A stretch of 64,000 nucleotides of DNA, from positions 6,060 to 70,059 of the forward strand of contig CAYZYG010000002.1 in the NCBI GenBank assembly GCA_964481395.1. The letters run 5' to 3'. Shown piece by piece: positions 1-64,000 of this stretch. Position numbers and translations under genes: made by a program. The stretch's first letter is position 1. The number at the start of each line of letters is the position of its first letter. Under the pieces are notes generated by a model that was given only the letters and a program-made list of their open reading frames with translations, was not told where the DNA came from and ran no database searches. The DNA is from an uncultured Vicinamibacterales bacterium. GTDB taxonomy: Bacteria > Acidobacteriota > Vicinamibacteria > Vicinamibacterales > JAKQTR01.

Positions 1-753
1 CGGCCTCGTGCTCCTCGAAGCGAAAGCCGGTCGCACGGTTCGCCCTGAGGCCGCGTTGCCCCTGCGCCGGCTTGCCGCGTCCCTGCGCATGTCGTCCGGC
101 GCACAGCGGCCGATGGAGCTGTTCGTCGTGCATCGCCCTCCGCGCGCCGGCGTTCCGAGCCGGGCACTGGCCCCGGGTGTTCAGGCGATCCCCTGGCGGG
201 AGATCGTCGACCGGGTGGTCGGGGAGTCCTGACCTTCGAGATCAGGCCGACGTCGGGTGCCTGATTCGTGTCCTGAGGTGACGTCGTCGCCGTCGAGGGC
301 GCCCGCATCACCGGTACAGTCACGCCCGAGGCACAGGGCCTCGCCAGCATCACCGTGCGCGCGCTCGATTCGGCCGGGCACTGGATCGGCGCGGCCTCCG
401 CCCTCACTTCCCGACCGGTACGTGTCACCGTCCGGCACGGATCAGGCGGCGGAAGCCTCGCGGCCGGCAGGGCGAGTCCCAACGAGCACGTCGACCAACC
501 CCGGGGATCAGCGACTGTGCTTCCGAGCCCACGTACGTGCCCATCAGGATTGCCAGCACAAACGCTACCCGCGTCAGTTTGAACATCGAGATGTCGCGAC
601 CCGGAATCGTGACCCTGATGGCTGACGAGAGCGCCCACCCCAGAGGGCCTCTGTACGGAGGGGCCCTGCGGTTGGCATCCTCCGTCGTGGCAACGCTGCG
701 CCCCTTCGTGCGGAACGGAAGCAGCTACCACCAGGCAGCGCCCCCGCTCCTGG

Positions 754-1311
754 CTACTTGTCCCTTCCCGTGCCATTCCCCTGGTCGTGCGGGACCTTGA
801 CGTACGCGGTGCAGGTTCCGCTGTTGCCGGCCTCGTCGACGACCGTGAACACGATGGAGTACTGACGCCCGCTGCCCTTGCCGGACCGCTCGGCCCGCAG
901 ACGGCCGGCTGTCACGAGCGACGGCGTCAAGCCCTGGATGCCGTTGGGGAGGTCGCCGTCTCCCAATCCGTTGTCGGGTTCGTTACTCAGCACTTCGAGG
1001 CGGGTCACCCGAAAGACGGTCGACAGATTGTCCGAGGCCGTTGCCGTCGCGGTGACCTCCCGGAGCATGTGGTTGGCAGGCCACAGAACTGTCGGTGTAG
1101 TCCAGAAGGTCTCAGACAGGTCGGCAACCAGCGTCGTTCCGCCGCGGTCGAGATCGATGACCCAGATACCGAGGGTCCCGCCCTCGTGGCCCCTCATGAA
1201 GAACACGCGACCATGGAGTCCAGGGACCGGCTGAGCGGACAAGGGAGTTGCGCTCAAGAAGGCCGCGAGCAGACCAGGTAGGATGAAGCGGCTTCGAACT
1301 TGGATGGCCAT
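754..1311 (-). CDS. secreted hypothetical protein with surface Ig-like (LWPxNH...VPHD) domain
   Basis: ORF 754..1470 trimmed to ATG at 1311, which is preceded by GGAGGAAGGG. Signal peptide MAIQVRSRFILPGLLAAFLSATPLSAQ. C-terminal LWPANHMLREV...RAERSGKGSGRQYSI...VKVPHD pattern is common in bacterial surface proteins. No catalytic motif recognised. Confidence 0.55.
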   Translation of the reverse strand: MAIQVRSRFILPGLLAAFLSATPLSAQPVPGLHGRVFFMRGHEGGTLGIWVIDLDRGGTTLVADLSETFWTTPTVLWPANHMLREVTATATASDNLSTVFRVTRLEVLSNEPDNGLGDGDLPNGIQGLTPSLVTAGRLRAERSGKGSGRQYSIVFTVVDEAGNSGTCTAYVKVPHDQGNGTGRDK

Positions 1312-1731
1312 GTTCCCTTCCTCCACGATATCGACCACGATCTTCTCGGCTGGGCGCTGAGCCGAGTCGGCCAGCTGCACCCATGGCTGACCGACCGAGC
1401 GATACCTCGTGCGATTTCCCTGCGCCGGAATGATTCGGCTCAGATAGCAGGTGGCGACGGCGGGCGTCACCGACGCGCCAGGCGGAGCCTCACGAGGGTC
1501 CGGTGCCCGTCGGCAGCCGCGCGCGGCTCAGTGCCAGAAGCGTTGCCCGGAGGCGCTGCGCAGTATGCCGTCGGCCCCGGCTTACCCCAAGCGACCCTTG
1601 CCGCCATCGGCCGTCTTGGCGGCGAATGTCGTCACTTGGCGAACGTGGCGCGGCCCCTGGCGTCCCGGGGGAGGGGGTTCCGATATAATCCGTGGGCGCC
1701 GAACAGGCCCCGCCCCCCCGGCGCCGCGCCC

Positions 1732-3255
1732 ATGAAGGACCGGAAGAACGGCTTCGACCCGACGCCGCCGAGCCACGGTGGCCCGCTCGAGACCAACCCC
1801 GACCGGCTCGATGGCTGGAAGGAGATTGCCGCCTACCTGCGCCGGGCGCCGCGCACGGCCCAGCGCTGGGAAGCCCAGTTCGGTCTGCCGGTTCACCGGA
1901 TTGGCGGCGAGGTCGTCTACGCCCTTCGGTCGGAACTGGATGCCTGGCTGGCCTCGGAGGCTGCCGGGCCTGCCAGGTCGGCACCGAACGGGACCGGCAA
2001 CGGGAACGGAGAAGCCAGCGGGACGGGCCACGGAACGGCTGATGCCGCCGCGGGCGACGGGGGACGTGAACCGGGGCGCGACCGCTCCCGAAACGGCGGG
2101 CGTCACTGGCGCGTTCCGGGCCTTCCTGGCAGAAAGCTGTGGCAGCTGGCGGCTGGCCTGGGCGGTCTCGTCGTCCTTGGCGGCATCACCGTCGCCCTCC
2201 TGGCCGAACCACGTCCGATTCACCACTGGCGCGTGAGCGGCGACGAACTGCGGGCGTTCGACGTCAGAGACCGGGAGCTGTGGATGTACCGGCTCCCAAC
2301 GCGGGAGGAACCGGCCGAAGGGAGCCCCGAGCCGGGATTCGTCGACGACCTGCGCCGCTCGGTGATCGAGGACCTGGATGGTGATGGCCGCGCCGAGCTG
2401 GCGTTCATCTCCGCTCCGTCAGACCTGAAGCAGCGCCGGCTGTTCGTGTTCGAGGCCGACGGCAGGGAACGCTTCTCCTATCAGCGCATGGAGGGGGCCA
2501 CTTTCGGCGAAGCCCCCGCCTACGGCCCGTTCGCGGCCGCCTGGGTGGAGGTGACGTCCAGCGCGGACGGGACGAAGTCGCTCTGGTTGCAGTCCCGTCA
2601 CGTGCCGTTCTTTGCTGGCGTGATCGAACGCCTGGATCCGAAGACGGGGGCCGTTCTGGCCAGCTACTGGAACGGCGGGGCGATCTCAGCCCTCGCCACG
2701 GGCACATTCGGCGGCAAGCGGCTGGTCTTCATCGGGGGCGACGCCAACGAGGGGCACGGCGCGTCTCTCGCGGTCTTCGAGGAAGACCAGGTGGGCGGCG
2801 GCAACGTGGGCGGCGACCTGGCGCACACGTGCACGAGCTGCGGCCCGGTGAAGGCCCAGGCCATCTTCCTCTTCCCTCGCCACGATGTCGGCGACGCGGC
2901 TCCGAGCGAGTCGAAGGTCGCTTACTTGCATGTCAAGGACGAGACCGAGATCCAGGTGGATGTGGAATACTACAACGGCGAGGTCCGCGGGCTGGCCGGG
3001 GTGCAGCACGCCATCGCGCATTTCATCTTCGACCCCGCCCTCCAACTCGTCCACGCGGAGCACTACAACGGTTACCGAATCCTTCACGACGAGTTCCAGA
3101 AAGCCGGACGCCTCGACCACGCCTATGGCGAGCGCGACGTTGCCGAACTCGTGCCGATCCTCCGCTGGACGGGAGGCATGACCTTCGAACCGGTTACCCT
3201 GACCAGAGCCAAGCCGGTACCGGCGGCACCCGCGGGAGTTCCAGGCCCGCGCTGA
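1732..3255 (+). CDS. membrane-anchored protein with N-terminal small HTH (excisionase/MerR-like), one TM helix and FG-GAP/VCBS-like C-terminal region
   Basis: ORF 1300..3255 trimmed to ATG 1732 (MKDRKNGF). HTH-like GWKEIAAYLRRAPRTAQRWEAQFGLPVHRIGGEVVYALRSELDAWL. Hydrophobic LWQLAAGLGGLVVLGGITVALL. DLDGDGRAELAF motif. Confidence 0.55.
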   Translation: MKDRKNGFDPTPPSHGGPLETNPDRLDGWKEIAAYLRRAPRTAQRWEAQFGLPVHRIGGEVVYALRSELDAWLASEAAGPARSAPNGTGNGNGEASGTGHGTADAAAGDGGREPGRDRSRNGGRHWRVPGLPGRKLWQLAAGLGGLVVLGGITVALLAEPRPIHHWRVSGDELRAFDVRDRELWMYRLPTREEPAEGSPEPGFVDDLRRSVIEDLDGDGRAELAFISAPSDLKQRRLFVFEADGRERFSYQRMEGATFGEAPAYGPFAAAWVEVTSSADGTKSLWLQSRHVPFFAGVIERLDPKTGAVLASYWNGGAISALATGTFGGKRLVFIGGDANEGHGASLAVFEEDQVGGGNVGGDLAHTCTSCGPVKAQAIFLFPRHDVGDAAPSESKVAYLHVKDETEIQVDVEYYNGEVRGLAGVQHAIAHFIFDPALQLVHAEHYNGYRILHDEFQKAGRLDHAYGERDVAELVPILRWTGGMTFEPVTLTRAKPVPAAPAGVPGPR

Positions 3256-3319
3256 CCGGCACCTCATCTGTGATCCTGCCCGGATTCGCGCGCGTCACTG
3301 TCTCGGCGCGTTCGGCCCG

Positions 3320-3435
3320 CCTTCGCCCTCTCGGGCTACGGCGCGGCAAACTGACCGCGCCCTACCGTGACATCGAATGGGGCCTGGGGACATCCACAAC
3401 CGATCCCCGGTCCCCGGTCCCCGGTCCCCGATCCC
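3320..3435 (-). repeat. composite intergenic repeat, type A copy 1 (conserved module + GGGGACATCCACA core + 5 heptads)
   Basis: Near-identical in reverse complement to 54135-54241. About 60 nt align with about 3 mismatches across GACCGCGCCCTACCGTG.CATCGAATGGGGCC.GGGGACATCCACAA.CGATCCCCGGTCCC. Ends in (CGATCCC)(CGGTCCC)x3(CGATCCC) at 3401-3435. Confidence 0.8.
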
Positions 3436-3441
3436 TACGGA

Positions 3442-4584
3442 TTACTTGGCGCCCTGGTAGCTGATCCGGTAGATCGCCCCCGCCAGATCGTCCGACACGA
3501 GGAGCGCGCCGTCGGGCATCACGAGCACGTCCACCGGACGCCCCCACGCGCGGCGGCCCTGAAGCCAGCCCTCGGCGAACGGCTCGTAGCTCATCGCCTC
3601 GTTGCCCTTCAGCTTCACGAGCATCACCCGGTAGCCGATGGGCACGCTCCGGTTCCACGACCCGTGCTCGGCGATGAAGATCTGCTGACGATACTCGGCG
3701 GGGAACATCGCGCCGCCGTAGAACCGCATGCCCAGGGCGGCGACGTGCGGCCCGAGATTGCGCGCGGGCGGGATGAAGTCGCTGCACGGCCGCTTACCGC
3801 CGAACTCGGGGTCCGATATGTTCCCGCCGTGGCAGTACGGATAGCCGAAGTGCTGGTCCTTCGCGGACGCGCGATTCAGCTCGTCCGGCGGCACATCGTC
3901 GCCCATCATGTCGCGACCGTTGTCGGTGAACCACAGCTCCTTCGTGACGGGATGCCAGTCGAAGCCGACGGTGTTCCGCACGCCGCTGGCGAACACCTCA
4001 CGTCCCGTCCCGTCTGGCCTGATGCGCGTAATGGACGAGTACACCGGATCGTCGCGCTCGCAGATGTTGCACGGCGCGCCGACGGGAACGTAGAGGTACC
4101 CGTCCGGTCCGAACGCGATGTACTTCCATCCGTGATGCCGGTCGCTGGGGTAGTTCTCCGTCACGACGACTGGCGCGGGCGGATTCCGGAGTCGCTTCTC
4201 GATGTCGTCGAACCGCTGGATTCGGTTCACCTCGGCCACATACAGGGCGCCATCCCGCAGGGCAATGCCGTTCGGCATGTTGAGGCCCTTCGCGATGGTG
4301 ATCACCTCATCGGCCTTGTGGTCCTTGTCGCTGTCGAGCACGGCGTACACGTTGCCCGCCGTCCGCGTGCTCACGAAGAGCGTGCCGCCGGGGCCCAGGA
4401 CCAGCGACCGGGCGTTCGGCACCTTGTCGGCGAACACGCTGATGGAGAAGCCCGGGGGCAGTCTGATGGTGTCGAGACGGATCGGCGACGCGGCTGGGGC
4501 CTGCGCGCTCACGCTGACAACGAGGGCCACGGCCGACAGCAGCAGCACGGCCAGCACGGCGAACGGAGCTCGATTGGGCATCAC
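3442..4584 (-). CDS. PQQ-dependent sugar (glucose/sorbosone) dehydrogenase family beta-propeller protein, secreted
   Basis: Signal peptide MMPNRAPFAVLAVLLLSAVALVVSVSAQA. Family-typical HHGWKYIAFGPDGYLYV, GVRNTVGFDWHPVTKELWFTDNGRD and GRPVDVLVMPDGALLVSDD. Confidence 0.85.
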   Translation of the reverse strand: MMPNRAPFAVLAVLLLSAVALVVSVSAQAPAASPIRLDTIRLPPGFSISVFADKVPNARSLVLGPGGTLFVSTRTAGNVYAVLDSDKDHKADEVITIAKGLNMPNGIALRDGALYVAEVNRIQRFDDIEKRLRNPPAPVVVTENYPSDRHHGWKYIAFGPDGYLYVPVGAPCNICERDDPVYSSITRIRPDGTGREVFASGVRNTVGFDWHPVTKELWFTDNGRDMMGDDVPPDELNRASAKDQHFGYPYCHGGNISDPEFGGKRPCSDFIPPARNLGPHVAALGMRFYGGAMFPAEYRQQIFIAEHGSWNRSVPIGYRVMLVKLKGNEAMSYEPFAEGWLQGRRAWGRPVDVLVMPDGALLVSDDLAGAIYRISYQGAK

Positions 4585-4654
4585 GGTGACCTCAATCCCA
4601 TTTTCCTCGATTTTCGGTCAGAATGGTCGTGTCCCCCGAAGGACAGAGGCCACG

Positions 4655-6352
4655 ATGAGAACTTCCACGACAGCAATGGTCCTGGCTGCGGCCCTGGCGG
4701 CCGGAGGTGTCATGAGCGGGTGCGCGAACGAACAGCCGGTGTCTCCCCCGGCGGCATCGGAGACGGCCGAACTCGACGCGATGACCGCACGATTCGCGCC
4801 AGTGGAGATCGGCGCCGATCTCTCCGCGCTGCCCGTGAACGAGCGGGAGGCGCTGGCGAAGCTGGTGCAGGCCGGCCGCGTGATGGACGGCCTCTTCCTG
4901 CGCCAGGTGTGGGCGGGCAACGAGGCGGTCCTCTTCGATCTCCTGGCCGACCAGTCGCCGCTCGGCAAGGCCCGGCTGCACTACTTCCTGATCAACAAGG
5001 GCCCGTGGTCCCGCCTGGATCACAACAAGCCGTTCATCCCCGGCGTGCCCGAGAAACCGGCCGAGGCCAACTACTATCCGGCCGGCGCGATGAAGGCCGA
5101 CGTCGAGGCTTGGTTCGCGAGCCTGAAGGAGCCGGATCGCACGGCCGCGACGGGGTTCTTCACGACGATCCGCCGGAAGCCGGACGGCACCTTCACGGCG
5201 GTGCCCTACGCGCTCGAGTACCAGGGCGAGCTGCAGCGCGCGGCGACGCTCCTGCGCGAGGCGGCGGCCCTCACGTCGAACGACTCGCTGAAACGCTTCC
5301 TGACGACACGGGCGGACGCGTTCTTCTCGAACGACTACTACGAGAGCGACGTGGCGTGGATGGAGCTGGACGCGCCGATCGAGCCGACCATCGGCCCCTA
5401 CGAGGTCTACGAAGACGAGTGGTTCAACCACAAGGCGGCGTTCGAGGCCTTCATCACGCTGCGGGACGACGCCGAGACGGCGAAACTCGAGAGGTTCGGA
5501 GGCGAGCTGCAGGGCATCGAGGACAACCTGCCGATCGACCCGTCGCTCCGCAACCCGAAGCTCGGCGGGCTGGCGCCCATCCGGGTCGTGAACGTCATCC
5601 TGGGCGCGGGCGAGGGCAATTCGGGCGTGCAGACGGCGGCGTTCAACCTGCCGAACGACGAGCGGGTGGTGCGCGAGAAGGGCGCGAAGCGCGTGATGCT
5701 GAAGAACGTGCAGGAGGCCAAGTTCAACAAGGTGCTCGTGCCGATCTCGCAGGTCGTGCTGGCGCCCGCGGATCGCGCGAACGTGTCGTTCGACGCGTTC
5801 TTCACGCACATCCTCATGCACGAGTTGATGCACGGGCTCGGCCCGCACGCCATCACGGTCGGCGGCCAGGCCACGACCGTCCGCCAGCAGCTCAAGGAGA
5901 CCTACAGCGCCATCGAAGAGGCGAAAGCCGACGTGTCGGGGCTCTTCGCGCTGCAGTTCCTCATCGACAAGGGCGTCATCGACCGGTCGATGGAACAGAC
6001 GATGTATACGACGTTCCTGGCGTCGGCGTTCCGCTCGATCCGCTTCGGGATCAACGAGGCGCACGGGCGCGGCATCGCCATCCAGCTCAACTACATGTTG
6101 GATGCCGGGGCGTTCGTCGCGGCGGCCGACGGCACGTTCTCGGTGGACGTGACGAAGGTCAAGAACGCGGTGACGGCGCTGACGCGCGACATCATGACGC
6201 TGCAGGCCGAGGGCAGCTACGAGAAGGCCACGGCGCTGATCGCGAAGCTGGCCGTCGTCCGGCCCGAGATCCAGGCGGCGCTGGACAAGCTGGCGAGCGT
6301 GCCGGTGGATATCGAGCCGGTCTACGTGACGGCGGCGGAACTGGGGAAGTAG
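4655..6352 (+). CDS. DPP III-like (M49-related) zinc metallopeptidase lipoprotein
   Basis: ORF 4202..6352 trimmed to ATG 4655. Lipoprotein signal MRTSTTAMVLAAALAAGGVMSGC. HELMHGLGPH plus downstream EEAKADVSG resemble the pentapeptide-type HExxH / EExxAD zinc motifs of bacterial DPP III homologues. Confidence 0.65.
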   Translation: MRTSTTAMVLAAALAAGGVMSGCANEQPVSPPAASETAELDAMTARFAPVEIGADLSALPVNEREALAKLVQAGRVMDGLFLRQVWAGNEAVLFDLLADQSPLGKARLHYFLINKGPWSRLDHNKPFIPGVPEKPAEANYYPAGAMKADVEAWFASLKEPDRTAATGFFTTIRRKPDGTFTAVPYALEYQGELQRAATLLREAAALTSNDSLKRFLTTRADAFFSNDYYESDVAWMELDAPIEPTIGPYEVYEDEWFNHKAAFEAFITLRDDAETAKLERFGGELQGIEDNLPIDPSLRNPKLGGLAPIRVVNVILGAGEGNSGVQTAAFNLPNDERVVREKGAKRVMLKNVQEAKFNKVLVPISQVVLAPADRANVSFDAFFTHILMHELMHGLGPHAITVGGQATTVRQQLKETYSAIEEAKADVSGLFALQFLIDKGVIDRSMEQTMYTTFLASAFRSIRFGINEAHGRGIAIQLNYMLDAGAFVAAADGTFSVDVTKVKNAVTALTRDIMTLQAEGSYEKATALIAKLAVVRPEIQAALDKLASVPVDIEPVYVTAAELGK

Positions 6353-6380
6353 TCAGGGCTGAGCGCGCCGGCGAACGGAA

Positions 6381-6611
6381 CTAGCCGGCGTACTTGCAGG
6401 CTCCCGGCCCCCCGGGATGGCCGCACGAGTTGCAGGGCGAGCCGGCGGGGAACGAGGGAGCGGGAGAAGACGAGGCGCCCACGGCGAAGACGGAGAGCTG
6501 CTTCTCGACCTTCTCGCTCCGGCAGGTCGGGCACACGGGCGTCAGGGATCCGCGGACGAGGAACTCGAAGCGGTGCCCGCACTCGGCACAGGTGTACTCG
6601 AACAGAGGCAT
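6381..6611 (-). CDS. FmdB-family zinc-ribbon putative regulatory protein
   Basis: MPLFEYTCAECGHRFEFLV...CPTCRSEKVEKQLS is the CxxC...CxxC FmdB signature. 76 aa. Confidence 0.85.
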   Translation of the reverse strand: MPLFEYTCAECGHRFEFLVRGSLTPVCPTCRSEKVEKQLSVFAVGASSSPAPSFPAGSPCNSCGHPGGPGACKYAG

Positions 6612-6625
6612 GACTTCAGTATAAC

Positions 6626-8149
6626 GTGACCATGTCCACCTTCTACATCACGACCGCCATCGACTACGTGAACAGCCGGCCGCACCTCGGGACGGCGTAC
6701 GAGAAGATCTCCGCCGACATCATCGCGCGCTACAAGCGGCTCGCCGGCGTGCCGACCTGGTTCCTGATGGGCAACGACGAGCACTCGCTCAACGTGTTCC
6801 GCCGGGCGAAGGAGCAGGGACTCGACCCGAAGGCCTACTGCGATCAGATGGAAGGGGAGTTCCGCGAGGTCTGGCAGCGCCTGGACATCTCGTTCGACGA
6901 CTTCATCCGGACGACCGAGGAGCGCCACCGGGTGGCGGTGACCGCGCTCGTCGAGCGCATTCAGGCCGCGGGCGACATCTACGAAGGGCACTACGAGGGC
7001 TGGTACTGCAATTCGTGCGAGGCGTTCAAGCAGGAGAAGGACCTGGTCGAGGGCCTCTGCCCGACGCACCGGACCAAGCCCGAGTGGATCCGGGAGAAGA
7101 ACTACTTCTTCCGGCTCTCGAAGTACCAGCAGGCCCTGCTCGACCACTACGCGCGACATCCGGAGGCGCTGGAGCCGGAAATCCGGCGCAATGAGATCCT
7201 CAACGTCATCCAGGGAGGGCTCGAGGACATCTCGATCAGCCGCGCGGGGCAGGCCTGGGGCATTCCGCTGCCCTTCGACCCGTCGAGCGTGGTCTACGTG
7301 TGGTTCGACGCGCTCATCAACTACATCTCGGCGCTGGGCTACGGGCAGGACGAGGCGCTCTTCTCGCGGTGGTGGCCGGCCTCGCTGCACATCATCGGCA
7401 AGGACATCACGCGCTTCCACTGTGTCATCTGGCCCGCGATGCTCATGAGCGCCGGCGTGGCCGTGCCGAAGCAGGTGTTCGGCCACGGCTTCGTGTACTT
7501 CAAGGGCGAGAAGATGAGCAAGTCGCTCGGTACGATTGTCGACCCGCTCGAGGCGGCGTCGAAGTTCGGCCCGGACCCGCTCCGCCTCTACCTCGTCCGC
7601 GAGTTCGCGTACGGCCAGGACGGCGACTTCTCGTGGGAGCGCTTCGAGGAGCGCTACAACGCGGACCTCGCGAACAACCTCGGCAATCTCGTCAGCCGCA
7701 TCGCGACGATGGCCGACAAGTACTGCCAGGGTAGGCTGCCGCAGCCGTCCGCGCCGGCCGGGCGTCTCGCGCAGGCGTCGGAGGCCGCGGTCGCATCGTA
7801 CCAGTCGGCGATGGATCGCTTCGCGCTGCAGGACGGGATGGCGGCAGCCTACGGCCTGATCGACGCGGCGAACCTCTTCATCACCGAGACGGAACCGTGG
7901 AAGCTGGCGAAAGATGAAGCCAACGCCGCGCAGGTGAGCCAAATCCTGTACGAGGTCGCCGAAGCGCTCCGGATTGCCGCCATTCTGCTCCTGCCGGCGA
8001 TGCCGTCATCGGCGACCGAGATCCTCCGCCGGGTGGGGTCAACCAAGTCCGGCCTCGGCCATCGGCTCGACGACGCGGTGTGGAATGGGGCGGGAGATCG
8101 CGTGACGATCAAGGCCGATGCGATGTGGCCGAGAATACAACGGCAGTAG
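6626..8149 (+). CDS. metG: methionine--tRNA ligase (short form)
   Basis: Class I aaRS with TTAIDYVNSRPHLGTAYEKISADIIARY (HIGH-like) and KMSKSLG. Zinc knuckle CNSCEAF...CPTH. 507 aa. Confidence 0.95.
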   Translation: MTMSTFYITTAIDYVNSRPHLGTAYEKISADIIARYKRLAGVPTWFLMGNDEHSLNVFRRAKEQGLDPKAYCDQMEGEFREVWQRLDISFDDFIRTTEERHRVAVTALVERIQAAGDIYEGHYEGWYCNSCEAFKQEKDLVEGLCPTHRTKPEWIREKNYFFRLSKYQQALLDHYARHPEALEPEIRRNEILNVIQGGLEDISISRAGQAWGIPLPFDPSSVVYVWFDALINYISALGYGQDEALFSRWWPASLHIIGKDITRFHCVIWPAMLMSAGVAVPKQVFGHGFVYFKGEKMSKSLGTIVDPLEAASKFGPDPLRLYLVREFAYGQDGDFSWERFEERYNADLANNLGNLVSRIATMADKYCQGRLPQPSAPAGRLAQASEAAVASYQSAMDRFALQDGMAAAYGLIDAANLFITETEPWKLAKDEANAAQVSQILYEVAEALRIAAILLLPAMPSSATEILRRVGSTKSGLGHRLDDAVWNGAGDRVTIKADAMWPRIQRQ

Positions 8150-8246
8150 ATATTAGACAGTAGACAGTAGACAGTAGGAAAACAGGAGTCAGGAGACAGG
8201 AGACAGGAGTCAGAAGACAGACAGGGGCCGGGGATCAGGGACCGGG
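8144..8246. repeat. graded heptanucleotide tandem array starting at the metG stop codon
   Basis: Read in 7-nt register as TAGACAG units, then GGAGACA/GGAGTCA, then GAAGACA, then GGGGCCG GGGATCA GGGACCG. The metG TAG (8147-8149) is part of the array. Confidence 0.85.
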
Positions 8247-8261
8247 CGCCAAGTGACGGGC

Positions 8262-8532
8262 GCGTGTCACTGAGCAGCCCCTTGAGCCGAGCCGCCCTCG
8301 CTTGAGTCGGCCGCCATGCCGAGGGGCGGCTCGTCACGCTCGCAGACCCGCTCGCGCTCGCCGGCAAAACGCCTCTCCGTCCCGTTGCGGGCCGCTGGCC
8401 GCCGGCTGCCGCGTCGCGGCCGCGCGCGGGCGCGGCTGCTCTGCGGACGACTGCGCCGGCTGACTCCCTCGTCCTCCGGGGCGTTTTGCAGACTGCCGCC
8501 GTCGGCTCGGCTCGAGGGTCTGCTCGGTGACG
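8262..8532 (+). repeat. type C structured repeat element (copy 1) with an extra inverted partial arm
   Basis: Blocks 8334-8372 (GTCACGCTCGCAGACCCGCTCGCGCTCGCCGGCAAAACGC) and 8478-8532 (GGGGCGTTTTGCAGACTGCCGCCGTCGGCTCGGCTCGAGGGTCTGCTCGGTGACG) recur at 62524-62562 and 62631-62685. Segment 8265-8293 is a reverse-complement copy of 8503-8531. Confidence 0.75.
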
Positions 8533-8587
8533 ACCGCCCCTTTGCGAGTTGCCGAGGCCGGCAGTCGACTCCGGAATCCCGACTGCG

Positions 8588-9724
8588 TCACCCCCGCTTC
8601 ACGGCCCCAATCCCGGGCTTGTCCGTGAGCGTCACCTTGCCGTCGACGACCGTCATGCCGTCGAAGGGATCGTTCGAGATGAGCAGGGCGCCGTCGAGGT
8701 CGGCCCAGTCGACCATCGGCGAGAGGTGCGAGGCCGCCGAGATGCCGCACGAGGTTTCCGTCATGCAGCCGAGCATGACCTTCATACCAAGGCCGCGCGC
8801 GAGCTGGATCATCTTCTGCGCCTCGCGCATGCCGGTGGACTTCATCAGTTTGATGTTGATGCCCGAGTAGACGCCGTGCGCCTTGTGCACGTCGGCCAGG
8901 CGCTGCACGCCCTCGTCTCCGAGGACGGGAATCGGGCTGCGCTCGGTGATCCACGCGAGATCGTCGACGCGCTCCTTCGGCAGCGGCTGCTCGACGTACT
9001 CGAAGCCCTTCTCCTTGAGCCAGTGCAGCATGTCGAGCGCCTGCTGGCGGTCGGTCCAGCCCTGGTTCGCATCGCCCGTCAGGGGAACGCTCGTCACCGA
9101 TCGGATGGCCTCGACCATGGGCTTGTCCGTGTCGCGCCCGAGCTTGATCTTCAGCACCTTGAAGCCGGCGGCCTCACGCGTCTTTTCCCTGACGACCTCG
9201 GGCGTGTCGATGCCGATGGTGAACGTCGTGTAGGGCGTCTTCGTCCGGTCGTAGCCCCAGATGTTGTACCAGGGCTGCTTCATCAGCTTGCCGACGAGGT
9301 CGTGCAGCGCGATGTCGATGGCGGCCTTGGCTGCAGGGTTGCCGGGCGCCAGCCGGTCGATGTCGGGGAGAATCGTTTCCAACTCGAACGGGTTGCCGTA
9401 CGGACTCAGATCGACCTTCGACAGGAACGCCGCGGCCGTCTCGTGCGACTCACCCAGGTACGGTGGCATCGACGCCTCGCCGTAGCCCACGAGCCCCTCG
9501 TACGCGATCTCCGTCAGCATCACGGGCGTCGTCGTGCGCGAACTCGTTGCCAGGGTGAAGACGTGCCTGAGCTGGAGCGTGTACGGCCGGAACGACAGCG
9601 TCATCCGTGGGCTGCCGCCCTGCGTGCGCGAGCCGGACGCCTGAAACCACGGGCCTGTCGGGACGAGCATGGCCGTGCCTCCGATGGCCGACTGCTGCAG
9701 GAATTGACGACGGGTCTGGGACAT
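8588..9724 (-). CDS. dipeptide (L-Ala-D/L-Glu) epimerase, enolase superfamily, with Tat-type signal
   Basis: MSQTRRQFLQQS twin-arginine leader. Mandelate racemase/muconate-lactonising-type motifs KIKLG, GDANQGW, VEQPLP, LGDEG, NIKLMK. Confidence 0.85.
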   Translation of the reverse strand: MSQTRRQFLQQSAIGGTAMLVPTGPWFQASGSRTQGGSPRMTLSFRPYTLQLRHVFTLATSSRTTTPVMLTEIAYEGLVGYGEASMPPYLGESHETAAAFLSKVDLSPYGNPFELETILPDIDRLAPGNPAAKAAIDIALHDLVGKLMKQPWYNIWGYDRTKTPYTTFTIGIDTPEVVREKTREAAGFKVLKIKLGRDTDKPMVEAIRSVTSVPLTGDANQGWTDRQQALDMLHWLKEKGFEYVEQPLPKERVDDLAWITERSPIPVLGDEGVQRLADVHKAHGVYSGINIKLMKSTGMREAQKMIQLARGLGMKVMLGCMTETSCGISAASHLSPMVDWADLDGALLISNDPFDGMTVVDGKVTLTDKPGIGAVKRG

Positions 9725-9744
9725 GCGGATAGGATACCAGCAGG

Positions 9745-9846
<102 letters not shown>

Positions 9847-11025
9847 CTATGCCCGCCGAATCGCGCGCCGCGCGGTCGCGAACAGTTCATCCGGCGTGAA
9901 GGGCTTGGCCATGTAGTCGCTCGCGCCGCGCTGGATGGCTTCGACCGCGGTGTCGATCGACGCGTAGCCGGTGACCATCACGACGGGCAGCTTCGGCCGG
10001 TGCTTGTGGATCGTCGGCAGCAGCTCGAGGCCGTTGGCGTCCGGCATCTTCATGTCGAGCAGCACGAGGTCGTACATCTCGTTGAGGATGCGTGTGAGTG
10101 CCTCGCGCCCCGAGAAGGCTTCCTCGACCTGGAATCCGCGGCGGCTCAGCGTCCGGCGAATGCTGTTGGCGACGACCGGCTCGTCGTCCACGACCAGGAC
10201 CTTGCGACCGGTCGCCTTCTCCGCGTTCCAGCGCCCGGGGACGGGCATGTCGCCGCGTCCGAGCGCGTCCGCGTAGGCCGGCGACGTCACGGCGGCCACC
10301 TCGGACCAGCTGAACGGCATATCGACGTCGATCTGGTCCTGCAGGTGCTGCATCGTCGCGGCCATGATCGCCTTCCGCCGTTCGGCGGCCAGCAGGGGGC
10401 ACTCGAGCTGCTGGCACACCCCCTTCGTCTTGTAGCGCTTGCAGTGGCGCTGGCCGAGGGCGCAGAAATCGATGACCGTGACATCGGAGCGCGTGAGCTG
10501 TTTGACGAACTGGGGAGACGTGGCTGCGGTGACCTCGGCGGCGTCGAACGGCATGTCGACGTCGATCACCTCGCCCTTCGGCGTCGACTTCACCTTGGGC
10601 TCGCGCTTCGGCGGGGCCGGGGTGGCCGTCCGCGAGCCAGGCTTCATCACGAGCGCGACGTGCGCCAGGGCGGCATCGAGTTCGTCCGGCGTGAACGGCT
10701 TCGGCAGATACCCCGCCGCGCCGGCCCGGGTGGCTTCGATGGCCGACGCGATCGACGCGTATCCGGTCATGATCATGAGCGGCGTCTGTGGCCAGCGGTC
10801 GCGGACGACGCGCAGCAGGTCGAGGCCGGAAGACTGAGGCATCATCAGATCCGCGAGGATCAGATCGAAGGCCGGACCCCTCTCGAGGTACTCGATGGCG
10901 GACGCGACGGAAATCGCCTTCTCCACGTCGTGGCCGCGCCGGGCGAGGATCTTCTCCACGCTCGCGCACACGGACCGTTCATCATCCACCACCAGAATCC
11001 GCTTGGTTGCCGTTGCCGTGCTCAT
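9847..11025 (-). CDS. dual-receiver response regulator with a novel Cys-containing central domain
   Basis: Two CheY-like REC domains (KRILVVDDE...DLMMP...PKPF and RKVLVVDDE...DMKMP...AKPF) flank about 145 aa with no output domain I recognise. The ORF opens at GTG 11034. I prefer ATG 11025, which lies 8 nt after GAGG. Confidence 0.85.
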   Translation of the reverse strand: MSTATATKRILVVDDERSVCASVEKILARRGHDVEKAISVASAIEYLERGPAFDLILADLMMPQSSGLDLLRVVRDRWPQTPLMIMTGYASIASAIEATRAGAAGYLPKPFTPDELDAALAHVALVMKPGSRTATPAPPKREPKVKSTPKGEVIDVDMPFDAAEVTAATSPQFVKQLTRSDVTVIDFCALGQRHCKRYKTKGVCQQLECPLLAAERRKAIMAATMQHLQDQIDVDMPFSWSEVAAVTSPAYADALGRGDMPVPGRWNAEKATGRKVLVVDDEPVVANSIRRTLSRRGFQVEEAFSGREALTRILNEMYDLVLLDMKMPDANGLELLPTIHKHRPKLPVVMVTGYASIDTAVEAIQRGASDYMAKPFTPDELFATARRAIRRA

Positions 11026-11060
11026 GGCCATCACCTCGTTGGGGTCGTGCTGCCAGTGAC

Positions 11061-11081
11061 ATAACCAAGAACGGTGCCAGG
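11061..11081 (-). promoter_or_regulatory. candidate sigma-54 (-24/-12) promoter for the dual-receiver gene
   Basis: Minus strand reads CTGGCACCGTTCTTGGTTAT, i.e. TGGCAC-N5-TTGG against the consensus TGGCAC-N5-TTGC (one mismatch at -12). It lies about 30-40 nt upstream of the start codon. A sigma-54 activator gene is immediately upstream. Confidence 0.35.
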
Positions 11082-11368
11082 GTGAAGGGAGGCGTGACAG
11101 GTCCGTGTAAGTGAAAACCTGTCAGTGTGTTGCAGGGAATCAAGCCGCTCGGGGGAAGCCACGTCTGGCGGCCGACCGCATACGCGTGATATGCAGCTGC
11201 CGGAGGCGCGCCGGCATCGAGGTCGGGCCGAGAACTGGTTCAAGAAAGCCAAATGAGAGGAACAGGCCTGAATCCCGTTATCGTGGACCGGCGCGCGCGG
11301 ACGATCGGGAGGACTGCCACGTGCATATGCGCAGCATGCACAACATGACTCATCTGTGATCTTCGAGT

Positions 11369-11470
11369 CGGGATTGGCGATTGCGGATTGGGGGTTGGTT
11401 CAGCTCGAGTCAGCACCACGAAGGGGGACTGGGGACATCCACAACTGATCCCCGATCCCCGGTCCCTGTC
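11369..11470 (-). repeat. composite intergenic repeat, type B copy 1
   Basis: CGGGATTGGCGATTGCGGATTGGGGGTTGG...GAAGGGGGACTGGGGACATCCACAACTGATCCCCGATCCCCGGTCCC. It is the reverse-complement counterpart of 26054-26158 and abuts the stop codon at 11472. Confidence 0.8.
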
Positions 11471-11471
11471 C

Positions 11472-12885
11472 TCACTCCTCGTGCCCGAGGCCGCCCCTGA
11501 TCCCGTGCTTGCGCATGAGCATCTGGAAGTTCTGCCGCTGGATGCCGACGTCGGCCGCGGCGTGGGTGACGTTCCAGCCGCTCCGCTCCAGAGCCTCCAC
11601 GACGAATTCGCGCTCCAGGTCGGCCACGGCCCGCTCGCGGAGCTGCCGCTTGAGCGCCAGGAACTCCTGGTTGGTCCTGGGGATGTCGAGATCGGCCGGG
11701 AGGGACTGGCGAGTGAGGACCCGGGGCAGGTGTCTCGGTTCGACAATGTCGCCGTCGCAGGCGATGACGGCGCGCTCGACGGACGCCTCGAGCTGTCGGA
11801 CGTTGCCGGGCCAGTCGTACTGCTCGAGGAGCCGCAGCGCATCTTCCGAGAAGCGATCCACCTGTTTGCCGCTGCGTTCCCGCGCGCGGCCGAGGAGGTG
11901 GCAGGCCAGCAGTGGAATGTCCTCGCGCCGGTCGCGCAGGGGAGGCAGGTAGATGGGGAACACGTACAGCCGGTAGTACAGGTCCTCGCGGAACGTGCCT
12001 TCGCGGACCATCTTCTCGAGATCCCGGTTCGTGGCGAAGACGAGGCGCACGTCCACCTTGCGGGGCTGCGTGCCGCCGACGGGCAGGAACTCGCGCTCCT
12101 GGATGAACCGCAGCAGCCGGGCCTGCACGTCCACGTCGACGTTGCAGATCTCGTCGAGGAACACGGTGCCGCGGTCGGCCGCCTCGAAGATGCCGCGCTT
12201 GTCGTGCACGGCTCCCGTGAACGATCCCCTGACGTGTCCGAACAGCTCGCTCTCGAGCAGGTTGACGGCCAGCGCGCCGCAGTCCACGGCGAAGAAGCGT
12301 TCATGGCGGCGGGGACTCAATGCGTGCACGGCCCGTGCGACGAGTTCCTTGCCGGTCCCCGTTTCGCCGACGATGAGGACGGTGCTCGAAGTGGGGGCGA
12401 CCTTCCGGATGAGCCGGTACACCTCCAGCATCTTGGGGCTGCCGCCCACGAGGCCCGCGAAGATGGCCGGATCCTGGCCAGACGCCGGCGTGATGCCGCG
12501 CGACCGCAAAATCTGCTGACGGCGCTCCCAGGCCTTGCCCGCCACGGCGGCCATTTCGGCCGGGGTGAACGGCTTCGGCAGGTACTCGAACGCGCCGACC
12601 TTCATGGTTTCGACGACCGAGGCGATGGTGGCGAACCCGGTGATGACGACGGGCACGATGTCGGGAAAGCTGCTGCGCAGCACGCCGAGCAGTTCCATGC
12701 CGCCCAGTTCGGCCATCTTGAGGTCCGTGAACACCACGTCGTACGTCCCCTCGGCGAGGTGCCTGAGGGCGTCGGCCCCGCTGGTCACGGTGGTGACGGC
12801 GTAGCCTTCGCGCGACAGGATCTTCTCGCAACTCCGGCAGATGGCCGGCTCGTCATCGACGACCAGCACGCGGGGTCCGTTGAGG

Positions 12886-12896
<11 letters not shown>
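11472..12896 (-). CDS. sigma-54-dependent response regulator (NtrC family)
   Basis: ORF 11472..13157 trimmed to ATG 12896 (MTSNLNGPRVLVVDDE). REC domain, AAA+ motifs GETGTGKE, ESELFGH and GSFTGA, and a C-terminal Fis-type HTH. The ATG lies inside the last codons of the kinase gene (GTCGATGACGAGTAA). Confidence 0.95.
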
Positions 12897-14996
<2,100 letters not shown>

Positions 14997-15003
<7 letters not shown>

Positions 15004-15626
15004 GCCCTGAGCCCGTCGTCCCTCGGCCAGGCTCGGGACGATCCCGAGTGTGTCGAAGGGGCGACGGTCGCGGCTTCGTCGGGCAGGCGGAACGCGCCCA
15101 CCCGTACGGTGTCGAGTGCCGCCAGCACCGCGTCTCGCGCGGCGGGCACGGCCTCGGCCACCGCTGTTGTCAGCGCTTCGCCAATCGACTCCATGTCGTC
15201 GACCTCCACCGCAACCACATGGATCCGATCCGGGAGCGGCACGCCCGACTGCCGGCCGAGCCGCATCACCGTGGGCAGACCCGCCGCGTGCGGGGATGGT
15301 CCCGAGTCTCCGCGCAACGCCTCGAAGGGCATCGAGAGGACGGTGCCAGGGGGATGCGAACCCGTCCGCACGGCATCGACGACGACGGCGGCATCGAAAC
15401 CGGTCAGCTCGTCGAGAAGGTAGAAACCCGAGAGCGGGGTCTTACGCACGACGACTGACTGGGACCGGGGACCGGGGACCAGGGACCAGGTCAGTCTCGC
15501 TTCCACCGCGTCCGCGACGGCCCATCCGACGCCATCGTCGCGCAGCAGGTCGTTCCCAAGGCACAGCACGACGACTGCGCCTTCGGCACAACTGGTCCCC
15601 GATCCCTGGTCCCCGGTCCCTGTCAT
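14997..15626 (-). CDS. [NiFe]-hydrogenase maturation endopeptidase (HybD/HycI/FrhD family)
   Basis: ORF trimmed to ATG 15626, which forms an ATGA overlap with the large-subunit stop. VVVLCLGNDLLRDDGVGWAV and VVVDAV...PGTV motifs. The N-terminus and an internal loop are encoded by heptad repeats. Confidence 0.85.
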
Positions 15627-17092
15627 CCGCCGCCCCTCGACACGGTCTTCAGTACCGCCCCGCGGCGGTCCCTGACGACCGCCCTCAGCGGCATTTCGCC
15701 GGGCAGCGAGTGCGTGGCGCAGCCGAAGCACGGGTCGTACGCGCGAAAGGCCATTTCCACCTGGTTGAGCAGACCGTCGTCGACCCGGCCGCCGTGGATC
15801 ACGCCCTTCGCGGCCTTTTCGATCGACATCTGGATGGGCGCCGCGTTGTGCACGGTGGCGACGACGAGGTTCACCATCGTGAGGATCCCGTTGGGGTCCG
15901 TGGCGTAGTGGTGGATGAGCGTCCCGCGAGGCGCTTCGACGATGCCGATGCCCTCCGTGGGAGCCTGGTCCGGGAGCCTGCGGACAACCGGATCGCCGAT
16001 TTCGGGATCGTTTGCCAGCGCCTGAACCGTTTCCGTCGCCTGGAGCGCTTCGATCAGGCGTGCCCAGTGGGTGGCCAGCGTGTTGTGCATCGGCTTGCCG
16101 CCGAGTATCTGCACCATCTGCTCGTAGTGCTCCTGCGCGCGGGGCGTGGCCATGCCGTCCGCGACGTTCAGGCGGGCGAGCGGAGCGACGCGAAACACGC
16201 CGCTCTCCGATCCGTCGACGAAGCCTTTCCAGCCGGGCCGCTTCAGGAACGGGAACTTGATGTACGACCAGGGCTCCACGTGCTCACCGATGTACTTCAA
16301 GTAGTCGGGCGGGTCGAATTCGGCCACACGCACGCCGGACGGATCGACGACCCGCAGGCGCCCCCGGTAGAAGCTCACGCGGCCGTTCGCGTCCACCGTG
16401 CCCATGTAGTGCGTCCGATGCGCGTAGTGGTCCGCCAGGATCGTGTCGACGTAGGCCTGGTTCTTCAGCACGATGTCGGCGAAGGCCTGGAGCGAGAAGG
16501 CCGCGAAGTCCACCAGTCCTGGCGCGGCCGCCTTCAGCCGCTCGACCGTTTCGGCCTTGAGGGGCTTGCTGATTCCGCCGGGCAGGCCGAACACCGGGTG
16601 AATGGTCTTTCCGGCCATCTCGGCCATGAACCCGCGGGCGACCTTGCGCGCCTCGATGACCTTGCCGCCGATCTCGAGCCCCACTTTGCCGATCACGCCC
16701 ACGACGTTGCGTTCACCAGCCGGCGCCGACGGGCCGACGACAAAGTCGGGGCCGCCGAGGAAGTAGAAGTGCAGCGTGTGGTCCTCGAACATGAACAGGT
16801 TGTAGAAGAGTTCGCGGACCTTGTGCGCGGCCGGCGGCGGGTCGACGTGGTACAGCGCGTCGAGGGCCCGGGCCGAGGCCATGTGGTGTGCGGACGGGCA
16901 GACGCCGCAGATGCGCTGCGTGATGCGCGGCATCTCTTCGGCCGGCCGGCCGAGGCAGAACCGCTCGAATCCGCGCAGCTCGGGGATCTGCATGTACGCG
17001 TTGGCGACTTCGCCGCGGTCGTCGAGGAAGATCTCGATCTTGCCGTGGCCTTCGAGGCGCGTGATGGGGTCGATCGTGATGCGCTGAGTCAT
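15623..17092 (-). CDS. mvhA: [NiFe]-hydrogenase large subunit, group 3 (Mvh-like by context)
   Basis: MTQRITIDPITRLEGHGKI. RICGVCPSAHH and C-terminal DPCFGCATH ligand motifs, followed by a 28-aa cleavable tail. ATGA overlaps at both ends. Confidence 0.93.
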   Translation of the reverse strand: MTQRITIDPITRLEGHGKIEIFLDDRGEVANAYMQIPELRGFERFCLGRPAEEMPRITQRICGVCPSAHHMASARALDALYHVDPPPAAHKVRELFYNLFMFEDHTLHFYFLGGPDFVVGPSAPAGERNVVGVIGKVGLEIGGKVIEARKVARGFMAEMAGKTIHPVFGLPGGISKPLKAETVERLKAAAPGLVDFAAFSLQAFADIVLKNQAYVDTILADHYAHRTHYMGTVDANGRVSFYRGRLRVVDPSGVRVAEFDPPDYLKYIGEHVEPWSYIKFPFLKRPGWKGFVDGSESGVFRVAPLARLNVADGMATPRAQEHYEQMVQILGGKPMHNTLATHWARLIEALQATETVQALANDPEIGDPVVRRLPDQAPTEGIGIVEAPRGTLIHHYATDPNGILTMVNLVVATVHNAAPIQMSIEKAAKGVIHGGRVDDGLLNQVEMAFRAYDPCFGCATHSLPGEMPLRAVVRDRRGAVLKTVSRGGG

Positions 17093-18066
17093 ACGCCAGC
17101 TCCAGCTCTCCGCCGGTGGAGCAGAGAGACCGGCAGCGAGAAGCGGTAGAAGGTGCCGACCGGGTCCGGGATCTGATCGAGCAGCCGGTCGATCTCGGCT
17201 TCGGTTTTCGGTGCCAGGATGGAGGCGAAGGCCGACAGGAACTTCGCGCCCTGGTCGAACACGTCGTCGAGCGGGCCCGAGCACCCGCGGCAGGGCATGT
17301 TGCCCTCGATGCACGGCATGCCGCATCCTTGACGTGTCGCCGGCCCCATGCAGATGAACCCCTGGGCGAGGAAACAGGTCTCCGGATCGGCGATGTGCGT
17401 GGCCGGCCGCTTGATCTCGGTCAGCTCGATCCTGTCCGGCTTGGTGTCCTTGCGCGGGCAGTCGTCGCAGCAGGCCTTGTTCGGCGAGAGGACGGCGCCC
17501 TTCGGCGGCAGGGTCCCGGTGAGGATGGCCTCGATCGCCTTCCAGATGAGATCCGGCGGCGGCGCGCACCCGGGCAGGTAGTAGTCGACGTCGATCACCT
17601 GGTTGAGGGCCTTGACGTCGTCCCAGAACTCGGGGAGGTGGAGGTCGCAGCCGTTGGTCGTCGACTGGGCTCCGGGTTCGGTGCCGGGAGCGTTGTCGAC
17701 GGACGGCACGTCCCGGTACACCGTGTCGAAGACCTGCCGGCGGTCGTTCAGGTTGGCGAGGCCCGGAATCCCGCCGAGGTGGGCGCAGGCCCCGAAGGCG
17801 ACGACGATCTGCGACTTCCGGCGGAGCAGGTGCACCCACTCTTCCTGCTCGGACATGCGGACGCCGCCGTTGATGAACGCCACGGCGATGCTGCCGTCGT
17901 CCATGGCCTCGATGTCCTTCCGCTTGAAGTCCATCGCGACCGGCCAGAGGACGATGTCGACGGCGTCGACGACGGTGAGGATGCGCTCCTCGAGATCGAC
18001 GACGGCCTCCTCGCAGCCACCGCAGGAGGCGCACCAGTAGAACGCGACCTTCGGTTTCTGTGCCAC
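17089..18066 (-). CDS. mvhG: [NiFe]-hydrogenase small subunit, three-cluster Mvh/Frh-like type
   Basis: FYWCASCGGCEE proximal-cluster motif. Cys-rich C-terminus (ACCDDCPRKD, CFLAQGFICMGPATRQGCGMPCIEGNMPCRGC). At 325 aa it is much longer than one-cluster HoxY-type subunits. Confidence 0.9.
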   Translation of the reverse strand: MAQKPKVAFYWCASCGGCEEAVVDLEERILTVVDAVDIVLWPVAMDFKRKDIEAMDDGSIAVAFINGGVRMSEQEEWVHLLRRKSQIVVAFGACAHLGGIPGLANLNDRRQVFDTVYRDVPSVDNAPGTEPGAQSTTNGCDLHLPEFWDDVKALNQVIDVDYYLPGCAPPPDLIWKAIEAILTGTLPPKGAVLSPNKACCDDCPRKDTKPDRIELTEIKRPATHIADPETCFLAQGFICMGPATRQGCGMPCIEGNMPCRGCSGPLDDVFDQGAKFLSAFASILAPKTEAEIDRLLDQIPDPVGTFYRFSLPVSLLHRRRAGAGV

Positions 18067-18067
18067 G

Positions 18068-18487
18068 TCAGCTCCTCGCCCCGTTGAAGGGCCCGAGCGC
18101 GCGCAGTTGCCCGGTCATCTCGTTGATCACGTGCTGCACGCGGTCGCCCTCGCTCGCCGAGATCCACTCGAGCCGCACGCGCTCGTCCTCGACGCCGAGC
18201 TGGGCGAGGACGCGCTTGAGCAGGCGGAAGCGGCGCAGCGCCTTGTAGTTGCCTTCCTGGTAGTGGCAGTCCCCTGGGTGGCATCCGCCGATGAGGACGC
18301 CGTCGGCGCCTTCGTGGAGGGCCTTCATCACGAACTGCGGGTCGATGCGCCCGGAGCACATGACGCGGATGACGGGCGCGTTGGGTTCGTACGCCATCCG
18401 CGCGGTGCCGGCCAGGTCCGAGGCCGTGTAGGTGCACCAGTTGCAGAAGAACGCGACGATACGGGGCTCGAATGCGGCGGTGGCCAT
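18068..18487 (-). CDS. mvhD: MvhD/FlpD-family hydrogenase iron-sulfur subunit
   Basis: IVAFFCNWCTYTASDLAG...VMCSGRIDPQFV...GCHPGDCHY is the MvhD delta-subunit signature. Confidence 0.9.
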   Translation of the reverse strand: MATAAFEPRIVAFFCNWCTYTASDLAGTARMAYEPNAPVIRVMCSGRIDPQFVMKALHEGADGVLIGGCHPGDCHYQEGNYKALRRFRLLKRVLAQLGVEDERVRLEWISASEGDRVQHVINEMTGQLRALGPFNGARS

Positions 18488-18538
18488 GGGCCTGGCTCCT
18501 GTCCTTCGGCGCGGGACCCCGGTCCCGCGTCCGGGCGG

Positions 18539-20290
18539 CTACGACACCAGGACGCCCTCGATCTCGGCCATGATCTGGGCGTCGGTGAAGTGATGCTGCT
18601 GCGCGGCATGCGACGGGCAGGCCGCCACGCACGTGCCGCAGCCCTTGCAAAGCGCCTCGTTGAGCTGCGACACCTTCTTGTCCTTGTTGAACTCGATCGC
18701 GCTGAAGGGGCAGAGCGGCACGCAGACCTGGCAGCCGGAGCACAACGTCTCGTCGATGTGGGCCGTGTACGCTTCGAGTTCGACCTCGCCCTTGTCGATG
18801 AGCGCCATCGCCTCCGCGGCGGCGGCGCCCGCCTGAGCCACCGTATCCGGGATGTCCTTGGGGCCCTGCGCGCAGCCGGCGATGAAGACGCCATCCGTGA
18901 AGGTCGAGACCGGCGCGAGCTTGGGGTGCCGCTCGAGGAACCAGCCGTCGCTCGAGCACGACATGTTGAAGAGGCGGCGCACCTCGGCGGCGTCCTCACG
19001 CGCCTCGAGGCCGGTCGAGAGGATGACCATGTCGACGGGGATCCGCCGGACGAGGCCTGCCAGCGTGTCCTCGGCGCGGATGACGAGCTTGCCCTTCTCC
19101 ATGAGCGTGATGGCCCAGTCGGACACCTCGGCGACCCGACCGCGGATGAACTCGACGCCTTCGGCGAGCAGCCGGTTGTAGAACTCCTCGTAGCCCTTTC
19201 CGGGGCTGCGCATGTCGATGTAGAAGTTGTAGACCTTCGCGTGGCTGCGCTCGTGGACGAGGTGCGCCAGCTTCAGCGAGTACATGCAGCAGACCCGCGA
19301 GCAGTACTCGTGCGTGTTCTTGTCGCGCGAGCCGACGCAGTGGATGATGCCCACCGACTCGGGGACGCGGCCGTCCTTCAGCAGGACCTGGCCGTTGTTC
19401 GGCCCCGAGGCGTTCACCATGTGCTCGACCTGCAGGGCCGTGAAGACGTTGGGGTACAGGCCGTAGCCGTACTGCGGCACCTTCTTCGCGTCGACGGGCT
19501 GGAAGCCGGTGGCGACGATGATGGAGCCGACCTTGACCTCCTCGTGGCGGTCCTGCTGGCCGTGGTCGATGGCCTTGGCCTCGCAGGCCGTGGCGCACAC
19601 GCGGCAGCCGTCGGTCTTGAAGTGGATGCACGAGTCGGCGTCGATCACCGGCTGGTGGGGCACCGCCTGCATCGTCGGGATGTAGATCGGCGTGAGCGGC
19701 CCGAGCGGCAGTTCGCTCCGGATCTGCTCCGCTTCGCGCTCGATGGTGATGCAGCCGGTGGGGCAGACGTACGCGCAGGCCCCGCACGCGATGCACTTCT
19801 CGGAGGGCTCGTCGAAGGCCGTCCCGACGTAGCGCGTCGTGCCGCGGTTGAAGAAGCCGAGCACGTGGGCGCCGACGACGTCGGAGCAGACGCGGACGCA
19901 CAGGCCGCAGAGGATGCACGTGTCGTCGCCGCGGCCGAAGCGCGGCTCCTCGATGCCGTACTCCGCGGCCAGATCGGTGAGAACCTTCACGTGGCCGCAT
20001 CGGGCGAGCATCCACTCGAGGATGAGCTTGCGCGTCCGTCGCACGCGATCGGTCTGGGTGAAGACCTGAATGCCGTCGGTGACCGGGTAGTTGCAGGCGG
20101 TCACCATGCGGACCCGGCCGCGCATGTGAACCTCGACCGTGCAGATGCGGCACACGCCGTAGGGCTCGAGCAGCGGGTGATGGCACAGCGTGGGAATCCT
20201 GACGCCGGCCTTCTGCGCCACCTGCAGCAGCGGCGTGCGGTCCTCGGCTTCGGTCCTGATGCCGTCGATCGTGACTGTCACGAGCTTCAT
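18539..20290 (-). CDS. fusion protein: HoxU/NuoG-like 2Fe-2S + 2x[4Fe-4S] N-terminus joined to the C-terminal half of HdrA
   Basis: The first roughly 190 aa contain LCHHPLLEPYGVCRICTVEV...ACNYPV (2Fe-2S), CILCGLCVRVC and CIACGACAYVCPTGC. The rest aligns by eye to HdrA from the second motif of its inserted ferredoxin domain (PIYIPTMQAVPHQPVIDADSCIHFKTDGCRVCATAC) through VGSRD...CSRVCC to the C-terminal ferredoxin domain (CSGCQVCVPLCP, CKGCGTCVAACP). Confidence 0.88.
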   Translation of the reverse strand: MKLVTVTIDGIRTEAEDRTPLLQVAQKAGVRIPTLCHHPLLEPYGVCRICTVEVHMRGRVRMVTACNYPVTDGIQVFTQTDRVRRTRKLILEWMLARCGHVKVLTDLAAEYGIEEPRFGRGDDTCILCGLCVRVCSDVVGAHVLGFFNRGTTRYVGTAFDEPSEKCIACGACAYVCPTGCITIEREAEQIRSELPLGPLTPIYIPTMQAVPHQPVIDADSCIHFKTDGCRVCATACEAKAIDHGQQDRHEEVKVGSIIVATGFQPVDAKKVPQYGYGLYPNVFTALQVEHMVNASGPNNGQVLLKDGRVPESVGIIHCVGSRDKNTHEYCSRVCCMYSLKLAHLVHERSHAKVYNFYIDMRSPGKGYEEFYNRLLAEGVEFIRGRVAEVSDWAITLMEKGKLVIRAEDTLAGLVRRIPVDMVILSTGLEAREDAAEVRRLFNMSCSSDGWFLERHPKLAPVSTFTDGVFIAGCAQGPKDIPDTVAQAGAAAAEAMALIDKGEVELEAYTAHIDETLCSGCQVCVPLCPFSAIEFNKDKKVSQLNEALCKGCGTCVAACPSHAAQQHHFTDAQIMAEIEGVLVS

Positions 20291-20321
20291 CTCGGCCTCC
20301 AGCGCCTCGAGTGACCGGCTC

Positions 20322-22238
20322 TCACACCCGCAGGATGGCGTCGCGCTTGCACGCCTCGATGCAGGCGCCGCACTTGATGCACAGGTCCTGCTTGAGCAGG
20401 TGGGGGTACTTCACCTGGCCGGTGATGGCCCCCGTCGCGCACACGTTCACGCACGCATGGCAGCCGTCGCACTTCTCGGCCACGATTTCATAGTGGATAA
20501 GCGCCTGGCAGACCCCCGCCGGGCAGCGGTGCTCGCGGATGTGCGCGAGGTACTCGTCCCGGAAGTACCGCAGCGTCGAGAGCACCGGGTTCGGGGCCGA
20601 CGTCCCGAGCGCGCACAGGCAGGCGTCCTGCATGACGCCGCCCATCTCCTCCAGCAGGTCGAGGTCGCCCTCGTCGCCCTTGCCGTCGCAGATGCGCTGG
20701 AGCACGTCGAGCGAGCAGCGCAGGCCCTCGCGGCAGGGCGTGCACTTGCCGCACGACTCCTCGGTGAGGAAGGCGATGAAATAGCGGGCGACGTCCACCA
20801 TGCAGGTATGGTCGTCCATGACGATCATCCCGCCCGAGCCCATCATCGACCCCGCGGCCGTCAGGCTGTCGAAGTCCACCGGCATGTCGAGCAGCGACTC
20901 CGGGAGACAGCCGCCGGAGGGGCCTCCGGTCTGCACCGCCTTGAACGTCCGCCCGTGCGGAATGCCGCCGCCGATGTCGAAGATGATCTCGCGCAGCGTC
21001 ATGCCCATGGGCACTTCGATGAGCCCGGTGTTGTTCACCTTGCCGACGAGCGAGAACACCTTGGTGCCGGAGCTGCCGTTCCAGGGGTTCTCGCCCACCT
21101 CGCCGGTGCCCATCGAGGCGAACCACTCGGCTCCCCGGTTGATGATGAGGGGCACGTTCGCCCACGTCTCGACGTTGTTCAGGTTCGTCGGCTGGTTCTT
21201 GTAGCCGTACTCGACCGTGTGGATGTACTTGGCCCTCGGCTCGCCGACACGGCCCTCCAGGGACGCCATGAGCGCGGTCGACTCGCCGCAGACGAACGCG
21301 CCGGCACCCTGAACGACCTCGATGTCGAAGCTGAAATGCGTGCCGAGAATGTCCTGGCCGAGGAGCCCGCGGTCGCGCGCCTGTGTGAGGGCGATCCCCA
21401 GACGCTCGCGCGCGATCGGGTACTCGTGCCGGATGTACACGAAGCCCTGGTGCGCGCCGATCGCCCGGGCGCCGATGATCATGCCTTCGACGACGGCGTG
21501 CGGATCGCTCTCGATGATGCTGCGATCCATGAACGCGCCGGGATCACCTTCGTCGGCGTTGCAGACGACGACAGGGTCGACGCCCCGGTGCAGGGCCGCC
21601 TGACGGCACGTGGCCCACTTGATGCCGGCCGGGAAGCCCCCGCCGCCGCGCCCGCGCAGCCCCGAGAGCTTGATCTCGCGGATGATTTCGTCGGCGGTCA
21701 TCTGCGTCATCGCCCTGACCAGGGCGGTGTAGCCGTCCCGTGCGATGTAGTCCTCGATCCGTTCCGGGTCGATGATGCCGCGGTTGCGCAGCGCGACCAG
21801 CCGCTGCTTCGCGAAGAACGGGATCTCGGCCAGGGCCGGCACGGGCGCCGGCGCGCCGGGGGGCGTGTACATCAGCTTCGGCACCGGGCGATGGCTGACG
21901 AGGTGCTCCTGCACCAGCGTCGGCACGTCCTTCTCTTTCAGGCCGCAGTAGAAGACGCCGTCCGGCTGGACGATGGCCACGGGGCCCTCGGCGCAGAAAC
22001 CCTGGCATCCGGTGCGAACCACCTGCACCTGGTCGTGAAGGCCGTGCTTCGCGATCTCGCGCTCGAGCGCGGCCTGCACCGGCAGCGACGAGCAGGACAC
22101 GCATCCCGTGCCGGCGCAGACGAGCACGTGGGCGCGGCAGGGCGAGCCAGCCGCGGGCGGTCCACCCGTCCGCAGGGCGAGCGTCGGCGCGAGCTCGGCC
22201 CGCAGCCGCTTCAGTTCGTCGATGGTGAGTCTGGGCAT
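20322..22238 (-). CDS. NuoF/HoxF/HydB-like NAD(P)H-binding FMN iron-sulfur flavoprotein
   Basis: ORF trimmed to ATG 22238 (MPRLTIDELK). GLRGRGGGGFPAGIKW (FMN), NADEGDPGAFMDR (NADH) and ESCGKCTPCREG (4Fe-4S). N-terminal thioredoxin-like 2Fe-2S domain. C-terminal CDGCHACVNVC and CIKCGACIEAC. Confidence 0.93.
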   Translation of the reverse strand: MPRLTIDELKRLRAELAPTLALRTGGPPAAGSPCRAHVLVCAGTGCVSCSSLPVQAALEREIAKHGLHDQVQVVRTGCQGFCAEGPVAIVQPDGVFYCGLKEKDVPTLVQEHLVSHRPVPKLMYTPPGAPAPVPALAEIPFFAKQRLVALRNRGIIDPERIEDYIARDGYTALVRAMTQMTADEIIREIKLSGLRGRGGGGFPAGIKWATCRQAALHRGVDPVVVCNADEGDPGAFMDRSIIESDPHAVVEGMIIGARAIGAHQGFVYIRHEYPIARERLGIALTQARDRGLLGQDILGTHFSFDIEVVQGAGAFVCGESTALMASLEGRVGEPRAKYIHTVEYGYKNQPTNLNNVETWANVPLIINRGAEWFASMGTGEVGENPWNGSSGTKVFSLVGKVNNTGLIEVPMGMTLREIIFDIGGGIPHGRTFKAVQTGGPSGGCLPESLLDMPVDFDSLTAAGSMMGSGGMIVMDDHTCMVDVARYFIAFLTEESCGKCTPCREGLRCSLDVLQRICDGKGDEGDLDLLEEMGGVMQDACLCALGTSAPNPVLSTLRYFRDEYLAHIREHRCPAGVCQALIHYEIVAEKCDGCHACVNVCATGAITGQVKYPHLLKQDLCIKCGACIEACKRDAILRV

Positions 22239-22261
22239 CGGTCGTCTCCCTCGCGCGCCGA

Positions 22262-22741
22262 TCAGTGCGCCGTGGGCTTGTAGTCCTTGACGTACTTCTT
22301 CAGCATCCGCGGGATGCCCGCCTGCTTGATCTTGCCGTGCACGTCGGTGCCCACCGTGATCACCGGGGCGAGCCCGCAGCAGCCGAGGCAGTTCACCGTG
22401 TCGAGGCCGAACTCGAGATCGGGCGTCGTTTCGCCCTTCTGGATGCCCAGTTCGCGCGTGAGGGCATCGAGCAGGCGCGGGGCGCCCTGCACGTGACACG
22501 CGGTGCCCATGCAGACGTGGATGCGGTGCCGGCCCATCGGCTTCAGGCTGAAACCGCGGTAGAAGGTGGCGATGCTGAGCACCGACGTGACAGGGGTCTG
22601 CACCCGGGCCGCGATCGCCTCCAGGACCTCGCGGGGCAGGTAGCGGAACTCCTCCTGGCAGTCGAGGAGGATGGCGATGAGGGCCTCGCGGCGCCCCTCG
22701 TGCCGATCCACGATGCCGTCGACCGTGCTGAGGTCAATCAT
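22262..22741 (-). CDS. NuoE/HoxE-like thioredoxin-fold [2Fe-2S] subunit
   Basis: ORF trimmed to ATG 22741, which forms an ATGA overlap with the upstream stop. IAILLDCQEEFRYLP, VCMGTACHVQG and CLGCCGLAP. Confidence 0.9.
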   Translation of the reverse strand: MIDLSTVDGIVDRHEGRREALIAILLDCQEEFRYLPREVLEAIAARVQTPVTSVLSIATFYRGFSLKPMGRHRIHVCMGTACHVQGAPRLLDALTRELGIQKGETTPDLEFGLDTVNCLGCCGLAPVITVGTDVHGKIKQAGIPRMLKKYVKDYKPTAH

Positions 22742-23613
22742 GTCCGCGCTCCCTGGGGCGCGCCGGCCGGCGCCGGCGTGCGCCCGATCACCCTGGTGCC
22801 CATCCGGATCACGCGCGTGGCCGGTATGCGGCGGGCCGGGCACGCCTCCCAGCACGCACCGCAGCCCGTGCACTTATCCGTGTCCACGTAGCTGGCCTTG
22901 CGCCTGACCTTGACCGTGAAGTTGCCGATGAACCCGCTCACCTCTTCGACCTCGCTGTAGGCCATCAGGTGGATGTTCGGGTGTTTGCCGACCTGCGTCA
23001 TCTTCGGCGTGAGGATGCAGGCCGCGCAGTCCAGCGTCGGGAACGTCTTGTCGAAGTGCGCCATGTGGCCGCCGATGCTCGGCTCGCGCTCGACCAGGTA
23101 CACCTGCTTGCCGGCCGCGGCCATGGTCAGGGCCGCGGAGATGCCGGCGATGCCGCCGCCCACGATGAGGACGTTGGGGTTGATCGGCGTCTTCGACCGC
23201 TCGAGGGCGTGGTGCAGCGCGACGCGGCGGACCGCCGCGGTCAGCAGGAGGCGCGCCTTCTGCGTGGCCCGGTCCGCGTCCGCCGTCACCCACGAGACCT
23301 GTTCGCGGATGTTGACCATCTGGTAGAGGTACGGGTTGAGGCCCTGGTCCTCGAGGACGGCCCTGAACGTCGGCTCGTGCATCAGGGGAGAGCAGGAGGC
23401 CACGACGAGGTGGGTGATGCCCGCGCGCGCGATGTCGTCCTTGATCAGCTGCTGCCCCGGGTCGGAGCACATGAACTTGTACGTCTTCGCGAGCGCGACG
23501 TTCGGCAGGGTGGCGGCGTACTTCTGCAGGGCGTCGACGTCCACGCGGCTCGCGATGTTCAGGCCGCAGTGGCAGATGTAGACCCCGATGCAGCAGGTGT
23601 CGTCGGCTGGCAT
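22738..23613 (-). CDS. hdrA: heterodisulfide reductase subunit A, N-terminal half only
   Basis: IGVYICHCGLNIASRVDV, VVASCSPLMHEPTFR, VLIVGGGIAGISAAL (FAD) and DKTFPTLDCAACILTPKM. It ends just after the first ferredoxin motif (DKCTGCGACWEACP) plus a 32-aa tail. Confidence 0.9.
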   Translation of the reverse strand: MPADDTCCIGVYICHCGLNIASRVDVDALQKYAATLPNVALAKTYKFMCSDPGQQLIKDDIARAGITHLVVASCSPLMHEPTFRAVLEDQGLNPYLYQMVNIREQVSWVTADADRATQKARLLLTAAVRRVALHHALERSKTPINPNVLIVGGGIAGISAALTMAAAGKQVYLVEREPSIGGHMAHFDKTFPTLDCAACILTPKMTQVGKHPNIHLMAYSEVEEVSGFIGNFTVKVRRKASYVDTDKCTGCGACWEACPARRIPATRVIRMGTRVIGRTPAPAGAPQGART

Positions 23614-23632
23614 GGCGCGCTCCCCTCCGGAC

Positions 23633-24499
23633 CTAGGCCATCACCGGCAGCGGGGCTGCCGTGACGAAGTTGCGGTGCAGCCCCAGCGACGCGGGCGACA
23701 GGCCGAACGCCACGCCCATGAGCTGGGTGAAGTAGGCCACCGACAGGTGCGCGTCCTCCCTGAAGGCGCGCGTCATCTTGTCCTGGTAGGCCTCGAGATT
23801 GAACTGGCACAGCGGGCACAGCGTGGCGACGACGTTGGCGCCTCTGGTCTTGGCTTCCTTCAGCAGAAGGAAGGTGAGCCGCACGCCGATGTCCTCCATC
23901 GTGCCCATGAGCGAGCCGCCGCAGCAGCGGGCCTTGAGGGGATAGTCGACGACCCGGGCGCCAAGCAGGGGCATCAGGCGTTCGAGCGATGTGGGGCGCA
24001 GCGGGTCGTCGAAGGTGCCGTACGGGCGGACGACTTGGCAGCCGTAGTACGGCGCCACCCGGAACTCCGAGAGCGGCCGGACGACCTTTGCACGGATGAG
24101 CGCCGGGTCGACGTCGTTGACGAGGATGTCCAGCGGGTGGCGCACGGACAGGTGGCCCGTGTAGGCGAGGCCGACCGTCGCGAGGCCCTTCCGCACCTTC
24201 TCGGCGACGTGCGGGTACTCGGCCATGGCATGCTGAGCCTTGACGAGCACCAGGTAGCAGGCGGCGCACGGGGCCACCACCTCGCGGCCCAGCCGTTCGG
24301 CCATCGCCAGGTTGCGTGCGGCGAGCGCCACCGCCTTCTGCTGGCGGACGGACATGTAGGACGTGGCCCCGCAGCAGTTCCAGTCCTCGAGTTCCTCGAG
24401 CCCGAGGCCGAGGTGCGCGAAGATCGCCCGCAGCGACTCGTCGTACGGCTTGCCGAGCCCGCTCAGCGAGCAGCCGGGGTAGTAGGTGTAGGTGGTCAT
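23633..24499 (-). CDS. hdrB: heterodisulfide reductase subunit B (two CCG domains)
   Basis: YYPGCSL, DWNCCGATS, PCAACY, YYGCQ, KARCCGGSL and CPLCQFN. Confidence 0.9.
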   Translation of the reverse strand: MTTYTYYPGCSLSGLGKPYDESLRAIFAHLGLGLEELEDWNCCGATSYMSVRQQKAVALAARNLAMAERLGREVVAPCAACYLVLVKAQHAMAEYPHVAEKVRKGLATVGLAYTGHLSVRHPLDILVNDVDPALIRAKVVRPLSEFRVAPYYGCQVVRPYGTFDDPLRPTSLERLMPLLGARVVDYPLKARCCGGSLMGTMEDIGVRLTFLLLKEAKTRGANVVATLCPLCQFNLEAYQDKMTRAFREDAHLSVAYFTQLMGVAFGLSPASLGLHRNFVTAAPLPVMA

Positions 24500-24500
24500 C

Positions 24501-25082
24501 TCACGATTCCTCCACCGAGTCGAGCACGGCCTTGAGCTGCTCGGGGTGCTGGATCCGTTCCTGGCCGAGGACCATGCGGCCCGTCCTGAGCAGCTTGAGA
24601 CCCTGGGGGGCCATCCTCAGAAGACCGAGCGGGTTCGTCTTCATGGCCAGCTGGATGACGAGGCGCGACTCGGAGTTGCGTCCGTGCCTGGCGACCATGT
24701 CGTAGAACGAGCGGGCCAGCACCGGAATGGGGAACCGCTTCGGGTACATGCCCTTCTCGATCGCGCGCCGCTTGATGGCGTACATCAGGTCGGTGACCTT
24801 GATGCCGCGCGGGCAGCGGACCTGGCACTCGTAGCACGAGGCGCAGAGCCACGGCGTGGCCGACTGGAGCACGTCGCGCTCGAGGCCGGAACGCGTGAGC
24901 GCGATGAGCCGCCGCGGCGTCAGGTCCATGTACACCGACATCGGGCAGGCGCCGCTGCAGGTGCCGCACTGGATGCAGTCCCGGAGGGCTTCGCCGCCCA
25001 GCTTCGCCATGACCTCGGCCGGGAACGCCGGGTTCACGTCCTCGGCGTACCGACAGTGGGTCGTTGCCTGTTCCACGACCAC
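24501..25082 (-). CDS. hdrC: heterodisulfide reductase subunit C (2x[4Fe-4S])
   Basis: CIQCGTCSGACP and CASCYECQVRCP. One nt separates it from hdrB. GTG start, which is uncertain. Confidence 0.85.
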   Translation of the reverse strand: MVVEQATTHCRYAEDVNPAFPAEVMAKLGGEALRDCIQCGTCSGACPMSVYMDLTPRRLIALTRSGLERDVLQSATPWLCASCYECQVRCPRGIKVTDLMYAIKRRAIEKGMYPKRFPIPVLARSFYDMVARHGRNSESRLVIQLAMKTNPLGLLRMAPQGLKLLRTGRMVLGQERIQHPEQLKAVLDSVEES

Positions 25083-25509
25083 ACCTCCTCTACTCTGTCT
25101 GGGGATGTCCGGAGGGAACCGCTCACAACCATGGTCCGCACCGAATGGCGGGGCTGTTCACGGGGGCCGAGGCGCCCTGCATGGAAACGACACGCGCGTG
25201 CCGGACACATGCAGTTGGCCGTGTGGCCGTCGGAGGGGGCGCGGCGTCGGGCCGCTGTGTGGCGAACGGGCGACCGGCCAGCGTTGCCATCAGCGTACGG
25301 TCGGTATGCACCAGGTGCAAGAGGAATGACCGAGTGAGTTGATAGGGAATCCTGACAATCTGCCAGCGTCACGCAGGTCTGCGCCGATCTCCACGCAGAA
25401 TACCCGCGGTTCTGCCGCTTGACGGATTCCGAGTATCGCGGTAGGAATTAAGGGCCCCCATTGCCGGCCGCGGCCCCTCCGCGGTCCCGTCCCCGTTGTC
25501 GAGGTCGCC

Positions 25510-26034
25510 ATGAGGATGAACACCCGCGGTCGGTACGGTATCCAGCTGCTGACACAGCTGGCCTGTCACATCACCGACAAGCGGCCGATCGGTCTCCGCC
25601 AGATCGCGGACCGCACGGGCCTCCCGTGGCGGTACCTCGAGCAGATCGCCCGCCCGCTGCGGCGGGCGTCGATCATCAAGGGGCGCATCGGGCGCGTCGG
25701 CGGCTACGAACTCGCGCGCGAGCCCGAGGCCATCACGCTGCGCGAAGTCATCGAGGCGACCGACGGACCGTTGTGCCTGATGAACTGCGTGGACACGCCT
25801 GCCGTGTGCGACCACAGCGCGACCTGCCCGTCGCGGACGATGTGGGTGTCGCTCACGAACGACATCCGCGACGTGCTCGGCCGCTACTCGCTGGCGGACC
25901 TCGCGACACGTCCGTGCGCGGAATGTCAGGAGCTGGCCGAGAAGGCTCACGACGCGCGCGAACGCCGGAAGCACGCTCCGGCCCGGCCGAAACGCCCGGG
26001 CAAGGCCTGGCGCTTTCTGCGCACGATGGAGTAG
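25510..26034 (+). CDS. Rrf2-family (IscR/NsrR-like) transcriptional regulator
   Basis: MRMNTRGRYGIQLLTQLA...LRQIADRTGLPWRYLEQIARPL winged helix. Cys cluster CLMNCVDTPAVCDHSATC. Divergent from the hdr operon. Confidence 0.9.
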   Translation: MRMNTRGRYGIQLLTQLACHITDKRPIGLRQIADRTGLPWRYLEQIARPLRRASIIKGRIGRVGGYELAREPEAITLREVIEATDGPLCLMNCVDTPAVCDHSATCPSRTMWVSLTNDIRDVLGRYSLADLATRPCAECQELAEKAHDARERRKHAPARPKRPGKAWRFLRTME

Positions 26035-26053
26035 GGGAGGCGGGATTCTCAAT

Positions 26054-26158
26054 GGGACCGGGGATCGGGGACCGGGGATCGGATGTGGATGTTCCCAGTC
26101 CCCCATCGTCGTCCTCTCTCCGGCTGAGCCAATCCCCAGTCTCCAACCCCCAATCGCC
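26054..26158 (+). repeat. composite intergenic repeat, type B copy 2
   Basis: GGGACCGGGGATCGGGGACCGGGGATCGGATGTGGATGTTCCCAGTCCCCC...CCAATCCCCAGTCTCCAACCCCCAATCGCC. It is the reverse complement of the 11369-11470 element and starts 20 nt after the rrf2 stop. Confidence 0.8.
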
Positions 26159-26274
26159 ACTGCCCCCTCGAGAACGGCGGACGCGCCGCGCGGCTCGACA
26201 CCGGCGCCCGCTTCGGGGTAAGGTGCCCCGTCCTCGCGATTCGTTCGCCGGTTTCCATTTGTTCTGGAGGATGA

Positions 26275-29085
26275 GTGATGTTCACTGACAGGACCCTGGC
26301 GTGGAAAGGCCGGGCTGCCGGCCGCACGCTCGCGATGTCGGCCCTCGTGGTGCTGGCGTCGGCGCTGGTGCTGGCCCAGGCACCGGTGCAACCGGTGCAG
26401 GAGAAACCCGAAACCGCCGCCAAGCCGAAAGCCGAGTTGACCTGGGCCGACAAACTGCTGCAGCAGGAGAGCTATGCCACCCCGCCCGAAGAGATTGCCT
26501 CGGCGGTGCTGGCTCCCCGAGAGCTGAACGTCGCGCTCACGAACCCCAGCCCGGACAAGAAGTGGTTCCTGGACGAGATCGGCGACGGCCCGGTACCGAT
26601 GAGCACGTTCTCGAAGCCCTTCCACGAGCTCGGCGGCGTGTTCATCGACTTCAAGGCGAACCGGGCGCGGGCGCTCACGATTCGCAACAACGTCGGCATC
26701 CAGATCATCTCGGCCGCCGACGGGACCATCAGGACGGTGCAGGTCCCGAAGGGCGCGCGCGTGTCGAATGCGACGTGGTCTCCCGACGGTTCGACCATCG
26801 CGTACTTCGTCCACGGCGAGGACGCGACCCACATCTGGGCGGCCGACGTCGCGACCCTGACGTCCCGGCAGGTGACGACGCGTCCGGTGCTGGCGACGCT
26901 CGTGTCGAGCTTCGAGTTCACCAAGGACGGGAAGAAGATCGTGACCGTCCTCGTGCCGGAGAGCCGCCGGCCGATGCCCACGCTGGCGACCGCCCCCACC
27001 GGGCCCGAGGTGAAGATTTCGGATTCCGGCGACCGGAACCGGCTGCGGACCTTCCCGAGCCTGATGGGAACGCCGCAGGAACTCGACCTGCTCGAGTGGC
27101 ACGCCACCGGCCAGCTCGCCCTGGTCGATCTGCCCGATCCGGCGGCGAAGCCCGCTCGGCGGCCTGCACGCGGAGGCCCCACACCGGGCCTGACGCCAAT
27201 CGGCAAGCCGGACATGATCCGCAGCACGGACGTGTCGCCCGACGGTCAGTTCGTCCGCGTGAACCGGCTGGTGAAGCCATTCTCGTACATCGTGCCGGTG
27301 AGCAGCTTCGGCTACGTCGATGAGATCTGGGACCTGAAGGGGCAGGCCCTCGCGAAGATCTCGGACCGCGAACTCAACCTGGGCGTGGCCGACGACACGG
27401 CGCCGCCCCCCGATCCGGCTGCCGGAGGCCGGGGCGGAGCGGCCCAGGCGGCCGGCAAGCGTGAGGTCGCGTGGCGACCCGACGGCCAGGGGCTGACGTT
27501 CCTGGAGCAGGAGCCGGCGCCTCCTGCCGGCGAGGGCACCGCCGCTGCCGGGGGCCGGGGTGCCGGAGGGCGCGGTGCGGGTCGCGGGGCCGCACAGGCC
27601 GCCGGCGACGAGCAGGAACGGCCGCAGGCCGCCCGCCGGAAGGACCGCGTGTTCCAGTGGCTCCCGCCGTTCGACGAGAAGAGCCTGAAGATCGTCTGCG
27701 AGAGCAATACCCGGATGTCCGGCCACCGCTTCTCGCCTGACATGCAGATGCTCTTCGCCTCGGAGCGGTCGGGCCAGGACACGGTGGAGTTCGCCGTCGA
27801 CCTAAAGGCGCCGGAGAAGCGGTTCACGCTCGCGCGCTATCGCGCGGACGACATCTACGCGAATCCCGGCTCGATCGCGATGACGCGCGGGGATGGTGGC
27901 GGCGGCCGTGGCGGCGGCGGGCGCGGCGGGGCTGGCGGTGGAGGGGGCGGGACGGTCCTGCTCTCGGCCGACGGATCGAGCGTCTTCTATCAGGGAACGG
28001 CCTACGACAAGGCCCCCGAGGCAAACGGACCGAAGACGTTCATCGACCGGGTTGCCATCCGAACCGGCGAGAAGAAGCGGATCTACGAAAGCTCCAACAG
28101 CGGCGTTTTCGAGCGGGTCGCCACGATCCTGGATCCCGACGCCGGCCGCTACATCGTCAGCCGTGAGAGCCCGACGGAGATCAACCAAGCCTGGCTGGTC
28201 GACGGCAGCCAGCGGACGCAGCTCACGAAGAACGAGGACTTCACGCCAGATCTCACTCGGGCGCGGAAGGAGCGGATCTTCGTCGAGCGGCCGGACGGGT
28301 TCAAGTTCCGCGTCACGGTGACGATGCCGGCCGGCCACAGGGACGGCCAGCGCCTGCCCGCGATGTTCTGGTTCTACCCGCGCGAGTACCCGACGCAGGA
28401 GGAGTACGACCGGGGCATGCGGACGTTCAACAAGAACGCGTTCCAGACCTTCAGTGCCCGTTCAATGCACTTCCTCGTGCGCCTCGGGTACGCGGTGGTC
28501 GAGCCGGACTCACCCATCGTCGGGCCGCAGGGGCAGATGAACAACAACTACGTGCACGACCTCAGGACCAACCTGTGGGCGGTGATCGAGGAGCTGGACC
28601 GGCGGCAGTGGATCGATCGGAACCGCCTCGGCATCGGCGGGCACAGCTACGGGGCGTTCTCGACGGTGAACGCGATGGTGCACACGCCCTTCTTCAAGGC
28701 GGGCATCGCCGGTGACGGTGCGTACAACCGCACGCTCACGCCCTTCGGCTTCCAGAGCGAGCGGCGCGACCTGTGGGAGGCGCCGAACGTGTACCTGGGC
28801 ATGTCGCCGTTCCTCTACGCGAACAACCTCACCGGCGCGCTCCTGATGTACCACGGGCTCCACGATCAGAACGTCGGAACGGACCCCCAGAACTCGATCC
28901 GGATGTTCCACGCGCTGAACGGGCTCGGCAAGACGACGGCGATGTACCTGTATCCGCTCGAGGATCACGGGCCGGCGGCCAAGGAGACGCTGCTGGACCT
29001 GTGGGCCCGCTGGGCCGCGTGGCTGGACAAGTACGTGAAGAACCCGGTCAAGGAAGAGAAGCCGAAGCCGGAAGCGAAGAAGTGA
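26275..29085 (+). CDS. S9-family (prolyl oligopeptidase/DPP-type) serine peptidase with N-terminal beta-propeller, secreted
   Basis: Signal-like LAMSALVVLASALVLAQAP. TolB-like repeats (WSPDGSTIAYF). Catalytic GIGGHSYGAFS, HGLHDQNV and LEDHG. Three Gly/Arg/Ala low-complexity inserts. Confidence 0.85.
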   Translation: MMFTDRTLAWKGRAAGRTLAMSALVVLASALVLAQAPVQPVQEKPETAAKPKAELTWADKLLQQESYATPPEEIASAVLAPRELNVALTNPSPDKKWFLDEIGDGPVPMSTFSKPFHELGGVFIDFKANRARALTIRNNVGIQIISAADGTIRTVQVPKGARVSNATWSPDGSTIAYFVHGEDATHIWAADVATLTSRQVTTRPVLATLVSSFEFTKDGKKIVTVLVPESRRPMPTLATAPTGPEVKISDSGDRNRLRTFPSLMGTPQELDLLEWHATGQLALVDLPDPAAKPARRPARGGPTPGLTPIGKPDMIRSTDVSPDGQFVRVNRLVKPFSYIVPVSSFGYVDEIWDLKGQALAKISDRELNLGVADDTAPPPDPAAGGRGGAAQAAGKREVAWRPDGQGLTFLEQEPAPPAGEGTAAAGGRGAGGRGAGRGAAQAAGDEQERPQAARRKDRVFQWLPPFDEKSLKIVCESNTRMSGHRFSPDMQMLFASERSGQDTVEFAVDLKAPEKRFTLARYRADDIYANPGSIAMTRGDGGGGRGGGGRGGAGGGGGGTVLLSADGSSVFYQGTAYDKAPEANGPKTFIDRVAIRTGEKKRIYESSNSGVFERVATILDPDAGRYIVSRESPTEINQAWLVDGSQRTQLTKNEDFTPDLTRARKERIFVERPDGFKFRVTVTMPAGHRDGQRLPAMFWFYPREYPTQEEYDRGMRTFNKNAFQTFSARSMHFLVRLGYAVVEPDSPIVGPQGQMNNNYVHDLRTNLWAVIEELDRRQWIDRNRLGIGGHSYGAFSTVNAMVHTPFFKAGIAGDGAYNRTLTPFGFQSERRDLWEAPNVYLGMSPFLYANNLTGALLMYHGLHDQNVGTDPQNSIRMFHALNGLGKTTAMYLYPLEDHGPAAKETLLDLWARWAAWLDKYVKNPVKEEKPKPEAKK

Positions 29086-30055
29086 GCACGCCGCGCACGT
29101 CGTCGAGCGACTCGCAGTAGTACTGGCACAGGGGGCGCGTCCCGCTCGCCGGGATGTTGCCCCCGGCCATTCCAATCGTCGTAAAGCCCGCCAGGCGGAT
29201 GGCGCAGACGCCAGCCCCGCTGTCCTCGATCCCGACCACGTGATGCCTTGCGTCGAACGGGATGCCAAGCCCCACGCGGCACGCCTCGGCATAGAGCCAC
29301 GGATGCGGTTTCGGCGACAGTTCACCGAGCGTGCCCGCCTCGCGGCGCCCGAGCGGAAACCCGGCCGTAATGATGGCGTCGTAGAACTCGCGTGGATCGC
29401 CCATGCCCAGCGTGCGGAACGCGGCCACGAGCTCGGGCCACGCCTTCTCGTGAAGCCCTGACGTCACGACGCCAATCTTCACGCCTCGCGCTTTCAGAGC
29501 GAGCAGGAAGTCCTTCAGCCCCGGCGCCGGTACGAACGCCGAGTCGCGCCCGCGTCCGTCGAGGATCGCCTGCATCTCGCGGTGCGTGTGGCGGAAGTAG
29601 TGGTGCCGCGCTTCCTCTACCGTGCGGTCGGGGCAATACTTGCGGATGCAGTACTCCAGGTGCTCCGACACGCTGAACCCGGAGACGAACGGCAGGTCGT
29701 CCTCGGCCAGCGAAAAGGACGGATCGCCGAGGAGGCTGGCCGTGGCCTGTTCGATCATCCAGACCCAGAACGGCTCGCTGCGGACGGTCGTACCGTCCAG
29801 ATCCATCAGTACGGCGCGCACCGGCGCGTCGAGGCGTACCGGGTACACGGGATAGTAGGCGGGGTAGCCCAGGCCCGACGTGACCAGGGCTAGTGCGTGA
29901 TCGGCGAAGACGACGAACTCGACGCGGCGATCCGCAGCCGTCAGGATGCGCTCCACCCCGTCGCGTCCCTGGTGGAACCGACCATCGCTCGTGCCGTCGA
30001 GTGAGACGAGGCCGTGGTCCTCGGGAAGAGGGCCGAGTCCTGGCAGCAGGGTCAC
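29048..30055 (-). CDS. HAD-superfamily hydrolase with about 80-aa N-terminal extension
   Basis: LMDLDGTTV (DxDxT) and VTSGLHEK...GIEDSGAG. The GTG start overlaps the lutC stop (GTGA). The 3' end overlaps the S9 peptidase 3' end by 38 nt. Confidence 0.75.
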   Translation of the reverse strand: MTLLPGLGPLPEDHGLVSLDGTSDGRFHQGRDGVERILTAADRRVEFVVFADHALALVTSGLGYPAYYPVYPVRLDAPVRAVLMDLDGTTVRSEPFWVWMIEQATASLLGDPSFSLAEDDLPFVSGFSVSEHLEYCIRKYCPDRTVEEARHHYFRHTHREMQAILDGRGRDSAFVPAPGLKDFLLALKARGVKIGVVTSGLHEKAWPELVAAFRTLGMGDPREFYDAIITAGFPLGRREAGTLGELSPKPHPWLYAEACRVGLGIPFDARHHVVGIEDSGAGVCAIRLAGFTTIGMAGGNIPASGTRPLCQYYCESLDDVRGVLTSSLPASASLP

Positions 30056-30810
30056 GCGAGTTTCTCCGTCAGCAGCACGACGTGCAGGTGTTTCGGGCCG
30101 TGCACGCCGTGCGTCAAGGTCATCTCGATGTCGGCGGTCCGGCTCGGCCCCGTAATGAGCACGACGTTGCTGCTCTCCATCACCAGCGCCGGGTGGACCG
30201 CGAGCACGGTTGCGAGGTCCGGCTGGAGATCCCGGCTCCGCAGGACCGCGACGTGGACCGGCGGCAGCAGCGACGGGAGCCGTCCGCGCCCCGGCCCGCT
30301 CGCCAGGACGAGCGTCCCGCTCGCCGCGATGCCCGCGAGCGCGCCGGTCAGGCCGACACCGACCCGATCGAGGCCTGCCAGCACGGCTGCGCGCCCGTCC
30401 GCGTCGAGTGGCACATCATACGTCACCCGGCGAAGACCCCGCGCCACGAGCGAGTCGATCAGTCCCGGGCAGGGGAGTTGCGCGTCGTCCCAGCTGATGA
30501 AGTCGGTGGCGGCGTAGCGTTCGAGGATGGAGGCAACGGTGGCGGCGGCCTCGTCCGCGTCTCCGACATCGTGCACGTGCCCGCCCAGGGCCGTCAGCGC
30601 CGCGACGAAGGCATCGCGCAGCGCGACCCGATCATCACTCCGGGGGTGATGATCATGGCGGGCATCGTCGGCCCCGGGCTGTCCCAACCCGGGTCGCTGT
30701 TCAGCGCTGGACCGAATCCCGAATCCCGAATCGCGACTCCCGACCACCGCGGGCCCCTTCGTCAGCCCGTCCTTGATTGCCGAGAGAATGCGATCGCGCG
30801 CTTCGCTCAT
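30052..30810 (-). CDS. lutC: LutC/YkgG-family lactate utilisation protein C
   Basis: ORF trimmed to ATG 30810, which forms an ATGA overlap with the lutB stop. C-terminal LGVGLTGALAGIAASGTLVL...VHVAVL...GPSRTADIE pattern of the LUD domain. Confidence 0.8.
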   Translation of the reverse strand: MSEARDRILSAIKDGLTKGPAVVGSRDSGFGIRSSAEQRPGLGQPGADDARHDHHPRSDDRVALRDAFVAALTALGGHVHDVGDADEAAATVASILERYAATDFISWDDAQLPCPGLIDSLVARGLRRVTYDVPLDADGRAAVLAGLDRVGVGLTGALAGIAASGTLVLASGPGRGRLPSLLPPVHVAVLRSRDLQPDLATVLAVHPALVMESSNVVLITGPSRTADIEMTLTHGVHGPKHLHVVLLTEKLA

Positions 30811-32273
30811 GGCGACTCCCGGTCGCGCGCGGCGCGCCTGCGCCTCGCATCGAGAAACGACTCGGCCGCGGGTGCAGGGAAGTCGCGGGTGTCGGTCCAC
30901 GCGCGCAGCGGGCCGGGCAGCCTCGGTATCCACCCGTCGCGTCCGGCGGCGGCACCCAGCGCGGCGGCCAGCCGGCCGGCCAGATGGAACAGGCGCGGGC
31001 GCGTCGCGAGGAACGCGTACGCCCGAACCCCGGCGCGAATCCAGCGCGGCATGAAGCCCGCTGCCGCAGCCTGCTGTCGGACCTTGACGAGCAGGCCCGG
31101 CAGATCGATCTTCACCGGGCATGCGTCGCGGCAGGCTCCGCAGAGGCTGCTGGCCTGCGCGAGTTCCGCCGACGTCGCCAGTCCCATGAGGCCTGGCGTC
31201 ACGACCGATCCCATCGGCCCCGGGTACACGCTGGCGTACGCGTGGCCGCCCACTCGCTGGTAGACGGGGCACACGTTCAGGCAGGCGCCGCACCTGATGC
31301 AGTAGAGGATCTCGGCGAGATCCGAGCGGAGGATGCGGCTGCGGCCGTTGTCGATGATGACAACGTGCAGCTCGTCGGGGCCGTCGATCTCGCCAGGGTC
31401 GCCAGCGGCATGGCTGCGGCGCGGACCGGTCAGCCATGACGTGTAGACCGAGAGCGCCTGTCCCGTCGCGCTGCGGGCCAGCACCTGCAGGCAGGCCTCG
31501 AGATCCGCGACGGTCGCCACGACGCGCTCGAGACCGAGCAGCGCCACGTGCACGCGCGGCGCCGTCGTCGTCAGCCGGCCGTTGCCTTCGTTGGTCACGA
31601 GACAGATGGTTCCCGTTTCGGCGACAGCGAAGTTCGCACCGCTGATGCCCATGCCCGCCTGGAGGAACTCCGCACGCAGGCGCCGGCGCGCGAACGCGGT
31701 CATCGCCGGGATGTCGGCGACGTCCGCAGGCGGCGCTCCGAGCCGCTGGCGGAACAGCGTCGCGACATCGTCCCGGCCGAGATGGATGATCGGCGTGATG
31801 ATGTGCGAGGGCTGATCGCCCGCGATCTGGACCACCCACTCGCCCAGATCCGTTTCGACGACGCGGATGCCCGCGGCGCCGAGCGCCTGGTTGAGACCGA
31901 TCTCCTCGCTGACCATCGACTTCGACTTGACCGCGCTCCGGATGCCGCGTTCGCAGGCGATCTGCGTGACGATCCGGGTGGCGTCCCCCGCCGTCTCCGC
32001 CCAGTGCACCGTGCAGCCGCGGGCCTCGGCCGCCGTGGCGAACTGCCAGAGATGGACGTCGAGGCCTTCGATGGCACGAGCCCGCGCGGCCCGGGCGCGG
32101 TCGCGGAGCGCGTCCGCAGCGCCTGCCGCCTCGAACGCCGCGGTCCGGCCTCCGCTGAGACGCGCGGTCGTGGACCCCAGCGCGCGGCGGAGCCGTCCGT
32201 CGGCCAGCGATTCTTCGACACGGGCGTGGAACCGCGTGGCGCCGGCCCGGTACTCCAGAGGCCCGCTATCCAT
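30807..32273 (-). CDS. lutB: LutB/YkgF-family iron-sulfur lactate utilisation protein B
   Basis: CIRCGACLNVCPVY and CGACRDACPVKIDLP ferredoxin motifs plus a LUD domain. Confidence 0.9.
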   Translation of the reverse strand: MDSGPLEYRAGATRFHARVEESLADGRLRRALGSTTARLSGGRTAAFEAAGAADALRDRARAARARAIEGLDVHLWQFATAAEARGCTVHWAETAGDATRIVTQIACERGIRSAVKSKSMVSEEIGLNQALGAAGIRVVETDLGEWVVQIAGDQPSHIITPIIHLGRDDVATLFRQRLGAPPADVADIPAMTAFARRRLRAEFLQAGMGISGANFAVAETGTICLVTNEGNGRLTTTAPRVHVALLGLERVVATVADLEACLQVLARSATGQALSVYTSWLTGPRRSHAAGDPGEIDGPDELHVVIIDNGRSRILRSDLAEILYCIRCGACLNVCPVYQRVGGHAYASVYPGPMGSVVTPGLMGLATSAELAQASSLCGACRDACPVKIDLPGLLVKVRQQAAAAGFMPRWIRAGVRAYAFLATRPRLFHLAGRLAAALGAAAGRDGWIPRLPGPLRAWTDTRDFPAPAAESFLDARRRRAARDRESP

Positions 32274-33006
32274 CCTGCCCCTCGACGAGGAGTTCGGCGA
32301 CGTGCCGGACCCGCACCCGGCTGCCGCGCCGGCGCAGTCCGCCGCCGATGTGCATCAGACAGCTCACGTCCGTTGCCACGACGGTGTCAGCGCGGCTCGA
32401 TTCGATCGCGGTGATCTTGGCCTGCAGCATGTCCCCGGAGAGATGCGCCATCTTGACGGCGAACAGTCCGCCGAAGCCGCAGCATGCCTCCCCGTCCGGT
32501 AGGTCCGTCACCGCGGCGCCGGCGACGGAGGCCAGCAGCCGTCTCGGCTGTTCGCGGAGTCCGAGTCCTCGCAGGCCGTGGCACGAAGCGTGGTACGCGA
32601 CCCTCCCGCCCGTGTGTGCGCCGGTGGCCGAGACGCCGAGGACATCGGTCAGGAACTGGCACAGTTCGTACGTGCGACCGGCCAGTTCGCGAGCCCGAGC
32701 GGCGTAGGGGTCTGCCGTGTCGAAGATCTCCGGGAAGTGATTGACGATCATGTCCGCGCACGATCCGGACGGGACGACGATGGGGTGGGGGCTGGCGGAG
32801 AAAACGTCGATGGTATGACGGGCCATCGCGCGGGCCTCGTCGAGGCAGCCGCCGTTGAAGGCGGGCTGGCCGCAGCACGTCTGATCGAGCGGCACGTCGA
32901 CCTGCAGGCCCTGGCGCTCGAGCAGGGTGACGGCCGCCTCGGCCACGTGGGGGCAGAAGCGATCCACGAGGCAGGTGACGAGCAACTGGACGCGCGTCGG
33001 CCTCAT
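32266..33006 (-). CDS. lutA: LutA/YkgE-family (Fe-S)-binding CCG-domain oxidoreductase
   Basis: ORF trimmed to ATG 33006 (MRPTRVQLLVTCLVD). CCGQPAFNGG and CCGFGGLF CCG motifs. Overlaps the lutB start by 8 nt. Confidence 0.9.
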   Translation of the reverse strand: MRPTRVQLLVTCLVDRFCPHVAEAAVTLLERQGLQVDVPLDQTCCGQPAFNGGCLDEARAMARHTIDVFSASPHPIVVPSGSCADMIVNHFPEIFDTADPYAARARELAGRTYELCQFLTDVLGVSATGAHTGGRVAYHASCHGLRGLGLREQPRRLLASVAGAAVTDLPDGEACCGFGGLFAVKMAHLSGDMLQAKITAIESSRADTVVATDVSCLMHIGGGLRRRGSRVRVRHVAELLVEGQDG

Positions 33007-33125
33007 GGCCACGTGAAGATAGCTGTCGGGACCAGGGGTCCGGGGCCCGGGCCCCGAGTGCCGCTCCGCACCGGAGCTCAGACTCGGCTGTGGTCGGCCT
33101 CCGGTTTCAGTGGGCACGGTCCATC

Positions 33126-37219
<4,094 letters not shown>

Positions 37220-37292
37220 GGGGCCGCGCAGGACGGCCGTTCCCAGAGCGATGGCCGCTCAGAACCGGTCCCCGGTCCCCGATCCCCGGTCC

Positions 37293-38297
37293 CTACTGAA
37301 TTCGCAGCACGATCTTCCCGAACTGATCCGCGTGGTCCATCCGTTCGTGCGAGGCGGGCGCGTCGGCCAGAGGAAAGACCCGATCGATCACGGGCTTCAG
37401 TCCCCCGCCGAACAGCCGCACCATCGCCTGGAACTCTGCCGGCGTGCCCATGGTCGTGCCGAGCACCGAGAGCTGCTTCCAGAAGATGCGCCGCACTTCG
37501 ACCGTGGTGGGCGACCCGGTCGTGGCACCGAAGTTGACCAGTCGTCCGCCCGGCTTGAGGACCTCGATGAGCACCGGCCACGCGTCGCGCCCGGCGCTGT
37601 CGATGACCACGTCGGGGCCGTCCGGACACAGGGCCGTCAGCGCCTTGCCCCAGCCCTCGGACCGGTAGTTGACCCCCCCCACGGCGCCCATCTGCACGGC
37701 GCGTTCGATCTTCCGATCGCTGCCGGACGTGACGAACACGCGGGCGCCGAGGTGCTGTGCGAACAGCATGGCCAGCGTAGCCACGCCGCCGCCGATGCCC
37801 GTGACGAGCACCGTTTCGCCTAACTGTACCCGGGCGCGCGTGACGACCGCGCGGTACGCGGTCAGCCCTCCCAACGGAATGGCGGCGGCCTCTTCCCAGG
37901 TGAGGGGGATCGGCTTCGGGGCCACGTTGGTGGCCGGGACCGCAACCATCTCCGCGTACGTGCCGTTGTCCGGCAGACCGAGGATCCGGTAACGCGCTCC
38001 CTGCGCCCGATCGTCGTCTCCCCATTCGAGGCTGGGGTTGATGACGACATCCGTTCCCTGGAGAGCTGGGTGGACCCCGTCGCCCACCTGCTCGACCACG
38101 CCGGCCCCGTCGGAGCCGAGAATGATCGGGAGCCTGATCCCGGCGTAGAGCCCGTGACGGATCCACGCGTCGCGGTGGTTCAGGGCCGCCGCCTTCAGGC
38201 GCACGACCACTTCACCCGGTCCCGGTACGGGATCGGGCACGTCCTGGAGCACCAGCTTCTCAGGGCCTCCCAGTTCGCTCAGCACGACAGCTTTCAT
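37293..38297 (-). CDS. zinc-type alcohol dehydrogenase / NADPH:quinone oxidoreductase (MDR family)
   Basis: ORF trimmed to ATG 38297 (MKAVVLSELGGPEKL). GEVVVRLKAAALNHRD and VLVTGIGGGVATLA Rossmann motif. Confidence 0.85.
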   Translation of the reverse strand: MKAVVLSELGGPEKLVLQDVPDPVPGPGEVVVRLKAAALNHRDAWIRHGLYAGIRLPIILGSDGAGVVEQVGDGVHPALQGTDVVINPSLEWGDDDRAQGARYRILGLPDNGTYAEMVAVPATNVAPKPIPLTWEEAAAIPLGGLTAYRAVVTRARVQLGETVLVTGIGGGVATLAMLFAQHLGARVFVTSGSDRKIERAVQMGAVGGVNYRSEGWGKALTALCPDGPDVVIDSAGRDAWPVLIEVLKPGGRLVNFGATTGSPTTVEVRRIFWKQLSVLGTTMGTPAEFQAMVRLFGGGLKPVIDRVFPLADAPASHERMDHADQFGKIVLRIQ

Positions 38298-38353
38298 GAC
38301 AGGTGCTCCAAGGGGCGGTGGTGCGTTCCGCACGCGCGGGGTGACGCGTCCGC

Positions 38354-39343
38354 TTACAGCAGGGCGAAGTCCGGATCCTGCGTGTCGTCCCCGCGGCGGG
38401 TAAACCCCGCCGCGTCCTTTTTGTAGAAGGCCGCCTCGGCTTCGTACGACGCCGTCAGCCCTTCGAGGCGCGCCATGTCCGCCGCCGGCATCGGCGTGAA
38501 GTCCCGCGCGATGGCCACGTTCTCCTCGAGTTGCGCGACCGTGTCGCAGCCCACGATCACCGTGCTCACCGGGAGCGTCATGACGTAGCGCATCGCGTCC
38601 TTCATGGCCGTGACGCCGCCCTCGCGGAAGAGACGCCCGCGGGCCGGGATCTTCATGCCGATGACGCCCATCCCCTTCGTGTTGGCGAGGGGCAGCAGCC
38701 CGTCGATGAACGACAGCCGGTGCTTGTCGGCCGGGTTCAGAGCCATGAGCACGGTGTCGAACGCGTACTTCTCGATGGCCCTCGCCAGCACGGCCGGATC
38801 GAAGTGGCCGGTGATGCCGATGTAGCGGATCATCTTCTGGTCGCGCGCCTGGAGCATGGCCTCGAGCGCCCCGCCCTTGCCGAGGATCTGATCGACCTCT
38901 TCGTCGCGCATGACGTTGTGGTTCTGCCAGAGATCCACACGATCCGTCTGGAGGCTCTTCAGGCTCTGTTCGAGATCCCGCAGCGCGCCGTCCCGATCGC
39001 GGCTGCGCGTCTTCGTCGCGAGGAACACTTCCTTGCGGCGGGTGGCCATGACTTCGCCGATGTAGGTCTGGCTGATCCCGCGGCCGTACGCTGCAGCCGT
39101 GTCGATGTAATTGACGCCGAGGTCGATGGCGCGGTTGATGATGGCGACCGACACGTCGCGCGTGTCGGGTTTCTCGAGCGTGGCCTGCCCGCCGAGGCTG
39201 AAGAGGCGGACCTGGTGACCGGTCCGGCCGAAGGGCCGTTCGGGCATCGGAGCGGCCGAACCGAGGGGTGGCGCCACCGCGAGCGCGGCTGCGCCAGCAA
39301 CGCCGATCTTCACGAATTCACGCCGGGTCACGTCTGGGGCCAT
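38354..39343 (-). CDS. aldo/keto reductase with Tat signal
   Basis: ORF trimmed to ATG 39343 (MAPDVTRREFVKIGVAGAAALAV). GVNYIDTAAAYG, LATK and DLWQNHN. Confidence 0.85.
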   Translation of the reverse strand: MAPDVTRREFVKIGVAGAAALAVAPPLGSAAPMPERPFGRTGHQVRLFSLGGQATLEKPDTRDVSVAIINRAIDLGVNYIDTAAAYGRGISQTYIGEVMATRRKEVFLATKTRSRDRDGALRDLEQSLKSLQTDRVDLWQNHNVMRDEEVDQILGKGGALEAMLQARDQKMIRYIGITGHFDPAVLARAIEKYAFDTVLMALNPADKHRLSFIDGLLPLANTKGMGVIGMKIPARGRLFREGGVTAMKDAMRYVMTLPVSTVIVGCDTVAQLEENVAIARDFTPMPAADMARLEGLTASYEAEAAFYKKDAAGFTRRGDDTQDPDFALL

Positions 39344-39523
39344 GTCTGTCGTCCTCCTGCAGGATGAGTCGGGCAGTCCGGCCACGGTACACCGGGAGCG
39401 ACGCAAAAGCCAAGCGGAGCCTCCGTGTCCCGCGGCTGCCTGTCGGACAACGCCGCCGGTGCCCGTCTCCACAGCCGATCCCAGGTCCCCGATCCCCGAT
39501 CCCTGGTCCCCGGTCCCCGCTTG

Positions 39524-39552
39524 TTGACAAACCCGCCCGAACAGGGTTACCT
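39524..39552 (+). promoter_or_regulatory. weak candidate sigma-70 promoter for the acyl-CoA dehydrogenase-like gene
   Basis: TTGACA (39524-39529), N17, TTACCT. It immediately follows a C-rich heptad array and lies about 57 nt before ATG 39609. The -10 element is poor. Confidence 0.25.
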
Positions 39553-39608
39553 GAGAACTTCCGCGCCGCGCCGGTGCGCGGATTCCCAGGGACGAAAGGA
39601 CTGCCCGC

Positions 39609-41810
39609 ATGAGTGCCGGATCCCCAGCCACGCCGGGCCCGCAGTTCGCGCTGCCGGACGATGCCACGCGTCAGGTCCTGTGGCGCTTCGGGGACCGCCC
39701 GGAGTTGCTCGCGCTGGTGCAGGCCGCCAGGCGAGTGGCCCGCGGCCCGGTCGCGCGGCTCGTGCAACAGGGCGATCGGGTCATCCAGACGTGGACGCCC
39801 GGGAAGCAGGCGTTGCTGGACGAGTTCGATCGGGCCGGCCTCAGCAGCGTGAACCTGGACGGCGCCGCCGCCGCCAACGTGAGCATCGCGCTGGCTGCGT
39901 TCGAACTGGCGTGGGTGGACGCCGGAGCCGCGACGTCGTATCTCGCCGGCATCCTGGCCCTGCTGCCGGTTGCCGAGCACGGAACGCCGGACCAGCGTGC
40001 CGCGTACCTCGGCACGCAGCCGCCGCGCCGCGGGGCGTTCGCGCTGACCGAGCCCATTCCCTACGCGGGCGTCGAGACGGGTCTGCTCGGCGGCAAGGTT
40101 CGCGTCGCCGACTGGGCTCCCGGACAGGAACCGATCCTCCAGATCGACAAGCGAGGCCGGTTCATCACGGGGATGGACGCTGCCGACTTCGTGGCGGCCG
40201 TCGTGGATTCGGCGGATGACCGGATCAAAGGCGGCTGCGTCGTGCTGCTGGAAGCGTCCGACCCGGGGACCTTCGAGCGGGGCAGCGCGGCGCGCAAGCT
40301 GGTCCATCAGCTCTCGTCGACACGCGATCCGATCTTCAGCCTGCGCGTGCCCGCGAGTCGGATCGTCGGCGGCTATTCGATTGCGGACGGAGTCCTCGTC
40401 CCCGCGCGGACGCACGGCGAGGTCATCGAGTCGATCTTCCGCCGGACCAGACCGGTGGTCGGCCTGATGACGGCGGCCAAGCTCCTGTCGGCGGTCGAGC
40501 CGCTCATCCGGTATCACCGCCATCGCTTCCGCGGCGTCGAGTCGGTTGATCCAGGTTCGCCCCGCCACGCGCTCGGCCTGCAGCAGCGCGAAGACGTGCT
40601 GCATCGCGTCGTGGACATCTGGGCCACCGGCGAGGCTGCGGCGGCCCTCGGCTTCGAGGCGGCGCGACTGTTCGACCGACTTGCGCCGCTCGCCCGGCGC
40701 AAGACGGCCGTACTGGCGCAACAGGGTGCCGGCCGCGGCCGGGCCGAGGCGCGCGCCCTGTCCGGGGCCACGGCGAGCGCGCTCGAGTACCTGCGCGAAG
40801 CGTCCCGTCCCGCCGATCGTCGCAACCAGGTCAGACTGAAGGTTCTCGCCCAGGATCCGCTGGTCGAGTTCGTCCTCCTCGACGCTGTCGCCGATGTCGT
40901 CGGTCCGGCGGCGAAGCTCTGGAACACGGGGCACGGCGCCGACGTGATGCGCGAAGCGGTCAGCCTGATGGGCGGGTTCGGCGTTACGGACGACTGCCCG
41001 GGGTTCCTCGGCTACAAGTGGATGGACGCGCAACTCGAGGCCACCTACGAGGGGCCTGAGGCCGTCCACCGCGCCCAGTTGTCGACGACGATGACCTCGG
41101 ATCTGTTCCTGGCCCAGTTCCGCAACTGGGTCGCCGACATGCGGGCCATCGCGTCAGACCGCCCGGGCACCGGGGCCTGCACCTTGGCGTCGGCGATGCA
41201 GCTATGGTTCTGGACGCTGCAGTACCTACAGCGGGCCACGGATGCGGACGGCCGGAAGCTCTATCAGGGATCCCGCCAGGCGGTGAGTTTCGCGCTGGCG
41301 GATGCGCTGGCGTGGCTGCTTGCGTCCCGCCAGCAGACGCTCGATGTCCTCGAACTCGAGCGGGCGGTCGGAGCGGACGCGTCCCGGGAGGCCGGACACG
41401 GTCTGCTCGTTCCGATGCTGATGGACCTGTGTCACGTGCAGTCCGCCCGGGCGTCCAGCGAAGTCGGCCGCATCTGCACCGATCTCGTCTTCGGCTACCG
41501 CCGGCATCCGGCCTGGGACGACGCGGGGTGCGCGTCGTGCTACGTGGCCGACGAGTTGGACGCGATGGAGGAGGTGGTTCCGGGCATCGGTGCGACCGCC
41601 CGGTTCTACAGCGATGTCTTCGAGGCGGACGGAACGCACCCGGCCAAGGCGGGACCATGCGCGCGCACCGACGGCCTGGAGCCGTTCCTGCGTATGCGCG
41701 GCAAGCTCGATGGTTGCCTGACCGGGTCGCGCCTGGCGAAGGACCGCGCGGCGGAGGCGCTGACGCGAATCGCGATCCCGGATCAGGAGATAGCAGACAG
41801 TAGACAGTAG
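39609..41810 (+). CDS. acyl-CoA dehydrogenase family protein, long form with C-terminal extension
   Basis: FALTEPIPYAGVE and TYEGPEAVHRAQL resemble the ACAD xLTEPxxGSD and YEGTxEIQ motifs. At 733 aa the substrate is unknown. The last 8 codons lie in a heptad array. Confidence 0.65.
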   Translation: MSAGSPATPGPQFALPDDATRQVLWRFGDRPELLALVQAARRVARGPVARLVQQGDRVIQTWTPGKQALLDEFDRAGLSSVNLDGAAAANVSIALAAFELAWVDAGAATSYLAGILALLPVAEHGTPDQRAAYLGTQPPRRGAFALTEPIPYAGVETGLLGGKVRVADWAPGQEPILQIDKRGRFITGMDAADFVAAVVDSADDRIKGGCVVLLEASDPGTFERGSAARKLVHQLSSTRDPIFSLRVPASRIVGGYSIADGVLVPARTHGEVIESIFRRTRPVVGLMTAAKLLSAVEPLIRYHRHRFRGVESVDPGSPRHALGLQQREDVLHRVVDIWATGEAAAALGFEAARLFDRLAPLARRKTAVLAQQGAGRGRAEARALSGATASALEYLREASRPADRRNQVRLKVLAQDPLVEFVLLDAVADVVGPAAKLWNTGHGADVMREAVSLMGGFGVTDDCPGFLGYKWMDAQLEATYEGPEAVHRAQLSTTMTSDLFLAQFRNWVADMRAIASDRPGTGACTLASAMQLWFWTLQYLQRATDADGRKLYQGSRQAVSFALADALAWLLASRQQTLDVLELERAVGADASREAGHGLLVPMLMDLCHVQSARASSEVGRICTDLVFGYRRHPAWDDAGCASCYVADELDAMEEVVPGIGATARFYSDVFEADGTHPAKAGPCARTDGLEPFLRMRGKLDGCLTGSRLAKDRAAEALTRIAIPDQEIADSRQ

Positions 41811-41996
41811 ACAGTAGAACCAACCAGGGCGGTCATGTCATCCCTCGTGCCAGAAACCCGTCATCGGATCAGGTGGACGCCGGGCCGTTTGGGGACCCTC
41901 AGCGCCGGGCTCTGAGCCACTCCGCTTGCTGATCGATCCCGCCTCATGGCGGGGGTGCTGCGTGTGGTCAGGGTTGGTGTGTCATCAGGGGGCATC

Positions 41997-43172
41997 ATGT
42001 CGTTTACCTATGTGATCGTTGGAGCGGGCCGGCAGGGCGTGGCAGCGGCGTACGACCTCGTCGTGCACGGTGAGGCCGCGCGCGTTCTGTTCGTGGATAT
42101 CAACGGGGAGGCCGCGCGAGAGGCCGCGGCGACGATCGACCGGTTGACGGGCAGGACGGTGGCTGAGGGACGGAGCGGCGACGCGAGCGACGCCGCGGTG
42201 ATGGCCGACATGCTGTCGGGCGCCGACGCCGTGGTCAGCGCCGCCCACTATGCCGTCAATCTGGGGCTCACCCGCGTCGCCGCCGAGGCCGGCGTCCACC
42301 TGTGCGACCTCGGCGGCAACACCGACGTCGTCCGGGCCCAGCACGAGTTCGATGCGGCCGCCCGCGCGACGGGCGTGTCGATCGTGCCGGATTGCGGCAT
42401 GGGCCCAGGACTGAACGTCTCGCTCGCCGCGTACGCCATGAGCAGGCTCGACACACCCCGCGAGGTGCGCATCTGGGACGGCGGCCTGCCGCAGAGCCCC
42501 GAACCTCCCTGGAACTACCGATCGACCTTCGCCATGAGCGGGCTCACGAACGAGTACGACGGCGTGGCGCACTTCCTGCGGGACGGGCGGGTCACCGACG
42601 TGCCGTGCTTCGCCGATCTCGAGGAGCTCGAGTTCGCATCGCCGATCGGCCGCCTCGAGGCGTTCGTGACCTCGGGGGGCCTGTCGACCGCGCCGTGGAC
42701 GTGGGTGGGCACGCTGGAGCGTCTCGAGAACAAGACCCTCAGGTTCCCGGGCCACTGCGCGCGCTTCAAGGCCTACGAGGAGCTGGGGCTGCTCGGACTC
42801 GAACCGGTGCAGATCGCCTCGCAGCGCGTGGTGCCGCGGGAGATCTTCCACGCCCTGCTCGAGCCGCGCATCGGGGCCACGGGCGAGATCGTCCGCGACG
42901 TGTGCGTGATGCGCGTCACGGCGACCGGCACGCACAGCGGCCGCCCGGCGTCCTTCACCGTGGAGCTGATCGATCGCTACGACGAGGCGACCGGATTCAC
43001 GGCCATGCAGCGCTTGACCGGATGGCACGCGGCCATCGTGGCCGGCCTGGCCGTCCGGGGCGCGCTGCCTCGCGGAGTCGTGGCCGTCGAACGCGTACCT
43101 GGCGACCTCATCGTCGCTGAGGGCCGGAAGCGCGGATGGGACTTCGTGGAGCGCCTGGACGAGGTGCGGTGA
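41997..43172 (+). CDS. saccharopine dehydrogenase-family NAD(P)-binding oxidoreductase
   Basis: ORF trimmed to ATG 41997, preceded by AGGGGG. YVIVGAGRQGVAAAYDL Rossmann motif. Family-like GGNTDVV...PDCGMGPGL. Confidence 0.78.
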   Translation: MSFTYVIVGAGRQGVAAAYDLVVHGEAARVLFVDINGEAAREAAATIDRLTGRTVAEGRSGDASDAAVMADMLSGADAVVSAAHYAVNLGLTRVAAEAGVHLCDLGGNTDVVRAQHEFDAAARATGVSIVPDCGMGPGLNVSLAAYAMSRLDTPREVRIWDGGLPQSPEPPWNYRSTFAMSGLTNEYDGVAHFLRDGRVTDVPCFADLEELEFASPIGRLEAFVTSGGLSTAPWTWVGTLERLENKTLRFPGHCARFKAYEELGLLGLEPVQIASQRVVPREIFHALLEPRIGATGEIVRDVCVMRVTATGTHSGRPASFTVELIDRYDEATGFTAMQRLTGWHAAIVAGLAVRGALPRGVVAVERVPGDLIVAEGRKRGWDFVERLDEVR

Positions 43173-43738
43173 TGGCGTTGATTCGCTGTGCGTGGGCCGG
43201 GACCGATCCAATCTACATCGCGTATCACGACCAGGAGTGGGGCGTGCCGTTGCACGACGACCGGCGGCTCTTCGAGATGCTGGTCCTCGAAGGCGCGCAG
43301 GCCGGCCTGAGCTGGGTCACGATTCTGCGCAAGCGCGAGGCGTACCGGGCGGCCTTCGATCGCTTCGACCCGGCCAAGGTCGCGCGGTACGGCGAATCCC
43401 GCGTCGCGCGCCTCCTCGAGAACCCGGGCATCGTCCGCAACCGGCTGAAGATCGCGTCCGCCGTCAACAACGCCCGCCGCTTTCTCGCCGTCCAAGAGGA
43501 GTTCGGGTCGTTCGACGCGTACGTGTGGCGCTTCGTGGACGGGCGGCCGCGAGTCAACCGGTGGAAGACGCTCAAGGAGGTCCCGGCGCGGACGGCCGAG
43601 TCTGATGCGATGAGCAAGGATCTCCGCCAGCGCGGATTCACCTTCGTCGGCTCGACGATCTGTTATGCGCACATGCAGGCCACGGGCATGGTGAACGACC
43701 ACGTGGTGGACTGCCATCGGTGGGCGGCCTGCTGCTGA
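43172..43738 (+). CDS. tag: DNA-3-methyladenine glycosylase I
   Basis: RCAWAGTDPIYIAYHDQEWGVPLHDDRRLFEMLVLEGAQAGLSW...TICYAHMQATGMVNDH. The start overlaps the upstream stop (TGATG). Confidence 0.95.
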   Translation: MALIRCAWAGTDPIYIAYHDQEWGVPLHDDRRLFEMLVLEGAQAGLSWVTILRKREAYRAAFDRFDPAKVARYGESRVARLLENPGIVRNRLKIASAVNNARRFLAVQEEFGSFDAYVWRFVDGRPRVNRWKTLKEVPARTAESDAMSKDLRQRGFTFVGSTICYAHMQATGMVNDHVVDCHRWAACC

Positions 43739-43984
43739 GCCGCGTGAATTCGGGACCCGGGACCTGGGACCTGGGACCCGGGACCCGGGATCCCGCGTGT
43801 GACTCGGCACCCACGCTCAGCCGCCATTGGGCAGCCCACGGGAGGACCCCGCTCTGGGTCCCGGGCTTAGCCCCGGTGTAGTCCCGGCCAAGCCCGGGGT
43901 TCGGGTCTCCAAGCCCGGGGTTCGGGTCTCCGGTTTCATGACTCAGAACTCACAACTCCTAACTCGCAACTCCGAAATAATTAG

Positions 43985-44013
43985 TTGACAGGCGCCACCG
44001 GCCGGCGTAGAGT
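43985..44013 (+). promoter_or_regulatory. candidate sigma-70 promoter of the blaI-like operon
   Basis: TTGACA (43985-43990), N17, TAGAGT (44008-44013). About 80 nt upstream of ATG 44095. Confidence 0.45.
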
Positions 44014-44019
44014 GGTTTC

Positions 44020-44041
44020 AAATCCGAATATTTTCGGATTT
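44020..44041. promoter_or_regulatory. perfect palindromic operator candidate (AAATCCGAA-TATT-TTCGGATTT)
   Basis: Perfect 9-nt arms with a 4-nt centre, 7 nt downstream of the candidate -10. It is the only AT-rich palindrome in this gap and is positioned for autorepression by the BlaI-like protein. Confidence 0.45.
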
Positions 44042-44094
44042 TCTGGTCGGATCGGCCCTCCTGCAGGTGGGTGGCCTCGATCCCGAGGGAGACG

Positions 44095-44478
44095 ATGGGG
44101 CGTACGCGGTCGGCAACGCTGACGGATGGCGAACTCAGGCTGATGCGCGTGCTCTGGGTCCGCGGCAGTTCGACGGTGTCTGACATCGTTGACGGCCTCG
44201 GTCCCAGGCGGAGCCCGGCGTACAACACCGTGCAGACGATGATGCGGATCCTGGAGCGGAAGGGATACGTCCGCCACCGCAAGGAAGGCCGCGCCTTCGT
44301 CTTCGAACCGGTCATCGATCAGTCTCAGGCTCAGCGCAGCGCGCTGCGGTACGTCCTCGACCGCTTCTTCGACAACTCGCCCCAGACGCTCGTCCTGAGT
44401 CTGCTGGAAGACCAGCAGGTGGACGATGCGGACCTGGCTGACCTCCGGGATCTCGTGCGGCGTCGCGAGGCACACTGA
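44095..44478 (+). CDS. BlaI/MecI/CopY-family transcriptional repressor
   Basis: ATG 44095 preceded by GAGGGAG (the ORF opens at GTG 44071). LTDGELRLMRVLWVRGSSTVSDIVDGL...YNTVQTMMRILERKGYV winged helix. Confidence 0.9.
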   Translation: MGRTRSATLTDGELRLMRVLWVRGSSTVSDIVDGLGPRRSPAYNTVQTMMRILERKGYVRHRKEGRAFVFEPVIDQSQAQRSALRYVLDRFFDNSPQTLVLSLLEDQQVDDADLADLRDLVRRREAH

Positions 44479-44480
44479 TC

Positions 44481-46016
44481 ATGGCCTCGCTGCTTCTGTG
44501 GGTCGGACAGAGCTTGGCCGTGGCGCTTCTGGTGTGTCTCGCCAGCCGGTTGGGGGCGCGACACGTTCGACCGGCCGCCCACCACCTGGCGTGGCAGTCC
44601 GCGCTGGTCTGTCTCGCGGTCCTTGCCTTGGCTGGTTTCGCGCCGGCGGATCCGCCCGCCTCAGTGTGGGGCGCAACCGCCACGCCGCTTCCGCCTTCCC
44701 GGTCTCTCGCTCCCCTGGCCATCCCCGCCGCACCCGGTTGGGTGCTGCCGGTGGTGGTGGCCATCTGGATGTCAGGCGCCCTGTGGCGGCTGGCTGGTCT
44801 GGCCTGGCAGCTGGCGCGTGTCCGCCGACTGAAACGCTCGTGCGTCGTGATGACAGGCCACGATCTGCGCCGGGCGTCGAACCTGAGACGTGCGGTCCGC
44901 GCCGGACGCCGTGCGCGCCTCTGCTGGTGCGAGGAGCTGGCCGGGCCCGCCATGCTCGGCTTCGGCCGGCCGATCGTGGCCCTGCCTCGGACCCAGGCCG
45001 ACCGGCTGACGGCTCGCGACCTCGAGCAGGTGCTGCTCCACGAACTGGCGCACGTGCACCGGCGCGACGATTGGAGCGCCCTCGCCGAACACGTGCTCGT
45101 CGCCCTGATGTGGATTAACCCGGCCGCGCACGTGGTCAGCCGGGGACTGGCGGTGTCGCGCGAGATGAGCTGCGACGACTGGGTCATCCGACAGACGGCC
45201 GAGCCGATCGCGTATGCCCGGTGCCTGACGGCAGTCGCGGCGCTGCGCGCGCGCCCGCACGACGAGAGTCTCGTCGCGGGGGTGGCCGCGTCGAGGCACG
45301 CGCTCCGCCGCCGCGTCCAGCAGGCCGCCGAGGTCGGGATCCGGCCTGGCGCGCGGCTGACCCGCGCCGCGTTCGGCCTCGTGCCGCTGGCGACGGGAAT
45401 GCTCGGCGTCGCGATCCTCGCGATGCCCCCGCTCGTCGTCGAGGGGCCGACTCCGGTCGGGAATCCGGACATCTCCGTGACGGCACGGCCGGAGGCGACC
45501 CCGGCCCAGGCTGGCGGCGGTCGTCCCGCCGCGGCGGACGCCACGGCCCTCGCCCGGCAGCAGGCAGCGGGCGGTGTCCCCGGACGAGTCGGCGCGATGA
45601 GGCCGTCAGGGCTTCGGACTCCGCCGCGATCACCCGGCCTCGCCTCCGCACCGCTCTCGACGTCGACCCCGGCGGCCGAGACCCGTGGAGCCGGCCTTCC
45701 GGGCGCGTCACCTGACGCCTCTGGCGTACGCCGCGTCGAGTTGACGCCCGTCGAGACGCACGCAACGGGGCGCGCTCCGTTCGAGCCCGCCCTTCCGCCC
45801 CCTCCGAGTCGTGGATCCGCCGACGGCATGCTGCTGCAGGCTGGCGCTGGCGACTCGGTACCTCTCGTGAAGATCGATCCCTCCCGGCCCCGTGCGTGGT
45901 CGGTGACATCCGCCACAGCAGGGAGCCTCGTAGACGGCGCCGTCTACACCGGTCGCTCCACCGCTGCTTTCTTCAAACGGGTTGGAGGAGTACTGTCCCG
46001 TCCGTTCGGGCGCTGA
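44481..46016 (+). CDS. M56-family (BlaR1-like) membrane metalloprotease without a recognisable penicillin-binding sensor domain
   Basis: Starts 2 nt after the blaI-like stop. N-terminal TM helices and HELAHVHRRDDW zinc motif. The C-terminal roughly 230 aa are Pro/Ala/Gly-rich and low-complexity. Confidence 0.85.
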   Translation: MASLLLWVGQSLAVALLVCLASRLGARHVRPAAHHLAWQSALVCLAVLALAGFAPADPPASVWGATATPLPPSRSLAPLAIPAAPGWVLPVVVAIWMSGALWRLAGLAWQLARVRRLKRSCVVMTGHDLRRASNLRRAVRAGRRARLCWCEELAGPAMLGFGRPIVALPRTQADRLTARDLEQVLLHELAHVHRRDDWSALAEHVLVALMWINPAAHVVSRGLAVSREMSCDDWVIRQTAEPIAYARCLTAVAALRARPHDESLVAGVAASRHALRRRVQQAAEVGIRPGARLTRAAFGLVPLATGMLGVAILAMPPLVVEGPTPVGNPDISVTARPEATPAQAGGGRPAAADATALARQQAAGGVPGRVGAMRPSGLRTPPRSPGLASAPLSTSTPAAETRGAGLPGASPDASGVRRVELTPVETHATGRAPFEPALPPPPSRGSADGMLLQAGAGDSVPLVKIDPSRPRAWSVTSATAGSLVDGAVYTGRSTAAFFKRVGGVLSRPFGR

Positions 46017-46043
46017 CGCCCGTCTCACTGCCGGAGCCCAGTC

Positions 46044-47558
46044 ATGCGCGTCTTTCTGGTCAACCCCAGCCACGTGTCGTTCGGCGTCGCCGTGATCACG
46101 CCACGCTGGCTGTTCGTTCTCGCGTCCGCCACACCGGCAGAGGCCGGTGACCCGGTTCTCGTCGATGAAACGCTCGATCCGTTGAACGTCTCCGACGTCC
46201 AGGCCGGCGACGTCGTCGGCATCGGCATCCACACGGGCAACGCCCTGCGCGGCTACGAAGTCGGGAAAGCCTGCCGCGAGCGGGGAGCCTGGGTGGTCTA
46301 CGGTGGCATCCACGCTTCGCTGTTCCCGGACGAGCCGCACGAGATCGGTGGGGCCCACGCGGTCGTCAAGGGTGACGGCGACCTCATCTGGCCGTCGGTG
46401 GTGCGAGACTGCGTCGCAGGCCTGCCGCAGCGTCTCTACGACGCCGGCCGTGTGCCGGGCGACGCCATGCTGCCGGCGCGCTGGGATCTGCTGCCGGAGG
46501 GCCGGTACATGTGGGCATCGGTCCAGACGGTCCGGGGCTGTCCCAAGCACTGTTCGTTCTGCTCGGTGTGGCGGACGGACGGCCAGCAGCCGCGGCAGCG
46601 GCAGAACGACGCCCTCATCGAAGAGATTGTGGAACTCCGGCGTCGCGGCTTCCGGTTCGTGGCGCTCGCCGACGACAACTTCTACCCGGTGACGCTGGCC
46701 GACCTGGCGGCCGCCGACCGGCGGGCCGACAAGACGCACCTCAACCAGCTGAAGGCCATGCGGGACGAACGGATGGCCTTCATGCGGCGTCTCGCCAGGC
46801 TTCCGGGCGACATGAACTTCTTCACGCAGATCACCATGGAGGCGGCCGAGGATCCCGAGTTCCTCGACGCGATGCGGGAGGCGCGGATTCGCGGGGCGCT
46901 GGTCGGCATCGAGTCGATTACTCCGGAGGGCCTCAAGGACGTCTACAAGGGGTTCAACCTGTCCGGCGACGCGCTCGTCGAGCGGCTTCGAACGTTCCGC
47001 AAGCACGGGGTGCAGGTGCTGGGGTCGTTCATCTTCGGTCTGCCCAGCGACAGGCCCGAGACGTTCGACGCGACGGCGGCGCTCGCGATCGAGTCCGAAA
47101 TCGCGTTCGCGCAGTTCGTGATGCTCACGCCGTTCCCGGGGACGATCGACTTCGAACGGTGGGCGAAGGAATCGGACGCGAAGGGCCAGCATGTCAACGG
47201 CGTCCCGTACTCGCGGCACTGGCTGATTCCGGCCCACGAGCGGCCGCGGGCGTTCAGCGAGCACCCGGTGATGACGTCTCAGGAGATCCGGGACCGCACC
47301 CAGTCGACGTGGGATCGCTTTTATACGCTGCCTGCCATCTGGCGGCGCTCGAGCTGCGTTCCCACGATCAAGGGCCGGCTGGCGTTCATCATGCTCTCGA
47401 AGCTCTACCGCCAGATGTACGCCAACACCGGGATCACGACCGACAGCGGCCGCGTGTCACGGTCGGTGCGGTGGGCGCGGTGGATCGCAGCCCCGTGCCG
47501 TCGTCTCTTCGCCGCGAAGCCGATGCCCGACCTGGTGGCGCCGGCGGAGGCGGGGTAG
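46044..47558 (+). CDS. B12-binding-domain radical SAM protein
   Basis: N-terminal cobalamin-binding-like fold (VVGIGIHTGNALRGYEV...GGIHAS). CxxxCxxC motif in VRGCPKHCSFCSVW. Confidence 0.85.
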   Translation: MRVFLVNPSHVSFGVAVITPRWLFVLASATPAEAGDPVLVDETLDPLNVSDVQAGDVVGIGIHTGNALRGYEVGKACRERGAWVVYGGIHASLFPDEPHEIGGAHAVVKGDGDLIWPSVVRDCVAGLPQRLYDAGRVPGDAMLPARWDLLPEGRYMWASVQTVRGCPKHCSFCSVWRTDGQQPRQRQNDALIEEIVELRRRGFRFVALADDNFYPVTLADLAAADRRADKTHLNQLKAMRDERMAFMRRLARLPGDMNFFTQITMEAAEDPEFLDAMREARIRGALVGIESITPEGLKDVYKGFNLSGDALVERLRTFRKHGVQVLGSFIFGLPSDRPETFDATAALAIESEIAFAQFVMLTPFPGTIDFERWAKESDAKGQHVNGVPYSRHWLIPAHERPRAFSEHPVMTSQEIRDRTQSTWDRFYTLPAIWRRSSCVPTIKGRLAFIMLSKLYRQMYANTGITTDSGRVSRSVRWARWIAAPCRRLFAAKPMPDLVAPAEAG

Positions 47559-47676
47559 GCGGACAGCCGATCCTCGTTCGGGACCCTGGATCCGGGATCC
47601 GGGGTCCGGGACCCGGTGCTGCACGGCACAGGAGCCTGGGACGGGCGACGACAGGGCTGGTGGTGACACGATGTTG

Positions 47677-47742
47677 ACCCCCGCTCTAGAGCGGGTCTAC
47701 TCCGGGGCAACTCCGGGATGAGACCCGCTCTAGCGCGGGGGT
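47677..47742. terminator. long hairpin between convergent genes (possible bidirectional terminator)
   Basis: ACCCCCGCTCTAGAGCGGGTCT (47677-47698) and AGACCCGCTCTAGCGCGGGGGT (47721-47742) are reverse complements with 1 mismatch in 22. The loop is 22 nt and there is no U-tract. Confidence 0.4.
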
Positions 47743-47757
47743 GTTCGGCCGGAGCGC

Positions 47758-48729
47758 TCAGAGCGGCAGCTTGAGGTGCCGTCTCACGTACGCGACGAGG
47801 ACGTCGGCGAAGGCGGTCGCGAACCGGTCCCGGGCCTGAGCCGAGTCGCGGATGCCGGGCATGGGCAGTTCGGCCTGGATGGCGCTCACCGGCGAGCCGC
47901 CGGCCGATCCGTGGCGGCTGGTGATGTAGCCGCCGTTGAAGTAGTCATCGGCTCCAGGTGTCGGAATCACGTCGCTTGGCACGGCCGCGTACCCGTCGCG
48001 TTGCAGCAGTCCGCCGAGACTGTCGGGGCCTCGCAGGACGACAGAGAACGGTACGCCGCTTTCGGCCGCCAGGGTCCGGATGCTGCTTTGTGCGGCGTAT
48101 CCGCCCGCGTCCAGCTCGGCGTCCGTCCGGTCCAGCACTGCGGCGTTCAGCAGGTAGCCCAGCTCGATGCGCGCGATCGCGTGGCCGTGCCCGTGCACGT
48201 CCACGACGAGCGCCGTCGGGCTGCGTCTCAGGGCCAGCCCGGCCGCCGTCTCGAGATAGGCGTGGTACTCCCGCCACGCCTGCTCGGCCGCGGCGTTGCC
48301 CTGCGCGCCTTCGACGATCTCCCGGTTCACGTCGATCTTCGTCCGCCTCAGCCGGCAAACTACCAGTGACACGGATTGTCCGGTCCTGTTTTGCAGCGCG
48401 ACCGCCACACGGCGAGCCAGATCTTCCGTCGCCGTGTCGGTGACGGTGGTGCCGGCGGTGCGGTTGGGGATCTCGGCCGGCTCGAGACTTCCGCCGTGCG
48501 GCGCGCTCAGAATGATGGGCAGTTCACCGGCCTGGAACTCGATATAGCCGTTGCGGCCGAAATACGTCTGGCCCGGGACGTACTCGACCACCGGGGCCGC
48601 TGGCGGCGTGGGTGTGGATGGCGACGAAGGATTCCCGCCGCCTCCGCCGCACGAAAGAGCAGCGGCGATCAGGCCAGCGAAGATGCCCGCTACGAACAGC
48701 CGCGCCCGTCCGTTCACAGCAGCCCCCAC
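47758..48729 (-). CDS. PghP / N-formylglutamate amidohydrolase-fold zinc hydrolase lipoprotein (candidate poly-gamma-glutamate hydrolase)
   Basis: Lipobox LIAAALSCGGG. ILSAPHGGSLEP (H-x4-E) and VVDVHGHGH resemble the metal-binding motifs of the FGase/PghP fold. It is the last gene of the pgs cluster and overlaps the upstream gene by 16 nt. Confidence 0.5.
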   Translation of the reverse strand: MGAAVNGRARLFVAGIFAGLIAAALSCGGGGGNPSSPSTPTPPAAPVVEYVPGQTYFGRNGYIEFQAGELPIILSAPHGGSLEPAEIPNRTAGTTVTDTATEDLARRVAVALQNRTGQSVSLVVCRLRRTKIDVNREIVEGAQGNAAAEQAWREYHAYLETAAGLALRRSPTALVVDVHGHGHAIARIELGYLLNAAVLDRTDAELDAGGYAAQSSIRTLAAESGVPFSVVLRGPDSLGGLLQRDGYAAVPSDVIPTPGADDYFNGGYITSRHGSAGGSPVSAIQAELPMPGIRDSAQARDRFATAFADVLVAYVRRHLKLPL

Positions 48730-49694
48730 GTGAGCGCCAGTTCACGGATGTTGAGCAGGTGGAGGACCGGCACCCCCCGTTCGACCATCCGCGCCACGAG
48801 GCCCCGGCCGGGTCCGAGGTCGAACGGGTCGGCCGGGACCCAGCCGCTCCGAATCCTCAGGATGGCCGGCGATCGTCCCAGGCTCGCCGATGTGCCGCCG
48901 ACGTTCACGAACAGTCGCACGGCGCGACGGCCCCCGGCGCCGTCCAGCACGCGCAGCCGCTCGCTGATGGCGTCCTCGAGCGACGATGCCGCCAGCCGGC
49001 GTGCGCCCAGCGCGGCCGCCGCTTCGTCGGCAATCCGCGACGCGAGGTCGCGTCCCTCGTCGTCCAGATCGAGGCCCGCGTCCTCGTCGCCGCCAATCGA
49101 GACCGCGGCTGACACCGGGGCGATGATGCCCGCGCGCACGAGCCCCACTTCCATCTCCGGCCAGGTGAACCCGGGGTCGGTCGCGCCCCACGTCGACGCG
49201 GTGACCGACGAAAACCCGATGAGCTCGACGCCCAGCGCCCGGCACGCGCAGGCGGTCGCGATGTTCAGGCCGGGGAACGAGCCCGAGAACGATGCCACCG
49301 CGAGGTCGGACGGTCCGATGCCGCGTGCCCGAATCTGCACGGTCAGCGCGGACGCCCACGCCGGCGACGTGGAGAGCCGCTTGGCTTCGAGACTCCCGAG
49401 TGTCGTGACGAGCGGTGTCCACTCCGATCCGATCAGGGCGCTGGATCCCGCTCCAGCCGGGATCCCCCCCATTCCGGCCGCCGTCCGCGCGCGCGCGATC
49501 GCGTCGGTCGCGTCCCGCATGCATTGCTCAGCGCGCTCGGCTTCGGCTGTCCGCTGCGGCGCGCGCCTTCCCACAGCGGGCCACTGGATGACGGGGATCC
49601 ATCCCAGGGCCATCAGTACGACCGCGACCGTGCACGTCACGCCCAGGACGGTGGCGGCCCGTCTACGCGATGCGGTCGGCAGGCGGCGGTTCAC
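48714..49694 (-). CDS. poly-gamma-glutamate system protein (third gene of pgsBC-type loci lacking pgsA/capA)
   Basis: N-terminal TM anchor. It starts 2 nt after the pgsC stop. The assignment rests mainly on conserved position after pgsB-pgsC. I cannot verify the family from motifs alone. Confidence 0.45.
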   Translation of the reverse strand: MNRRLPTASRRRAATVLGVTCTVAVVLMALGWIPVIQWPAVGRRAPQRTAEAERAEQCMRDATDAIARARTAAGMGGIPAGAGSSALIGSEWTPLVTTLGSLEAKRLSTSPAWASALTVQIRARGIGPSDLAVASFSGSFPGLNIATACACRALGVELIGFSSVTASTWGATDPGFTWPEMEVGLVRAGIIAPVSAAVSIGGDEDAGLDLDDEGRDLASRIADEAAAALGARRLAASSLEDAISERLRVLDGAGGRRAVRLFVNVGGTSASLGRSPAILRIRSGWVPADPFDLGPGRGLVARMVERGVPVLHLLNIRELALTWGLL

Positions 49695-49695
49695 G

Positions 49696-50139
49696 TCAGA
49701 CGATCCAGCCGGCGACGAGCGCCAGCAACAGCCGGACGATCACGGCGCCGAGGAGTGACATCCCGAGTGTGGGCCAGAGCCCCTGCGAGAGGGCCGTATT
49801 CGCGATGAGTCCGGGGATGAGGTACCCGATCACCCGGGCGTCCCCGGGGACGCCGGGCGCGTGGCCGATGACCCACACGTAGAGTCCGTGGACCACGAAT
49901 CCCGCGAGCACGGTGACGCCGAAGCGCCGGCGCCCGTAGAGAACAGCGACCCGCATCAGGCCGAACCGTACCGCCGCCCACGTGACCACGCCGACAACCA
50001 GGGTCGCGGCGACGCGGTCGGGGTGGTTCAGGTAGAGCGCGAGGTAGCCGGGCACGATCAGCCCGCCCGACGCGAGGCCAAACGCTTCGGTGAAGATCAG
50101 GTTGACGATAATGCCGAGGGCGAGGGCCGTTTCAATCAT
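49696..50139 (-). CDS. pgsC: poly-gamma-glutamate biosynthesis protein PgsC/CapC
   Basis: 147-aa polytopic membrane protein. GIIVNLIFTEAFGLASGGLIVPGYLALYL and IGYLIPGLIAN match the CapC family pattern. Confidence 0.88.
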   Translation of the reverse strand: MIETALALGIIVNLIFTEAFGLASGGLIVPGYLALYLNHPDRVAATLVVGVVTWAAVRFGLMRVAVLYGRRRFGVTVLAGFVVHGLYVWVIGHAPGVPGDARVIGYLIPGLIANTALSQGLWPTLGMSLLGAVIVRLLLALVAGWIV

Positions 50140-50142
50140 GGC

Positions 50143-51291
50143 TCACTCCTCGAGCGCGGCGGCCAGCGCTGCCGTGTCGAGCCCGCGTGTGTTGCCGCTC
50201 AGCACCACCGTGCGGAGGTCTGGGCTGTTGCCGAGTGCCACGCGCAGCCCCGCGCCAAGTCGTGGACGCGGGACGAACGGCAGGTGCTCCCGGCCGAGCG
50301 TCCGGCAAACCCGCGTTCGCGACCACCAGTCGGGGCGGTCGCCCGTGACGAGGACCGCCACGCGCGGATCGGCCCACAGGCCGGACTCGGCGAACTGGCG
50401 CAGGCGCAGAGGCCGATCGCCGCGGTGGTTGAACACGACCAGGTCGCGGTCGGTGAGGCGGCCGACCAGGTGCCGGAACGACGCAGGATCGTTGGCGGCG
50501 CTCGCATCGATGACTTCCAGCGTCCGGCCGTCGGCCCGCACGGACCGGACGGTGCACGAACCCGGGTCGGGTACGGCCGAGACCATGCCGCGCAAGGCGA
50601 GGTCATCCGGCACGCCCAGACGGCGCGTTACGGCCAGCGCGACGGCATAGTTCGGCCGCTGCCAGGGCGGGAGCCGGAGCGCGTCGATCGCGGGGTCTTC
50701 AACGGTCGCGGCGAGCACGTCGCACCGTCGCCGTGCGGCCTCGCGCGCGGTGACCTCGCGCCAGGGTCCGGGGTCCGGGCCGAGGACGACGGCGCCGCCG
50801 CGGGGCACCGAGCTGGCGAGGGCGCGGGCGACATCGGTCTCGTCGGGTCCCATGACCTCCGCATGATCGGGCCGTGCGTTGGTGATGACGCCGACAGTGG
50901 CGGCAACCATGTCTCGTTCGCAGACGTCCTGGAGATCGGGATCGACAGCCATGCATTCGACGACGAGCGCGCCGGCGTCGAGTCGGTGAGCCTCGCGCAG
51001 CAGCCAGAGCTGCTCGCGGATGGAGGCCGGCGCACGACGCCTCACGGGGCGCTCGGAACCGTCGGGTAGAATCAGCCGGGGCGCCGTGCCGGTGGTCTTC
51101 GCGACGGTCCGGATGCCGGCCTCGCGGAGCGCGCCGGCAATGAGCCGGGTCACGGTCGACTTGCCTCGCGTCCCGTTCACGTGCACGCGAATCGGGATCG
51201 CAGCGCGGGCGCGATCGCGCCGGTCGCGCTCCCACGCGCCGAGGCCGAGGAGACCAGCCAGTAGCGCGCCGATGAGGACGGTGCTGCTCAT
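50143..51291 (-). CDS. pgsB: poly-gamma-glutamate synthase PgsB/CapB (Mur-ligase fold)
   Basis: N-terminal TM helix, VHVNGTRGKSTVTRLI P-loop, ECMAVDPDLQ and ITNARPDH. Confidence 0.9.
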   Translation of the reverse strand: MSSTVLIGALLAGLLGLGAWERDRRDRARAAIPIRVHVNGTRGKSTVTRLIAGALREAGIRTVAKTTGTAPRLILPDGSERPVRRRAPASIREQLWLLREAHRLDAGALVVECMAVDPDLQDVCERDMVAATVGVITNARPDHAEVMGPDETDVARALASSVPRGGAVVLGPDPGPWREVTAREAARRRCDVLAATVEDPAIDALRLPPWQRPNYAVALAVTRRLGVPDDLALRGMVSAVPDPGSCTVRSVRADGRTLEVIDASAANDPASFRHLVGRLTDRDLVVFNHRGDRPLRLRQFAESGLWADPRVAVLVTGDRPDWWSRTRVCRTLGREHLPFVPRPRLGAGLRVALGNSPDLRTVVLSGNTRGLDTAALAAALEE

Positions 51292-51299
51292 GGACGGTG

Positions 51300-51429
51300 G
51301 ATCAGTTGTCAGTTATCAGTTTTCAGTTCTGAGTTCTGAGCATGGAGTTCAACTGACAACTGACAACTGCTAACTGATATCTGATTACTGACAACTGCTA
51401 ACTGAGAATTGAAAACTGACCACTGAAAT
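51300..51429. repeat. AT-rich inverted heptad arrays (CAGTTNT)n / (NNAACTG)n upstream of pgsB
   Basis: About 6 units of nnnCAGT are followed, in the same 7-nt register, by about 12 units of nnAACTG. CAGT and ACTG are reverse complements, so the arms can pair. The GC content is far below the window norm. Confidence 0.85.
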
Positions 51430-51437
51430 CCCGTGCC

Positions 51438-52241
51438 CTACACTTCCCGGTACCGGCTGGCCGAGCGCCGCGCCGCGCGGTCCACGAGCCAGTCGGGGAC
51501 GTACTTCACCAGCGCCGCGATGGTCCAGTTGACGCGGCCGTTCACGTACACCACGCGGCCCCGCATGACCGCATCGTAGCCCTGTTCGGCCACCGTGCGC
51601 GCGTCCATCCACATGAACGAGGGCAGCCGGCTCACGAGCGGCCTGGTGCCGTTCACGTCGTGAAACTCGCTGTAGGTGAAGCCGGGGCACAGCGCCGTCA
51701 CGTGCACGCCCCTCGGCATCACCTCGGCGGCGAGGGACTGCGAGAACTTGATCAGCAGCGCCTTCGAGGCGCCGTAGAGGGTGTGCCCGGCGGAGCCCGG
51801 GACGAGACCCGCGAGCGACGCCACGTTGATGATGCGGCCGTAGCCGCGCGCCAGCATCCCGGGCAGCAGGCGATGCGTCAACTCGGCCACGGCCGTGACC
51901 ATGACCTGGAGGAACGTGGCCTGCTGCGGCCATGTCGTATTGGCGTAGGTGCCCGTCAGGCCGTACCCGGCGTTGTTGACGAGGGCATCGACCTCCACGC
52001 CGGCATCCAGCACGCGTGCCACGATCCGCGCCGGCGCGTCAGGGTCGGCCAGATCGTCGGCGATCGTCAGTACCCGGCACGAGTGACGGGCGGCGAGGTC
52101 GGCGGCCAGCGCCTCGAGGCGATCCCGGCGCCTGGCCGTGAGCACGAGGTGGAAGCCGTGTCCGGCGAAGACATCCGCCAGTTCCTTGCCGATGCCGGCG
52201 GAGGCGCCAGTGATGAGGGCCGTGCGCGCAGGGGTGTCCAT
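51438..52241 (-). CDS. SDR-family short-chain dehydrogenase/reductase
   Basis: [14 protein letters not shown] and YGASKA motifs. Confidence 0.9.
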
Positions 52242-52262
52242 CCGCCACAGTATACTGGTGGG

Positions 52263-54107
52263 ATGCCATCATCACCGCCGGCCGGGCAGGGGACCGCCAA
52301 TCCGCTTCGACGCAACGTCGCCATCATCGCCCATGTCGACCACGGGAAGACCACGCTCGTCGACGCGCTCCTGTTCCAGAGCGGGACGTTCCGCGCCAAC
52401 GAACGCGTGGCGGAGCGGGCGCTCGACAACACCGACCTGGAGCGGGAGCGGGGCATCACCATTCTCGCGAAGAATACCGCGCTTCACTACCACGACATCC
52501 TGGTGAACATCGTCGATACCCCCGGGCACGCCGATTTCGGTGGCGAAGTGGAGCGGACGCTGTCCATGGTCGACGGCGTGATGCTGCTCGTCGATGCGTC
52601 GGAGGGGCCGCTGCCCCAGACGCGGTACGTCCTGAGGAAGGCCCTCGAGCGCCGCCTGCCGCCCATCGTCGTCGTCAACAAGATCGACCGCCAGGACGCC
52701 CGGCCTCAGGAGGTCCTGAACGAGGTGTTCGATCTGTTCATCGACCTCGATGCGACGGAGGAGCAACTCGAGTTCCCGGTGCTCTACGCCAACGCGAGGG
52801 CCGGGACCGCGACATCGGACCTGGCCGTGCCGGGCACGGACCTCCGGCCGCTGTTCGAGGCGATCGCGGCCCACGTCCCTCCCCCCGCCGGCGACCCGGA
52901 TGCGCCGCTGCAGCTGTTCGTCTCGAACCTCGACTCGAGCGAGTACGTCGGGCGGATCGCGGTCGGCCGTCTCTTCAACGGCCGCGTGCGGATTGGCGAC
53001 ACGGTGGCCGTGGCGAAGCTCGGCGGCGCGCTCCAGACGACGCGCGTGACGAAACTGTACGCCTTCGAGGGGCTGAAGCGCATCGATATTGCCGAGGCCG
53101 CCGCGGGCGACATCGTGTGCCTGGCTGGGCTCGCCGACATCACGATCGGCGAGACCATCACGGACGCGGAGCGGCCGATGCCGCTGCCGCCCCTGGCGAT
53201 CGACGAGCCGACCGTCTCGATGATCTTCGGCGTCAACACGTCGCCCATGGCGGGGCGGGAAGGCCAGTTCGTGACGTCGCGCCAGATCCGTGAACGGCTC
53301 GACCGGGAGCTGCTGGGGAACGTGTCGATCCGCCTCGAAGACACCGGCTCGCCCGAGCAGATCAAGGTCGTCGGGCGCGGGGAACTGCAGCTCTCGATCC
53401 TGATCGAGATGATGCGTCGGGAGGGGTACGAACTGCAGGTGTCACGGCCGGAGATCGTGACCCGCGCGGAACAGGGCCAGACCCTGGAGCCGGTCGAGGA
53501 GCTGATCATCGACGTGCCCGAGGAGTTCCAGGGGGTGGTGATCGCCCAGCTCGGGTCGCGCAAGGGAACGATGACGAAGATGGTTAACCACGGCTCGGGG
53601 CGCGTGCGGCTCGAGTTCGACGTGCCGACGCGCGGGCTCATCGGCTTCCGGTCGCAGTTCCTCACCGACACCCGCGGCACCGGGATCATGAACCACCTCT
53701 TCAAGGCCTGGCGGCCGTGGTTCGGGCCGATCCCCGCCCGCCCGACGGGGGCGCTGGTGGCCGACCGCTCCGGCACGGCGACGGCCTATGCCATCTACAA
53801 CCTGCAGGAGCGGGGCGAGATCTTCATCGAGCCGGGGACCCAGGTCTACGAGGGGATGATCGTCGGCGAGAACGCGCGCGACAACGACCTCGACGTCAAC
53901 GTGACGAAAGAAAAGAAGCAGACGAACATGCGCGCGTCGACGGCCGACGAGGCGATCCGCCTCGTGCCGCCGCGCAAACTCGGCCTCGAGACGGCTATCG
54001 AATTCATCAACGACGATGAACTGGTCGAGATCACGCCGGCGTCGATCCGCGTGCGCAAGCGCGTCCTGAACGCGAGCTTCAGACCGAAGAACAGGGACCG
54101 GGGCTGA
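52263..54107 (+). CDS. typA: translational GTPase TypA/BipA
   Basis: ORF 51660..54107 trimmed to ATG 52263. [35 protein letters not shown] and NKIDR, with the family-typical C-terminus. Confidence 0.95.
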
Positions 54108-54134
54108 GGGCGGGAGTCGGGAGTCGAAGAACGA

Positions 54135-54241
54135 GGATCGGGGATCCGGGACCGGGGATCGCTTGTGGATGTCCCCTGGCCCCATTCGATGGCACGGTAG
54201 GGCGCGGTCCCCGACCGCGCCGCGTGGCGCCGGAGCGAAGG
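54135..54241 (+). repeat. composite intergenic repeat, type A copy 2
   Basis: GGATCGGGGATCCGGGACCGGGGATCGCTTGTGGATGTCCCCTGGCCCCATTCGATGGCACGGTAGGGCGCGGTC... is the reverse complement of 3320-3435. It lies 3' of typA with the G-rich strand as sense. Confidence 0.8.
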
Positions 54242-54446
54242 ATCGCAGGTGAGCCATGCCGCGGCGTGCGGCCGGAGTAGACAGGACAGTGATCCTCGTC
54301 GGGGCCCGGGACCCGGGTGCCGCACCGCAGTAACGCATGGAGAGGGACTCGGCAGGGCTTCCGGTGGTGTGGTCGGCCCGAGGATCACAGATGAACGGGG
54401 CCGCGGTCCGAGTGGGACGCGCAGCCGCGACGGGCCGAGCGTATCC

Positions 54447-54455
54447 TGCTAGAAT
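54447..54455 (+). promoter_or_regulatory. candidate extended -10 promoter element (TGCTAGAAT)
   Basis: TGnTAGAAT lies about 60 nt upstream of ATG 54514. There is no good -35 element. Confidence 0.3.
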
Positions 54456-54513
54456 GGCCGGGCTGTTCGTTCCGCCTGGTTCCTCCAGGGACGGGATCGT
54501 CCTGATTCGCCGC

Positions 54514-56811
54514 ATGCCGCGCCTGCGATTCGCCCACTGGGCTACAGCCGTGCTTGTGCTCGCCGCCTGCCTCCCCGCGTCGGCGCAGGGGCCGGTCGCG
54601 CCCGGCGAGCCCCCGTCCATTGCCGGGCCCGTGCCGGTGCCGCCGGCCACTGTTGCCCGCGACGATGCCGGCCGCGTCACGGTCCGTGCCGTGCGCCTCG
54701 ACACGGCTCTGCGGGTCGACGGCCGTCTCGACGATGAGGTCTACCGACAGACGGCTCCGATCGACGGGTTCCTCCAGCAGGAGCCCCGCGAAGGCGAAGC
54801 CGCCAGCGAGACCACCGAGGTCTGGCTGTTCTTCGACGACACCGCCGTCTACGTGGCCGCCCGGATGCACGACACCCGGGCCTCGGAGATCGTCGCCAAC
54901 GAGATGCGCCGCGACAGCTTCAACATCTTCCAGAACGACAACTTCGGGGTCATCTTCGACACCTTCCACGATCGGCGCAACGGGTTCTTCTTCTACACGA
55001 ACCCGGTGGGCGGCCTGTCGGACCAGACGGTGACGGACGAGCGCGAGAGCAACCGCGAGTGGAACACGGTGTGGGAGTGCCGGACGACGCGCGACGATGA
55101 GGGATGGAGCGTCGAGATGGCCATCCCGTTCAGGTCGCTCCGCTACCCGCGGCCCGGCGCGCAGCTTTGGGGGGTCAATTTCCGCCGCACGATCCGCCGA
55201 CGCAACGAGATGTCGTACCTGACTCCGATCCCGGCGGCGTACGGCCCACGCGGCATGCAGCGGCTGTCGTCCGCGGCGACGCTGGTCGGGCTGGTGGCGC
55301 CTCCATCGTCGCTGAACCTCGAAGTCAAGCCGTACGCCGCCTCAGCGCTCCGGACGGACAACGAGGCCGAGCCCCCGGTGTCGAACGAGCTCGATCCGAA
55401 CGTCGGCATCGACCTGAAGTACGGCGTGACGCAGGGGCTCACCGCGGACTTCAGCGTCAACACGGACTTCGCCCAGGTGGAGGAGGACGAGCAGCAGGTG
55501 AACCTCACGCGGTTCAGCCTGTTCTTCCCCGAGCGCCGGGATTTCTTCCTCGAGGGGATGGGCATCTTCGCCTTCGGCGGCGCGGGGGGCAGCCCGCGTG
55601 GCGGCGGGGGAGGGCCCCCGTCGAACACGCCGGTGCTGTTCTACAGTCGCCGCATCGGCCTGCAGGAAGGCGAGACGATCCCCATGCGGTACGGAGCCCG
55701 GCTCACCGGGAAGGCCGGCCCGTACTCGATCGGCTTTCTCGACGCGAGGACCGCCGAGCGGGATCTCGAGGAGGGCCACGCGTATCCGACGAACTTCCTC
55801 GTGGCGCGCGTGAAGCGCGACATCCTCAGACGCAGCTCGATCGGCGCGATCGTCACCCGGCGCGGGCCGTCGGTTGACGGACTTGCGGCGAACTACGCGT
55901 ACGGCGTCGACGGGAACTTCGTCTTCTTCCAGAACCTGACCGTCGACGCGTTCGTCGCGAAGAGCGAGACGCCCGGACGGACGGGCAACGCCACGAGCTA
56001 CCGCGGGGCGCTGGATTATGCCGGCGACCGCTACGGCCTCCGGATCGAGCAGTCGCATGTCGGGCCCGACTTCAATCCGGAAATCGGCTTTCTCCGGCGC
56101 GAGGACTTCGACCGATCGTTCGTGCAGGGACGCTTCAGCCCGCGGCCTTCCCCTCCGTCGCGCATTCGCAAGTACCAGTTCGAAGTGTCGGCGGACTACT
56201 TCGAGAACACCGCGAACGTCGTCGAGACGCGCGAGTTCCAGGGGCAGTTCAGCCTGGAGTTCCAGAGCGGCGACGAGTGGAGCGTCGACGTCACCCGCAG
56301 CTACGAGTACCTGGACGAGCCGTTCGAGATTACCGAGGGCGTCTTCATTCCCGTCGGCGGCTACCACTACACCGCCGGGCAGACGTCGCTTCGCCTCGGA
56401 CCACAGCGGAAAGTGTCGGGATGGCTGTCTGCCGGCTACGGGCAGTTCTTCGACGGCACGCGGGCGGAGGCCAGTTTCCGGGGCCGGGTCGAACTGACGC
56501 CGAAGCTCGCCGTGGAGCCGGGCCTGGCGTTCAACTGGATCGACCTGCCCGCGGCGGCGTACCGCACGGACCTGCTGTCGGCCCGCGTCAACTATGCGAT
56601 CTCGCCGCGGACGATCCTGAGCGGGCTGGTGCAGTACAACTCCAACGCGAGCGCGATCAGCTCCAGCGTCCGCTTCCGCTGGGAGTACCGGCCCGGCAGC
56701 GACCTCTTCCTGGTGTACTCCGAAGGGCGCGACACCTCGCTGCCGCACGAGCCGCCGCGCCTCGCCAATCACAGCCTCGCGGTCAAGTTCACGCGCCTGT
56801 TCCGCTTCTGA
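54514..56811 (+). CDS. CBM9-like / DUF5916-type outer-membrane-associated protein
   Basis: ORF trimmed to ATG 54514 (MPRLRFAHWATAVLVLAACLPASAQ). LRVDGRLDDEVYRQTAPIDGF...VWLFFDDTAVYVAARMHD is CBM9-like. Long beta-rich C-terminus ends in FTRLFRF. Confidence 0.7.
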   Translation: MPRLRFAHWATAVLVLAACLPASAQGPVAPGEPPSIAGPVPVPPATVARDDAGRVTVRAVRLDTALRVDGRLDDEVYRQTAPIDGFLQQEPREGEAASETTEVWLFFDDTAVYVAARMHDTRASEIVANEMRRDSFNIFQNDNFGVIFDTFHDRRNGFFFYTNPVGGLSDQTVTDERESNREWNTVWECRTTRDDEGWSVEMAIPFRSLRYPRPGAQLWGVNFRRTIRRRNEMSYLTPIPAAYGPRGMQRLSSAATLVGLVAPPSSLNLEVKPYAASALRTDNEAEPPVSNELDPNVGIDLKYGVTQGLTADFSVNTDFAQVEEDEQQVNLTRFSLFFPERRDFFLEGMGIFAFGGAGGSPRGGGGGPPSNTPVLFYSRRIGLQEGETIPMRYGARLTGKAGPYSIGFLDARTAERDLEEGHAYPTNFLVARVKRDILRRSSIGAIVTRRGPSVDGLAANYAYGVDGNFVFFQNLTVDAFVAKSETPGRTGNATSYRGALDYAGDRYGLRIEQSHVGPDFNPEIGFLRREDFDRSFVQGRFSPRPSPPSRIRKYQFEVSADYFENTANVVETREFQGQFSLEFQSGDEWSVDVTRSYEYLDEPFEITEGVFIPVGGYHYTAGQTSLRLGPQRKVSGWLSAGYGQFFDGTRAEASFRGRVELTPKLAVEPGLAFNWIDLPAAAYRTDLLSARVNYAISPRTILSGLVQYNSNASAISSSVRFRWEYRPGSDLFLVYSEGRDTSLPHEPPRLANHSLAVKFTRLFRF

Positions 56812-57238
56812 GAACAGGGACCGGAAACCGGGGATCGGGGGCCAGGTCCGACACTGCGAGTCGAGAGTCGGCCGTTCGACTCGCTGGCGCTCGCTCAGCC
56901 CACCCTGCGGTTCGACACGCTCGCCGCTCCCTGAGCCGGTCGAAGCGTGAGTCTGGTCGAGGGGCGGTTCAGCGCTTTGACAGCAGCCTGCGGCGCCGTG
57001 TTCCCTGCCGCCTGTCGCCTGATCCCTGTCGTGCGGATTCCGAGGTCGGTGCTCGGAGTTCGGCGTGCGGTCGGCCAACCCTTTGCTCAGCTGCGGCGTC
57101 TAATACGGGCAAGCTGGCCTTGCGCCCCCTCACGCCTGGAATGACGGGGCATCGCCCAGCCGGGTTGTCGCGCCCGGCGTTGCGCCCCGGCCGCGATCCA
57201 TCCCGCCCGTTGGCATCGTTCGGTGAGGGAGCGCCTTC

Positions 57239-58561
57239 ATGAGGAAGCGTCTTGCGGTTGGGGGCCTGCTGTACCTGTGCGTTGTCTGGCCAGCCGTTCT
57301 GGCGGCGCAACCGCCGCCGCCCCCGCCGCCTCCGGAACCGCCCCGCATCCAGCAGATCGAGGGCCGGGTCAAGGTGTTCATCGACTGCCGCTGGTCGTGC
57401 GATTCGGATTACATTCGGACCAACCTGACGTTCGTCGATCACGTCCGCGATCGCGAGGCCGCCGACGTCCACATCCTCGTGACGGGACGTTCCACCGGGG
57501 CCGGCGGGAGCGAGGTCACACTGTCGTTCATGGGCCGGGGGCCGTTCGAGCGTCTCGACGATACGCTGCTGGCGATCATCCCGCCCAACGCGGCATCGGA
57601 CGCCGTGCGTGCCGCCCTCGTCCTGAAGCTGAAGGTGGGACTTACACGGTACGTCGCCCATTCCAGCGAGTCCGACACGCTCCGTGTGTCGATCGAGGCG
57701 GCGAAGACCCAGGCGGCACAGCAGCCGGGCCACGATCCGTGGGACCACTGGGTGTTCCGCATCCGCGCCAATGGAAGCGTGAGCGGTGAGGAAGCCTCGT
57801 CGTACCAGTCCTATTCGGGGGGCGTGTCGGCCAACCGGGTGACGGATGCCTGGAAGGTCAGTCTGTCGGGGAGCGCGTCGTATCGTCAGAGCTCCTACGA
57901 CCTGGGAGACGAGGATCCCTACGTGAGCATCTCGCGCGATTCGAGCGCGAGCGGGCTGATCGTGAGAAGCCTCACCCCCCACTGGTCGCTCGGCGCGCGC
58001 AGTTCGGTGAGCTCGTCGACCTACTCGAACCGGAGGCTGCAGATTCACGCCGCGCCGGCCATCGAGTACAACATCTTTCCGTATAGCGAGTCGACGCGCC
58101 GGTCGTTGACGATCCAGTACGGTATCGGCGTGACGTCCACCGACTACTTCGAAGAAACCCTCTACGGCAAGGCATCCGAGACGCGTCCGGTCCATACGCT
58201 GAGCGCCGATATCGAGGCGCGCCAGCCGTGGGGCCAGGTGAGCGCCAGCGTGGATGTCTCGCAGTACCTGTCGATGATGGACAAGTACCGCGTGCAGTCG
58301 TGGGGCATGATCGATCTGCGAATCAAGAAAGGGCTGTCGTTCAACGTCGGCGGAGGCGCGTCCTGGATCCGCGACCAGATCAATCTGCCGCTGGGGGAGG
58401 CCACAGACGAGGAGATACTGGTGCGCCAGCGCCAGCTCGCGACGGCCTGGGACTACTCCGTGTACTTCGGCATCTCCTACACCTTCGGATCCATCTACAA
58501 CAACATCGTGAACCCGCGGTTCGGAAGCTCGGGCGGCGGGGGGATGGTCGTCTACTACTGA
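57239..58561 (+). CDS. hypothetical outer-membrane beta-barrel-like protein
   Basis: SD GAGGGAG. Signal peptide MRKRLAVGGLLYLCVVWPAVLAAQ followed by a poly-Pro linker. The C-terminal two-thirds show alternating-hydrophobic beta-strand patterns. No family name recalled. Confidence 0.55.
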   Translation: MRKRLAVGGLLYLCVVWPAVLAAQPPPPPPPPEPPRIQQIEGRVKVFIDCRWSCDSDYIRTNLTFVDHVRDREAADVHILVTGRSTGAGGSEVTLSFMGRGPFERLDDTLLAIIPPNAASDAVRAALVLKLKVGLTRYVAHSSESDTLRVSIEAAKTQAAQQPGHDPWDHWVFRIRANGSVSGEEASSYQSYSGGVSANRVTDAWKVSLSGSASYRQSSYDLGDEDPYVSISRDSSASGLIVRSLTPHWSLGARSSVSSSTYSNRRLQIHAAPAIEYNIFPYSESTRRSLTIQYGIGVTSTDYFEETLYGKASETRPVHTLSADIEARQPWGQVSASVDVSQYLSMMDKYRVQSWGMIDLRIKKGLSFNVGGGASWIRDQINLPLGEATDEEILVRQRQLATAWDYSVYFGISYTFGSIYNNIVNPRFGSSGGGGMVVYY

Positions 58562-58841
58562 CGCTCACGGGGACCGGGGGCCGGGGACCGGGGACCGGTT
58601 CTGCGACGACAGCCACGAGGCGGACCGCGAGGCGATCGGGTCTGGTGCCGCCGGCCGTCCGCCGAGAGCTGGGCTCACTCGAGTGAATCCCGGTTCGTGT
58701 CAACAGTGGAGTCCGGCTGGTATTATGGCCAGACGAACCGGGATCTGGAAGTTAGGGCCCCGGATCGGGGTGCTGACCGGCTCGAGTTTCCGATCCCCGA
58801 TCCCCGATCCCCGGTCCCCGGCCCCCAGAGGATGCGCGGAG

Positions 58842-59699
58842 ATGCTGGGACGACAGACGAGCGGTTCGGTCGTGTGCGTGTCATGCGGGCAGCTCGTCGG
58901 CGTGAACGACGAGACCTGCTACAACTGCGGCCGGCGCAATCCCGGCCTCTGGGGCTACGCGCCGCTCCTGCGACGCCTCGGCAACGACCTGGGGTTCGTG
59001 CCGATGGTCGTGGTGGGCTCGGCCGGACTCTACGTCGCCGCGCTGCTGGCCTCGGGTTCCAACATCCGGATGGGCGGGCTCTTCAGCTTCCTGTCGCCCA
59101 GCACGATGAGCCTGTTCCTCTTTGGCGCGAGCGGCGCCATCCCGGTGTTCGAATACGGCCGCTGGTGGACCATTCTCAGCGCCGGCTGGCTTCACGCCGG
59201 ACTACTGCACATCCTCTTCAACATGATGTGGGTGCGGAACCTGGGGCCGACCTGCGCGGAGCTGTACGGCCCAGGACGGATGGTGATCATCTACACGGCC
59301 GCCGGCGTCGTGGGGTTTGCGGCCAGTTCGTTCATGGGGGTCGCGCTAGCCGGCGTGCCCATCCTCGGCGGGGCGGGCTTTACGGTCGGCGCTTCCGCGC
59401 CGGTCTTCGGGCTTCTGGGCGCCCTCGTGAACTACGGACAGCGTTCCGGCAGCAGCATGGCGCGCCGCGAAGGGCTCCAGTACGCCCTCATGCTGGGCGT
59501 GTTCGGCCTCATCATGCCCGGCATCGACAACTGGGCCCACGCAGGAGGCTTCGCCGGCGGCTGGCTCGCCGGCCGGCTGCTCGATCCGCTCAAGCCCGAG
59601 CGTCTCGACCACATGCTGATCGCCGTGGGCTGCATCCTCGCCACGCTTCTCGCGATCGTGGCCTCGATCCTGCACGGACTGGCGCTGTTCAGAGGGTAG
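58842..59699 (+). CDS. rhomboid-family intramembrane serine protease with N-terminal zinc ribbon
   Basis: ORF trimmed to ATG 58842. CVSCGQLV...CYNCG ribbon. WLHAGLLHILFNM, GASAPVFGLLGA (catalytic Ser) and HAGGFAGG (His). Confidence 0.85.
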   Translation: MLGRQTSGSVVCVSCGQLVGVNDETCYNCGRRNPGLWGYAPLLRRLGNDLGFVPMVVVGSAGLYVAALLASGSNIRMGGLFSFLSPSTMSLFLFGASGAIPVFEYGRWWTILSAGWLHAGLLHILFNMMWVRNLGPTCAELYGPGRMVIIYTAAGVVGFAASSFMGVALAGVPILGGAGFTVGASAPVFGLLGALVNYGQRSGSSMARREGLQYALMLGVFGLIMPGIDNWAHAGGFAGGWLAGRLLDPLKPERLDHMLIAVGCILATLLAIVASILHGLALFRG

Positions 59700-59854
59700 G
59701 ACGGGGGTAGGAGCCAGGAGTCAGAAGACAGAAGACCGAAGGCGGCCGCCACGCGAGAAGGGCCGACGCAATCGCGCCGGCCCCTGCCGCTGTCGACGAG
59801 TTGTCCGGGCCTACCGGCGGGGCACATCTGGTCCCCGGTCCCCGGTCCCTGTCC

Positions 59855-61303
59855 TTACGCGTTCTTCAGAATCGCCAGCACGTAATCCCAGTACTTGCCG
59901 ACGGTGTCGATGTAGATCTTCTCGTCGGGTGAGTGCACGCCTTCGAGCGTCGGCCCGAGCGATACCATATCCATGCCGGGGTACTTCTCGCCGATGATCC
60001 CGCATTCGAGCCCGGCGTGGACAGCCTTCACTTCGGGCTCCTTGCCGTACAGCTTCTGGTACGTCGCGATGGCGGTCTTCAGGATCGGCGAATCGAGGTT
60101 CGGCTTCCAGCCGGGGTACCCGTGAGACCCGCTCGCGGTCGCACCGCCCAGCTCGAAGACGTGACGGACGGTGCCCGACGCCTCGTCGATCTCTGAGGCC
60201 ACCGAACTGCGCTGGCTCGTCTGGATGACGACATCCTTCTTCGTCGTGGTGATGACGGCCAGGTTCGTCGAGGTCTCGACCAGGCCCGGGATGTCCGCGC
60301 TCATCTTCAGTACGCCGTGCGGCATGGCCGAGATGGTCATCGTGAGCTTCTTCTGGAGGCTCTTCTTCATGACCTTGGCCCGGCCCTTCACGGCGGCGGC
60401 CGTGACCTCGAGCGACGGCTCCACGCTCGACAGCTCGGCCTTGACGATGGCGTTCAGCGACGACACGATGGCCATGGCCTCGTCGAGCTTCTTCTTCGGG
60501 ATGAAGAGCAGCGCGACCGCGTCGCGCGGGATCGCGTTGCGCTTGTTGCCGGCGTCGATGCGGGCCAGCCGCGCGCCGACGGCGCCGAGCGCCATGATCA
60601 CGCGGTTGATGATCTTGATGGCATTCCCGCGGCCCTTGTCGATCTCGAGGCCCGAGTGCCCGCCGCGCAGCCCGCCGACCTTCAGCTCGACGCCCACCGT
60701 TCCCGCCGGCGCCGGCTCGCCCTGGAACGGCCACGTGCCGGTCGAATCGCGGCCGCCCGAGCAGCCGACGTAGAGCGCACCTTCTTCCTCCGAGTCGAGG
60801 TTCAGGAGCGTCTGGCTCTCCAGCAGGCCGGGTTCCAGGTTGTTGGCGCCGGTCAGCCCGGTTTCCTCATCGATCGTGAAGAGGAATTCCAGCGGTCCGT
60901 GCTGGAGGGTCTTGTCGGCCATGATGGCGAGGTTGGTGGCCACCGCGACGCCGTTGTCGGCGCCGAGCGTCGTGCCATCGGCCATCATCACGTTGTCCTT
61001 GCGGACGAGGATGATGGGGTCCTTGAGGAAATCGTGCTTCTTGTCGGGCCGCTTCTCGGGAACCATGTCCAGATGCCCCTGGAGGCAGATGGACTTCTTG
61101 CCCTCGAACCCGGCCGACGCCGGCTTGCGCACGATGACGTTGCCGGCCTTGTCCCGGAGGGACTCGAGGCCGAGCTTCCTGGCGGTGTCGACGACGAACA
61201 CCGCAGCCGCCTCTTCGTGCTTCGACGGGCGGGGGATCTTCGAGAGTTCGGCGAAGTAGTGCCACAGGCCTTCCGGTTTGAGTCCCTGGATCGCAGATGC
61301 CAT
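59855..61303 (-). CDS. pepD: aminoacyl-histidine (Xaa-His) dipeptidase, M20C
   Basis: LWHYFAELSKIPRPSKHE, CLQGHLDMVPEK, DGTTLGADNG and FTIDEETGLTGA. Confidence 0.9.
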   Translation of the reverse strand: MASAIQGLKPEGLWHYFAELSKIPRPSKHEEAAAVFVVDTARKLGLESLRDKAGNVIVRKPASAGFEGKKSICLQGHLDMVPEKRPDKKHDFLKDPIILVRKDNVMMADGTTLGADNGVAVATNLAIMADKTLQHGPLEFLFTIDEETGLTGANNLEPGLLESQTLLNLDSEEEGALYVGCSGGRDSTGTWPFQGEPAPAGTVGVELKVGGLRGGHSGLEIDKGRGNAIKIINRVIMALGAVGARLARIDAGNKRNAIPRDAVALLFIPKKKLDEAMAIVSSLNAIVKAELSSVEPSLEVTAAAVKGRAKVMKKSLQKKLTMTISAMPHGVLKMSADIPGLVETSTNLAVITTTKKDVVIQTSQRSSVASEIDEASGTVRHVFELGGATASGSHGYPGWKPNLDSPILKTAIATYQKLYGKEPEVKAVHAGLECGIIGEKYPGMDMVSLGPTLEGVHSPDEKIYIDTVGKYWDYVLAILKNA

Positions 61304-61376
61304 ATCGGAGCTCCTTAAGAAAGTGCGCCCGAATCGGGGTCCAACGGCGGGGCTCTTGAGACTGTAGCACGGAGAA

Positions 61377-61499
61377 CAGGGACCTGGGACCGGGGATCGG
61401 GGGCCGGTTCTGAATGGGGCGCCGGTCCCCGATTCCTGCTCTTGGTCCCTGGTCCCTGGTCCCCGTTCCTGGTCCCTGGTCCCCGGTCCCCGATCCCTG
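61377..61499. repeat. inverted G-rich / C-rich heptad arrays in the pepD-aminopeptidase divergent gap
   Basis: CAGGGACCTGGGACCGGGGATCGGGGGCCGG (61377-61407) is followed by CCGGTCCCCGATTCCTG...GGTCCCTGGTCCCTGGTCCCCG...GGTCCCCGGTCCCCGATCCCTG (61421-61499). Confidence 0.85.
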
Positions 61500-61503
61500 C
61501 ATA

Positions 61504-62475
61504 ATGCCCCCTATGCACATCTCCTCCGAACTCCAGTCCGCCGCCCTCATCGCCGTCCGGGACTGCATGGGCGTCCAGCCCGGCGAGCGGGTGCTCGTCG
61601 TGACCGACGCGCCGCTCCGGACCATCGGATACGCCTGCCACGAGGCTGCCCGGCAGCTCGGCAACGAGGTCATGCTCATCGACATGCCGCCCCGCAGGAC
61701 CAACGGCGAAGAGCCACCCGCCGAAGTGGCCTGGTTGATGACCCAGGTGGACGTCGTCCTGTGCCCGACCTCCAAGTCGCTCACCCACACCGACTCGCGC
61801 CGGTCCGCGAGCGCCAAGGGGGTCCGCGTGGCCACCCTTCCGAACGTCACAGAAGAAGTGATGATCCGCTGCATGAACGCCGACTACCACGCCATTGCCG
61901 AGCGCACCCACCGGCTGTGCGACCTCTTGCGCGACACGAAGGTCGTGCGCGTGACGGCACCGGCCGGCACGGACATCACCATGCCCATCGAGGGCCGGGA
62001 ACCGCACGCCAGCTCGGGCATCTTCCGTGAGAAGGGGCAGTGGGGGAACCTGCCAACCGGCGAAGCCTACTTGGCGCCCCTCGAGGGACTCTCGAACGGC
62101 GTGGTCGTGGTCGACGGGTCCATGGCCAGCGTCGGCATGGTCGACGAACCCATCCACATCGTCGTCAACGACGGATATGCGGCCGACATCACCGGCGGCG
62201 CGTCGGCTCACAGGCTTGTCGAGCTGCTGGCCCCGCACGGGAAGGACGGCCGGACGGTCGCCGAGTTCGGCATCGGCACCAACGACAGGGCCATCCTGAC
62301 GGGCATCATCCTCGAAGACGAGAAAGTGATGGGCACCATCCACATCGCCTTCGGCGACAACAAGTCGATGGGCGGCAGCGTACGCGTGGCGAGCCACCTC
62401 GACGGCCTCGTCAAGCAGCCGACCGTCTGGTTCGACGACCGGAAGATCATGGAGGACGGGAGGCTGCTCGTCTGA
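61504..62475 (+). CDS. aminopeptidase, AmpS/PepS-like (M29-related, COG2309 type)
   Basis: ATG 61504 (an alternative is 61513). NLPTGEAYLAP, VVVDGS, FGIGTN and GTIHIAFGDN. Confidence 0.78.
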   Translation: MPPMHISSELQSAALIAVRDCMGVQPGERVLVVTDAPLRTIGYACHEAARQLGNEVMLIDMPPRRTNGEEPPAEVAWLMTQVDVVLCPTSKSLTHTDSRRSASAKGVRVATLPNVTEEVMIRCMNADYHAIAERTHRLCDLLRDTKVVRVTAPAGTDITMPIEGREPHASSGIFREKGQWGNLPTGEAYLAPLEGLSNGVVVVDGSMASVGMVDEPIHIVVNDGYAADITGGASAHRLVELLAPHGKDGRTVAEFGIGTNDRAILTGIILEDEKVMGTIHIAFGDNKSMGGSVRVASHLDGLVKQPTVWFDDRKIMEDGRLLV

Positions 62476-62523
62476 CGGCGGGGACCCGGGACCCGGGGCC
62501 GGCGCCGCCGCGGCGAGCCGTGC

Positions 62524-62685
62524 GTCACGTTCGCAGTCCCGCTCGCGCTCGCCGGCAAAACGCACCTTGCCGGGACGTGTCCTGCTGCTTTGCGTGGGGG
62601 CCCCCAGCCCCACGCGTGTCGCCCCCTCACGGGGCGTTTTGCAGACTGACGCCGTCGGCTCGGCTCAAGGGCCTGCTCAGTGACG
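62524..62685 (+). repeat. type C structured repeat element (copy 2)
   Basis: Carries the same two terminal blocks as 8334-8372 and 8478-8532, with a different 68-nt spacer that itself contains the hairpin GCGTGGGG...CCCCACGC. Confidence 0.75.
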
Positions 62686-62763
62686 CACGGTTCGCCTGGG
62701 TGGCGACTACCCCGGGGCACCGAACCTGGACGGCCGGGTGTGCGTTCTTCAGTGTAGGCGCGC

Positions 62764-63348
62764 GTGGATAGAGAAGCCCTGACTCCCCTGATCGGCCGGT
62801 GCCGGGCCGGCGACGAGCTGGCCTGGGAGGCGTTCGTCCGCCAGGCCCAAGGACGGGTCTACGCGCTGGCCTACAGCTACCTGAACGACCGGGAAGAGGC
62901 CCGCGACCTCGCGCAGGAGATCTTCATCCGCCTCTACGAGACGCGCGACCGGTGGCCGGATCACGACGATGAGTTCGTGCCGTGGCTGATCCACGTCGCG
63001 CGGAACCGATCCGTGGACTACCTGCGGCGTCGCAAAGCCCGTGTGCTCTCGTCGGCGCTGCCCGAGGAGCACTACGCGTCGGTGGCGGACTCCGGCGAGG
63101 GGCCGGAAGAACAGGCCGTGGCCACATCGCAGCGTACGGTGCTGCGGGCGGCGCTCAGCCGGCTGTCGGCGATCAGCCGGGAGATCGTCATGTTGAGAGA
63201 CATCCAGGGGCTGTCGGTGGAGCAGGTGTCGACACTGTTGGGCGTCCCCGAGGGCACCGTGAAGTCGAGGGCGAGCCGGGCCAGGCTCGAGCTGGCCGAG
63301 GAGGTCCTGGCGATGTCGAGACCCCGCCAGGCGGGAGAGATCCCATGA
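62764..63348 (+). CDS. ECF-subfamily RNA polymerase sigma-70 factor
   Basis: Region 2 (ARDLAQEIFIRLYE, WLIHVARNRSVDYLRR) and region 4 (LRDIQGLSVEQVSTLLGVPEGTVKSRASRARLEL). Confidence 0.9.
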   Translation: MDREALTPLIGRCRAGDELAWEAFVRQAQGRVYALAYSYLNDREEARDLAQEIFIRLYETRDRWPDHDDEFVPWLIHVARNRSVDYLRRRKARVLSSALPEEHYASVADSGEGPEEQAVATSQRTVLRAALSRLSAISREIVMLRDIQGLSVEQVSTLLGVPEGTVKSRASRARLELAEEVLAMSRPRQAGEIP

Positions 63349-64000
63349 CCTGCGACCAGTGCCGCGCCCGCATCGTTGGCGAGTGGGATCCAGGCACGTC
63401 CGTGCCGGACGATGCCGCTGCGCACCTCGAGGCGTGCGAAGCGTGCCGTGGCTGGATGTCCGCGTTCGCGGAGGGACTGGCGGGTTCGGGCGTGGCGGTC
63501 GAGGCGGAGGGCGCGAGACTGACGGCGGAGGTGCTGGCGCGGACGTCGGGCACGGCCTGCGACCGGGCGCGCCTCCTGCTGGCGTCTCGCGCGGAGAGCC
63601 CGCTGGACGATCTCGATTCGACGCTCGTCGCCGGACATCTGGCGCACTGCGCCGCATGCGCGGAACTCGCGGCTTCGCTGGAGGCGGTACAGGTGGCGAT
63701 CCCGTCGCTCGCCACGCTCGACCCGGGCCCTGGCTTCGCCGATCGCATCCTGGCCCTGACCTCCCGCGTTCCCGTCCGACCGACCGTGACCGAACGGTGG
63801 CGGGGCGCCTGGTCCCGTCTCGTGAAACGTCCCCGGTTCGCCTGGGAGGTCGCGTACGCCGCGACGCTGTGCTGGGTCGTGTTGTTCGGCCCGTCGGTGC
63901 GGGCGTTCGAATGGACGTCGACGGTCACTGCGGTGGCCCGCGAGCAGGTCCCTTCGACGCTCGACGCGCTTGGCCAGACCATCGGGCAGTGGACGGCGGC
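63345..64000 (+). CDS. anti-sigma factor (zf-HC2 type), partial, runs off the right edge
   Basis: Not in the ORF track because no stop lies in the window. I translated it manually. ATG 63345 forms an ATGA overlap with the sigma stop. MTCDQCRARIVGE...HLEACEACRGW, a second HLAHCAACAEL, then TM-like FAWEVAYAATLCWVVLFGP. High GC3 and no in-frame stop to 64000. Confidence 0.7.
   Translation, partial: MTCDQCRARIVGEWDPGTSVPDDAAAHLEACEACRGWMSAFAEGLAGSGVAVEAEGARLTAEVLARTSGTACDRARLLLASRAESPLDDLDSTLVAGHLAHCAACAELAASLEAVQVAIPSLATLDPGPGFADRILALTSRVPVRPTVTERWRGAWSRLVKRPRFAWEVAYAATLCWVVLFGPSVRAFEWTSTVTAVAREQVPSTLDALGQTIGQWTA

Follow-up and report, generated by a model that had tools for sequence, protein, structure and literature searches.

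Oriented heptanucleotide repeat arrays at gene ends in an uncultured Vicinamibacterales bacterium

The window, that is, the whole 64,000-nt stretch of DNA analysed here, was mapped by GC-frame analysis and Pfam; some start codons in this map are uncertain. Coding sequences occupy 89.4% of the window and non-coding DNA 10.6%. The initial annotation had listed arrays of 7-nt repeats at gene ends. TRF recovers essentially all of these coordinates, and the sequences are as described; the array at 33030-33062 is weak (73% matches in TRF) and has no strand skew. The array at 15459-15490 is present, but it lies inside the minus-strand gene of a HycI-family protease and not 5' of a gene. The following features were considered.

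3353-3435, minus: 3' end of the GSDH-like gene; (GGGGAYC)5 at 3401-3435, 6 nt past the stop, G-rich on the minus (sense) strand; downstream in the RNA, conserved core GUUGUGGAUGUCCCC, then a 35-nt flank
8144-8246, plus: 3' end of metG; CAGTAGA/CAGGAGA purine arrays overlapping the stop codon, purine/G-rich in sense, followed by a GGGGNNC array at 8216-8246
9745-9846, no single strand: composite gap between the dual-receiver and MR_MLE genes; G-array at 9812-9846, 0 nt past the dual-receiver stop (minus sense), then a loop and two C-rich units; on the MR_MLE 5' side a pyrimidine-rich array (reverse complement of CAGRAGA) at 9745-9783, minus sense, 20 nt before the start
11370-11470, minus: 3' end of the NtrC-like gene; G-array at 11446-11470, 1 nt past the stop, then core GUUGUGGAUGUCCCC; second array, the reverse complement of a GGGATTG array, at 11370-11398
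15459-15490, plus (CDS on minus): array inside the HycI-family protease gene, C-rich in sense, encoding a loop
15592-15622, minus: 3' end of mvhA; G-array 0 nt past the stop, filling the junction with the protease gene
26054-26160, plus: 3' end of the Rrf2 gene; (GGGGAYC)4, 19 nt past the stop, then core GGATGTGGATGTTCCC and a CCAATCC-type array; GGGATTG family at 26130-26160
30712-30743, minus: lutB/lutC gap; GGGATTC array 63 nt past the lutB stop, G-rich in sense
37267-37292, minus: 3' end of the quinone oxidoreductase-like gene; G-array 0 nt past the stop, tail GGTTCTG
39476-39519, minus: AKR/ACAD divergent gap; six units, C-rich in ACAD sense, 89 nt upstream of that gene's start
41783-41820, plus: 3' end of the ACAD-like gene; CAGTAGA array encoding the last 8 residues and the TAG stop
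43752-43795, plus: 3' end of tag; (GGGACCY)6, 13 nt past the stop, self-complementary
43941-43972: AACTCNN family array
47580-47616, plus: 3' end of the radical SAM gene; GGGAYCC array 21 nt past the stop
51301-51426, minus: SDR/CapB gap (SDR stop to CapB start); inverted NAACTGA-type pair; on the CapB 5' side (NAACTGA)n at 51301-51340, minus sense, ending 9 nt before the start
54089-54209, plus: 3' end of typA; array-derived last codons (AACAGGGACCGGGGC), then (GGGAGTC)2, an array at 54136-54160, core CTTGTGGATGTCCCC and the conserved flank
56817-56847, plus: 3' end of the CBM9/DUF5916 gene; G-array 5 nt past the stop, 5' flank TGAGAACAGGGACC
58569-58598, plus: 3' end of the hyp440 gene; (GGGGACC)4, 7 nt past the stop, tail GGTTCTG
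58790-58826, minus: 5' side of the rhomboid gene; C-rich on plus (sense), 15 nt before the start
59705-59740, plus: 3' end of the rhomboid gene; purine array (CAGRAGW) 5 nt past the stop
59828-59854, minus: 3' end of the M20 dipeptidase gene (pepD-like); G-array 0 nt past the stop
61377-61499, no single strand: pepD/M29 divergent gap; inverted pair, in which 61377-61407 is G-rich on plus, whereas 61421-61499 is C-rich on plus and ends 4 nt before the M29 start
62477-62502, plus: 3' end of the M29 gene; GGGACCC array 1 nt past the stop

Seven is the sole tandem period in the window. Our own period scan found 15 arrays of period 7 versus none of periods 4-6 and 8-12, and 18 versus none at a looser threshold. 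The dominant units are GGGGACC and GGGGATC, with GGGACCC and GGGATCC also present; the number of G-runs per array is mostly three to five, with a mode of three to four. At least six unit families were found by TRF and the period scan. The G/purine-rich units named in the initial annotation are among them, whereas the NAACTGA, AACTCNN, GGGATTG and GGGATTC families had been missed. Arrays occur at 17 of about 47 gene ends, and array positions in gaps of at least 100 nt are strongly non-uniform (KS p = 6e-11).

At 17 gene 3' ends the array starts 0-21 nt past the stop codon, the exception being lutB (63 nt). Every one of the 17 is G/purine-rich in sense (binomial p = 1.5e-5). Where an array comes to within 30 nt of a start codon, its sense strand is C/pyrimidine-rich, in eight cases of eight (three window arrays and five from relatives). 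Both orientation biases noted initially hold, as does the placement at gene ends; 33 of the 35 array segments are entirely non-coding. All eight inverted pairs have the G-then-C (convergent) order. In convergent gaps the C-rich orientation never adjoins a stop codon (6/6), although nothing lies downstream. Arrays G-rich on the plus strand are about as numerous as those G-rich on the minus strand, and thus the polarity tracks the direction of the gene and not the DNA strand. The rule is also obeyed by the CAGGAGA, CAGTAGA and CAGAAGA families, which have no G-quadruplex (G4) potential.

Some arrays reach into coding sequence. They provide C-terminal codons in the ACAD-like and TypA genes, overlap the stop codon of metG, and in one case form a loop within a CDS. 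Relatives of the ACAD-like protein end in AAGYPL or ALGYPL, where the window protein ends in array-encoded residues. The HycI-family protease is longer than E. coli HybD by 7 residues (21 nt, three units) in the array-encoded loop, in line with slippage in 7-nt steps.

Conservation extends beyond the repeats. Over 81 nt, 3353-3433 matches the reverse strand of 54129-54209 at 90% identity, although the two gene ends are unrelated. Each of the eight ACAGGGAYC motifs in the window marks the start of an array, and seven GTTSTG motifs immediately follow arrays. We infer that the arrays form the body of a short dispersed element with the putative ends GRACAGGGAYC on the 5' side and RGTTSTG, with or without GATGTCCCC, on the 3' side. 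REP/BIME palindromes and MITEs of E. coli and other bacteria are also short, genome-specific, dispersed and intergenic; they are often located just past stops and arranged as inverted pairs, become part of the 3' UTR when transcribed, and make the upstream mRNA more stable. The window elements resemble them in having sequence conserved beyond the repeat and copied to many gaps. However, their body is a tandem heptamer array and not a single imperfect palindrome, their short hairpins are no stabler than shuffled sequences, and Pfam scans of the ORFs of the window revealed no transposase or reverse transcriptase.

The polarity held in seven syntenic relatives. Their arrays are found at the same gene ends and in the same orientation, but consist of other units (GGGATTC, GGGGATT, CTAGRGG), some of them without G4 potential (CCAGGTT, GAACCGT, AGAAGCA); past stop codons, eight are G/purine-rich versus one poor and one neutral. 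Unit copy number in orthologous gaps, for which the initial annotation had suggested a comparison, does differ. The pepD end has three units in the window versus 1.5-2 in relative L120 with the same flank, and the hyp440 end carries three different units in three genomes, (GGGGACC)4 in the window and (GGGATTC)6 and (GGGGATT)9 in L120 and L125. Relatives L122 and L123 have the syntenic genes and no arrays, and thus any function should be generic and dispensable. Three Logan contigs from the same strain match the window exactly wherever they cover its arrays.

Arrays of the GGGAYC type were found in more than 116 genomes, chiefly of Acidobacteriota and Lysobacterales/Xanthomonas. In 116 loci there are 228 period-7 arrays, 84 of them not of the GGGAYC type, versus 0-15 for any other period. 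Across 116 loci of other phyla the polarity is seen as a trend; the 3' tail of the array is not conserved in other phyla. Arrays are likewise carried by 55 viral contigs.

The window contains 16 G4 motifs of the form (G3+N1-7)x4 versus 6.4 +/- 2.3 expected (2.5x), and 14 of the 16 are inside arrays, in agreement with the G4 fit noted initially for many of them. In ViennaRNA with the G4 option, the G4 fold wins at three gene ends and hairpins at most others. Low-energy structures are predicted for the tag array (a hairpin, z = -2.8), the NAACTGA inverted pair at 51301-51426 (z = -3.4) and the pepD/M29 inverted pair (z = -5.2). Short composite hairpins do not outperform dinucleotide shuffles (z between -0.1 and -1.5, and positive in two cases), and the metG 3' region is essentially unstructured (-9.8 kcal/mol over 98 nt). 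Since purine arrays that cannot fold obey the rule and relatives use units without G4 potential, G4s are at most a part of the story; G4 formation, predicted here from motifs and folding, is not the general explanation.

Hairpin-plus-U terminator-like sites occur in the window at the level of chance (18 found, 18.6 expected), and none was found at any array-bearing gene end, where tails such as GUUSUG are not U-tracts. Lacking the U-tract, the arrays were rejected as canonical intrinsic (Rho-independent) terminators. Hairpins without a U-tract have been proposed as intrinsic terminators in high-GC bacteria, and the absence of canonical terminators here is compatible with this type of termination. 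The arrays share with such terminators a stable G+C-rich RNA structure right past the stop codon, at ends of transcription units. However, some arrays are unstructured or lie within operons; there are two of the latter, mvhA-protease and lutB-lutC, and strong termination at these sites would do harm. In Xanthomonas, transcript starts or ends coincide with G4-capable repeats more frequently than with control sites.

Heptamer repeats have long been noticed, first in cyanobacteria, then in a broad 2007 genome survey and in 2015 as the GGGNATC type. The tandem heptanucleotide families of Calothrix are known as STRR. The statement in the initial annotation that no such family had been described proved wrong: Rehm et al. 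2015 (PMC4692102) reported GGGNATC-type heptamers (GGGAATC in Xanthomonas, GGGGA(C/T)T in Nostoc) with the same rule for position and strand, that is, the G-rich strand is the coding strand within 50 bp past a stop and the non-coding strand within 50 bp before a start. They also described inverted pairs in convergent order, found about four units to be preferred, looked for a regulatory role and found none, saw no link to mobile elements and rejected contingency loci (PMC4692102). The window arrays agree in the 7-nt GGGNAYC units with a G3-4 tract and A at position 5, in the strand rule, the non-coding, intergenic bias, the stop-codon overlap, the convergent pairs and the number of units, about four. 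Here too, length and sequence vary between related genomes at the same gene pairs, and there is no link to a gene class. Unlike the repeats of Rehm et al., the window arrays have an acidobacterial host and GGGGAYC as the dominant unit, their G4s being predicted; they are flanked by conserved non-repeat sequence and act like a dispersed element, and they coexist with purine-only and NAACTGA heptamers under the same rule.

The over-representation of heptamers in bacteria (Mrazek et al. 2007) and the Calothrix repeats, three families of tandem heptanucleotides known before 2007, are cited in PMC4692102 and PMC4679880; for their origin, replication slippage with a 7-nt preference has been suggested. 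As in those repeats, period 7 dominates in the window with several unit families in one genome, and the arrays are intergenic and patchy across phyla; the start/stop polarity rule and the conserved flanks set the window apart, so far as the two citing papers describe those repeats. Direct TAACTGA repeats are known from marine Beggiatoaceae, Cyanobacteria and Bacteroidetes (MacGregor 2015, PMC4679880). The sense-strand NAACTGA array ending 9 nt before the CapB start is of this kind, but it is found in a new taxon, as part of an inverted pair and as a minor family beside the G-rich units.

Thus the arrays very probably belong to the known class of heptamer repeats, to whose hosts they add a large, little-studied soil phylum (Acidobacteriota, here a relative of Vicinamibacterales). 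Any explanation of this class is constrained by the extension of the polarity rule to units unable to form G-quadruplexes, by the persistence of arrays at orthologous gene ends while the unit sequence is replaced, and by the fact that in the window they ride a short dispersed element with fixed ends that presses into coding sequence.

The explanation that we prefer combines membership of this class with slippage, dispersal and a role at RNA 3' ends; as a complete chain it is put forward tentatively. The arrays would gain and lose 7-nt steps by slipped-strand mispairing. The unit would be homogenised within each array, so that relatives would retain the array at the gene end while the unit drifts (GGGGACC, GGGATTC, GGGGATT). 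The element with fixed ends probably multiplied across many intergenic gaps, and its copies may press on coding sequences, replacing C-terminal codons, supplying stop codons and surviving in frame in a surface loop. Past a stop codon the array would form the beginning of the 3' UTR, so that its G/purine-rich sequence appears in the RNA, which may fold as a G-quadruplex or as a G:C hairpin with trailing C-rich units. The folded array could then act as a dispensable 3'-end barrier, either a U-tract-less pause site or terminator or a block to 3' exonucleases; judged from the sequence, such a role is plausible. Near starts only the C/pyrimidine-rich orientation would be kept, since G-rich folds over the ribosome-binding site would prevent initiation.

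One alternative is a functionless dispersed heptamer element, selfish or neutral, that bloomed in this lineage and is tolerated in untranslated spacers, its polarity resulting from transcription-oriented insertion or copying at gene ends or from orientation-dependent purging. Copying is indicated by the conserved flanks and the near-identical 81-nt copies at unrelated genes. The sharply uneven density (in the window, arrays at 17 gene ends out of about 47; in L122 and L123, no arrays), the invasion of CDS ends and of a CDS loop, the lack of conservation of the 3' tail in other phyla and the occurrence in viral contigs point in the same direction. However, purging alone cannot explain why C-rich copies are missing next to stops in convergent gaps, the same polarity is seen with unrelated units in other genomes and phyla, neither the ORFs of the window nor the survey of Rehm et al. 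(PMC4692102) suggest a mobile element, and we consider this explanation rather unlikely. In another model the polarity arises from mutation linked to transcription: ribosome-free, purine/G-rich RNA past the stop codon would form R-loops with a folded displaced strand, leading to slippage and to preferential expansion of purine/G-rich arrays in the sense orientation. Purine-rich transcripts are prone to R-loops. This single property covers both the G-rich and the purine-only families, and the model accounts for arrays starting 0-7 nt from the stop and for a polarity that follows transcription and not the DNA strand. As it leaves unexplained both the opposite polarity before starts (8/8), which are likewise untranslated, and the conserved non-repeat flanks, it seems improbable.

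The constant period might also reflect a putative single-strand-binding protein that reads RNA or DNA in heptads, the unit co-evolving with it in each genome. Ribosomal protein S1, cold-shock proteins and CsrA have been raised as candidates for the TAACTGA repeats. The purine units resemble the CAGGA(N)G repeats of CsrB. The period stays at seven while the sequence changes, any one genome relies on a few units for many loci, most units contain GGA, and the NAACTGA arrays end 9 nt before the start, as in Beggiatoaceae (PMC4679880). However, no candidate protein is singled out, several unrelated families share one genome and some relatives lack arrays; such a protein seems quite improbable. Since the period is kept while the unit changes, unit sets are genome-specific and the oriented ends are fixed at stops, dedicated machinery common to several phyla is conceivable, whether templated 7-nt addition or copying at gene ends along transcription or a heptad-reading protein that co-evolves with the units. 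We regard it as highly improbable; if it exists, the arrays are made or used by an undescribed system instead of arising passively by slippage. Phase-variable switching of neighbouring genes by changes in copy number is hardly credible. Copy number does differ between relatives, and a few arrays lie 4-20 nt upstream of starts. However, most arrays come after the stops of housekeeping genes (metG, typA, tag, hydrogenase) rather than lying in a promoter or in the 5' coding region of a surface gene, and the three same-strain Logan contigs do not differ from the window. On these grounds contingency loci were rejected, in accordance with Rehm et al. (PMC4692102).

In practice, short-read assemblies break at the arrays, and gene callers are misled into running ORFs across them. 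Once the starts of the rhomboid and M29 genes are placed beyond the arrays, the gene lengths match those of the orthologues, and the arrays at 58790-58826 and 61421-61499 lie upstream of the corrected starts. A promoter-like site (58697-58726) was observed upstream of the rhomboid 5' array.

Tandem arrays of 7-nt units were detected by Tandem Repeats Finder at practically all coordinates of the window listed in the initial annotation, and reading of the sequence confirmed them; the array at 33030-33062 is weak. A scan for self-similarity at fixed offsets yielded 15 arrays of period 7 and none of periods 4-6 and 8-12, and at a looser threshold 18 versus none. Besides the families originally listed, four further heptamer families are present (NAACTGA, AACTCNN, GGGATTG and GGGATTC). 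As the G+C content is 68-69% across the entire window, genes cannot be mapped from open reading frames alone; the map was based on codon-position GC, with Pfam as confirmation. Automatic ORF-based counts of polarity were too noisy because stop-to-stop ORFs cross adjacent genes in high-GC DNA, and a curated map and a stricter test were used. Coding sequence makes up 89.4% of the window by this map, and the non-coding 10.6% fully contains 33 of the 35 array segments. The proteins of the window have matches in metagenome assemblies only. TypA shares 91% identity with its counterpart from a MAG named 'Acidobacteriota bacterium' and about 83% with Vicinamibacterales proteins.

The arrays occupy particular positions in a particular orientation. 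At 17 gene 3' ends an array begins 0-21 nt past the stop codon, with lutB (63 nt) as the exception; three of the 17 overlap the coding sequence at its 3' end. The proposed strand rule holds in all 17 cases: the sense strand is G-rich or purine-rich (binomial p = 1.5e-5). In gaps of 100 nt or more, placement is strongly non-uniform (KS p = 6e-11), and in the six convergent gaps the array always adjoins the gene whose sense strand carries the G-rich side. Where an array is at most 30 nt from a start codon, its sense strand is pyrimidine/C-rich.

Start-proximal arrays of the window
9745-9783, upstream of the MR_MLE gene
58790-58826, upstream of the rhomboid gene
61421-61499, upstream of the M29 gene

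Two arrays described as 5'-proximal are indeed upstream of starts, but at 15 nt and 4 nt from the true start codons; with corrected starts, the lengths of the rhomboid and M29 genes match those of their orthologues. Arrays that are G-rich on the plus strand and those that are G-rich on minus are about equally numerous and follow gene direction. Thus the polarity tracks transcription, and a replication-strand bias is ruled out.

Seven syntenic relatives, with TypA identity to the window of 83-91%, were compared using their own gene calls. Two of them have no arrays within 22 kb. The period-7 units found in the relatives are GGGATTC, GGGGATT, CTAGRGG, GGGACAT, CAGTAGA, GCTCGGG, AGAAGCA, GAACCGT and CCAGGTT. 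The polarity rule holds in these genomes as well. On the sense strand, eight post-stop arrays are G/purine-rich, one is poor and one neutral, and all five arrays at most 30 nt before starts are C/pyrimidine-rich (eight of eight together with the three from the window). At the 3' end of hyp440 (window gene 57239-58561) the window has (GGGGACC)4, L120 has (GGGATTC)6 and L125 has (GGGGATT)9; L120 and L125 are loci of two relatives. A comparison of unit copy number in orthologous gaps had been suggested, and the numbers do differ: the same element at the pepD 3' end has 3 units in the window versus 1.5-2 in L120. Thus arrays stay at their sites, while the copy number shifts and the unit is replaced.

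Three Logan contigs (L001-L003) are 99.9-100% identical to the window. They show no copy-number variation, as they belong to the same strain. DRR859393 and SRR15237800 are among the samples containing this strain. Two of their ends, at 58599 and 58819, coincide with arrays (window 56669-58819). The arrays create practical artefacts: short-read contigs break there, and gene callers run ORFs through them, overextending the starts of the rhomboid gene, the M29 gene and TypA of the relative L121 (GCA_964396055.1), where GCCCCAT units extend into the called start. The intergenic gaps of L121 are crowded with other short repeats (9773-10000, 5354-5396, 16907-17088), namely GGCCGTT-type heptamers and a period-8 version, GGCCTGAC/GGCCTAAC.

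Arrays also push into coding sequence, displace the last codons of conserved proteins and provide the stop. The array at 15459-15490 exists but is not 5' of a gene: it lies in frame inside the gene of a HycI-family hydrogenase maturation protease (14997-15626, minus strand). Compared to E. coli HybD (1CFZ), the protease has 7 extra residues in the array-encoded loop, corresponding to 21 nt, or three units. Another array, 15592-15622, occupies the mvhA-protease junction and may be translated, since an ATGA start/stop overlap is possible there. In the ACAD-like protein (41783-41810) the array encodes the C-terminus QEIADSRQ, the stop being the TAG of a CAGTAGA unit; in relatives the C-terminus reads AAGYPL or ALGYPL. 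The final five codons of TypA (54089-54107) are array sequence. In the relative L124, two genes, SacDH and TypA (6252-6299, 11843-11878), take their stop codon from the TAG of CTAGRGG units. Units containing TAG provide a stop in all three frames across three units.

The G arrays of this genome are not bare repeats. Every one of the eight ACAGGGAYC motifs in the window marks the start of an array. Four of these come immediately after a stop codon, and the mvhA copy overlaps the TGA stop. On the other side, 7 of the 39 GTTSTG hexamers of the window are immediately downstream of an array, and five arrays run on into the core GTTGTGGATGTCCCC. Two unrelated gene ends share an 81-nt stretch at 90% identity (3353-3433 and 54129-54209). 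No conserved U/T-rich tail past the G arrays was observed among 130 arrays from other phyla, and thus the GTTSTG tail is specific to the genome of the window. The shared tail is a product of copying inside this genome rather than a universal signal. The composite core GGGGACATCCACAASYGATCCCC had no matches in JGI metagenomes.

A different, MITE-like element is present in two copies (8332-8532 and 62523-62685), both downstream of gene-end arrays and without Rfam matches. They consist of two blocks, 95% and 93% identical, with a variable middle between them. The element is bounded by imperfect terminal inverted repeats, CGTCACGCTCGCAGACCC and GGGTCTGCTCGGTGACG, and has an inner stem of GCCGGCAAAACGC with GCGTTTTGC.

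Many arrays fit the G-quadruplex (G4) motif, as had been noted: the window contains 16 such motifs versus 6.4 +/- 2.3 expected, and 14 of the 16 are in arrays. With the G4 option on, three gene ends are predicted to favour the G4 fold; at most other ends the G-array is predicted to pair with itself or with trailing C-rich units. Purine-only arrays are predicted to be unstructured and have the same polarity as the G-rich ones. A gain in stability over shuffled sequence is limited to the long inverted pairs.

Long inverted pairs of the window
61370-61503, z-score -5.2
51292-51437, z-score -3.4
43739-43800, z-score -2.8

A hairpin model for five short composites was unsupported (z from -0.1 to -1.5, two positive, no gain over shuffles). 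Canonical hairpin-plus-U terminators in the window are not above chance (18 found versus 18.6 expected). Rfam produced no match at the gathering threshold in the entire window, nor in 8240-8590 at E up to 1, and no tRNA genes were found in the window.

Given the observed anatomy, polarity, turnover and dispersal of the arrays, we propose that these are slippage-prone heptamer repeats, which in this genome would be borne by a dispersed element. They would be retained solely in untranslated spacers and in one orientation, placing purine/G-rich RNA immediately past the stop and pyrimidine/C-rich RNA ahead of the start. For the 3' copies, the likeliest activity is that of an RNA 3'-end barrier; we infer that they are transcribed, fold and act as such. 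This barrier, built of G4 or a G:C hairpin, would be dispensable, and could pause or terminate RNA polymerase or stop exonucleases.

Other explanations bear on the same observations. A selfish element inserting in the orientation of transcription is a possible but doubtful alternative; the near-identical segments at unrelated gene ends are relevant here, as is the absence of the tail from other phyla. Polarity that follows transcription could also arise from mutational bias coupled to it through R-loops, which we consider improbable. Proteins that read heptads also seem improbable. Phase variation, which would involve the shifting copy number, is unlikely and the least probable of these. The initial observation is confirmed, and its interpretation is borne out in part only.

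The initial annotation knew of no described family of this kind; in fact, the arrays belong to an already described class of heptamer repeats. In Rehm et al. 2015 (PMC4692102) the repeats are GGGAATC for Xanthomonas and GGGGA(C/T)T for Nostoc, spread genome-wide, with an intergenic share of 89-93% and 68%, respectively; their placement and strand relative to genes follow the rule seen here. Four units are preferred, convergent inverted pairs are frequent in Xanthomonas, and at a given gene pair length and sequence differ from one related species to another (PMC4692102). The repeat oligonucleotides fold as G4 in vitro, and transcript starts and stops at G4-capable repeats exceed controls; no tie to any functional gene class and no function of GGGNATC-type repeats were found (PMC4692102). 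Mrazek et al. 2007 are cited in PMC4692102 and PMC4679880 for heptanucleotide repeats being generally over-represented in bacteria and for the suggestion that the 7-nt length mirrors the polymerase footprint; both papers also cite earlier work on cyanobacterial tandem heptanucleotides. MacGregor 2015 (PMC4679880) described TAACTGA repeats that sit a few nt before start codons; NAACTGA-type heptamers were reported in Beggiatoaceae, Thiocystis, Cyanobacteria and Bacteroidetes. Their counterpart in this acidobacterium is the inverted pair 51301-51426, ending 9 nt before the CapB start. Our literature search found no paper on such repeats in Acidobacteria. Acidobacteriota are a new host phylum for this class, and the arrays add some new constraints on why bacteria keep heptamer repeats.

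In 185,579 species genomes, a search for GGGAYCN repeated four times produced at least 116 loci, a sample rather than a census.

Loci with four GGGAYCN units
Acidobacteriota (many Vicinamibacterales), at least 48
Lysobacterales/Xanthomonadaceae, at least 19
Actinomycetota, at least 13
Chloroflexota, at least 7
Planctomycetota, at least 7
Cyanobacteria, at least 6
Gemmatimonadota, at least 3
Other Proteobacteria (at least 7) and singletons from further groups, together at least 13

The conserved feature is period 7, not the unit sequence: the 116 loci listed contain 228 period-7 arrays, 84 of them not of the GGGAYC type, and at most 15 arrays of each other period from 4 to 12. By crude ORF calls, the sense strand of stop-adjacent arrays in these loci is purine-rich in 38 cases and purine-poor in 12. 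No close relatives of the window were found by blastn among the 116 loci listed. Four-unit GGGAYCN arrays also occur in 55 viral contigs of IMG/VR (L127-L181), which may stem from prophages, hosts or phages.

Several other features of the window were observed. A perfect 21-nt sequence is tandemly duplicated at 43888-43931. An AACTCNN array is immediately upstream of TTGACA-17-TAGAGT, the sole good sigma-70-like promoter of the window, before blaI (43941-44013). A palindromic element (47670-47757) separates the radical SAM gene from its convergent neighbour. The region 15623-25082 (minus strand) encodes an MvhADG-type [NiFe] hydrogenase, NuoF/NuoG-like subunits and HdrABC-like proteins, with a divergent gene for an Rrf2 regulator. 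This cluster is possibly an electron-bifurcating hydrogenase module in an acidobacterium.

Follow-up and report, generated by a model that had tools for sequence, protein, structure and literature searches.

In all solved HdrA complexes, the inserted ferredoxin domain constitutes the low-potential, ferredoxin-reducing arm of the protein, and in the type III HdrAs of Bathyarchaeota and ANME-1 a GltD/NfnB-like domain is inserted beside it, an arrangement interpreted as a ferredoxin site repurposed for NADH (PMC12054007). A literature search recovered only one characterised enzyme that couples a Bfu-type module serially with an HdrA-type FAD, namely class II benzoyl-CoA reductase (BCRII), the Bam[(BC)2DEFGHI]2 (Bam-Bfu) complex of Geobacter metallireducens, where the HydBC/Bfu-type module BamGHI is placed in series with the HdrA-type bifurcating FAD of BamE. 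In NiFe-HydABCSL (NiFe-Bfu) from Acetomicrobium mobile (7T2R), a [NiFe] hydrogenase is tied to both NAD+ and ferredoxin via BfuBC; the HydA of this enzyme (692 aa) includes clusters A3 and A5, the small subunit (179 aa) has a single cluster, and neither Hdr nor MvhD is present. In type-2 Bfu enzymes such as WorABCSL (Wor-Bfu, 9MQX), also from A. mobile, the partner module docks through an adaptor helix and feeds electrons through A4, the entry point described by Schut et al. for BfuA proteins devoid of A3 and A5. The remaining relevant system is the MvhAGD-HdrABC complex of methanogens (group 3c; 5ODC, 8RVU).

The locus analysed here lies in a 64,000-nucleotide window of DNA from a Vicinamibacterales-like acidobacterium, and comprises ten minus-strand genes between positions 14997 and 25082, arranged in the order hdrC, hdrB, hdrA N-half, bfuC (nuoE-like), bfuB (nuoF-like), a fusion gene, mvhD, mvhG, mvhA and a protease gene. 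Spacing ranges from 4-nt overlaps to a 51-nt gap: ATGA start/stop overlaps occur at 22738-22741, 17089-17092 and 15623-15626, while the remaining junctions are gaps of 1, 19, 23, 31, 51 and 1 nt with a GGAG-like ribosome-binding site ahead of each, and no terminator-like site was found on this strand within 14997-25082. The ten genes, their order and the three overlaps had all been correctly called in a prior sequence-only reading of the window, and the domains returned by a Pfam scan agreed with its gene labels. All six subunit types of MvhAGD-HdrABC are present in their usual order and align to the solved subunits, with the Glu/Lys pair of the FAD site, both CCG motifs and MvhD conserved. 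By way of difference, HdrA consists here of two chains with three Bfu genes or gene parts within the break, and all NCBIfam equivalog scores in this comparison fell below cutoff; the identity of the host also makes CoM-S-S-CoB an unlikely substrate.

The 291-aa hdrA N-half (22738-23613, minus strand), for which Pfam reports a FAD Rossmann fold, as previously noted, together with a single Fer4 motif, spans the N-terminal cluster domain and the beginning of the FAD/TrxR domain and supplies Cys motif 1 (C248-C258), and its residues 9-261 align to residues 14-267 of HdrA 8rvu_a (E = 1e-93). The remainder of HdrA forms residues 197-583 of the fusion protein (18539-19702, minus strand), where Cys motif 2 (C221-C236) is accompanied by what remains of the FAD/TrxR domain and by the 2x[4Fe-4S] domain at the C-terminus, and fusion residues 196-581 align to residues 276-653 of 8rvu_a (E = 7e-114). 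The two pieces thus tile the solved protein contiguously, as had been predicted, the break lying at 8rvu_a residues 267-276; the NCBIfam HdrA2 model was likewise tiled by the N-half (2-281), the fusion (240-640) and MvhD (646-774). The break falls between the two Cys motifs of the inserted ferredoxin domain, motif 1 being found only in the N-half and motif 2 only in the fusion, and both are conserved; the two [4Fe-4S] clusters would consequently span both chains and hold the halves together. The bifurcating-FAD residues, whose role is taken from PMC12054007, are retained in the C-half: in alignment with 5odc_A, fusion residues E289 and K340 match E356 and K409, and both are invariant in 60 homologues.

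The gene parts within the break encode a module of the Bfu/HydABC type. BfuC (NuoE/HydC-like; 159 aa, 22262-22741, minus strand) is a [2Fe-2S] protein (Pfam 2Fe-2S_thioredx, 4e-47) to which NCBIfam HoxE/NuoE models match below cutoff. BfuB (NuoF/HydB-like; 638 aa, 20322-22238, minus strand; Pfam Complex1_51K and NADH_4Fe-4S) has the anticipated FMN/NADH motifs, and in addition to its FMN/NAD(H) site and [4Fe-4S] cluster bears a Trx-like [2Fe-2S] domain at the N-terminus and a ferredoxin-binding 2x[4Fe-4S] domain at the C-terminus. Its residues 35-636 align end-to-end with residues 5-595 of the bifurcating NiFe-HydB of A. mobile (7t2r_B; E = 7e-231, the best solved match), with further matches to Thermotoga maritima HydB and WorB, and BfuB carries the full feature set of a bifurcating HydB. 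The earlier Hox-like (HoxU/NuoEF) label is consequently replaced by Bfu-type, given the additional cluster domains at both ends of BfuB. Those domains would provide a ferredoxin site and a bifurcation centre of its own, so that a complex containing BfuB would hold two bifurcation sites and not only the two flavins described earlier.

The BfuA-type part (fusion residues 1-196; 19703-20290, minus strand; Pfam Fer2_4 + Fer4) contains motifs for a [2Fe-2S] cluster (A1) and two [4Fe-4S] clusters (A2 and A4), but not for A3 or A5, the region expected to contain the His-ligated A3 motif possessing a single Cys. Residues 4-187 are closest to WorA (9mqx_A, 1e-40), which has the same A1/A2/A4 set, with additional matches to the N-termini of HydA and NuoG, and Cys 36, 47, 50, 66, 125-135 and 166-176 do not vary across 60 homologues. 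The BfuA-like A4-A2-A1 Fe-S chain lies ~18 residues upstream of the motif 2 half of the inserted ferredoxin domain, in the position held in HydA by the H-cluster domain. A 60-sequence alignment of the fusion protein required only 601 columns for 583 residues, so the linker is conserved rather than variable. AlphaFold gave confident domains for the fusion in an unreliable mutual arrangement (pTM 0.41, linker pLDDT <50), and no usable model for a chimera of N-half and fusion (pLDDT 35); the wiring proposed below therefore draws on sequence topology and analogy.

The output and hydrogenase subunits are those of an Mvh-Hdr system. HdrC (193 aa, 24501-25082, minus strand; Pfam Fer4_8/Fer4_17, a Fer4 dicluster) has Cys ligands for 2x[4Fe-4S] at 36, 39, 42, 46 and 80, 83, 86, 90, with NCBIfam HdrC models matching below cutoff. 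HdrB (288 aa, 23633-24499, minus strand; Pfam CCG x2, 9e-25) aligns to methanogen HdrB 8rvv_B (3e-40), and both of its expected CCG motifs were found (Cys 10, 42, 43, 78, 81 and 154, 192, 193, 228, 231), forming the predicted disulfide-reducing site. MvhD (139 aa, 18068-18487, minus strand; Pfam FlpD, 8e-54) is the [2Fe-2S] adaptor. The 325-aa small subunit (17089-18066, minus strand; Pfam Oxidored_q6) aligns over residues 6-315 to MvhG 5odc_E (1e-66), bearing out its earlier description as a three-cluster, Mvh-type protein, whereas its match to the one-cluster NiFe-Bfu/Hox small subunits is limited to residues 4-188. The 489-aa large subunit of group 3 (15623-17092, minus strand; Pfam NiFeSe_Hases) contains RICGVC...H and DPCFGCATH motifs, and has its best solved match in 7t2r_D of NiFe-HydABCSL (2e-112), followed by MvhA 5odc_F (3e-105) and HoxH 5xf9_D (3e-100). 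The protease gene (209 aa, 14997-15626, minus strand; Pfam HycI) codes for a hydrogenase maturation endopeptidase (TIGR00072, 99.5 bits, above cutoff).

The arrangement is not peculiar to the source genome. Of the 79 genome loci scored, 35 carry a split HdrA, with the bfu genes between the two halves in all 35, and the full order from hdrC to mvhA was found in 16; the fusion protein falls into >120 full-length 90%-identity clusters. Carriers include Acidobacteriota, Aminicenantes, Zixibacteria, Ignavibacteria, Armatimonadota, Planctomycetota, Verrucomicrobiota, Calditrichota, Chloroflexota and archaeal MAGs, a layout conserved across many uncultured phyla, and this recurrence bears out the earlier view of a polished operon as opposed to a recent disruption. 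The core cassette hdrAN-bfuCB-fusion-mvhD pairs with differing partners by lineage, and around a dozen split loci (Desulfobacterales, Myxococcales, some Anaerolineae, Thermoplasmata) have no adjacent hydrogenase. In nine related loci the operon includes a cassette of HydS-like sensory [FeFe]-hydrogenase, kinase, DRTGG and PHP genes; cassettes of this kind are found alongside operons for fermentative HydABC hydrogenases. One bacterial locus codes for a 1111-aa HdrA with a GltD/NfnB-like domain inserted at the same site as the split. Together with type III HdrA, which shares this site and the proposed repurposing logic and sometimes has mvhADG nearby, it marks the inserted ferredoxin domain as a site at which NAD(P)H modules dock repeatedly; there, however, a single NAD(P)H-binding domain lies in an unbroken chain, as opposed to the three-subunit bifurcating module and split gene found here.

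At roughly even odds (about 0.5), the operon encodes one soluble multi-subunit complex, an Mvh-HdrABC with a two-chain HdrA and the Bfu module wired serially into the break, a reading with which the tight operon, its overlaps or gaps of no more than 51 nt and its ribosome-binding sites are consistent. MvhA would oxidise H2, MvhG and MvhD would carry electrons to the HdrA FAD, and this FAD would bifurcate them, the high-potential electron passing through HdrC to reach the CCG clusters in HdrB and, from there, some disulfide. The low-potential electron would stay bound, bypassing free ferredoxin and moving through the split ferredoxin domain and BfuA (A4-A2-A1) to BfuBC, whose FMN/Fe-S centre, the second bifurcation site in the series, would share electrons between NAD+ and ferredoxin. 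Delivering electrons of already low potential in part to NAD+ looks energetically wasteful, which counts against this path. The literature search found no description of this split-HdrA/Bfu/Mvh architecture, in keeping with the earlier statement that no such characterised enzyme was known. Relative to NiFe-HydABCSL, a BfuA cut down to A1/A2/A4 is joined to HdrA, and the small subunit belongs to the MvhG type; relative to WorABCSL, the partner is covalently fused and, instead of being a plain catalytic subunit, is a flavoprotein that bifurcates in its own right. The closest characterised analogue is BCRII, where BamF likewise serves as an MvhD-like adaptor and BamD as an HdrBC-like output. It differs, however, in having no hydrogenase but a tungsten BamBC output, in the fused HdrA dimer of BamE, and in a separate BamI docked at the C-terminal ferredoxin domain instead of a BfuA fused at the inserted one; HdrB here also keeps both CCG cluster motifs.

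The same analogy suggests a reversal of this path, since the Bfu module of BCRII serves as electron input, entering via the C-terminal ferredoxin domain and MvhD-like subunit. BfuBC would then confurcate NADH and reduced ferredoxin into the HdrA FAD, which would bifurcate to HdrBC and a low-potential output, the hydrogenase being an alternative donor or H+/H2 that output, in what would be a fermentative H2-evolving or NADH-dependent disulfide reductase. This polarity is possible but somewhat unlikely. It is in accord with the split loci lacking an adjacent hydrogenase, where Bfu would be the sole obvious donor and might act as such, with the sensory cassettes of the nine related loci, and with the description of carriers such as the Ignavibacteria and Aminicenantes as fermenters. 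The authors of the type III HdrA study similarly proposed NADH as the mid-potential donor and, for acceptors, H2 and heterodisulfide (PMC12054007). However, the fusion point lies on the low-potential arm, away from the C-terminal domain/MvhD entry that BamI uses, the canonical input position is taken by MvhD and a full Mvh-type hydrogenase, and electrons from NADH and ferredoxin (~-400 mV) are not below H2 (-414 mV), which would make H2 an unnatural low-potential product.

That the genes are co-transcribed but specify functionally separate enzymes, with a two-piece Mvh-Hdr and a merely tethered Bfu NADH:ferredoxin module whose flavin sites have no obligatory energetic coupling, is improbable. 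Operon membership is by itself no proof of a complex, and the variable partners of the core cassette would suit such independence, but BfuA is covalently joined to the HdrA C-half through a conserved linker, the bfu genes repeatedly occupy the break, and the BfuBC core requires a third-substrate module feeding BfuA, a function that only HdrA can serve here. Still harder to credit is a group 3d Hox NAD+-reducing hydrogenase (HoxEFU-HoxYH) beside an unrelated Hdr, or an hdrA pseudogene or assembly chimera: NCBIfam HoxE and HoxU models do match at sub-threshold levels, and the large subunit resembles HoxH about as closely as it does MvhA, yet these readings are contradicted by the three-cluster MvhG-type subunit and MvhD, by BfuB cluster domains absent from non-bifurcating HoxF/NuoF, and by two hdrA halves that are intact, conserved open reading frames (GC3 0.96-0.97) with invariant key residues. 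That dozens of independent contigs, drawn from many phyla, show the layout likewise argues against both chance and a chimera.

Directly downstream of the protease gene lies a gene for a Cache-HAMP sensor histidine kinase (12886-15003, minus strand; Pfam sCache_3_3, HAMP, HisKA and HATPase_c), which is probably a regulator and only a putative member of the operon. In one of the other loci, the same type of kinase and a sigma54 regulator are located 3' of mvhA.

Because of the high G+C content of the window (~68%), real genes were sorted from the many spurious open reading frames by codon-position GC and domain content, and the ten genes thereby retained lie on the minus strand at 14997-25082, each with the same coordinates as in the sequence-only reading. 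At three junctions the start and stop codons overlap as ATGA (22738-22741, 17089-17092 and 15623-15626), the remainder are gaps of 1, 19, 23, 31, 51 and 1 nt with a GGAG-type ribosome-binding site before each, and a scan of 14997-25082 found no minus-strand terminator-like hairpin inside the cluster. In order of transcription, Pfam assignments were obtained for HdrC (two Fer4 motifs, 2x[4Fe-4S], also evident from the cysteine positions), HdrB (two CCG domains), a 291-aa HdrA N-terminal half at 22738-23613 (FAD-Rossmann plus a single Fer4 motif), a NuoE-type [2Fe-2S] protein, a 638-aa NuoF-type protein with extra N-terminal thioredoxin-like [2Fe-2S] and C-terminal 2x[4Fe-4S] domains, a 583-aa fusion protein starting with a plant-type [2Fe-2S] domain, MvhD (FlpD, 8e-54), the small and large subunits of a [NiFe] hydrogenase, and a HycI-type protease. 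Cysteine positions, the paired CCG domains and alignment to HdrB indicated that both CX31-39CCX35-36CXXC motifs of HdrB have been kept.

All the domains of HdrA, namely an N-terminal, a TrxR/FAD, an inserted ferredoxin and a C-terminal ferredoxin domain, are present, spread over two open reading frames 2.4 kb apart. Residues 9-261 of the N-terminal half aligned to residues 14-267 of the methanogen HdrA structure 8rvu_a (E 1e-93), and residues 196-581 of the fusion to residues 276-653 of the same chain (E 7e-114), while the NCBIfam HdrA2 model was tiled by three successive proteins, the N-terminal half (2-281), the fusion (240-640) and MvhD (646-774). Since both sets of alignments tile, the two pieces are, as judged by homology, contiguous halves of one HdrA, which bears out the earlier expectation that they would run on from one another along an intact HdrA. 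Of the two CxxCxxCxxxC motifs in the inserted ferredoxin domain, which the break separates, motif 1 closes the N-terminal half (C248, C251, C254, C258) and motif 2 opens the HdrA C-terminal half of the fusion (C221, C229, C232, C236). As a [4Fe-4S] cluster in a 2x[4Fe-4S] ferredoxin fold is bound by three cysteines of one motif and its fourth is supplied by the partner motif, we infer that both polypeptides contribute ligands to each of the two clusters of the inserted domain. In structurally characterised HdrA the bifurcating FAD site is defined by E356 and K409 (5ODC numbering; PMC12054007), which align in the fusion with E289 and K340, each invariant in 60 homologues. An AlphaFold2 model of the fusion prepared with the 60-sequence alignment returned both domains with confidence, the relative placement of its BfuA-type and HdrA portions being unreadable at a linker (187-213) pLDDT of <50 and a pTM of 0.41; a chimera of the N-terminal half and the fusion, run without an alignment, gave a mean pLDDT of 34.6, too low to be usable.

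The proteins encoded within the split correspond to Bfu, the HydABC-type bifurcating NAD(H)/ferredoxin module. Residues 35-636 of the NuoF-type protein aligned end to end with residues 5-595 of HydB from the NiFe-HydABCSL enzyme of Acetomicrobium mobile (E 7e-231), the alignment spanning the N-terminal [2Fe-2S] domain, the FMN loop, the ESCGKCxPCREG cluster motif and the C-terminal 2x[4Fe-4S] domain; the family features of an FMN/NAD(H) site and B1 cluster in BfuB, and a [2Fe-2S] cluster in BfuC, are likewise present. These additional BfuB clusters are the criterion that separates bifurcating BfuB from non-bifurcating NuoF and HoxF (Schut et al. 2022). Over its opening 187 residues, the fusion was best matched by the BfuA (247 aa) of WorABCSL, a tungsten enzyme (9mqx_A, residues 4-187, 1e-40), and the 12 cysteines of this part, invariant in 60 homologues, suffice for one [2Fe-2S] and two [4Fe-4S] clusters. 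As the His/Cys motif for cluster A3 is absent from it, the BfuA part is, by motif content, a 'type 2' BfuA with clusters A1, A2 and A4 only, a form in which partner electrons enter at A4 and pass through A2 and A1 to BfuBC (Schut et al. 2022). Identity with a group 3d Hox enzyme (HoxEFUYH) was ruled out by the extra N- and C-terminal cluster domains of BfuB and by an MvhG-type small subunit, Hox enzymes having instead a HoxF devoid of extra clusters, HoxU and a short HoxY; scores against the NCBIfam HoxE and HoxU models fell below cutoff. The sequence-only reading of a NuoE/NuoF/HoxU-like NAD(H) module set within a split hdrA therefore stands in outline but not in the identity of the module, which the extra cluster domains of BfuB make Bfu rather than Hox, and the locus should best be recast as an Mvh-Hdr system combined with Bfu.

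The hydrogenase is, on its primary structure, of the Mvh type. The large subunit carries the N-terminal RICGVC...H and C-terminal DPCFGCATH cysteine motifs in translation, its similarity to A. mobile HydL, MvhA and HoxH being about equal. The small subunit aligned to MvhG over its whole length (residues 6-315, 1e-66), in keeping with the three-cluster Mvh-type subunit described beforehand, whereas its match to the one-cluster subunits of NiFe-Bfu and Hox enzymes was restricted to the first 188 of 325 residues (4-188 with 7t2r_E, from the A. mobile enzyme).

To our knowledge, in all solved HdrA complexes electrons enter through MvhD and the C-terminal ferredoxin domain, the high-potential exit is HdrC/HdrB, and the inserted ferredoxin domain serves as the low-potential exit of the bifurcating FAD. 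These entry and exit roles are restated in the description of the benzoyl-CoA reductase of class II (BCRII, Bam-Bfu) of Geobacter metallireducens. At the window locus, ~18 residues separate the end of the A4-bearing motif of BfuA from the stretch that corresponds by homology to HdrA 276-295, and this linker is conserved rather than variable in the 60-homologue alignment; in HydA the catalytic H-cluster domain comes after A4, and in the fusion it is the HdrA C-terminal half that occupies that place. On account of this position of A4, the conserved linker, the domain order of HydA and the role of the inserted domain as low-potential exit, it is proposed that BfuABC, instead of free ferredoxin, would accept the low-potential electron of HdrA, and would then split electrons between NAD+ and ferredoxin. 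From the published potentials (H2 -414 mV, heterodisulfide -140 mV, NAD(H) ~-280 mV, ferredoxin ~-500 mV), the overall reaction of H2 with disulfide, NAD+ and ferredoxin is exergonic. Wiring through the inserted domain is probable; to the forward model as a whole we assign a probability of about 0.5. By analogy with BCRII, electrons may run with the opposite polarity, Bfu confurcating NADH and reduced ferredoxin into HdrA, a direction favoured by the existence of split loci that are hydrogenase-less and by a fermentative-type regulatory cassette in related loci. 

The arrangement is by no means confined to the window. Among 90%-identity clusters the fusion protein had >120 full-length relatives with 59-90% identity, which where named at all were called only 'heterodisulfide reductase subunit A' or '4Fe-4S binding protein', its own cluster containing proteins from Vicinamibacterales (Acidobacteriota) metagenome-assembled genomes (MAGs); a search of 50%-identity representatives placed at least a dozen distinct fusion-type proteins among the top 150. 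A locus scan with one genome per species gave 80 loci onto which the ten window proteins were mapped by tblastn, and of the 79 that could be scored 35 had a split hdrA, 39 an intact hdrA and five were undecidable. Recurrence of the split layout on this scale excludes an assembly chimera or a recent disruption, the latter having also been discounted in the sequence-only reading; together with the many relatives and codon-position GC, it likewise rules out a pseudogene. The complete order hdrC-hdrB-hdrAN-bfuC-bfuB-fusion-mvhD-mvhG-mvhA was counted from the tblastn map in 16 of the split loci, and the hydrogenase lay directly downstream in ~20. Carriers were labelled Aminicenantes, Zixibacteria, Ignavibacteria, Bryobacterales, Armatimonadetes, Planctomycetaceae, Verrucomicrobiota, Calditrichaeota, Chloroflexia, Anaerolineae and 'archaeon'/Thermoplasmata. 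In a neighbour-joining tree of HdrA C-terminal halves (79 loci plus the window and a methanogen outgroup), a crude method, the split and intact forms interleaved.

About a dozen split loci, from Desulfobacterales, Desulfococcaceae, Myxococcales, some Anaerolineae and Thermoplasmata, had no adjacent hydrogenase; they kept the core hdrAN-bfuC-bfuB-fusion-mvhD with differing partners, which, at the level of gene content, shows the core cassette to be a reusable module. In L022, L023, L027 and L028 (Desulfobacterales, Desulfococcaceae and Myxococcales) the core is followed by two further distant HdrA-like genes (23-37% identity) and hdrC-hdrB in place of the hydrogenase, and the cassette therefore pairs with different partner modules. 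The Thermoplasmata contigs L040 and L058 also bear the split/Bfu core; in L040 mvhD-mvhG-mvhA occur once more a few kb away, there together with an intact hdrA, and L058 shows a second mvhD-mvhG, after which the contig ends.

Nine loci (L001, L002, L004, L005, L007, L008, L026, L050 and L081) contained between hdrA-N and bfuC a 3.8-kb regulatory-type block, found in L081 at 3481-8143 and absent from the window, coding for a HydS-like sensory [FeFe]-hydrogenase homologue (Fe_hyd_lg_C), two HATPase kinase-like proteins, DRTGG and PHP proteins and one additional small Trx-like [2Fe-2S] protein; blocks of this type accompany HydABC hydrogenase operons. In five split loci BfuB was extended to ~1024-1056 aa by a C-terminal GltD/NfnB-like FAD/NAD(P)H domain after the NuoF core (L002 6912-9986, L020 6838-9960, L023 6788-9958, L025 6820-9990 and L027 6531-9644), which suggests, from domain homology, that some lineages have a further site for NADP(H). 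In a Sumerlaeia MAG (L033, 39-3371), HdrA is a continuous chain of 1111 aa that bears a GltD/NfnB-like NAD(P)H domain at the corresponding site in its inserted ferredoxin domain; mvhD-mvhG-mvhA come next, and the protein is the bacterial equivalent of the archaeal 'type III HdrA'. In a Syntrophobacteraceae MAG (L052, 2820-5153), from which bfuC and bfuB are absent, an unbroken 778-aa HdrA combines the N-half tail (…CPARIVPRRRRIV…) with a BfuA-type 2x[4Fe-4S] insert, and looks like a derivative re-fused after loss of the Bfu core. Judging from these variants, the inserted ferredoxin domain is a recurrent docking site for pyridine-nucleotide modules, a reading that agrees with the published 'type III HdrA' (PMC12054007).

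With the group 3c MvhAGD-HdrABC complex the locus shares the large-subunit cysteine motifs, the three-cluster MvhG-type subunit, MvhD, the bifurcating-FAD Glu and Lys, the HdrB double motif and the HdrC 2x[4Fe-4S] clusters; however, HdrA in that complex is one polypeptide rather than two open reading frames, its substrate is CoM-S-S-CoB and its low-potential acceptor free ferredoxin, CoM-S-S-CoB being an unlikely substrate for the acidobacterial organism of the window. With the Bfu family it shares BfuB, BfuC and a type 2 BfuA homologue, and coupled NAD+/ferredoxin bifurcation would be its predicted activity. Identity with NiFe-HydABCSL (type 3 NiFe-Bfu), which has a full-length HydA with A3 and an A5 domain, a short one-cluster small subunit and no Hdr, was ruled out by the presence of Hdr and MvhD and by partial HydA and small-subunit matches, the best-scoring stretch of the fusion against 7t2r_A being residues 1-101 only. 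BCRII, with its tungsten BamB/BamC module and fused-dimer BamE, was rejected as the ten genes encode no domain of the aldehyde-oxidoreductase type and the window HdrA is split, not duplicated. Type III HdrA has the same insertion site, but its insert is a GltD-like NAD(P)H domain in an unbroken HdrA, and it was set aside because the window locus has a split gene with bfuC-bfuB-bfuA as its insert.

Strict anaerobes obtain low-potential electrons without ATP chiefly by electron bifurcation. We know of only four bifurcating enzyme families, and of no enzyme shown before the 2026 BCRII structure to link two of them in series. The BCRII preprint of 2026 called serial coupling of HydBC-type and HdrA-type units exceptional, genome papers on carriers of the present cluster annotated it as MvhADG/HdrABC of unknown function, and Hdr/Mvh-Bfu is missing from the list in the Bfu family paper of FeFe-, NiFe-, Nfn-, Fdh-, F420-, Wor-, Codh-, Por-, Mbh-, Nuo-, Rub- and Bam-Bfu (Schut et al. 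2022). Among cultured organisms, Caldithrix abyssi, whose hdr genes lie upstream of Cabys_1914-1916, and Thermoanaerobaculum aquaticum are reported to possess 3c+hdr clusters. Neither the full-text literature searched nor the Bfu-family supplement yielded an account of an hdrA divided around nuoEF/hydBC genes, an earlier mention being possible, and the prior statement that no characterised enzyme of such architecture was known held for the full-text literature searched. The system is built from known modules and widespread, with a function predicted from its genes; the locus suggests that the idea of serial coupling has been realised in many uncultured phyla with an HdrBC disulfide reductase and a [NiFe] hydrogenase at its core. 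Rather doubtful, and advanced tentatively, is the larger proposition of a widespread unrecognised class of hydrogenase complexes in soil and sediment bacteria, in which the HdrA FAD and the Bfu FMN/Fe-S centres, mechanistically different from one another, would be serially hard-wired via a two-polypeptide ferredoxin domain. Such a cascade could allow H2 at low partial pressure to charge NADH and ferredoxin simultaneously at the expense of a disulfide; alternatively, bifurcation of the low-potential HdrA output against NAD+ could yield electrons below the potential of ferredoxin. If true, this would be the second known case of serially coupled bifurcation after BCRII and the first with a hydrogenase. 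Should serial coupling hold for the locus, it would be a natural example of a ferredoxin domain built from two chains; metabolic reconstructions of bacterial group 3c hydrogenases would change, NADH becoming a product or substrate besides ferredoxin, and the question of which disulfide is reduced by non-methanogen HdrBC enzymes would be sharpened.

Directly downstream of the hydrogenase protease gene, and likewise on the minus strand, lie genes for a Cache-HAMP sensor histidine kinase (12886-15003), a sigma54-dependent NtrC-type response regulator (11472-13157) and a protein with two receiver domains (9847-11034). The kinase and sigma54 regulator may control the operon, since the same pair also follows mvhA in L081. 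As an NtrC-type regulator adjoins the operon, a sigma54 promoter was sought upstream of hdrC, where no convincing match was found; sigma54-like sites with <=2 mismatches numbered 43 across the window against 53.5 expected by chance, and a sigma-70 promoter scan returned zero sites. An Rrf2-family iron-sulfur-type regulator is encoded on the plus strand at 25510-26034, divergent from the hdrC promoter region.

Follow-up and report, generated by a model that had tools for sequence, protein, structure and literature searches.

The operon and its inserted Bfu module

The window, by which we mean the whole stretch of 64,000 nucleotides that was analysed, contains nine consecutive minus-strand genes between positions 25082 and 15623. 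In order of transcription these encode HdrC, HdrB, an N-terminal half of HdrA (HdrA-N), BfuC, BfuB, a BfuA::HdrA-C fusion protein, MvhD, MvhG and MvhA (Table 1). They are tightly packed, with successive intergenic gaps of 1, 19, -4, 23, 31, 51, 1 and -4 nt. The open reading frames of the N-half (23613-22738) and the fusion (20290-18539) lie on the minus strand where an earlier note on this DNA had placed them. In the DNA, the stop codon of the N-half overlaps the start of the nuoE-like gene in an ATGA, indicating translational coupling. HdrB likewise follows an HdrC-like gene wherever a split locus has enough flanking sequence, and in the unsplit sister loci described below.

Table 1. Coordinates of the operon's genes and of features within the two hdrA pieces.
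Feature	Positions	Strand	Basis
HdrC-like subunit, 193 aa, two 4Fe-4S motifs	24501..25082	-	Pfam Fer4_8/Fer4_17
HdrB-like subunit, 288 aa, two CCG domains	23633..24499	-	Pfam CCG, E 9e-25, 2 stretches
HdrA N-half, 291 aa	22738..23613	-	phmmer to HdrA 8rvu
Ferredoxin motif 1, CTGCGACWEACP, C248/C251/C254/C258/P259	22837..22872	-	conservation in 85 N-half homologues; DNA
Conserved tail motif ARRIPATRVIRMGTRVIGR, residues 260-278	22780..22836	-	conservation in 85 homologues
Variable tail end, residues 279-291, and stop codon	22738..22779	-	length and sequence differ among homologues
NuoE/HydC-like BfuC, 159 aa, thioredoxin-like [2Fe-2S]	22262..22741	-	Pfam 2Fe-2S_thioredx, E 4e-47
NuoF/HydB-like BfuB, 638 aa	20322..22238	-	Pfam domains and full-length phmmer; limits rest on a chosen start codon
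Fusion protein BfuA::HdrA-C, 583 aa	18539..20290	-	Pfam and phmmer
Short BfuA (NuoG/HoxU N-terminal) part, fusion residues 1-190	19721..20290	-	Pfam, phmmer, Foldseek
Junction and second half of HdrA ferredoxin insert, fusion residues 191-245	19556..19720	-	aligns to HdrA from 276
Ferredoxin motif 2, CIHFKTDGCRVCATAC	19583-19630	-	C221, C229, C232, C236 conserved
Remaining HdrA, fusion residues 246-583	18539..19555	-	phmmer to HdrA 8rvu, 5odc, 7bkb, 9sfi
MvhD-like [2Fe-2S] adaptor, 139 aa	18068..18487	-	Pfam FlpD, E 8e-54
[NiFe]-hydrogenase small subunit, MvhG-like, 325 aa	17089..18066	-	Pfam Oxidored_q6; position constant in related loci
[NiFe]-hydrogenase large subunit, 489 aa	15623..17092	-	phmmer

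The NuoEFG-like module between the two HdrA pieces is of the bifurcating Bfu/HydBC type, with a full-domain BfuB, a BfuC and a short, WorA-like BfuA; the NuoF/NuoG-type module that the earlier note saw at the cut is thus upheld and its type made more specific. BfuB has an N-terminal 2Fe-2S domain, the FMN/NADH site, SLBB, NADH_4Fe-4S and a C-terminal 2x[4Fe-4S] domain (Pfam), and its full-length phmmer matches are to bifurcating HydB/BfuB proteins (7t2r_B, E 7e-231; 7q4v_B, 9mqx_B, 8a6t_B and 7p5h_B). The BfuA part has the A1 [2Fe-2S] site (C36, C47, C50, C66) and a 2x[4Fe-4S] domain (C125-C135, C166-C176), and lacks the His-ligated A3 site; each of its cluster cysteines is either invariant or conserved in at least 90% of fusion homologues. 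It matches WorA (9mqx_A) with E 1e-40 by phmmer and with an rmsd of 1.6 Å over 181 columns when an AF2 model is compared by Foldseek. Cluster nomenclature follows PMC12318220 and PMC9304861. Downstream, the MvhD-like subunit matches MvhD by phmmer (8rvu_F and 5odc_D, both with E about 1e-49), and the large hydrogenase subunit matches the NiFe-HydABCSL large subunit 7t2r_D (E 2e-112) and MvhA 5odc_F (E 3e-105).

Position of the break and conservation around it

In phmmer searches against the PDB, N-half residues 9-261 correspond to residues 14-267 of HdrA 8rvu (E 1e-93), and fusion residues 196-581 to its residues 276-653 (E 7e-114). The two matches do not overlap, and about 8 reference residues between them are unaccounted for. 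The break therefore separates the two Cys motifs of the 2x[4Fe-4S] ferredoxin insert, as the earlier note had proposed. The N-half ends in ...DKCTGCGACWEACP (C248-P259) followed by 32 further residues, again as claimed, and its sole Fer4 half-site in Pfam is at 242-260, so that it carries a single four-Cys motif and not a complete ferredoxin domain. The fusion (residues 200-242: PIYIPTMQAVPHQPVIDADSCIHFKTDGCRVCATACEAKAIDH) retains the (A)IYIPxxQAVP segment and the second four-Cys motif, placing its HdrA start inside the ferredoxin domain, and then continues through the remainder of HdrA; Foldseek top hits of this part are HdrA chains. Ahead of it Pfam finds the predicted 2Fe-2S domain (Fer2_4, 3-80) and NuoG/Nqo3-type ferredoxin domain (Fer4_Nqo3, 123-182). 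Besides motif 1, the N-half contains the N-terminal cluster domain and the beginning of the FAD (GxGxxG) domain. Since the FAD domain, like the ferredoxin insert, is divided between the two proteins, division of the insert is not the only reason for the halves to be partners.

All eight cysteines of the ferredoxin insert are invariant, four per polypeptide. In 85 N-half homologues the invariant residues include C14, C16, C49, C74, C196, C199 and C248-C258, with W255 as well as the four Cys of motif 1. In 96 fusion homologues the motif 2 residues C221/C229/C232/C236 are invariant, as are the other HdrA cluster cysteines, which comprise the FAD-domain 4Fe-4S site (C318, C330, C334, C335) and the C-terminal 2x[4Fe-4S] domain (C517-C558). 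The N-half tail had been described as 32 Arg/Pro-rich residues; the length is right, but it is not mere filler, because its first ~18 residues (259-276) form a conserved motif. Among the 85 homologues P264 and R267 are invariant, I269, R270, G272 and I276 reach at least 90% conservation, and only residues 277-291 vary. AF2 predicts a beta-hairpin here (268-271/274-278) with low to moderate confidence, and the hairpin motif is specific to stand-alone N-halves, being absent from unsplit HdrA and from N-halves fused to NuoE. When AF2 models each chain singly, confidence (pLDDT) is about 90 for the BfuA part and the N-terminal domain of the N-half, and low at the half-ferredoxin and FAD-domain segments of the fusion (186-262 and 441-506) and of the N-half (241-264 and 188-200). 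The low-confidence segments are those expected to pack against the partner half in an intact HdrA, a pattern that is suggestive only.

Spread, origin and relatives of the split

The arrangement is conserved across many bacterial phyla. We found the NuoG-like::HdrA-C fusion, in frame throughout, in 46 species-level genomes, which represent about ten phyla. A full HdrA-N lies upstream on the same strand at 32 of these loci and a shortened one at another (L046); the remaining 13 run into a contig end or, for L043, a scaffold gap. Every fusion locus with enough upstream sequence is preceded by HdrC-HdrB-HdrA-N, so the halves do not occur independently in related genomes. The window's exact N-half protein occurs on 11 independent contigs, and each half has more than 120 clusters at 59-90% identity. 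Sequence features on either side of the break co-vary, but this is confounded with lineage: in all 25 loci with a stand-alone N-half, the CW..CP motif and hairpin accompany a 30-32 aa linker of ELPLGP type and a motif 2 of CIHFKT type, and all six NuoE-fused loci lack the Trp and the hairpin and have a 36 aa linker of EFDEGL type.

The suggestion in the earlier note that a domain was inserted at operon level is strongly supported, because sister operons are unsplit, HdrA-N::NuoE fusions exist and an NfnB-like insert shares the site. The sister operons have the order HdrC-HdrB-HdrA-MvhD-MvhG-MvhA without NuoEF, and their intact HdrA is 58-66% identical to both halves. In-frame fusions of HdrA-N to NuoE occur at six loci, three of them in Planctomycetota. 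An NfnB-like domain is inserted in frame directly after motif 1 in the HdrA of other bacteria (L050, L067, L077), the same site as in HdrA9-11 of ANME-1 archaea (Chadwick et al. 2022, PMC9012536). From this comparison of genomes, an ancestral bacterial hdrCBA-mvhDGA operon probably gained a hydC-hydB-hydA' cassette within hdrA, with the insertion point falling precisely between the ferredoxin insert's two Cys motifs. Relatives of the window's operon have, between HdrA-N and NuoE, genes for a HydS-like sensory hydrogenase with kinase and phosphatase, and in most of them the cassette would have brought this HydS-type regulatory set too. The 5' piece of hdrA would have gone on as a separate N-half that gained the conserved hairpin tail, or would have been joined to NuoE, as in some lineages; the 3' piece would have been fused in frame behind the BfuA FeS domain, in the position of the H-cluster domain of HydA.

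Our searches of the literature found no description of a split HdrA combined with Bfu. The closest known system is MvhADG-HdrABC, the methanogen H2:heterodisulfide, ferredoxin oxidoreductase (PDB 5ODC, 8RVU), together with bacterial hdrCBA-mvhDGA: all its subunits are present here in the same gene order, with all the cluster-binding Cys of HdrA, HdrB, HdrC and MvhD, and solved HdrA proteins are 46-49% identical to the C-half in structural alignments. Unlike that system, the window's HdrA is two polypeptides, and its low-potential exit is fused to BfuA, with BfuB and BfuC, instead of serving free ferredoxin or polyferredoxin. The BfuA itself resembles that of the short-BfuA enzyme WorABCSL (PDB 9MQX) in having A1, A2 and A4 without A3. 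The main text of Schut et al. 2022 (PMC9304861) describes 'Type 1' Bfu enzymes as having the third-substrate domain on BfuA, and the module here is likewise C-terminal of the BfuA FeS domain, as in HydA; unlike those, it is the C-terminal two thirds of the bifurcating flavoprotein HdrA and needs completion by a separate polypeptide. The main text of that classification includes no BfuA::HdrA-type enzyme. It does describe one system that, like the window's, combines HdrA-type and Bfu modules in a single complex, the class II benzoyl-CoA reductase Bam-Bfu (BamBCDEFGHI), with an HdrA-type BamE, HdrBC- and MvhD-like subunits and BamGHI as BfuABC, for which tandem bifurcation was proposed. Its HdrA-like protein is described there as one subunit, with no BfuA::HdrA fusion reported; unlike Bam-Bfu, the window's operon has a [NiFe] hydrogenase and, by Pfam, no tungsten BamB/BamC. 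The NfnB-inserted HdrA proteins likewise wire a pyridine-nucleotide-linked flavoprotein module into the low-potential arm, but as a single domain in one continuous polypeptide, whereas here a three-subunit module physically splits its host gene.

Assembly and direction of electron flow

We propose, with a probability of roughly 0.65, that the operon encodes one soluble supercomplex of HdrC, HdrB, a two-piece HdrA, the Bfu NADH/ferredoxin module and MvhD-MvhG-MvhA, in which the split arose by insertion, clusters are shared between chains and bifurcation occurs in tandem. The HdrA pieces would have to re-associate because neither holds a complete FAD domain or a complete ferredoxin insert. Each cluster of a canonical 2x[4Fe-4S] ferredoxin fold has three Cys ligands in one motif and its fourth in the other, and by this book-keeping both clusters would be ligated by both polypeptides, C248/C251/C254 pairing with C236, and C221/C229/C232 with C258. 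In methanogen HdrA, low-potential electrons leave the bifurcating FAD by the inserted ferredoxin domain, which is also a docking site (PMC9012536, PMC13518236). It is on this arm that the Bfu module is placed, and the exit would be covalently tied to BfuA (A4-A2-A1) and hence to the FMN/FeS bifurcation site of BfuBC.

Two other readings of the break can be weighed against shared clusters. An NCBI record (L003) without a gene call over the N-half might suggest that the split is artefactual or the gene in decay, through a misassembly, a frameshift or pseudogenisation of an hdrA that lies beside an unrelated NuoEFG-type operon. This reading is scarcely credible given the ATGA overlap, the invariably in-frame fusion and the conserved tail motif, and it is contradicted by the spread over 46 genomes and about ten phyla, the exact N-half on 11 contigs and the invariant ligand Cys. 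It is also improbable that the pieces associate without sharing the insert, the last BfuA motif CIACGACAYVCP (C166-C176) pairing with motif 2, and motif 1 being left to bind a separate cluster or none. Both phmmer, against 9sfi, 5odc and 7bkb, and MAFFT did align fusion residues 164-200 (BfuA motif B and linker) onto HdrA motif 1 and its linker, and the BfuA CP-to-IYIP spacing resembles that in HdrA. However, the BfuA ferredoxin-like domain owns eight conserved Cys and superposes on WorA, in which both motifs serve clusters A2 and A4 (PMC12318220); all eight being taken by BfuA's own clusters, no Cys is spare for motif 2. The window's extra C180 is not conserved, and invariance of the motif 1 Cys in 85 homologues would be unexpected for an orphan.

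The least certain parts of the proposal are direction and substrate. We favour oxidation of H2 by MvhAG, from which electrons would pass through MvhD to the HdrA FAD, but feeding ferredoxin-level electrons into a module that normally accepts at about -400 mV looks energetically wasteful, which weakens this direction. The same architecture could run in reverse, with Bfu confurcating NADH and reduced ferredoxin into BfuA, the shared ferredoxin domain, the HdrA FAD, MvhD and MvhGA to evolve H2, which would make the complex a [NiFe] counterpart of HydABC in function, HdrBC then acting as a side branch or redox valve. We consider this doubtful, if still a serious possibility. Many host lineages (Aminicenantes, Ignavibacteria, Marinimicrobia) are fermenters, which counts for it. 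The HydS-type cassette of relatives, located as in HydABC-type operons and typical of those that evolve H2, counts for the reverse direction and against the one we favour, as does the large subunit, which in the PDB matches best to the L subunit of NiFe-HydABCSL, a reversible enzyme, and is marginally nearer to this Bfu-linked protein than to MvhA. Bfu enzymes are, moreover, reversible (PMC5861303). However, the window has no HydS cassette, and reverse flow would need HdrA to take in electrons by the arm that serves as low-potential exit in every solved Hdr complex. HdrB and HdrC stay intact wherever a locus has enough flank, an argument that disulfide chemistry belongs to the cycle.

In the H2-oxidising direction that we prefer, high-potential electrons would leave the HdrA FAD through HdrC and HdrB to reduce a disulfide, and low-potential electrons would enter the Bfu module for the reduction of NAD+ and ferredoxin. 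The route from MvhAG through HdrA to Bfu would then amount to tandem bifurcation, in an operon that seems to join two different bifurcation machines.

Position of the break in HdrA

The HdrA sequence in the window is carried by two ORFs that lie 2.4 kb apart, with the nuoE- and nuoF-like genes between them. They belong to an operon of nine closely packed genes on the minus strand, with intergenic gaps of 1, 19, -4, 23, 31, 51, 1 and -4 nt, in which the start codon of the nuoE-like gene shares bases with the stop codon of the HdrA N-terminal fragment (ATGA). The nearest relatives in public databases are MAGs of Vicinamibacterales (Acidobacteriota), with 87-90% protein identity. A feature of Group 3c (Mvh-type) hydrogenases is present, in that the gene for the MvhD adaptor (Pfam FlpD E-value 8e-54; match to MvhD chains at about 1e-49) adjoins those for the small and large subunits, alongside hdrABC. 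In a search of the PDB the best match of the large subunit was 7t2r_D, the L subunit of the Bfu-linked enzyme NiFe-HydABCSL (E = 2e-112), only slightly better than MvhA (5odc_F, E = 3e-105), with HoxH (5xf9_D) behind both; the large subunit may belong to subgroup 3c or to another.

Genes of the operon in the window
Product	Position	Strand	Length	Basis
HdrC-like	25082-24501	-	193 aa	Pfam
HdrB-like	24499-23633	-	288 aa	Pfam
HdrA N-terminal fragment (N-half)	23613-22738	-	291 aa	Pfam
NuoE-like	22741-22262	-	159 aa	Pfam 2Fe-2S_thioredx
NuoF-like	22238-20322	-	638 aa	Pfam
NuoG-N-terminal::HdrA-C-terminal fusion	20290-18539	-	583 aa	Pfam
MvhD	18487-18068	-	139 aa	Pfam FlpD
[NiFe] small subunit	18066-17089	-	325 aa	Pfam
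[NiFe] large subunit	17092-15623	-	489 aa	

Alignment to the solved HdrA of 8rvu places the break inside the inserted 2x[4Fe-4S] ferredoxin domain, as the earlier note had claimed. Residues 9-261 of the N-half correspond to 8rvu 14-267, the match stopping two residues past the first CxxCxxCxxxCP motif (motif 1), and residues 196-581 of the fusion protein correspond to 8rvu 276-653, the match beginning at the (A)IYIPFPQAVP segment ahead of motif 2. Only about 8 residues of 8rvu are left between the two alignments, and Pfam detects one Fer4 half-site in the N-half. In neither the window nor 32 related loci is HdrA on a single polypeptide. The N-terminal [4Fe-4S]-site domain of HdrA is in the N-half, and its C-terminal 2x[4Fe-4S] ferredoxin domain is in the fusion (Pfam Fer4_7/Fer4_21 at 510-562). 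The thioredoxin-reductase-like FAD domain is also present, but is split over both proteins: its GGGIAG (GxGxxG) motif is on the N-half (Pfam FAD_oxidored/NAD_binding_8), and the later FAD segments and the C318/C330/C334/C335 [4Fe-4S] site are on the fusion. Since the FAD domain too is divided in this way, association of the two HdrA pieces is required whether or not the ferredoxin domain is shared. HdrA is also known to donate a cysteine, Cys197 in M. wolfeii numbering, to its partner protomer (PMC9012536).

Upstream of its HdrA part the fusion has a Fer2_4 [2Fe-2S] domain and a NuoG/Nqo3-type 2x[4Fe-4S] domain (Pfam), which agrees with the HoxU/NuoG-type 2Fe-2S domain plus two 4Fe-4S motifs read there from the sequence alone. 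The N-half was said to end in a 32-aa Arg/Pro-rich tail. That length is correct, but the tail is not mere filler, as its first part is a motif, xxx(I/V)PxxR(V/I)IRKGxx(V/I)IG, conserved in 85 homologues with P264 and R267 invariant. AlphaFold2 (AF2) predicts a hairpin at this motif, and variation is confined to the final ~15 residues.

Conservation of the split and its cysteines

The split is found repeatedly among database sequences. An identical N-half protein is recorded on 11 contigs, and there are more than 120 clusters (90% identity) each of full-length fusions and of ~280-aa N-halves, extending down to about 60% identity. A scan of one genome per species gave 46 fusion loci, and all loci were then compared with the window proteins by tblastn. 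Their hosts include Acidobacteriota, Aminicenantes, Marinimicrobia, Bacteroidota/Ignavibacteria, Planctomycetota, Desulfobacterales, Nitrospirales, Sumerlaeota and Eisenbacteria. HdrC-HdrB-HdrA-N is encoded upstream on the same strand in 32 of the 46, the N-half is shortened in one (L046), and the remaining 13 stop at a contig end, except that L043 is interrupted by a stretch of N within the gene. None of the 46 fusions demonstrably lacks an N-half partner. The Fidelibacterota locus L043, with neither NuoEF nor an N-half within 10 kb upstream of its fusion, was considered as an exception; because of this stretch of N we take it for a join made in scaffolding, which does not count against the pairing. 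The number of homologous clusters and loci, together with the invariant cysteines described below, leads us to reject an artefact or a pseudogene as the origin of the split HdrA.

Some loci vary in other respects. Two variants from Desulfobacterales and Deltaproteobacteria (L046:2424-7034 and L064) have no hydrogenase subunits in the stretch covered and have additional HdrA-like paralogues downstream; in L046 only residues 148-259 of the N-half match, and the N-terminal cluster domain is apparently absent. Gene calling also differs between records: the N-half at L003:678-1560 (NCBI GCA_024179025.1) has no gene call, and the same DNA in the JGI record, L004, does.

All four cysteines of motif 2 (C221, C229, C232, C236) are invariant in 96 fusion homologues, and those of motif 1 (C248, C251, C254, C258), together with W255, are invariant in 85 N-half homologues. 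Strict selection thus acts on the whole set of eight ligands in the inserted ferredoxin domain, though they are on two proteins. The same N-half homologues retain C14, C16, C49, C74, C196 and C199 without exception. In the fusion homologues the eight cysteines of the C-terminal ferredoxin domain (C517, C520, C523, C527, C548, C551, C554, C558) are invariant, as are those of the FAD-domain cluster, of the A1 site of BfuA (the NuoG-like subunit of HydABC-type bifurcating, or Bfu, modules) and of the second BfuA ferredoxin motif; for the first such motif, conservation is 90% or higher. In the canonical 2x[4Fe-4S] ferredoxin fold, each cluster is bound by three cysteines from one motif and the fourth from the other. 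In each cluster, this fold would be expected to bring together three cysteines of one chain and a single cysteine of the other. We infer such 3+1 ligation across the N-half and the fusion from the 4+4 cysteine inventory, and the interpretation of the split proposed in the earlier note is supported.

AF2 models of the isolated chains have low confidence at the half-ferredoxin segments (fusion 186-262 and N-half 241-264), and also at FAD-domain segments (fusion 441-506 and N-half 188-200) that should face the partner half in an intact HdrA. Confidence is about 90 for the BfuA part and for the N-terminal domain. As support for a two-chain assembly these single-chain models are only suggestive. 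Another source for the missing motif was hinted at by phmmer and MAFFT alignments, in which BfuA motif B would take the place of HdrA motif 1. The cysteine counts and the WorA-like fold make this unlikely: the BfuA ferredoxin-like domain has eight cysteines of its own, which argues against the loan of a motif to HdrA.

The inserted module and its probable origin

The genes between the HdrA pieces, with the first part of the fusion, encode a module of the bifurcating Bfu/HydABC type. The NuoF-like protein matches bifurcating B subunits from end to end in phmmer searches (7t2r_B, E = 7e-231; also 7q4v_B, 9mqx_B, 8a6t_B and 7p5h_B). BfuB proteins have an N-terminal [2Fe-2S] and a C-terminal 2x[4Fe-4S] domain that are absent from non-bifurcating NuoF/HoxF (PMC9304861), and the NuoF-like protein has both of these around its FMN/NADH core (Pfam 2Fe-2S_thioredx at 32-107, Complex1_51K, SLBB, NADH_4Fe-4S, and two Fer4 at 581-632). 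BfuB has 57 published clades. The NuoE-like protein has the thioredoxin-fold [2Fe-2S] domain of BfuC (2Fe-2S_thioredx, E = 4e-47), and the NuoG-like part of the fusion has the BfuA sites A1, A2 and A4 (C36/C47/C50/C66 and two CxxCxxCxxxC motifs). This part is closest to WorA, the A subunit of WorABCSL (9mqx_A; phmmer E = 1e-40; Foldseek rmsd 1.6 Å over 181 columns). The HxxxCxxCxxxxxC motif of the His-ligated A3 site is absent from fusion residues 80-120, where C98 is the only cysteine. Type 3 BfuA has A3, whereas Type 2 and WorA are without it, and WorA (PMC12318220), like the BfuA of the window, belongs to the short class with A1, A2 and A4 only.

Loci with unsplit HdrA suggest how the arrangement arose. 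In 32 loci HdrA is intact, with 58-66% identity to both halves, and the gene order is HdrC-HdrB-HdrA-MvhD-MvhG-MvhA with NuoEF absent; the split form therefore looks like this operon with a cassette placed inside hdrA. Most relatives have a regulatory set with DRTGG, HATPase, HydS-like sensory [FeFe] hydrogenase and PHP genes in the gap between HdrA-N and NuoE. Such sets are typical of HydABC operons. In the nearest relatives, which reach 89% identity, the cassette is ~3.9 kb long; it is found in L007 (3590-7437, as against window 22741-23613) and also in L001-L005 and L009-L012, and has the order DRTGG, HATPase_c, HydS-like sensory [FeFe] hydrogenase, DRTGG, PHP, HATPase_c. The window is a compact form, with no copy of the HydS-type cassette anywhere in its 64 kb.

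In four relatives nuoE and nuoF are separated by an additional ORF of ~127 aa that resembles the [2Fe-2S] domain at the N terminus of the NuoF-like protein (L001:5754-6143, L003:5782-6165, L005:5743-6126, L010:7760-8077), as against a gap of only 23 nt in the window. Downstream of the hydrogenase genes, at 11472-15003 on the minus strand, the window encodes a Cache/HAMP histidine kinase of 705 aa together with a 561-aa sigma-54-dependent response regulator; the recurrence of this pair behind the operon in L001 and L005 suggests a conserved dedicated regulator. A further minus-strand ORF (14997-15731), which as listed overlaps the large-subunit gene, is at the place of a HycI-type hydrogenase maturation protease gene in L003 and L005.

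An in-frame fusion of the N-half to NuoE is found in six loci, three from Planctomycetota together with L042, L064 and L084; in their proteins the Bfu module is thus flanked by HdrA sequence at either end. These fusion proteins are 420-435 aa long (L035:3362-4666, L039, L042, L047, L064, L084). Across 31 loci, features to either side of the break always vary together, a pattern that is confounded with lineage. In the 25 loci with a stand-alone N-half, motif 1 has the CW..CP form and is followed by the hairpin, the fusion linker is 30-32 aa long and of ELPLGP type, and motif 2 is of CIHFKT type. In the six with a NuoE-fused N-half the Trp and hairpin are absent, the linker is 36 aa long and of EFDEGL type, and motif 2 is CVRLQT-like, not CIHFKT. 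The 36-aa linker looks nearer to ancestral HdrA.

The site of the split also accepts other insertions. Three unsplit bacterial HdrAs of ~1115-1130 aa carry an insert there: in L077 (7724-11068) Pfam identifies an NfnB/GltD-like domain (Fer4_20 + Pyr_redox_2) right behind motif 1, and L067:27-3368 and L050:12014-15397 have an in-frame insert of ~1.4-1.5 kb at the same site, known by size and position. The HdrA of L050 is encoded directly downstream of a split-type set. NfnB/GltD-like insertions occur at the corresponding position in HdrA9-11 of ANME-1 (PMC9012536), so a single-domain insertion at this site is a known arrangement.

Proposed electron flow and significance

In the Hdr complexes solved so far, low-potential electrons leave the bifurcating FAD through the inserted ferredoxin domain, which also docks ferredoxin or polyferredoxins (PMC9012536, PMC13518236). 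Since the broken domain is that exit, the fusion would hard-wire the low-potential exit of HdrA to the Bfu module. In Bfu enzymes electrons pass from the third-substrate module through A4, A2 and A1 to BfuBC (PMC12318220), and in the fusion chain the A2/A4 domain is directly followed by the second half of the HdrA ferredoxin insert. We propose that the operon encodes a natural split-ferredoxin joint, whose clusters would be ligated 3+1 by two polypeptides and in which cluster insertion itself would staple HdrA-N to BfuA::HdrA-C. The joint would couple, physically and electronically, the HdrA FAD with the Bfu FMN/FeS 'flavobicluster', two mechanistically different sites, in a hydrogenase-driven tandem bifurcation, widespread among uncultured bacteria of soils and sediments. 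We put the probability of this reading at roughly one half. In the direction we favour, oxidation of H2 would supply the electrons, those of high potential passing to HdrBC and a putative disulfide, and those of low potential to the Bfu module, which would produce NADH and reduced ferredoxin. The opposite, H2-evolving direction is a serious rival.

All parts of the operon come from known families, HdrABC-MvhADG and Bfu/HydABC. The Bam-Bfu complex (class II benzoyl-CoA reductase) likewise combines an HdrA-type protein with a BfuABC module, but has the tungsten-pterin subunits BamB/BamC, which are missing here: Pfam found no aldehyde-ferredoxin-oxidoreductase-type domain in the operon's proteins. 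In the full-text literature that we searched, including the Bfu classification paper and its supplement, neither a split hdrA nor BfuA::HdrA-C with an HdrA-N or HdrA-N::NuoE partner is described. An association of the split-HdrA/Bfu form with a [NiFe] hydrogenase is likewise undescribed there; the HdrA review of Appel et al. (2021), outside this search, could contain an earlier description.

If our proposal is correct, the gene fusion marks the place where Bfu docks on HdrA as the low-potential arm, and provides a sequence-defined model for two bifurcation systems in series, which so far is only a proposal for the poorly understood Bam complex. It would also be a natural Fe-S domain built from two chains with cross-ligated clusters, with a bearing on complex assembly and on engineered split-ferredoxin switches. 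We consider its relevance to research on electron bifurcation and environmental hydrogen metabolism to be moderately high. The halves carry generic annotations such as 'FAD-dependent oxidoreductase', '4Fe-4S binding protein' or 'heterodisulfide reductase subunit A'. 'Group 3c hydrogenase + Hdr' loci of this kind in Acidobacteriota, Aminicenantes, Planctomycetota, Ignavibacteria and other phyla would need to be read differently in metabolic reconstructions, with NAD(H) as a likely partner.
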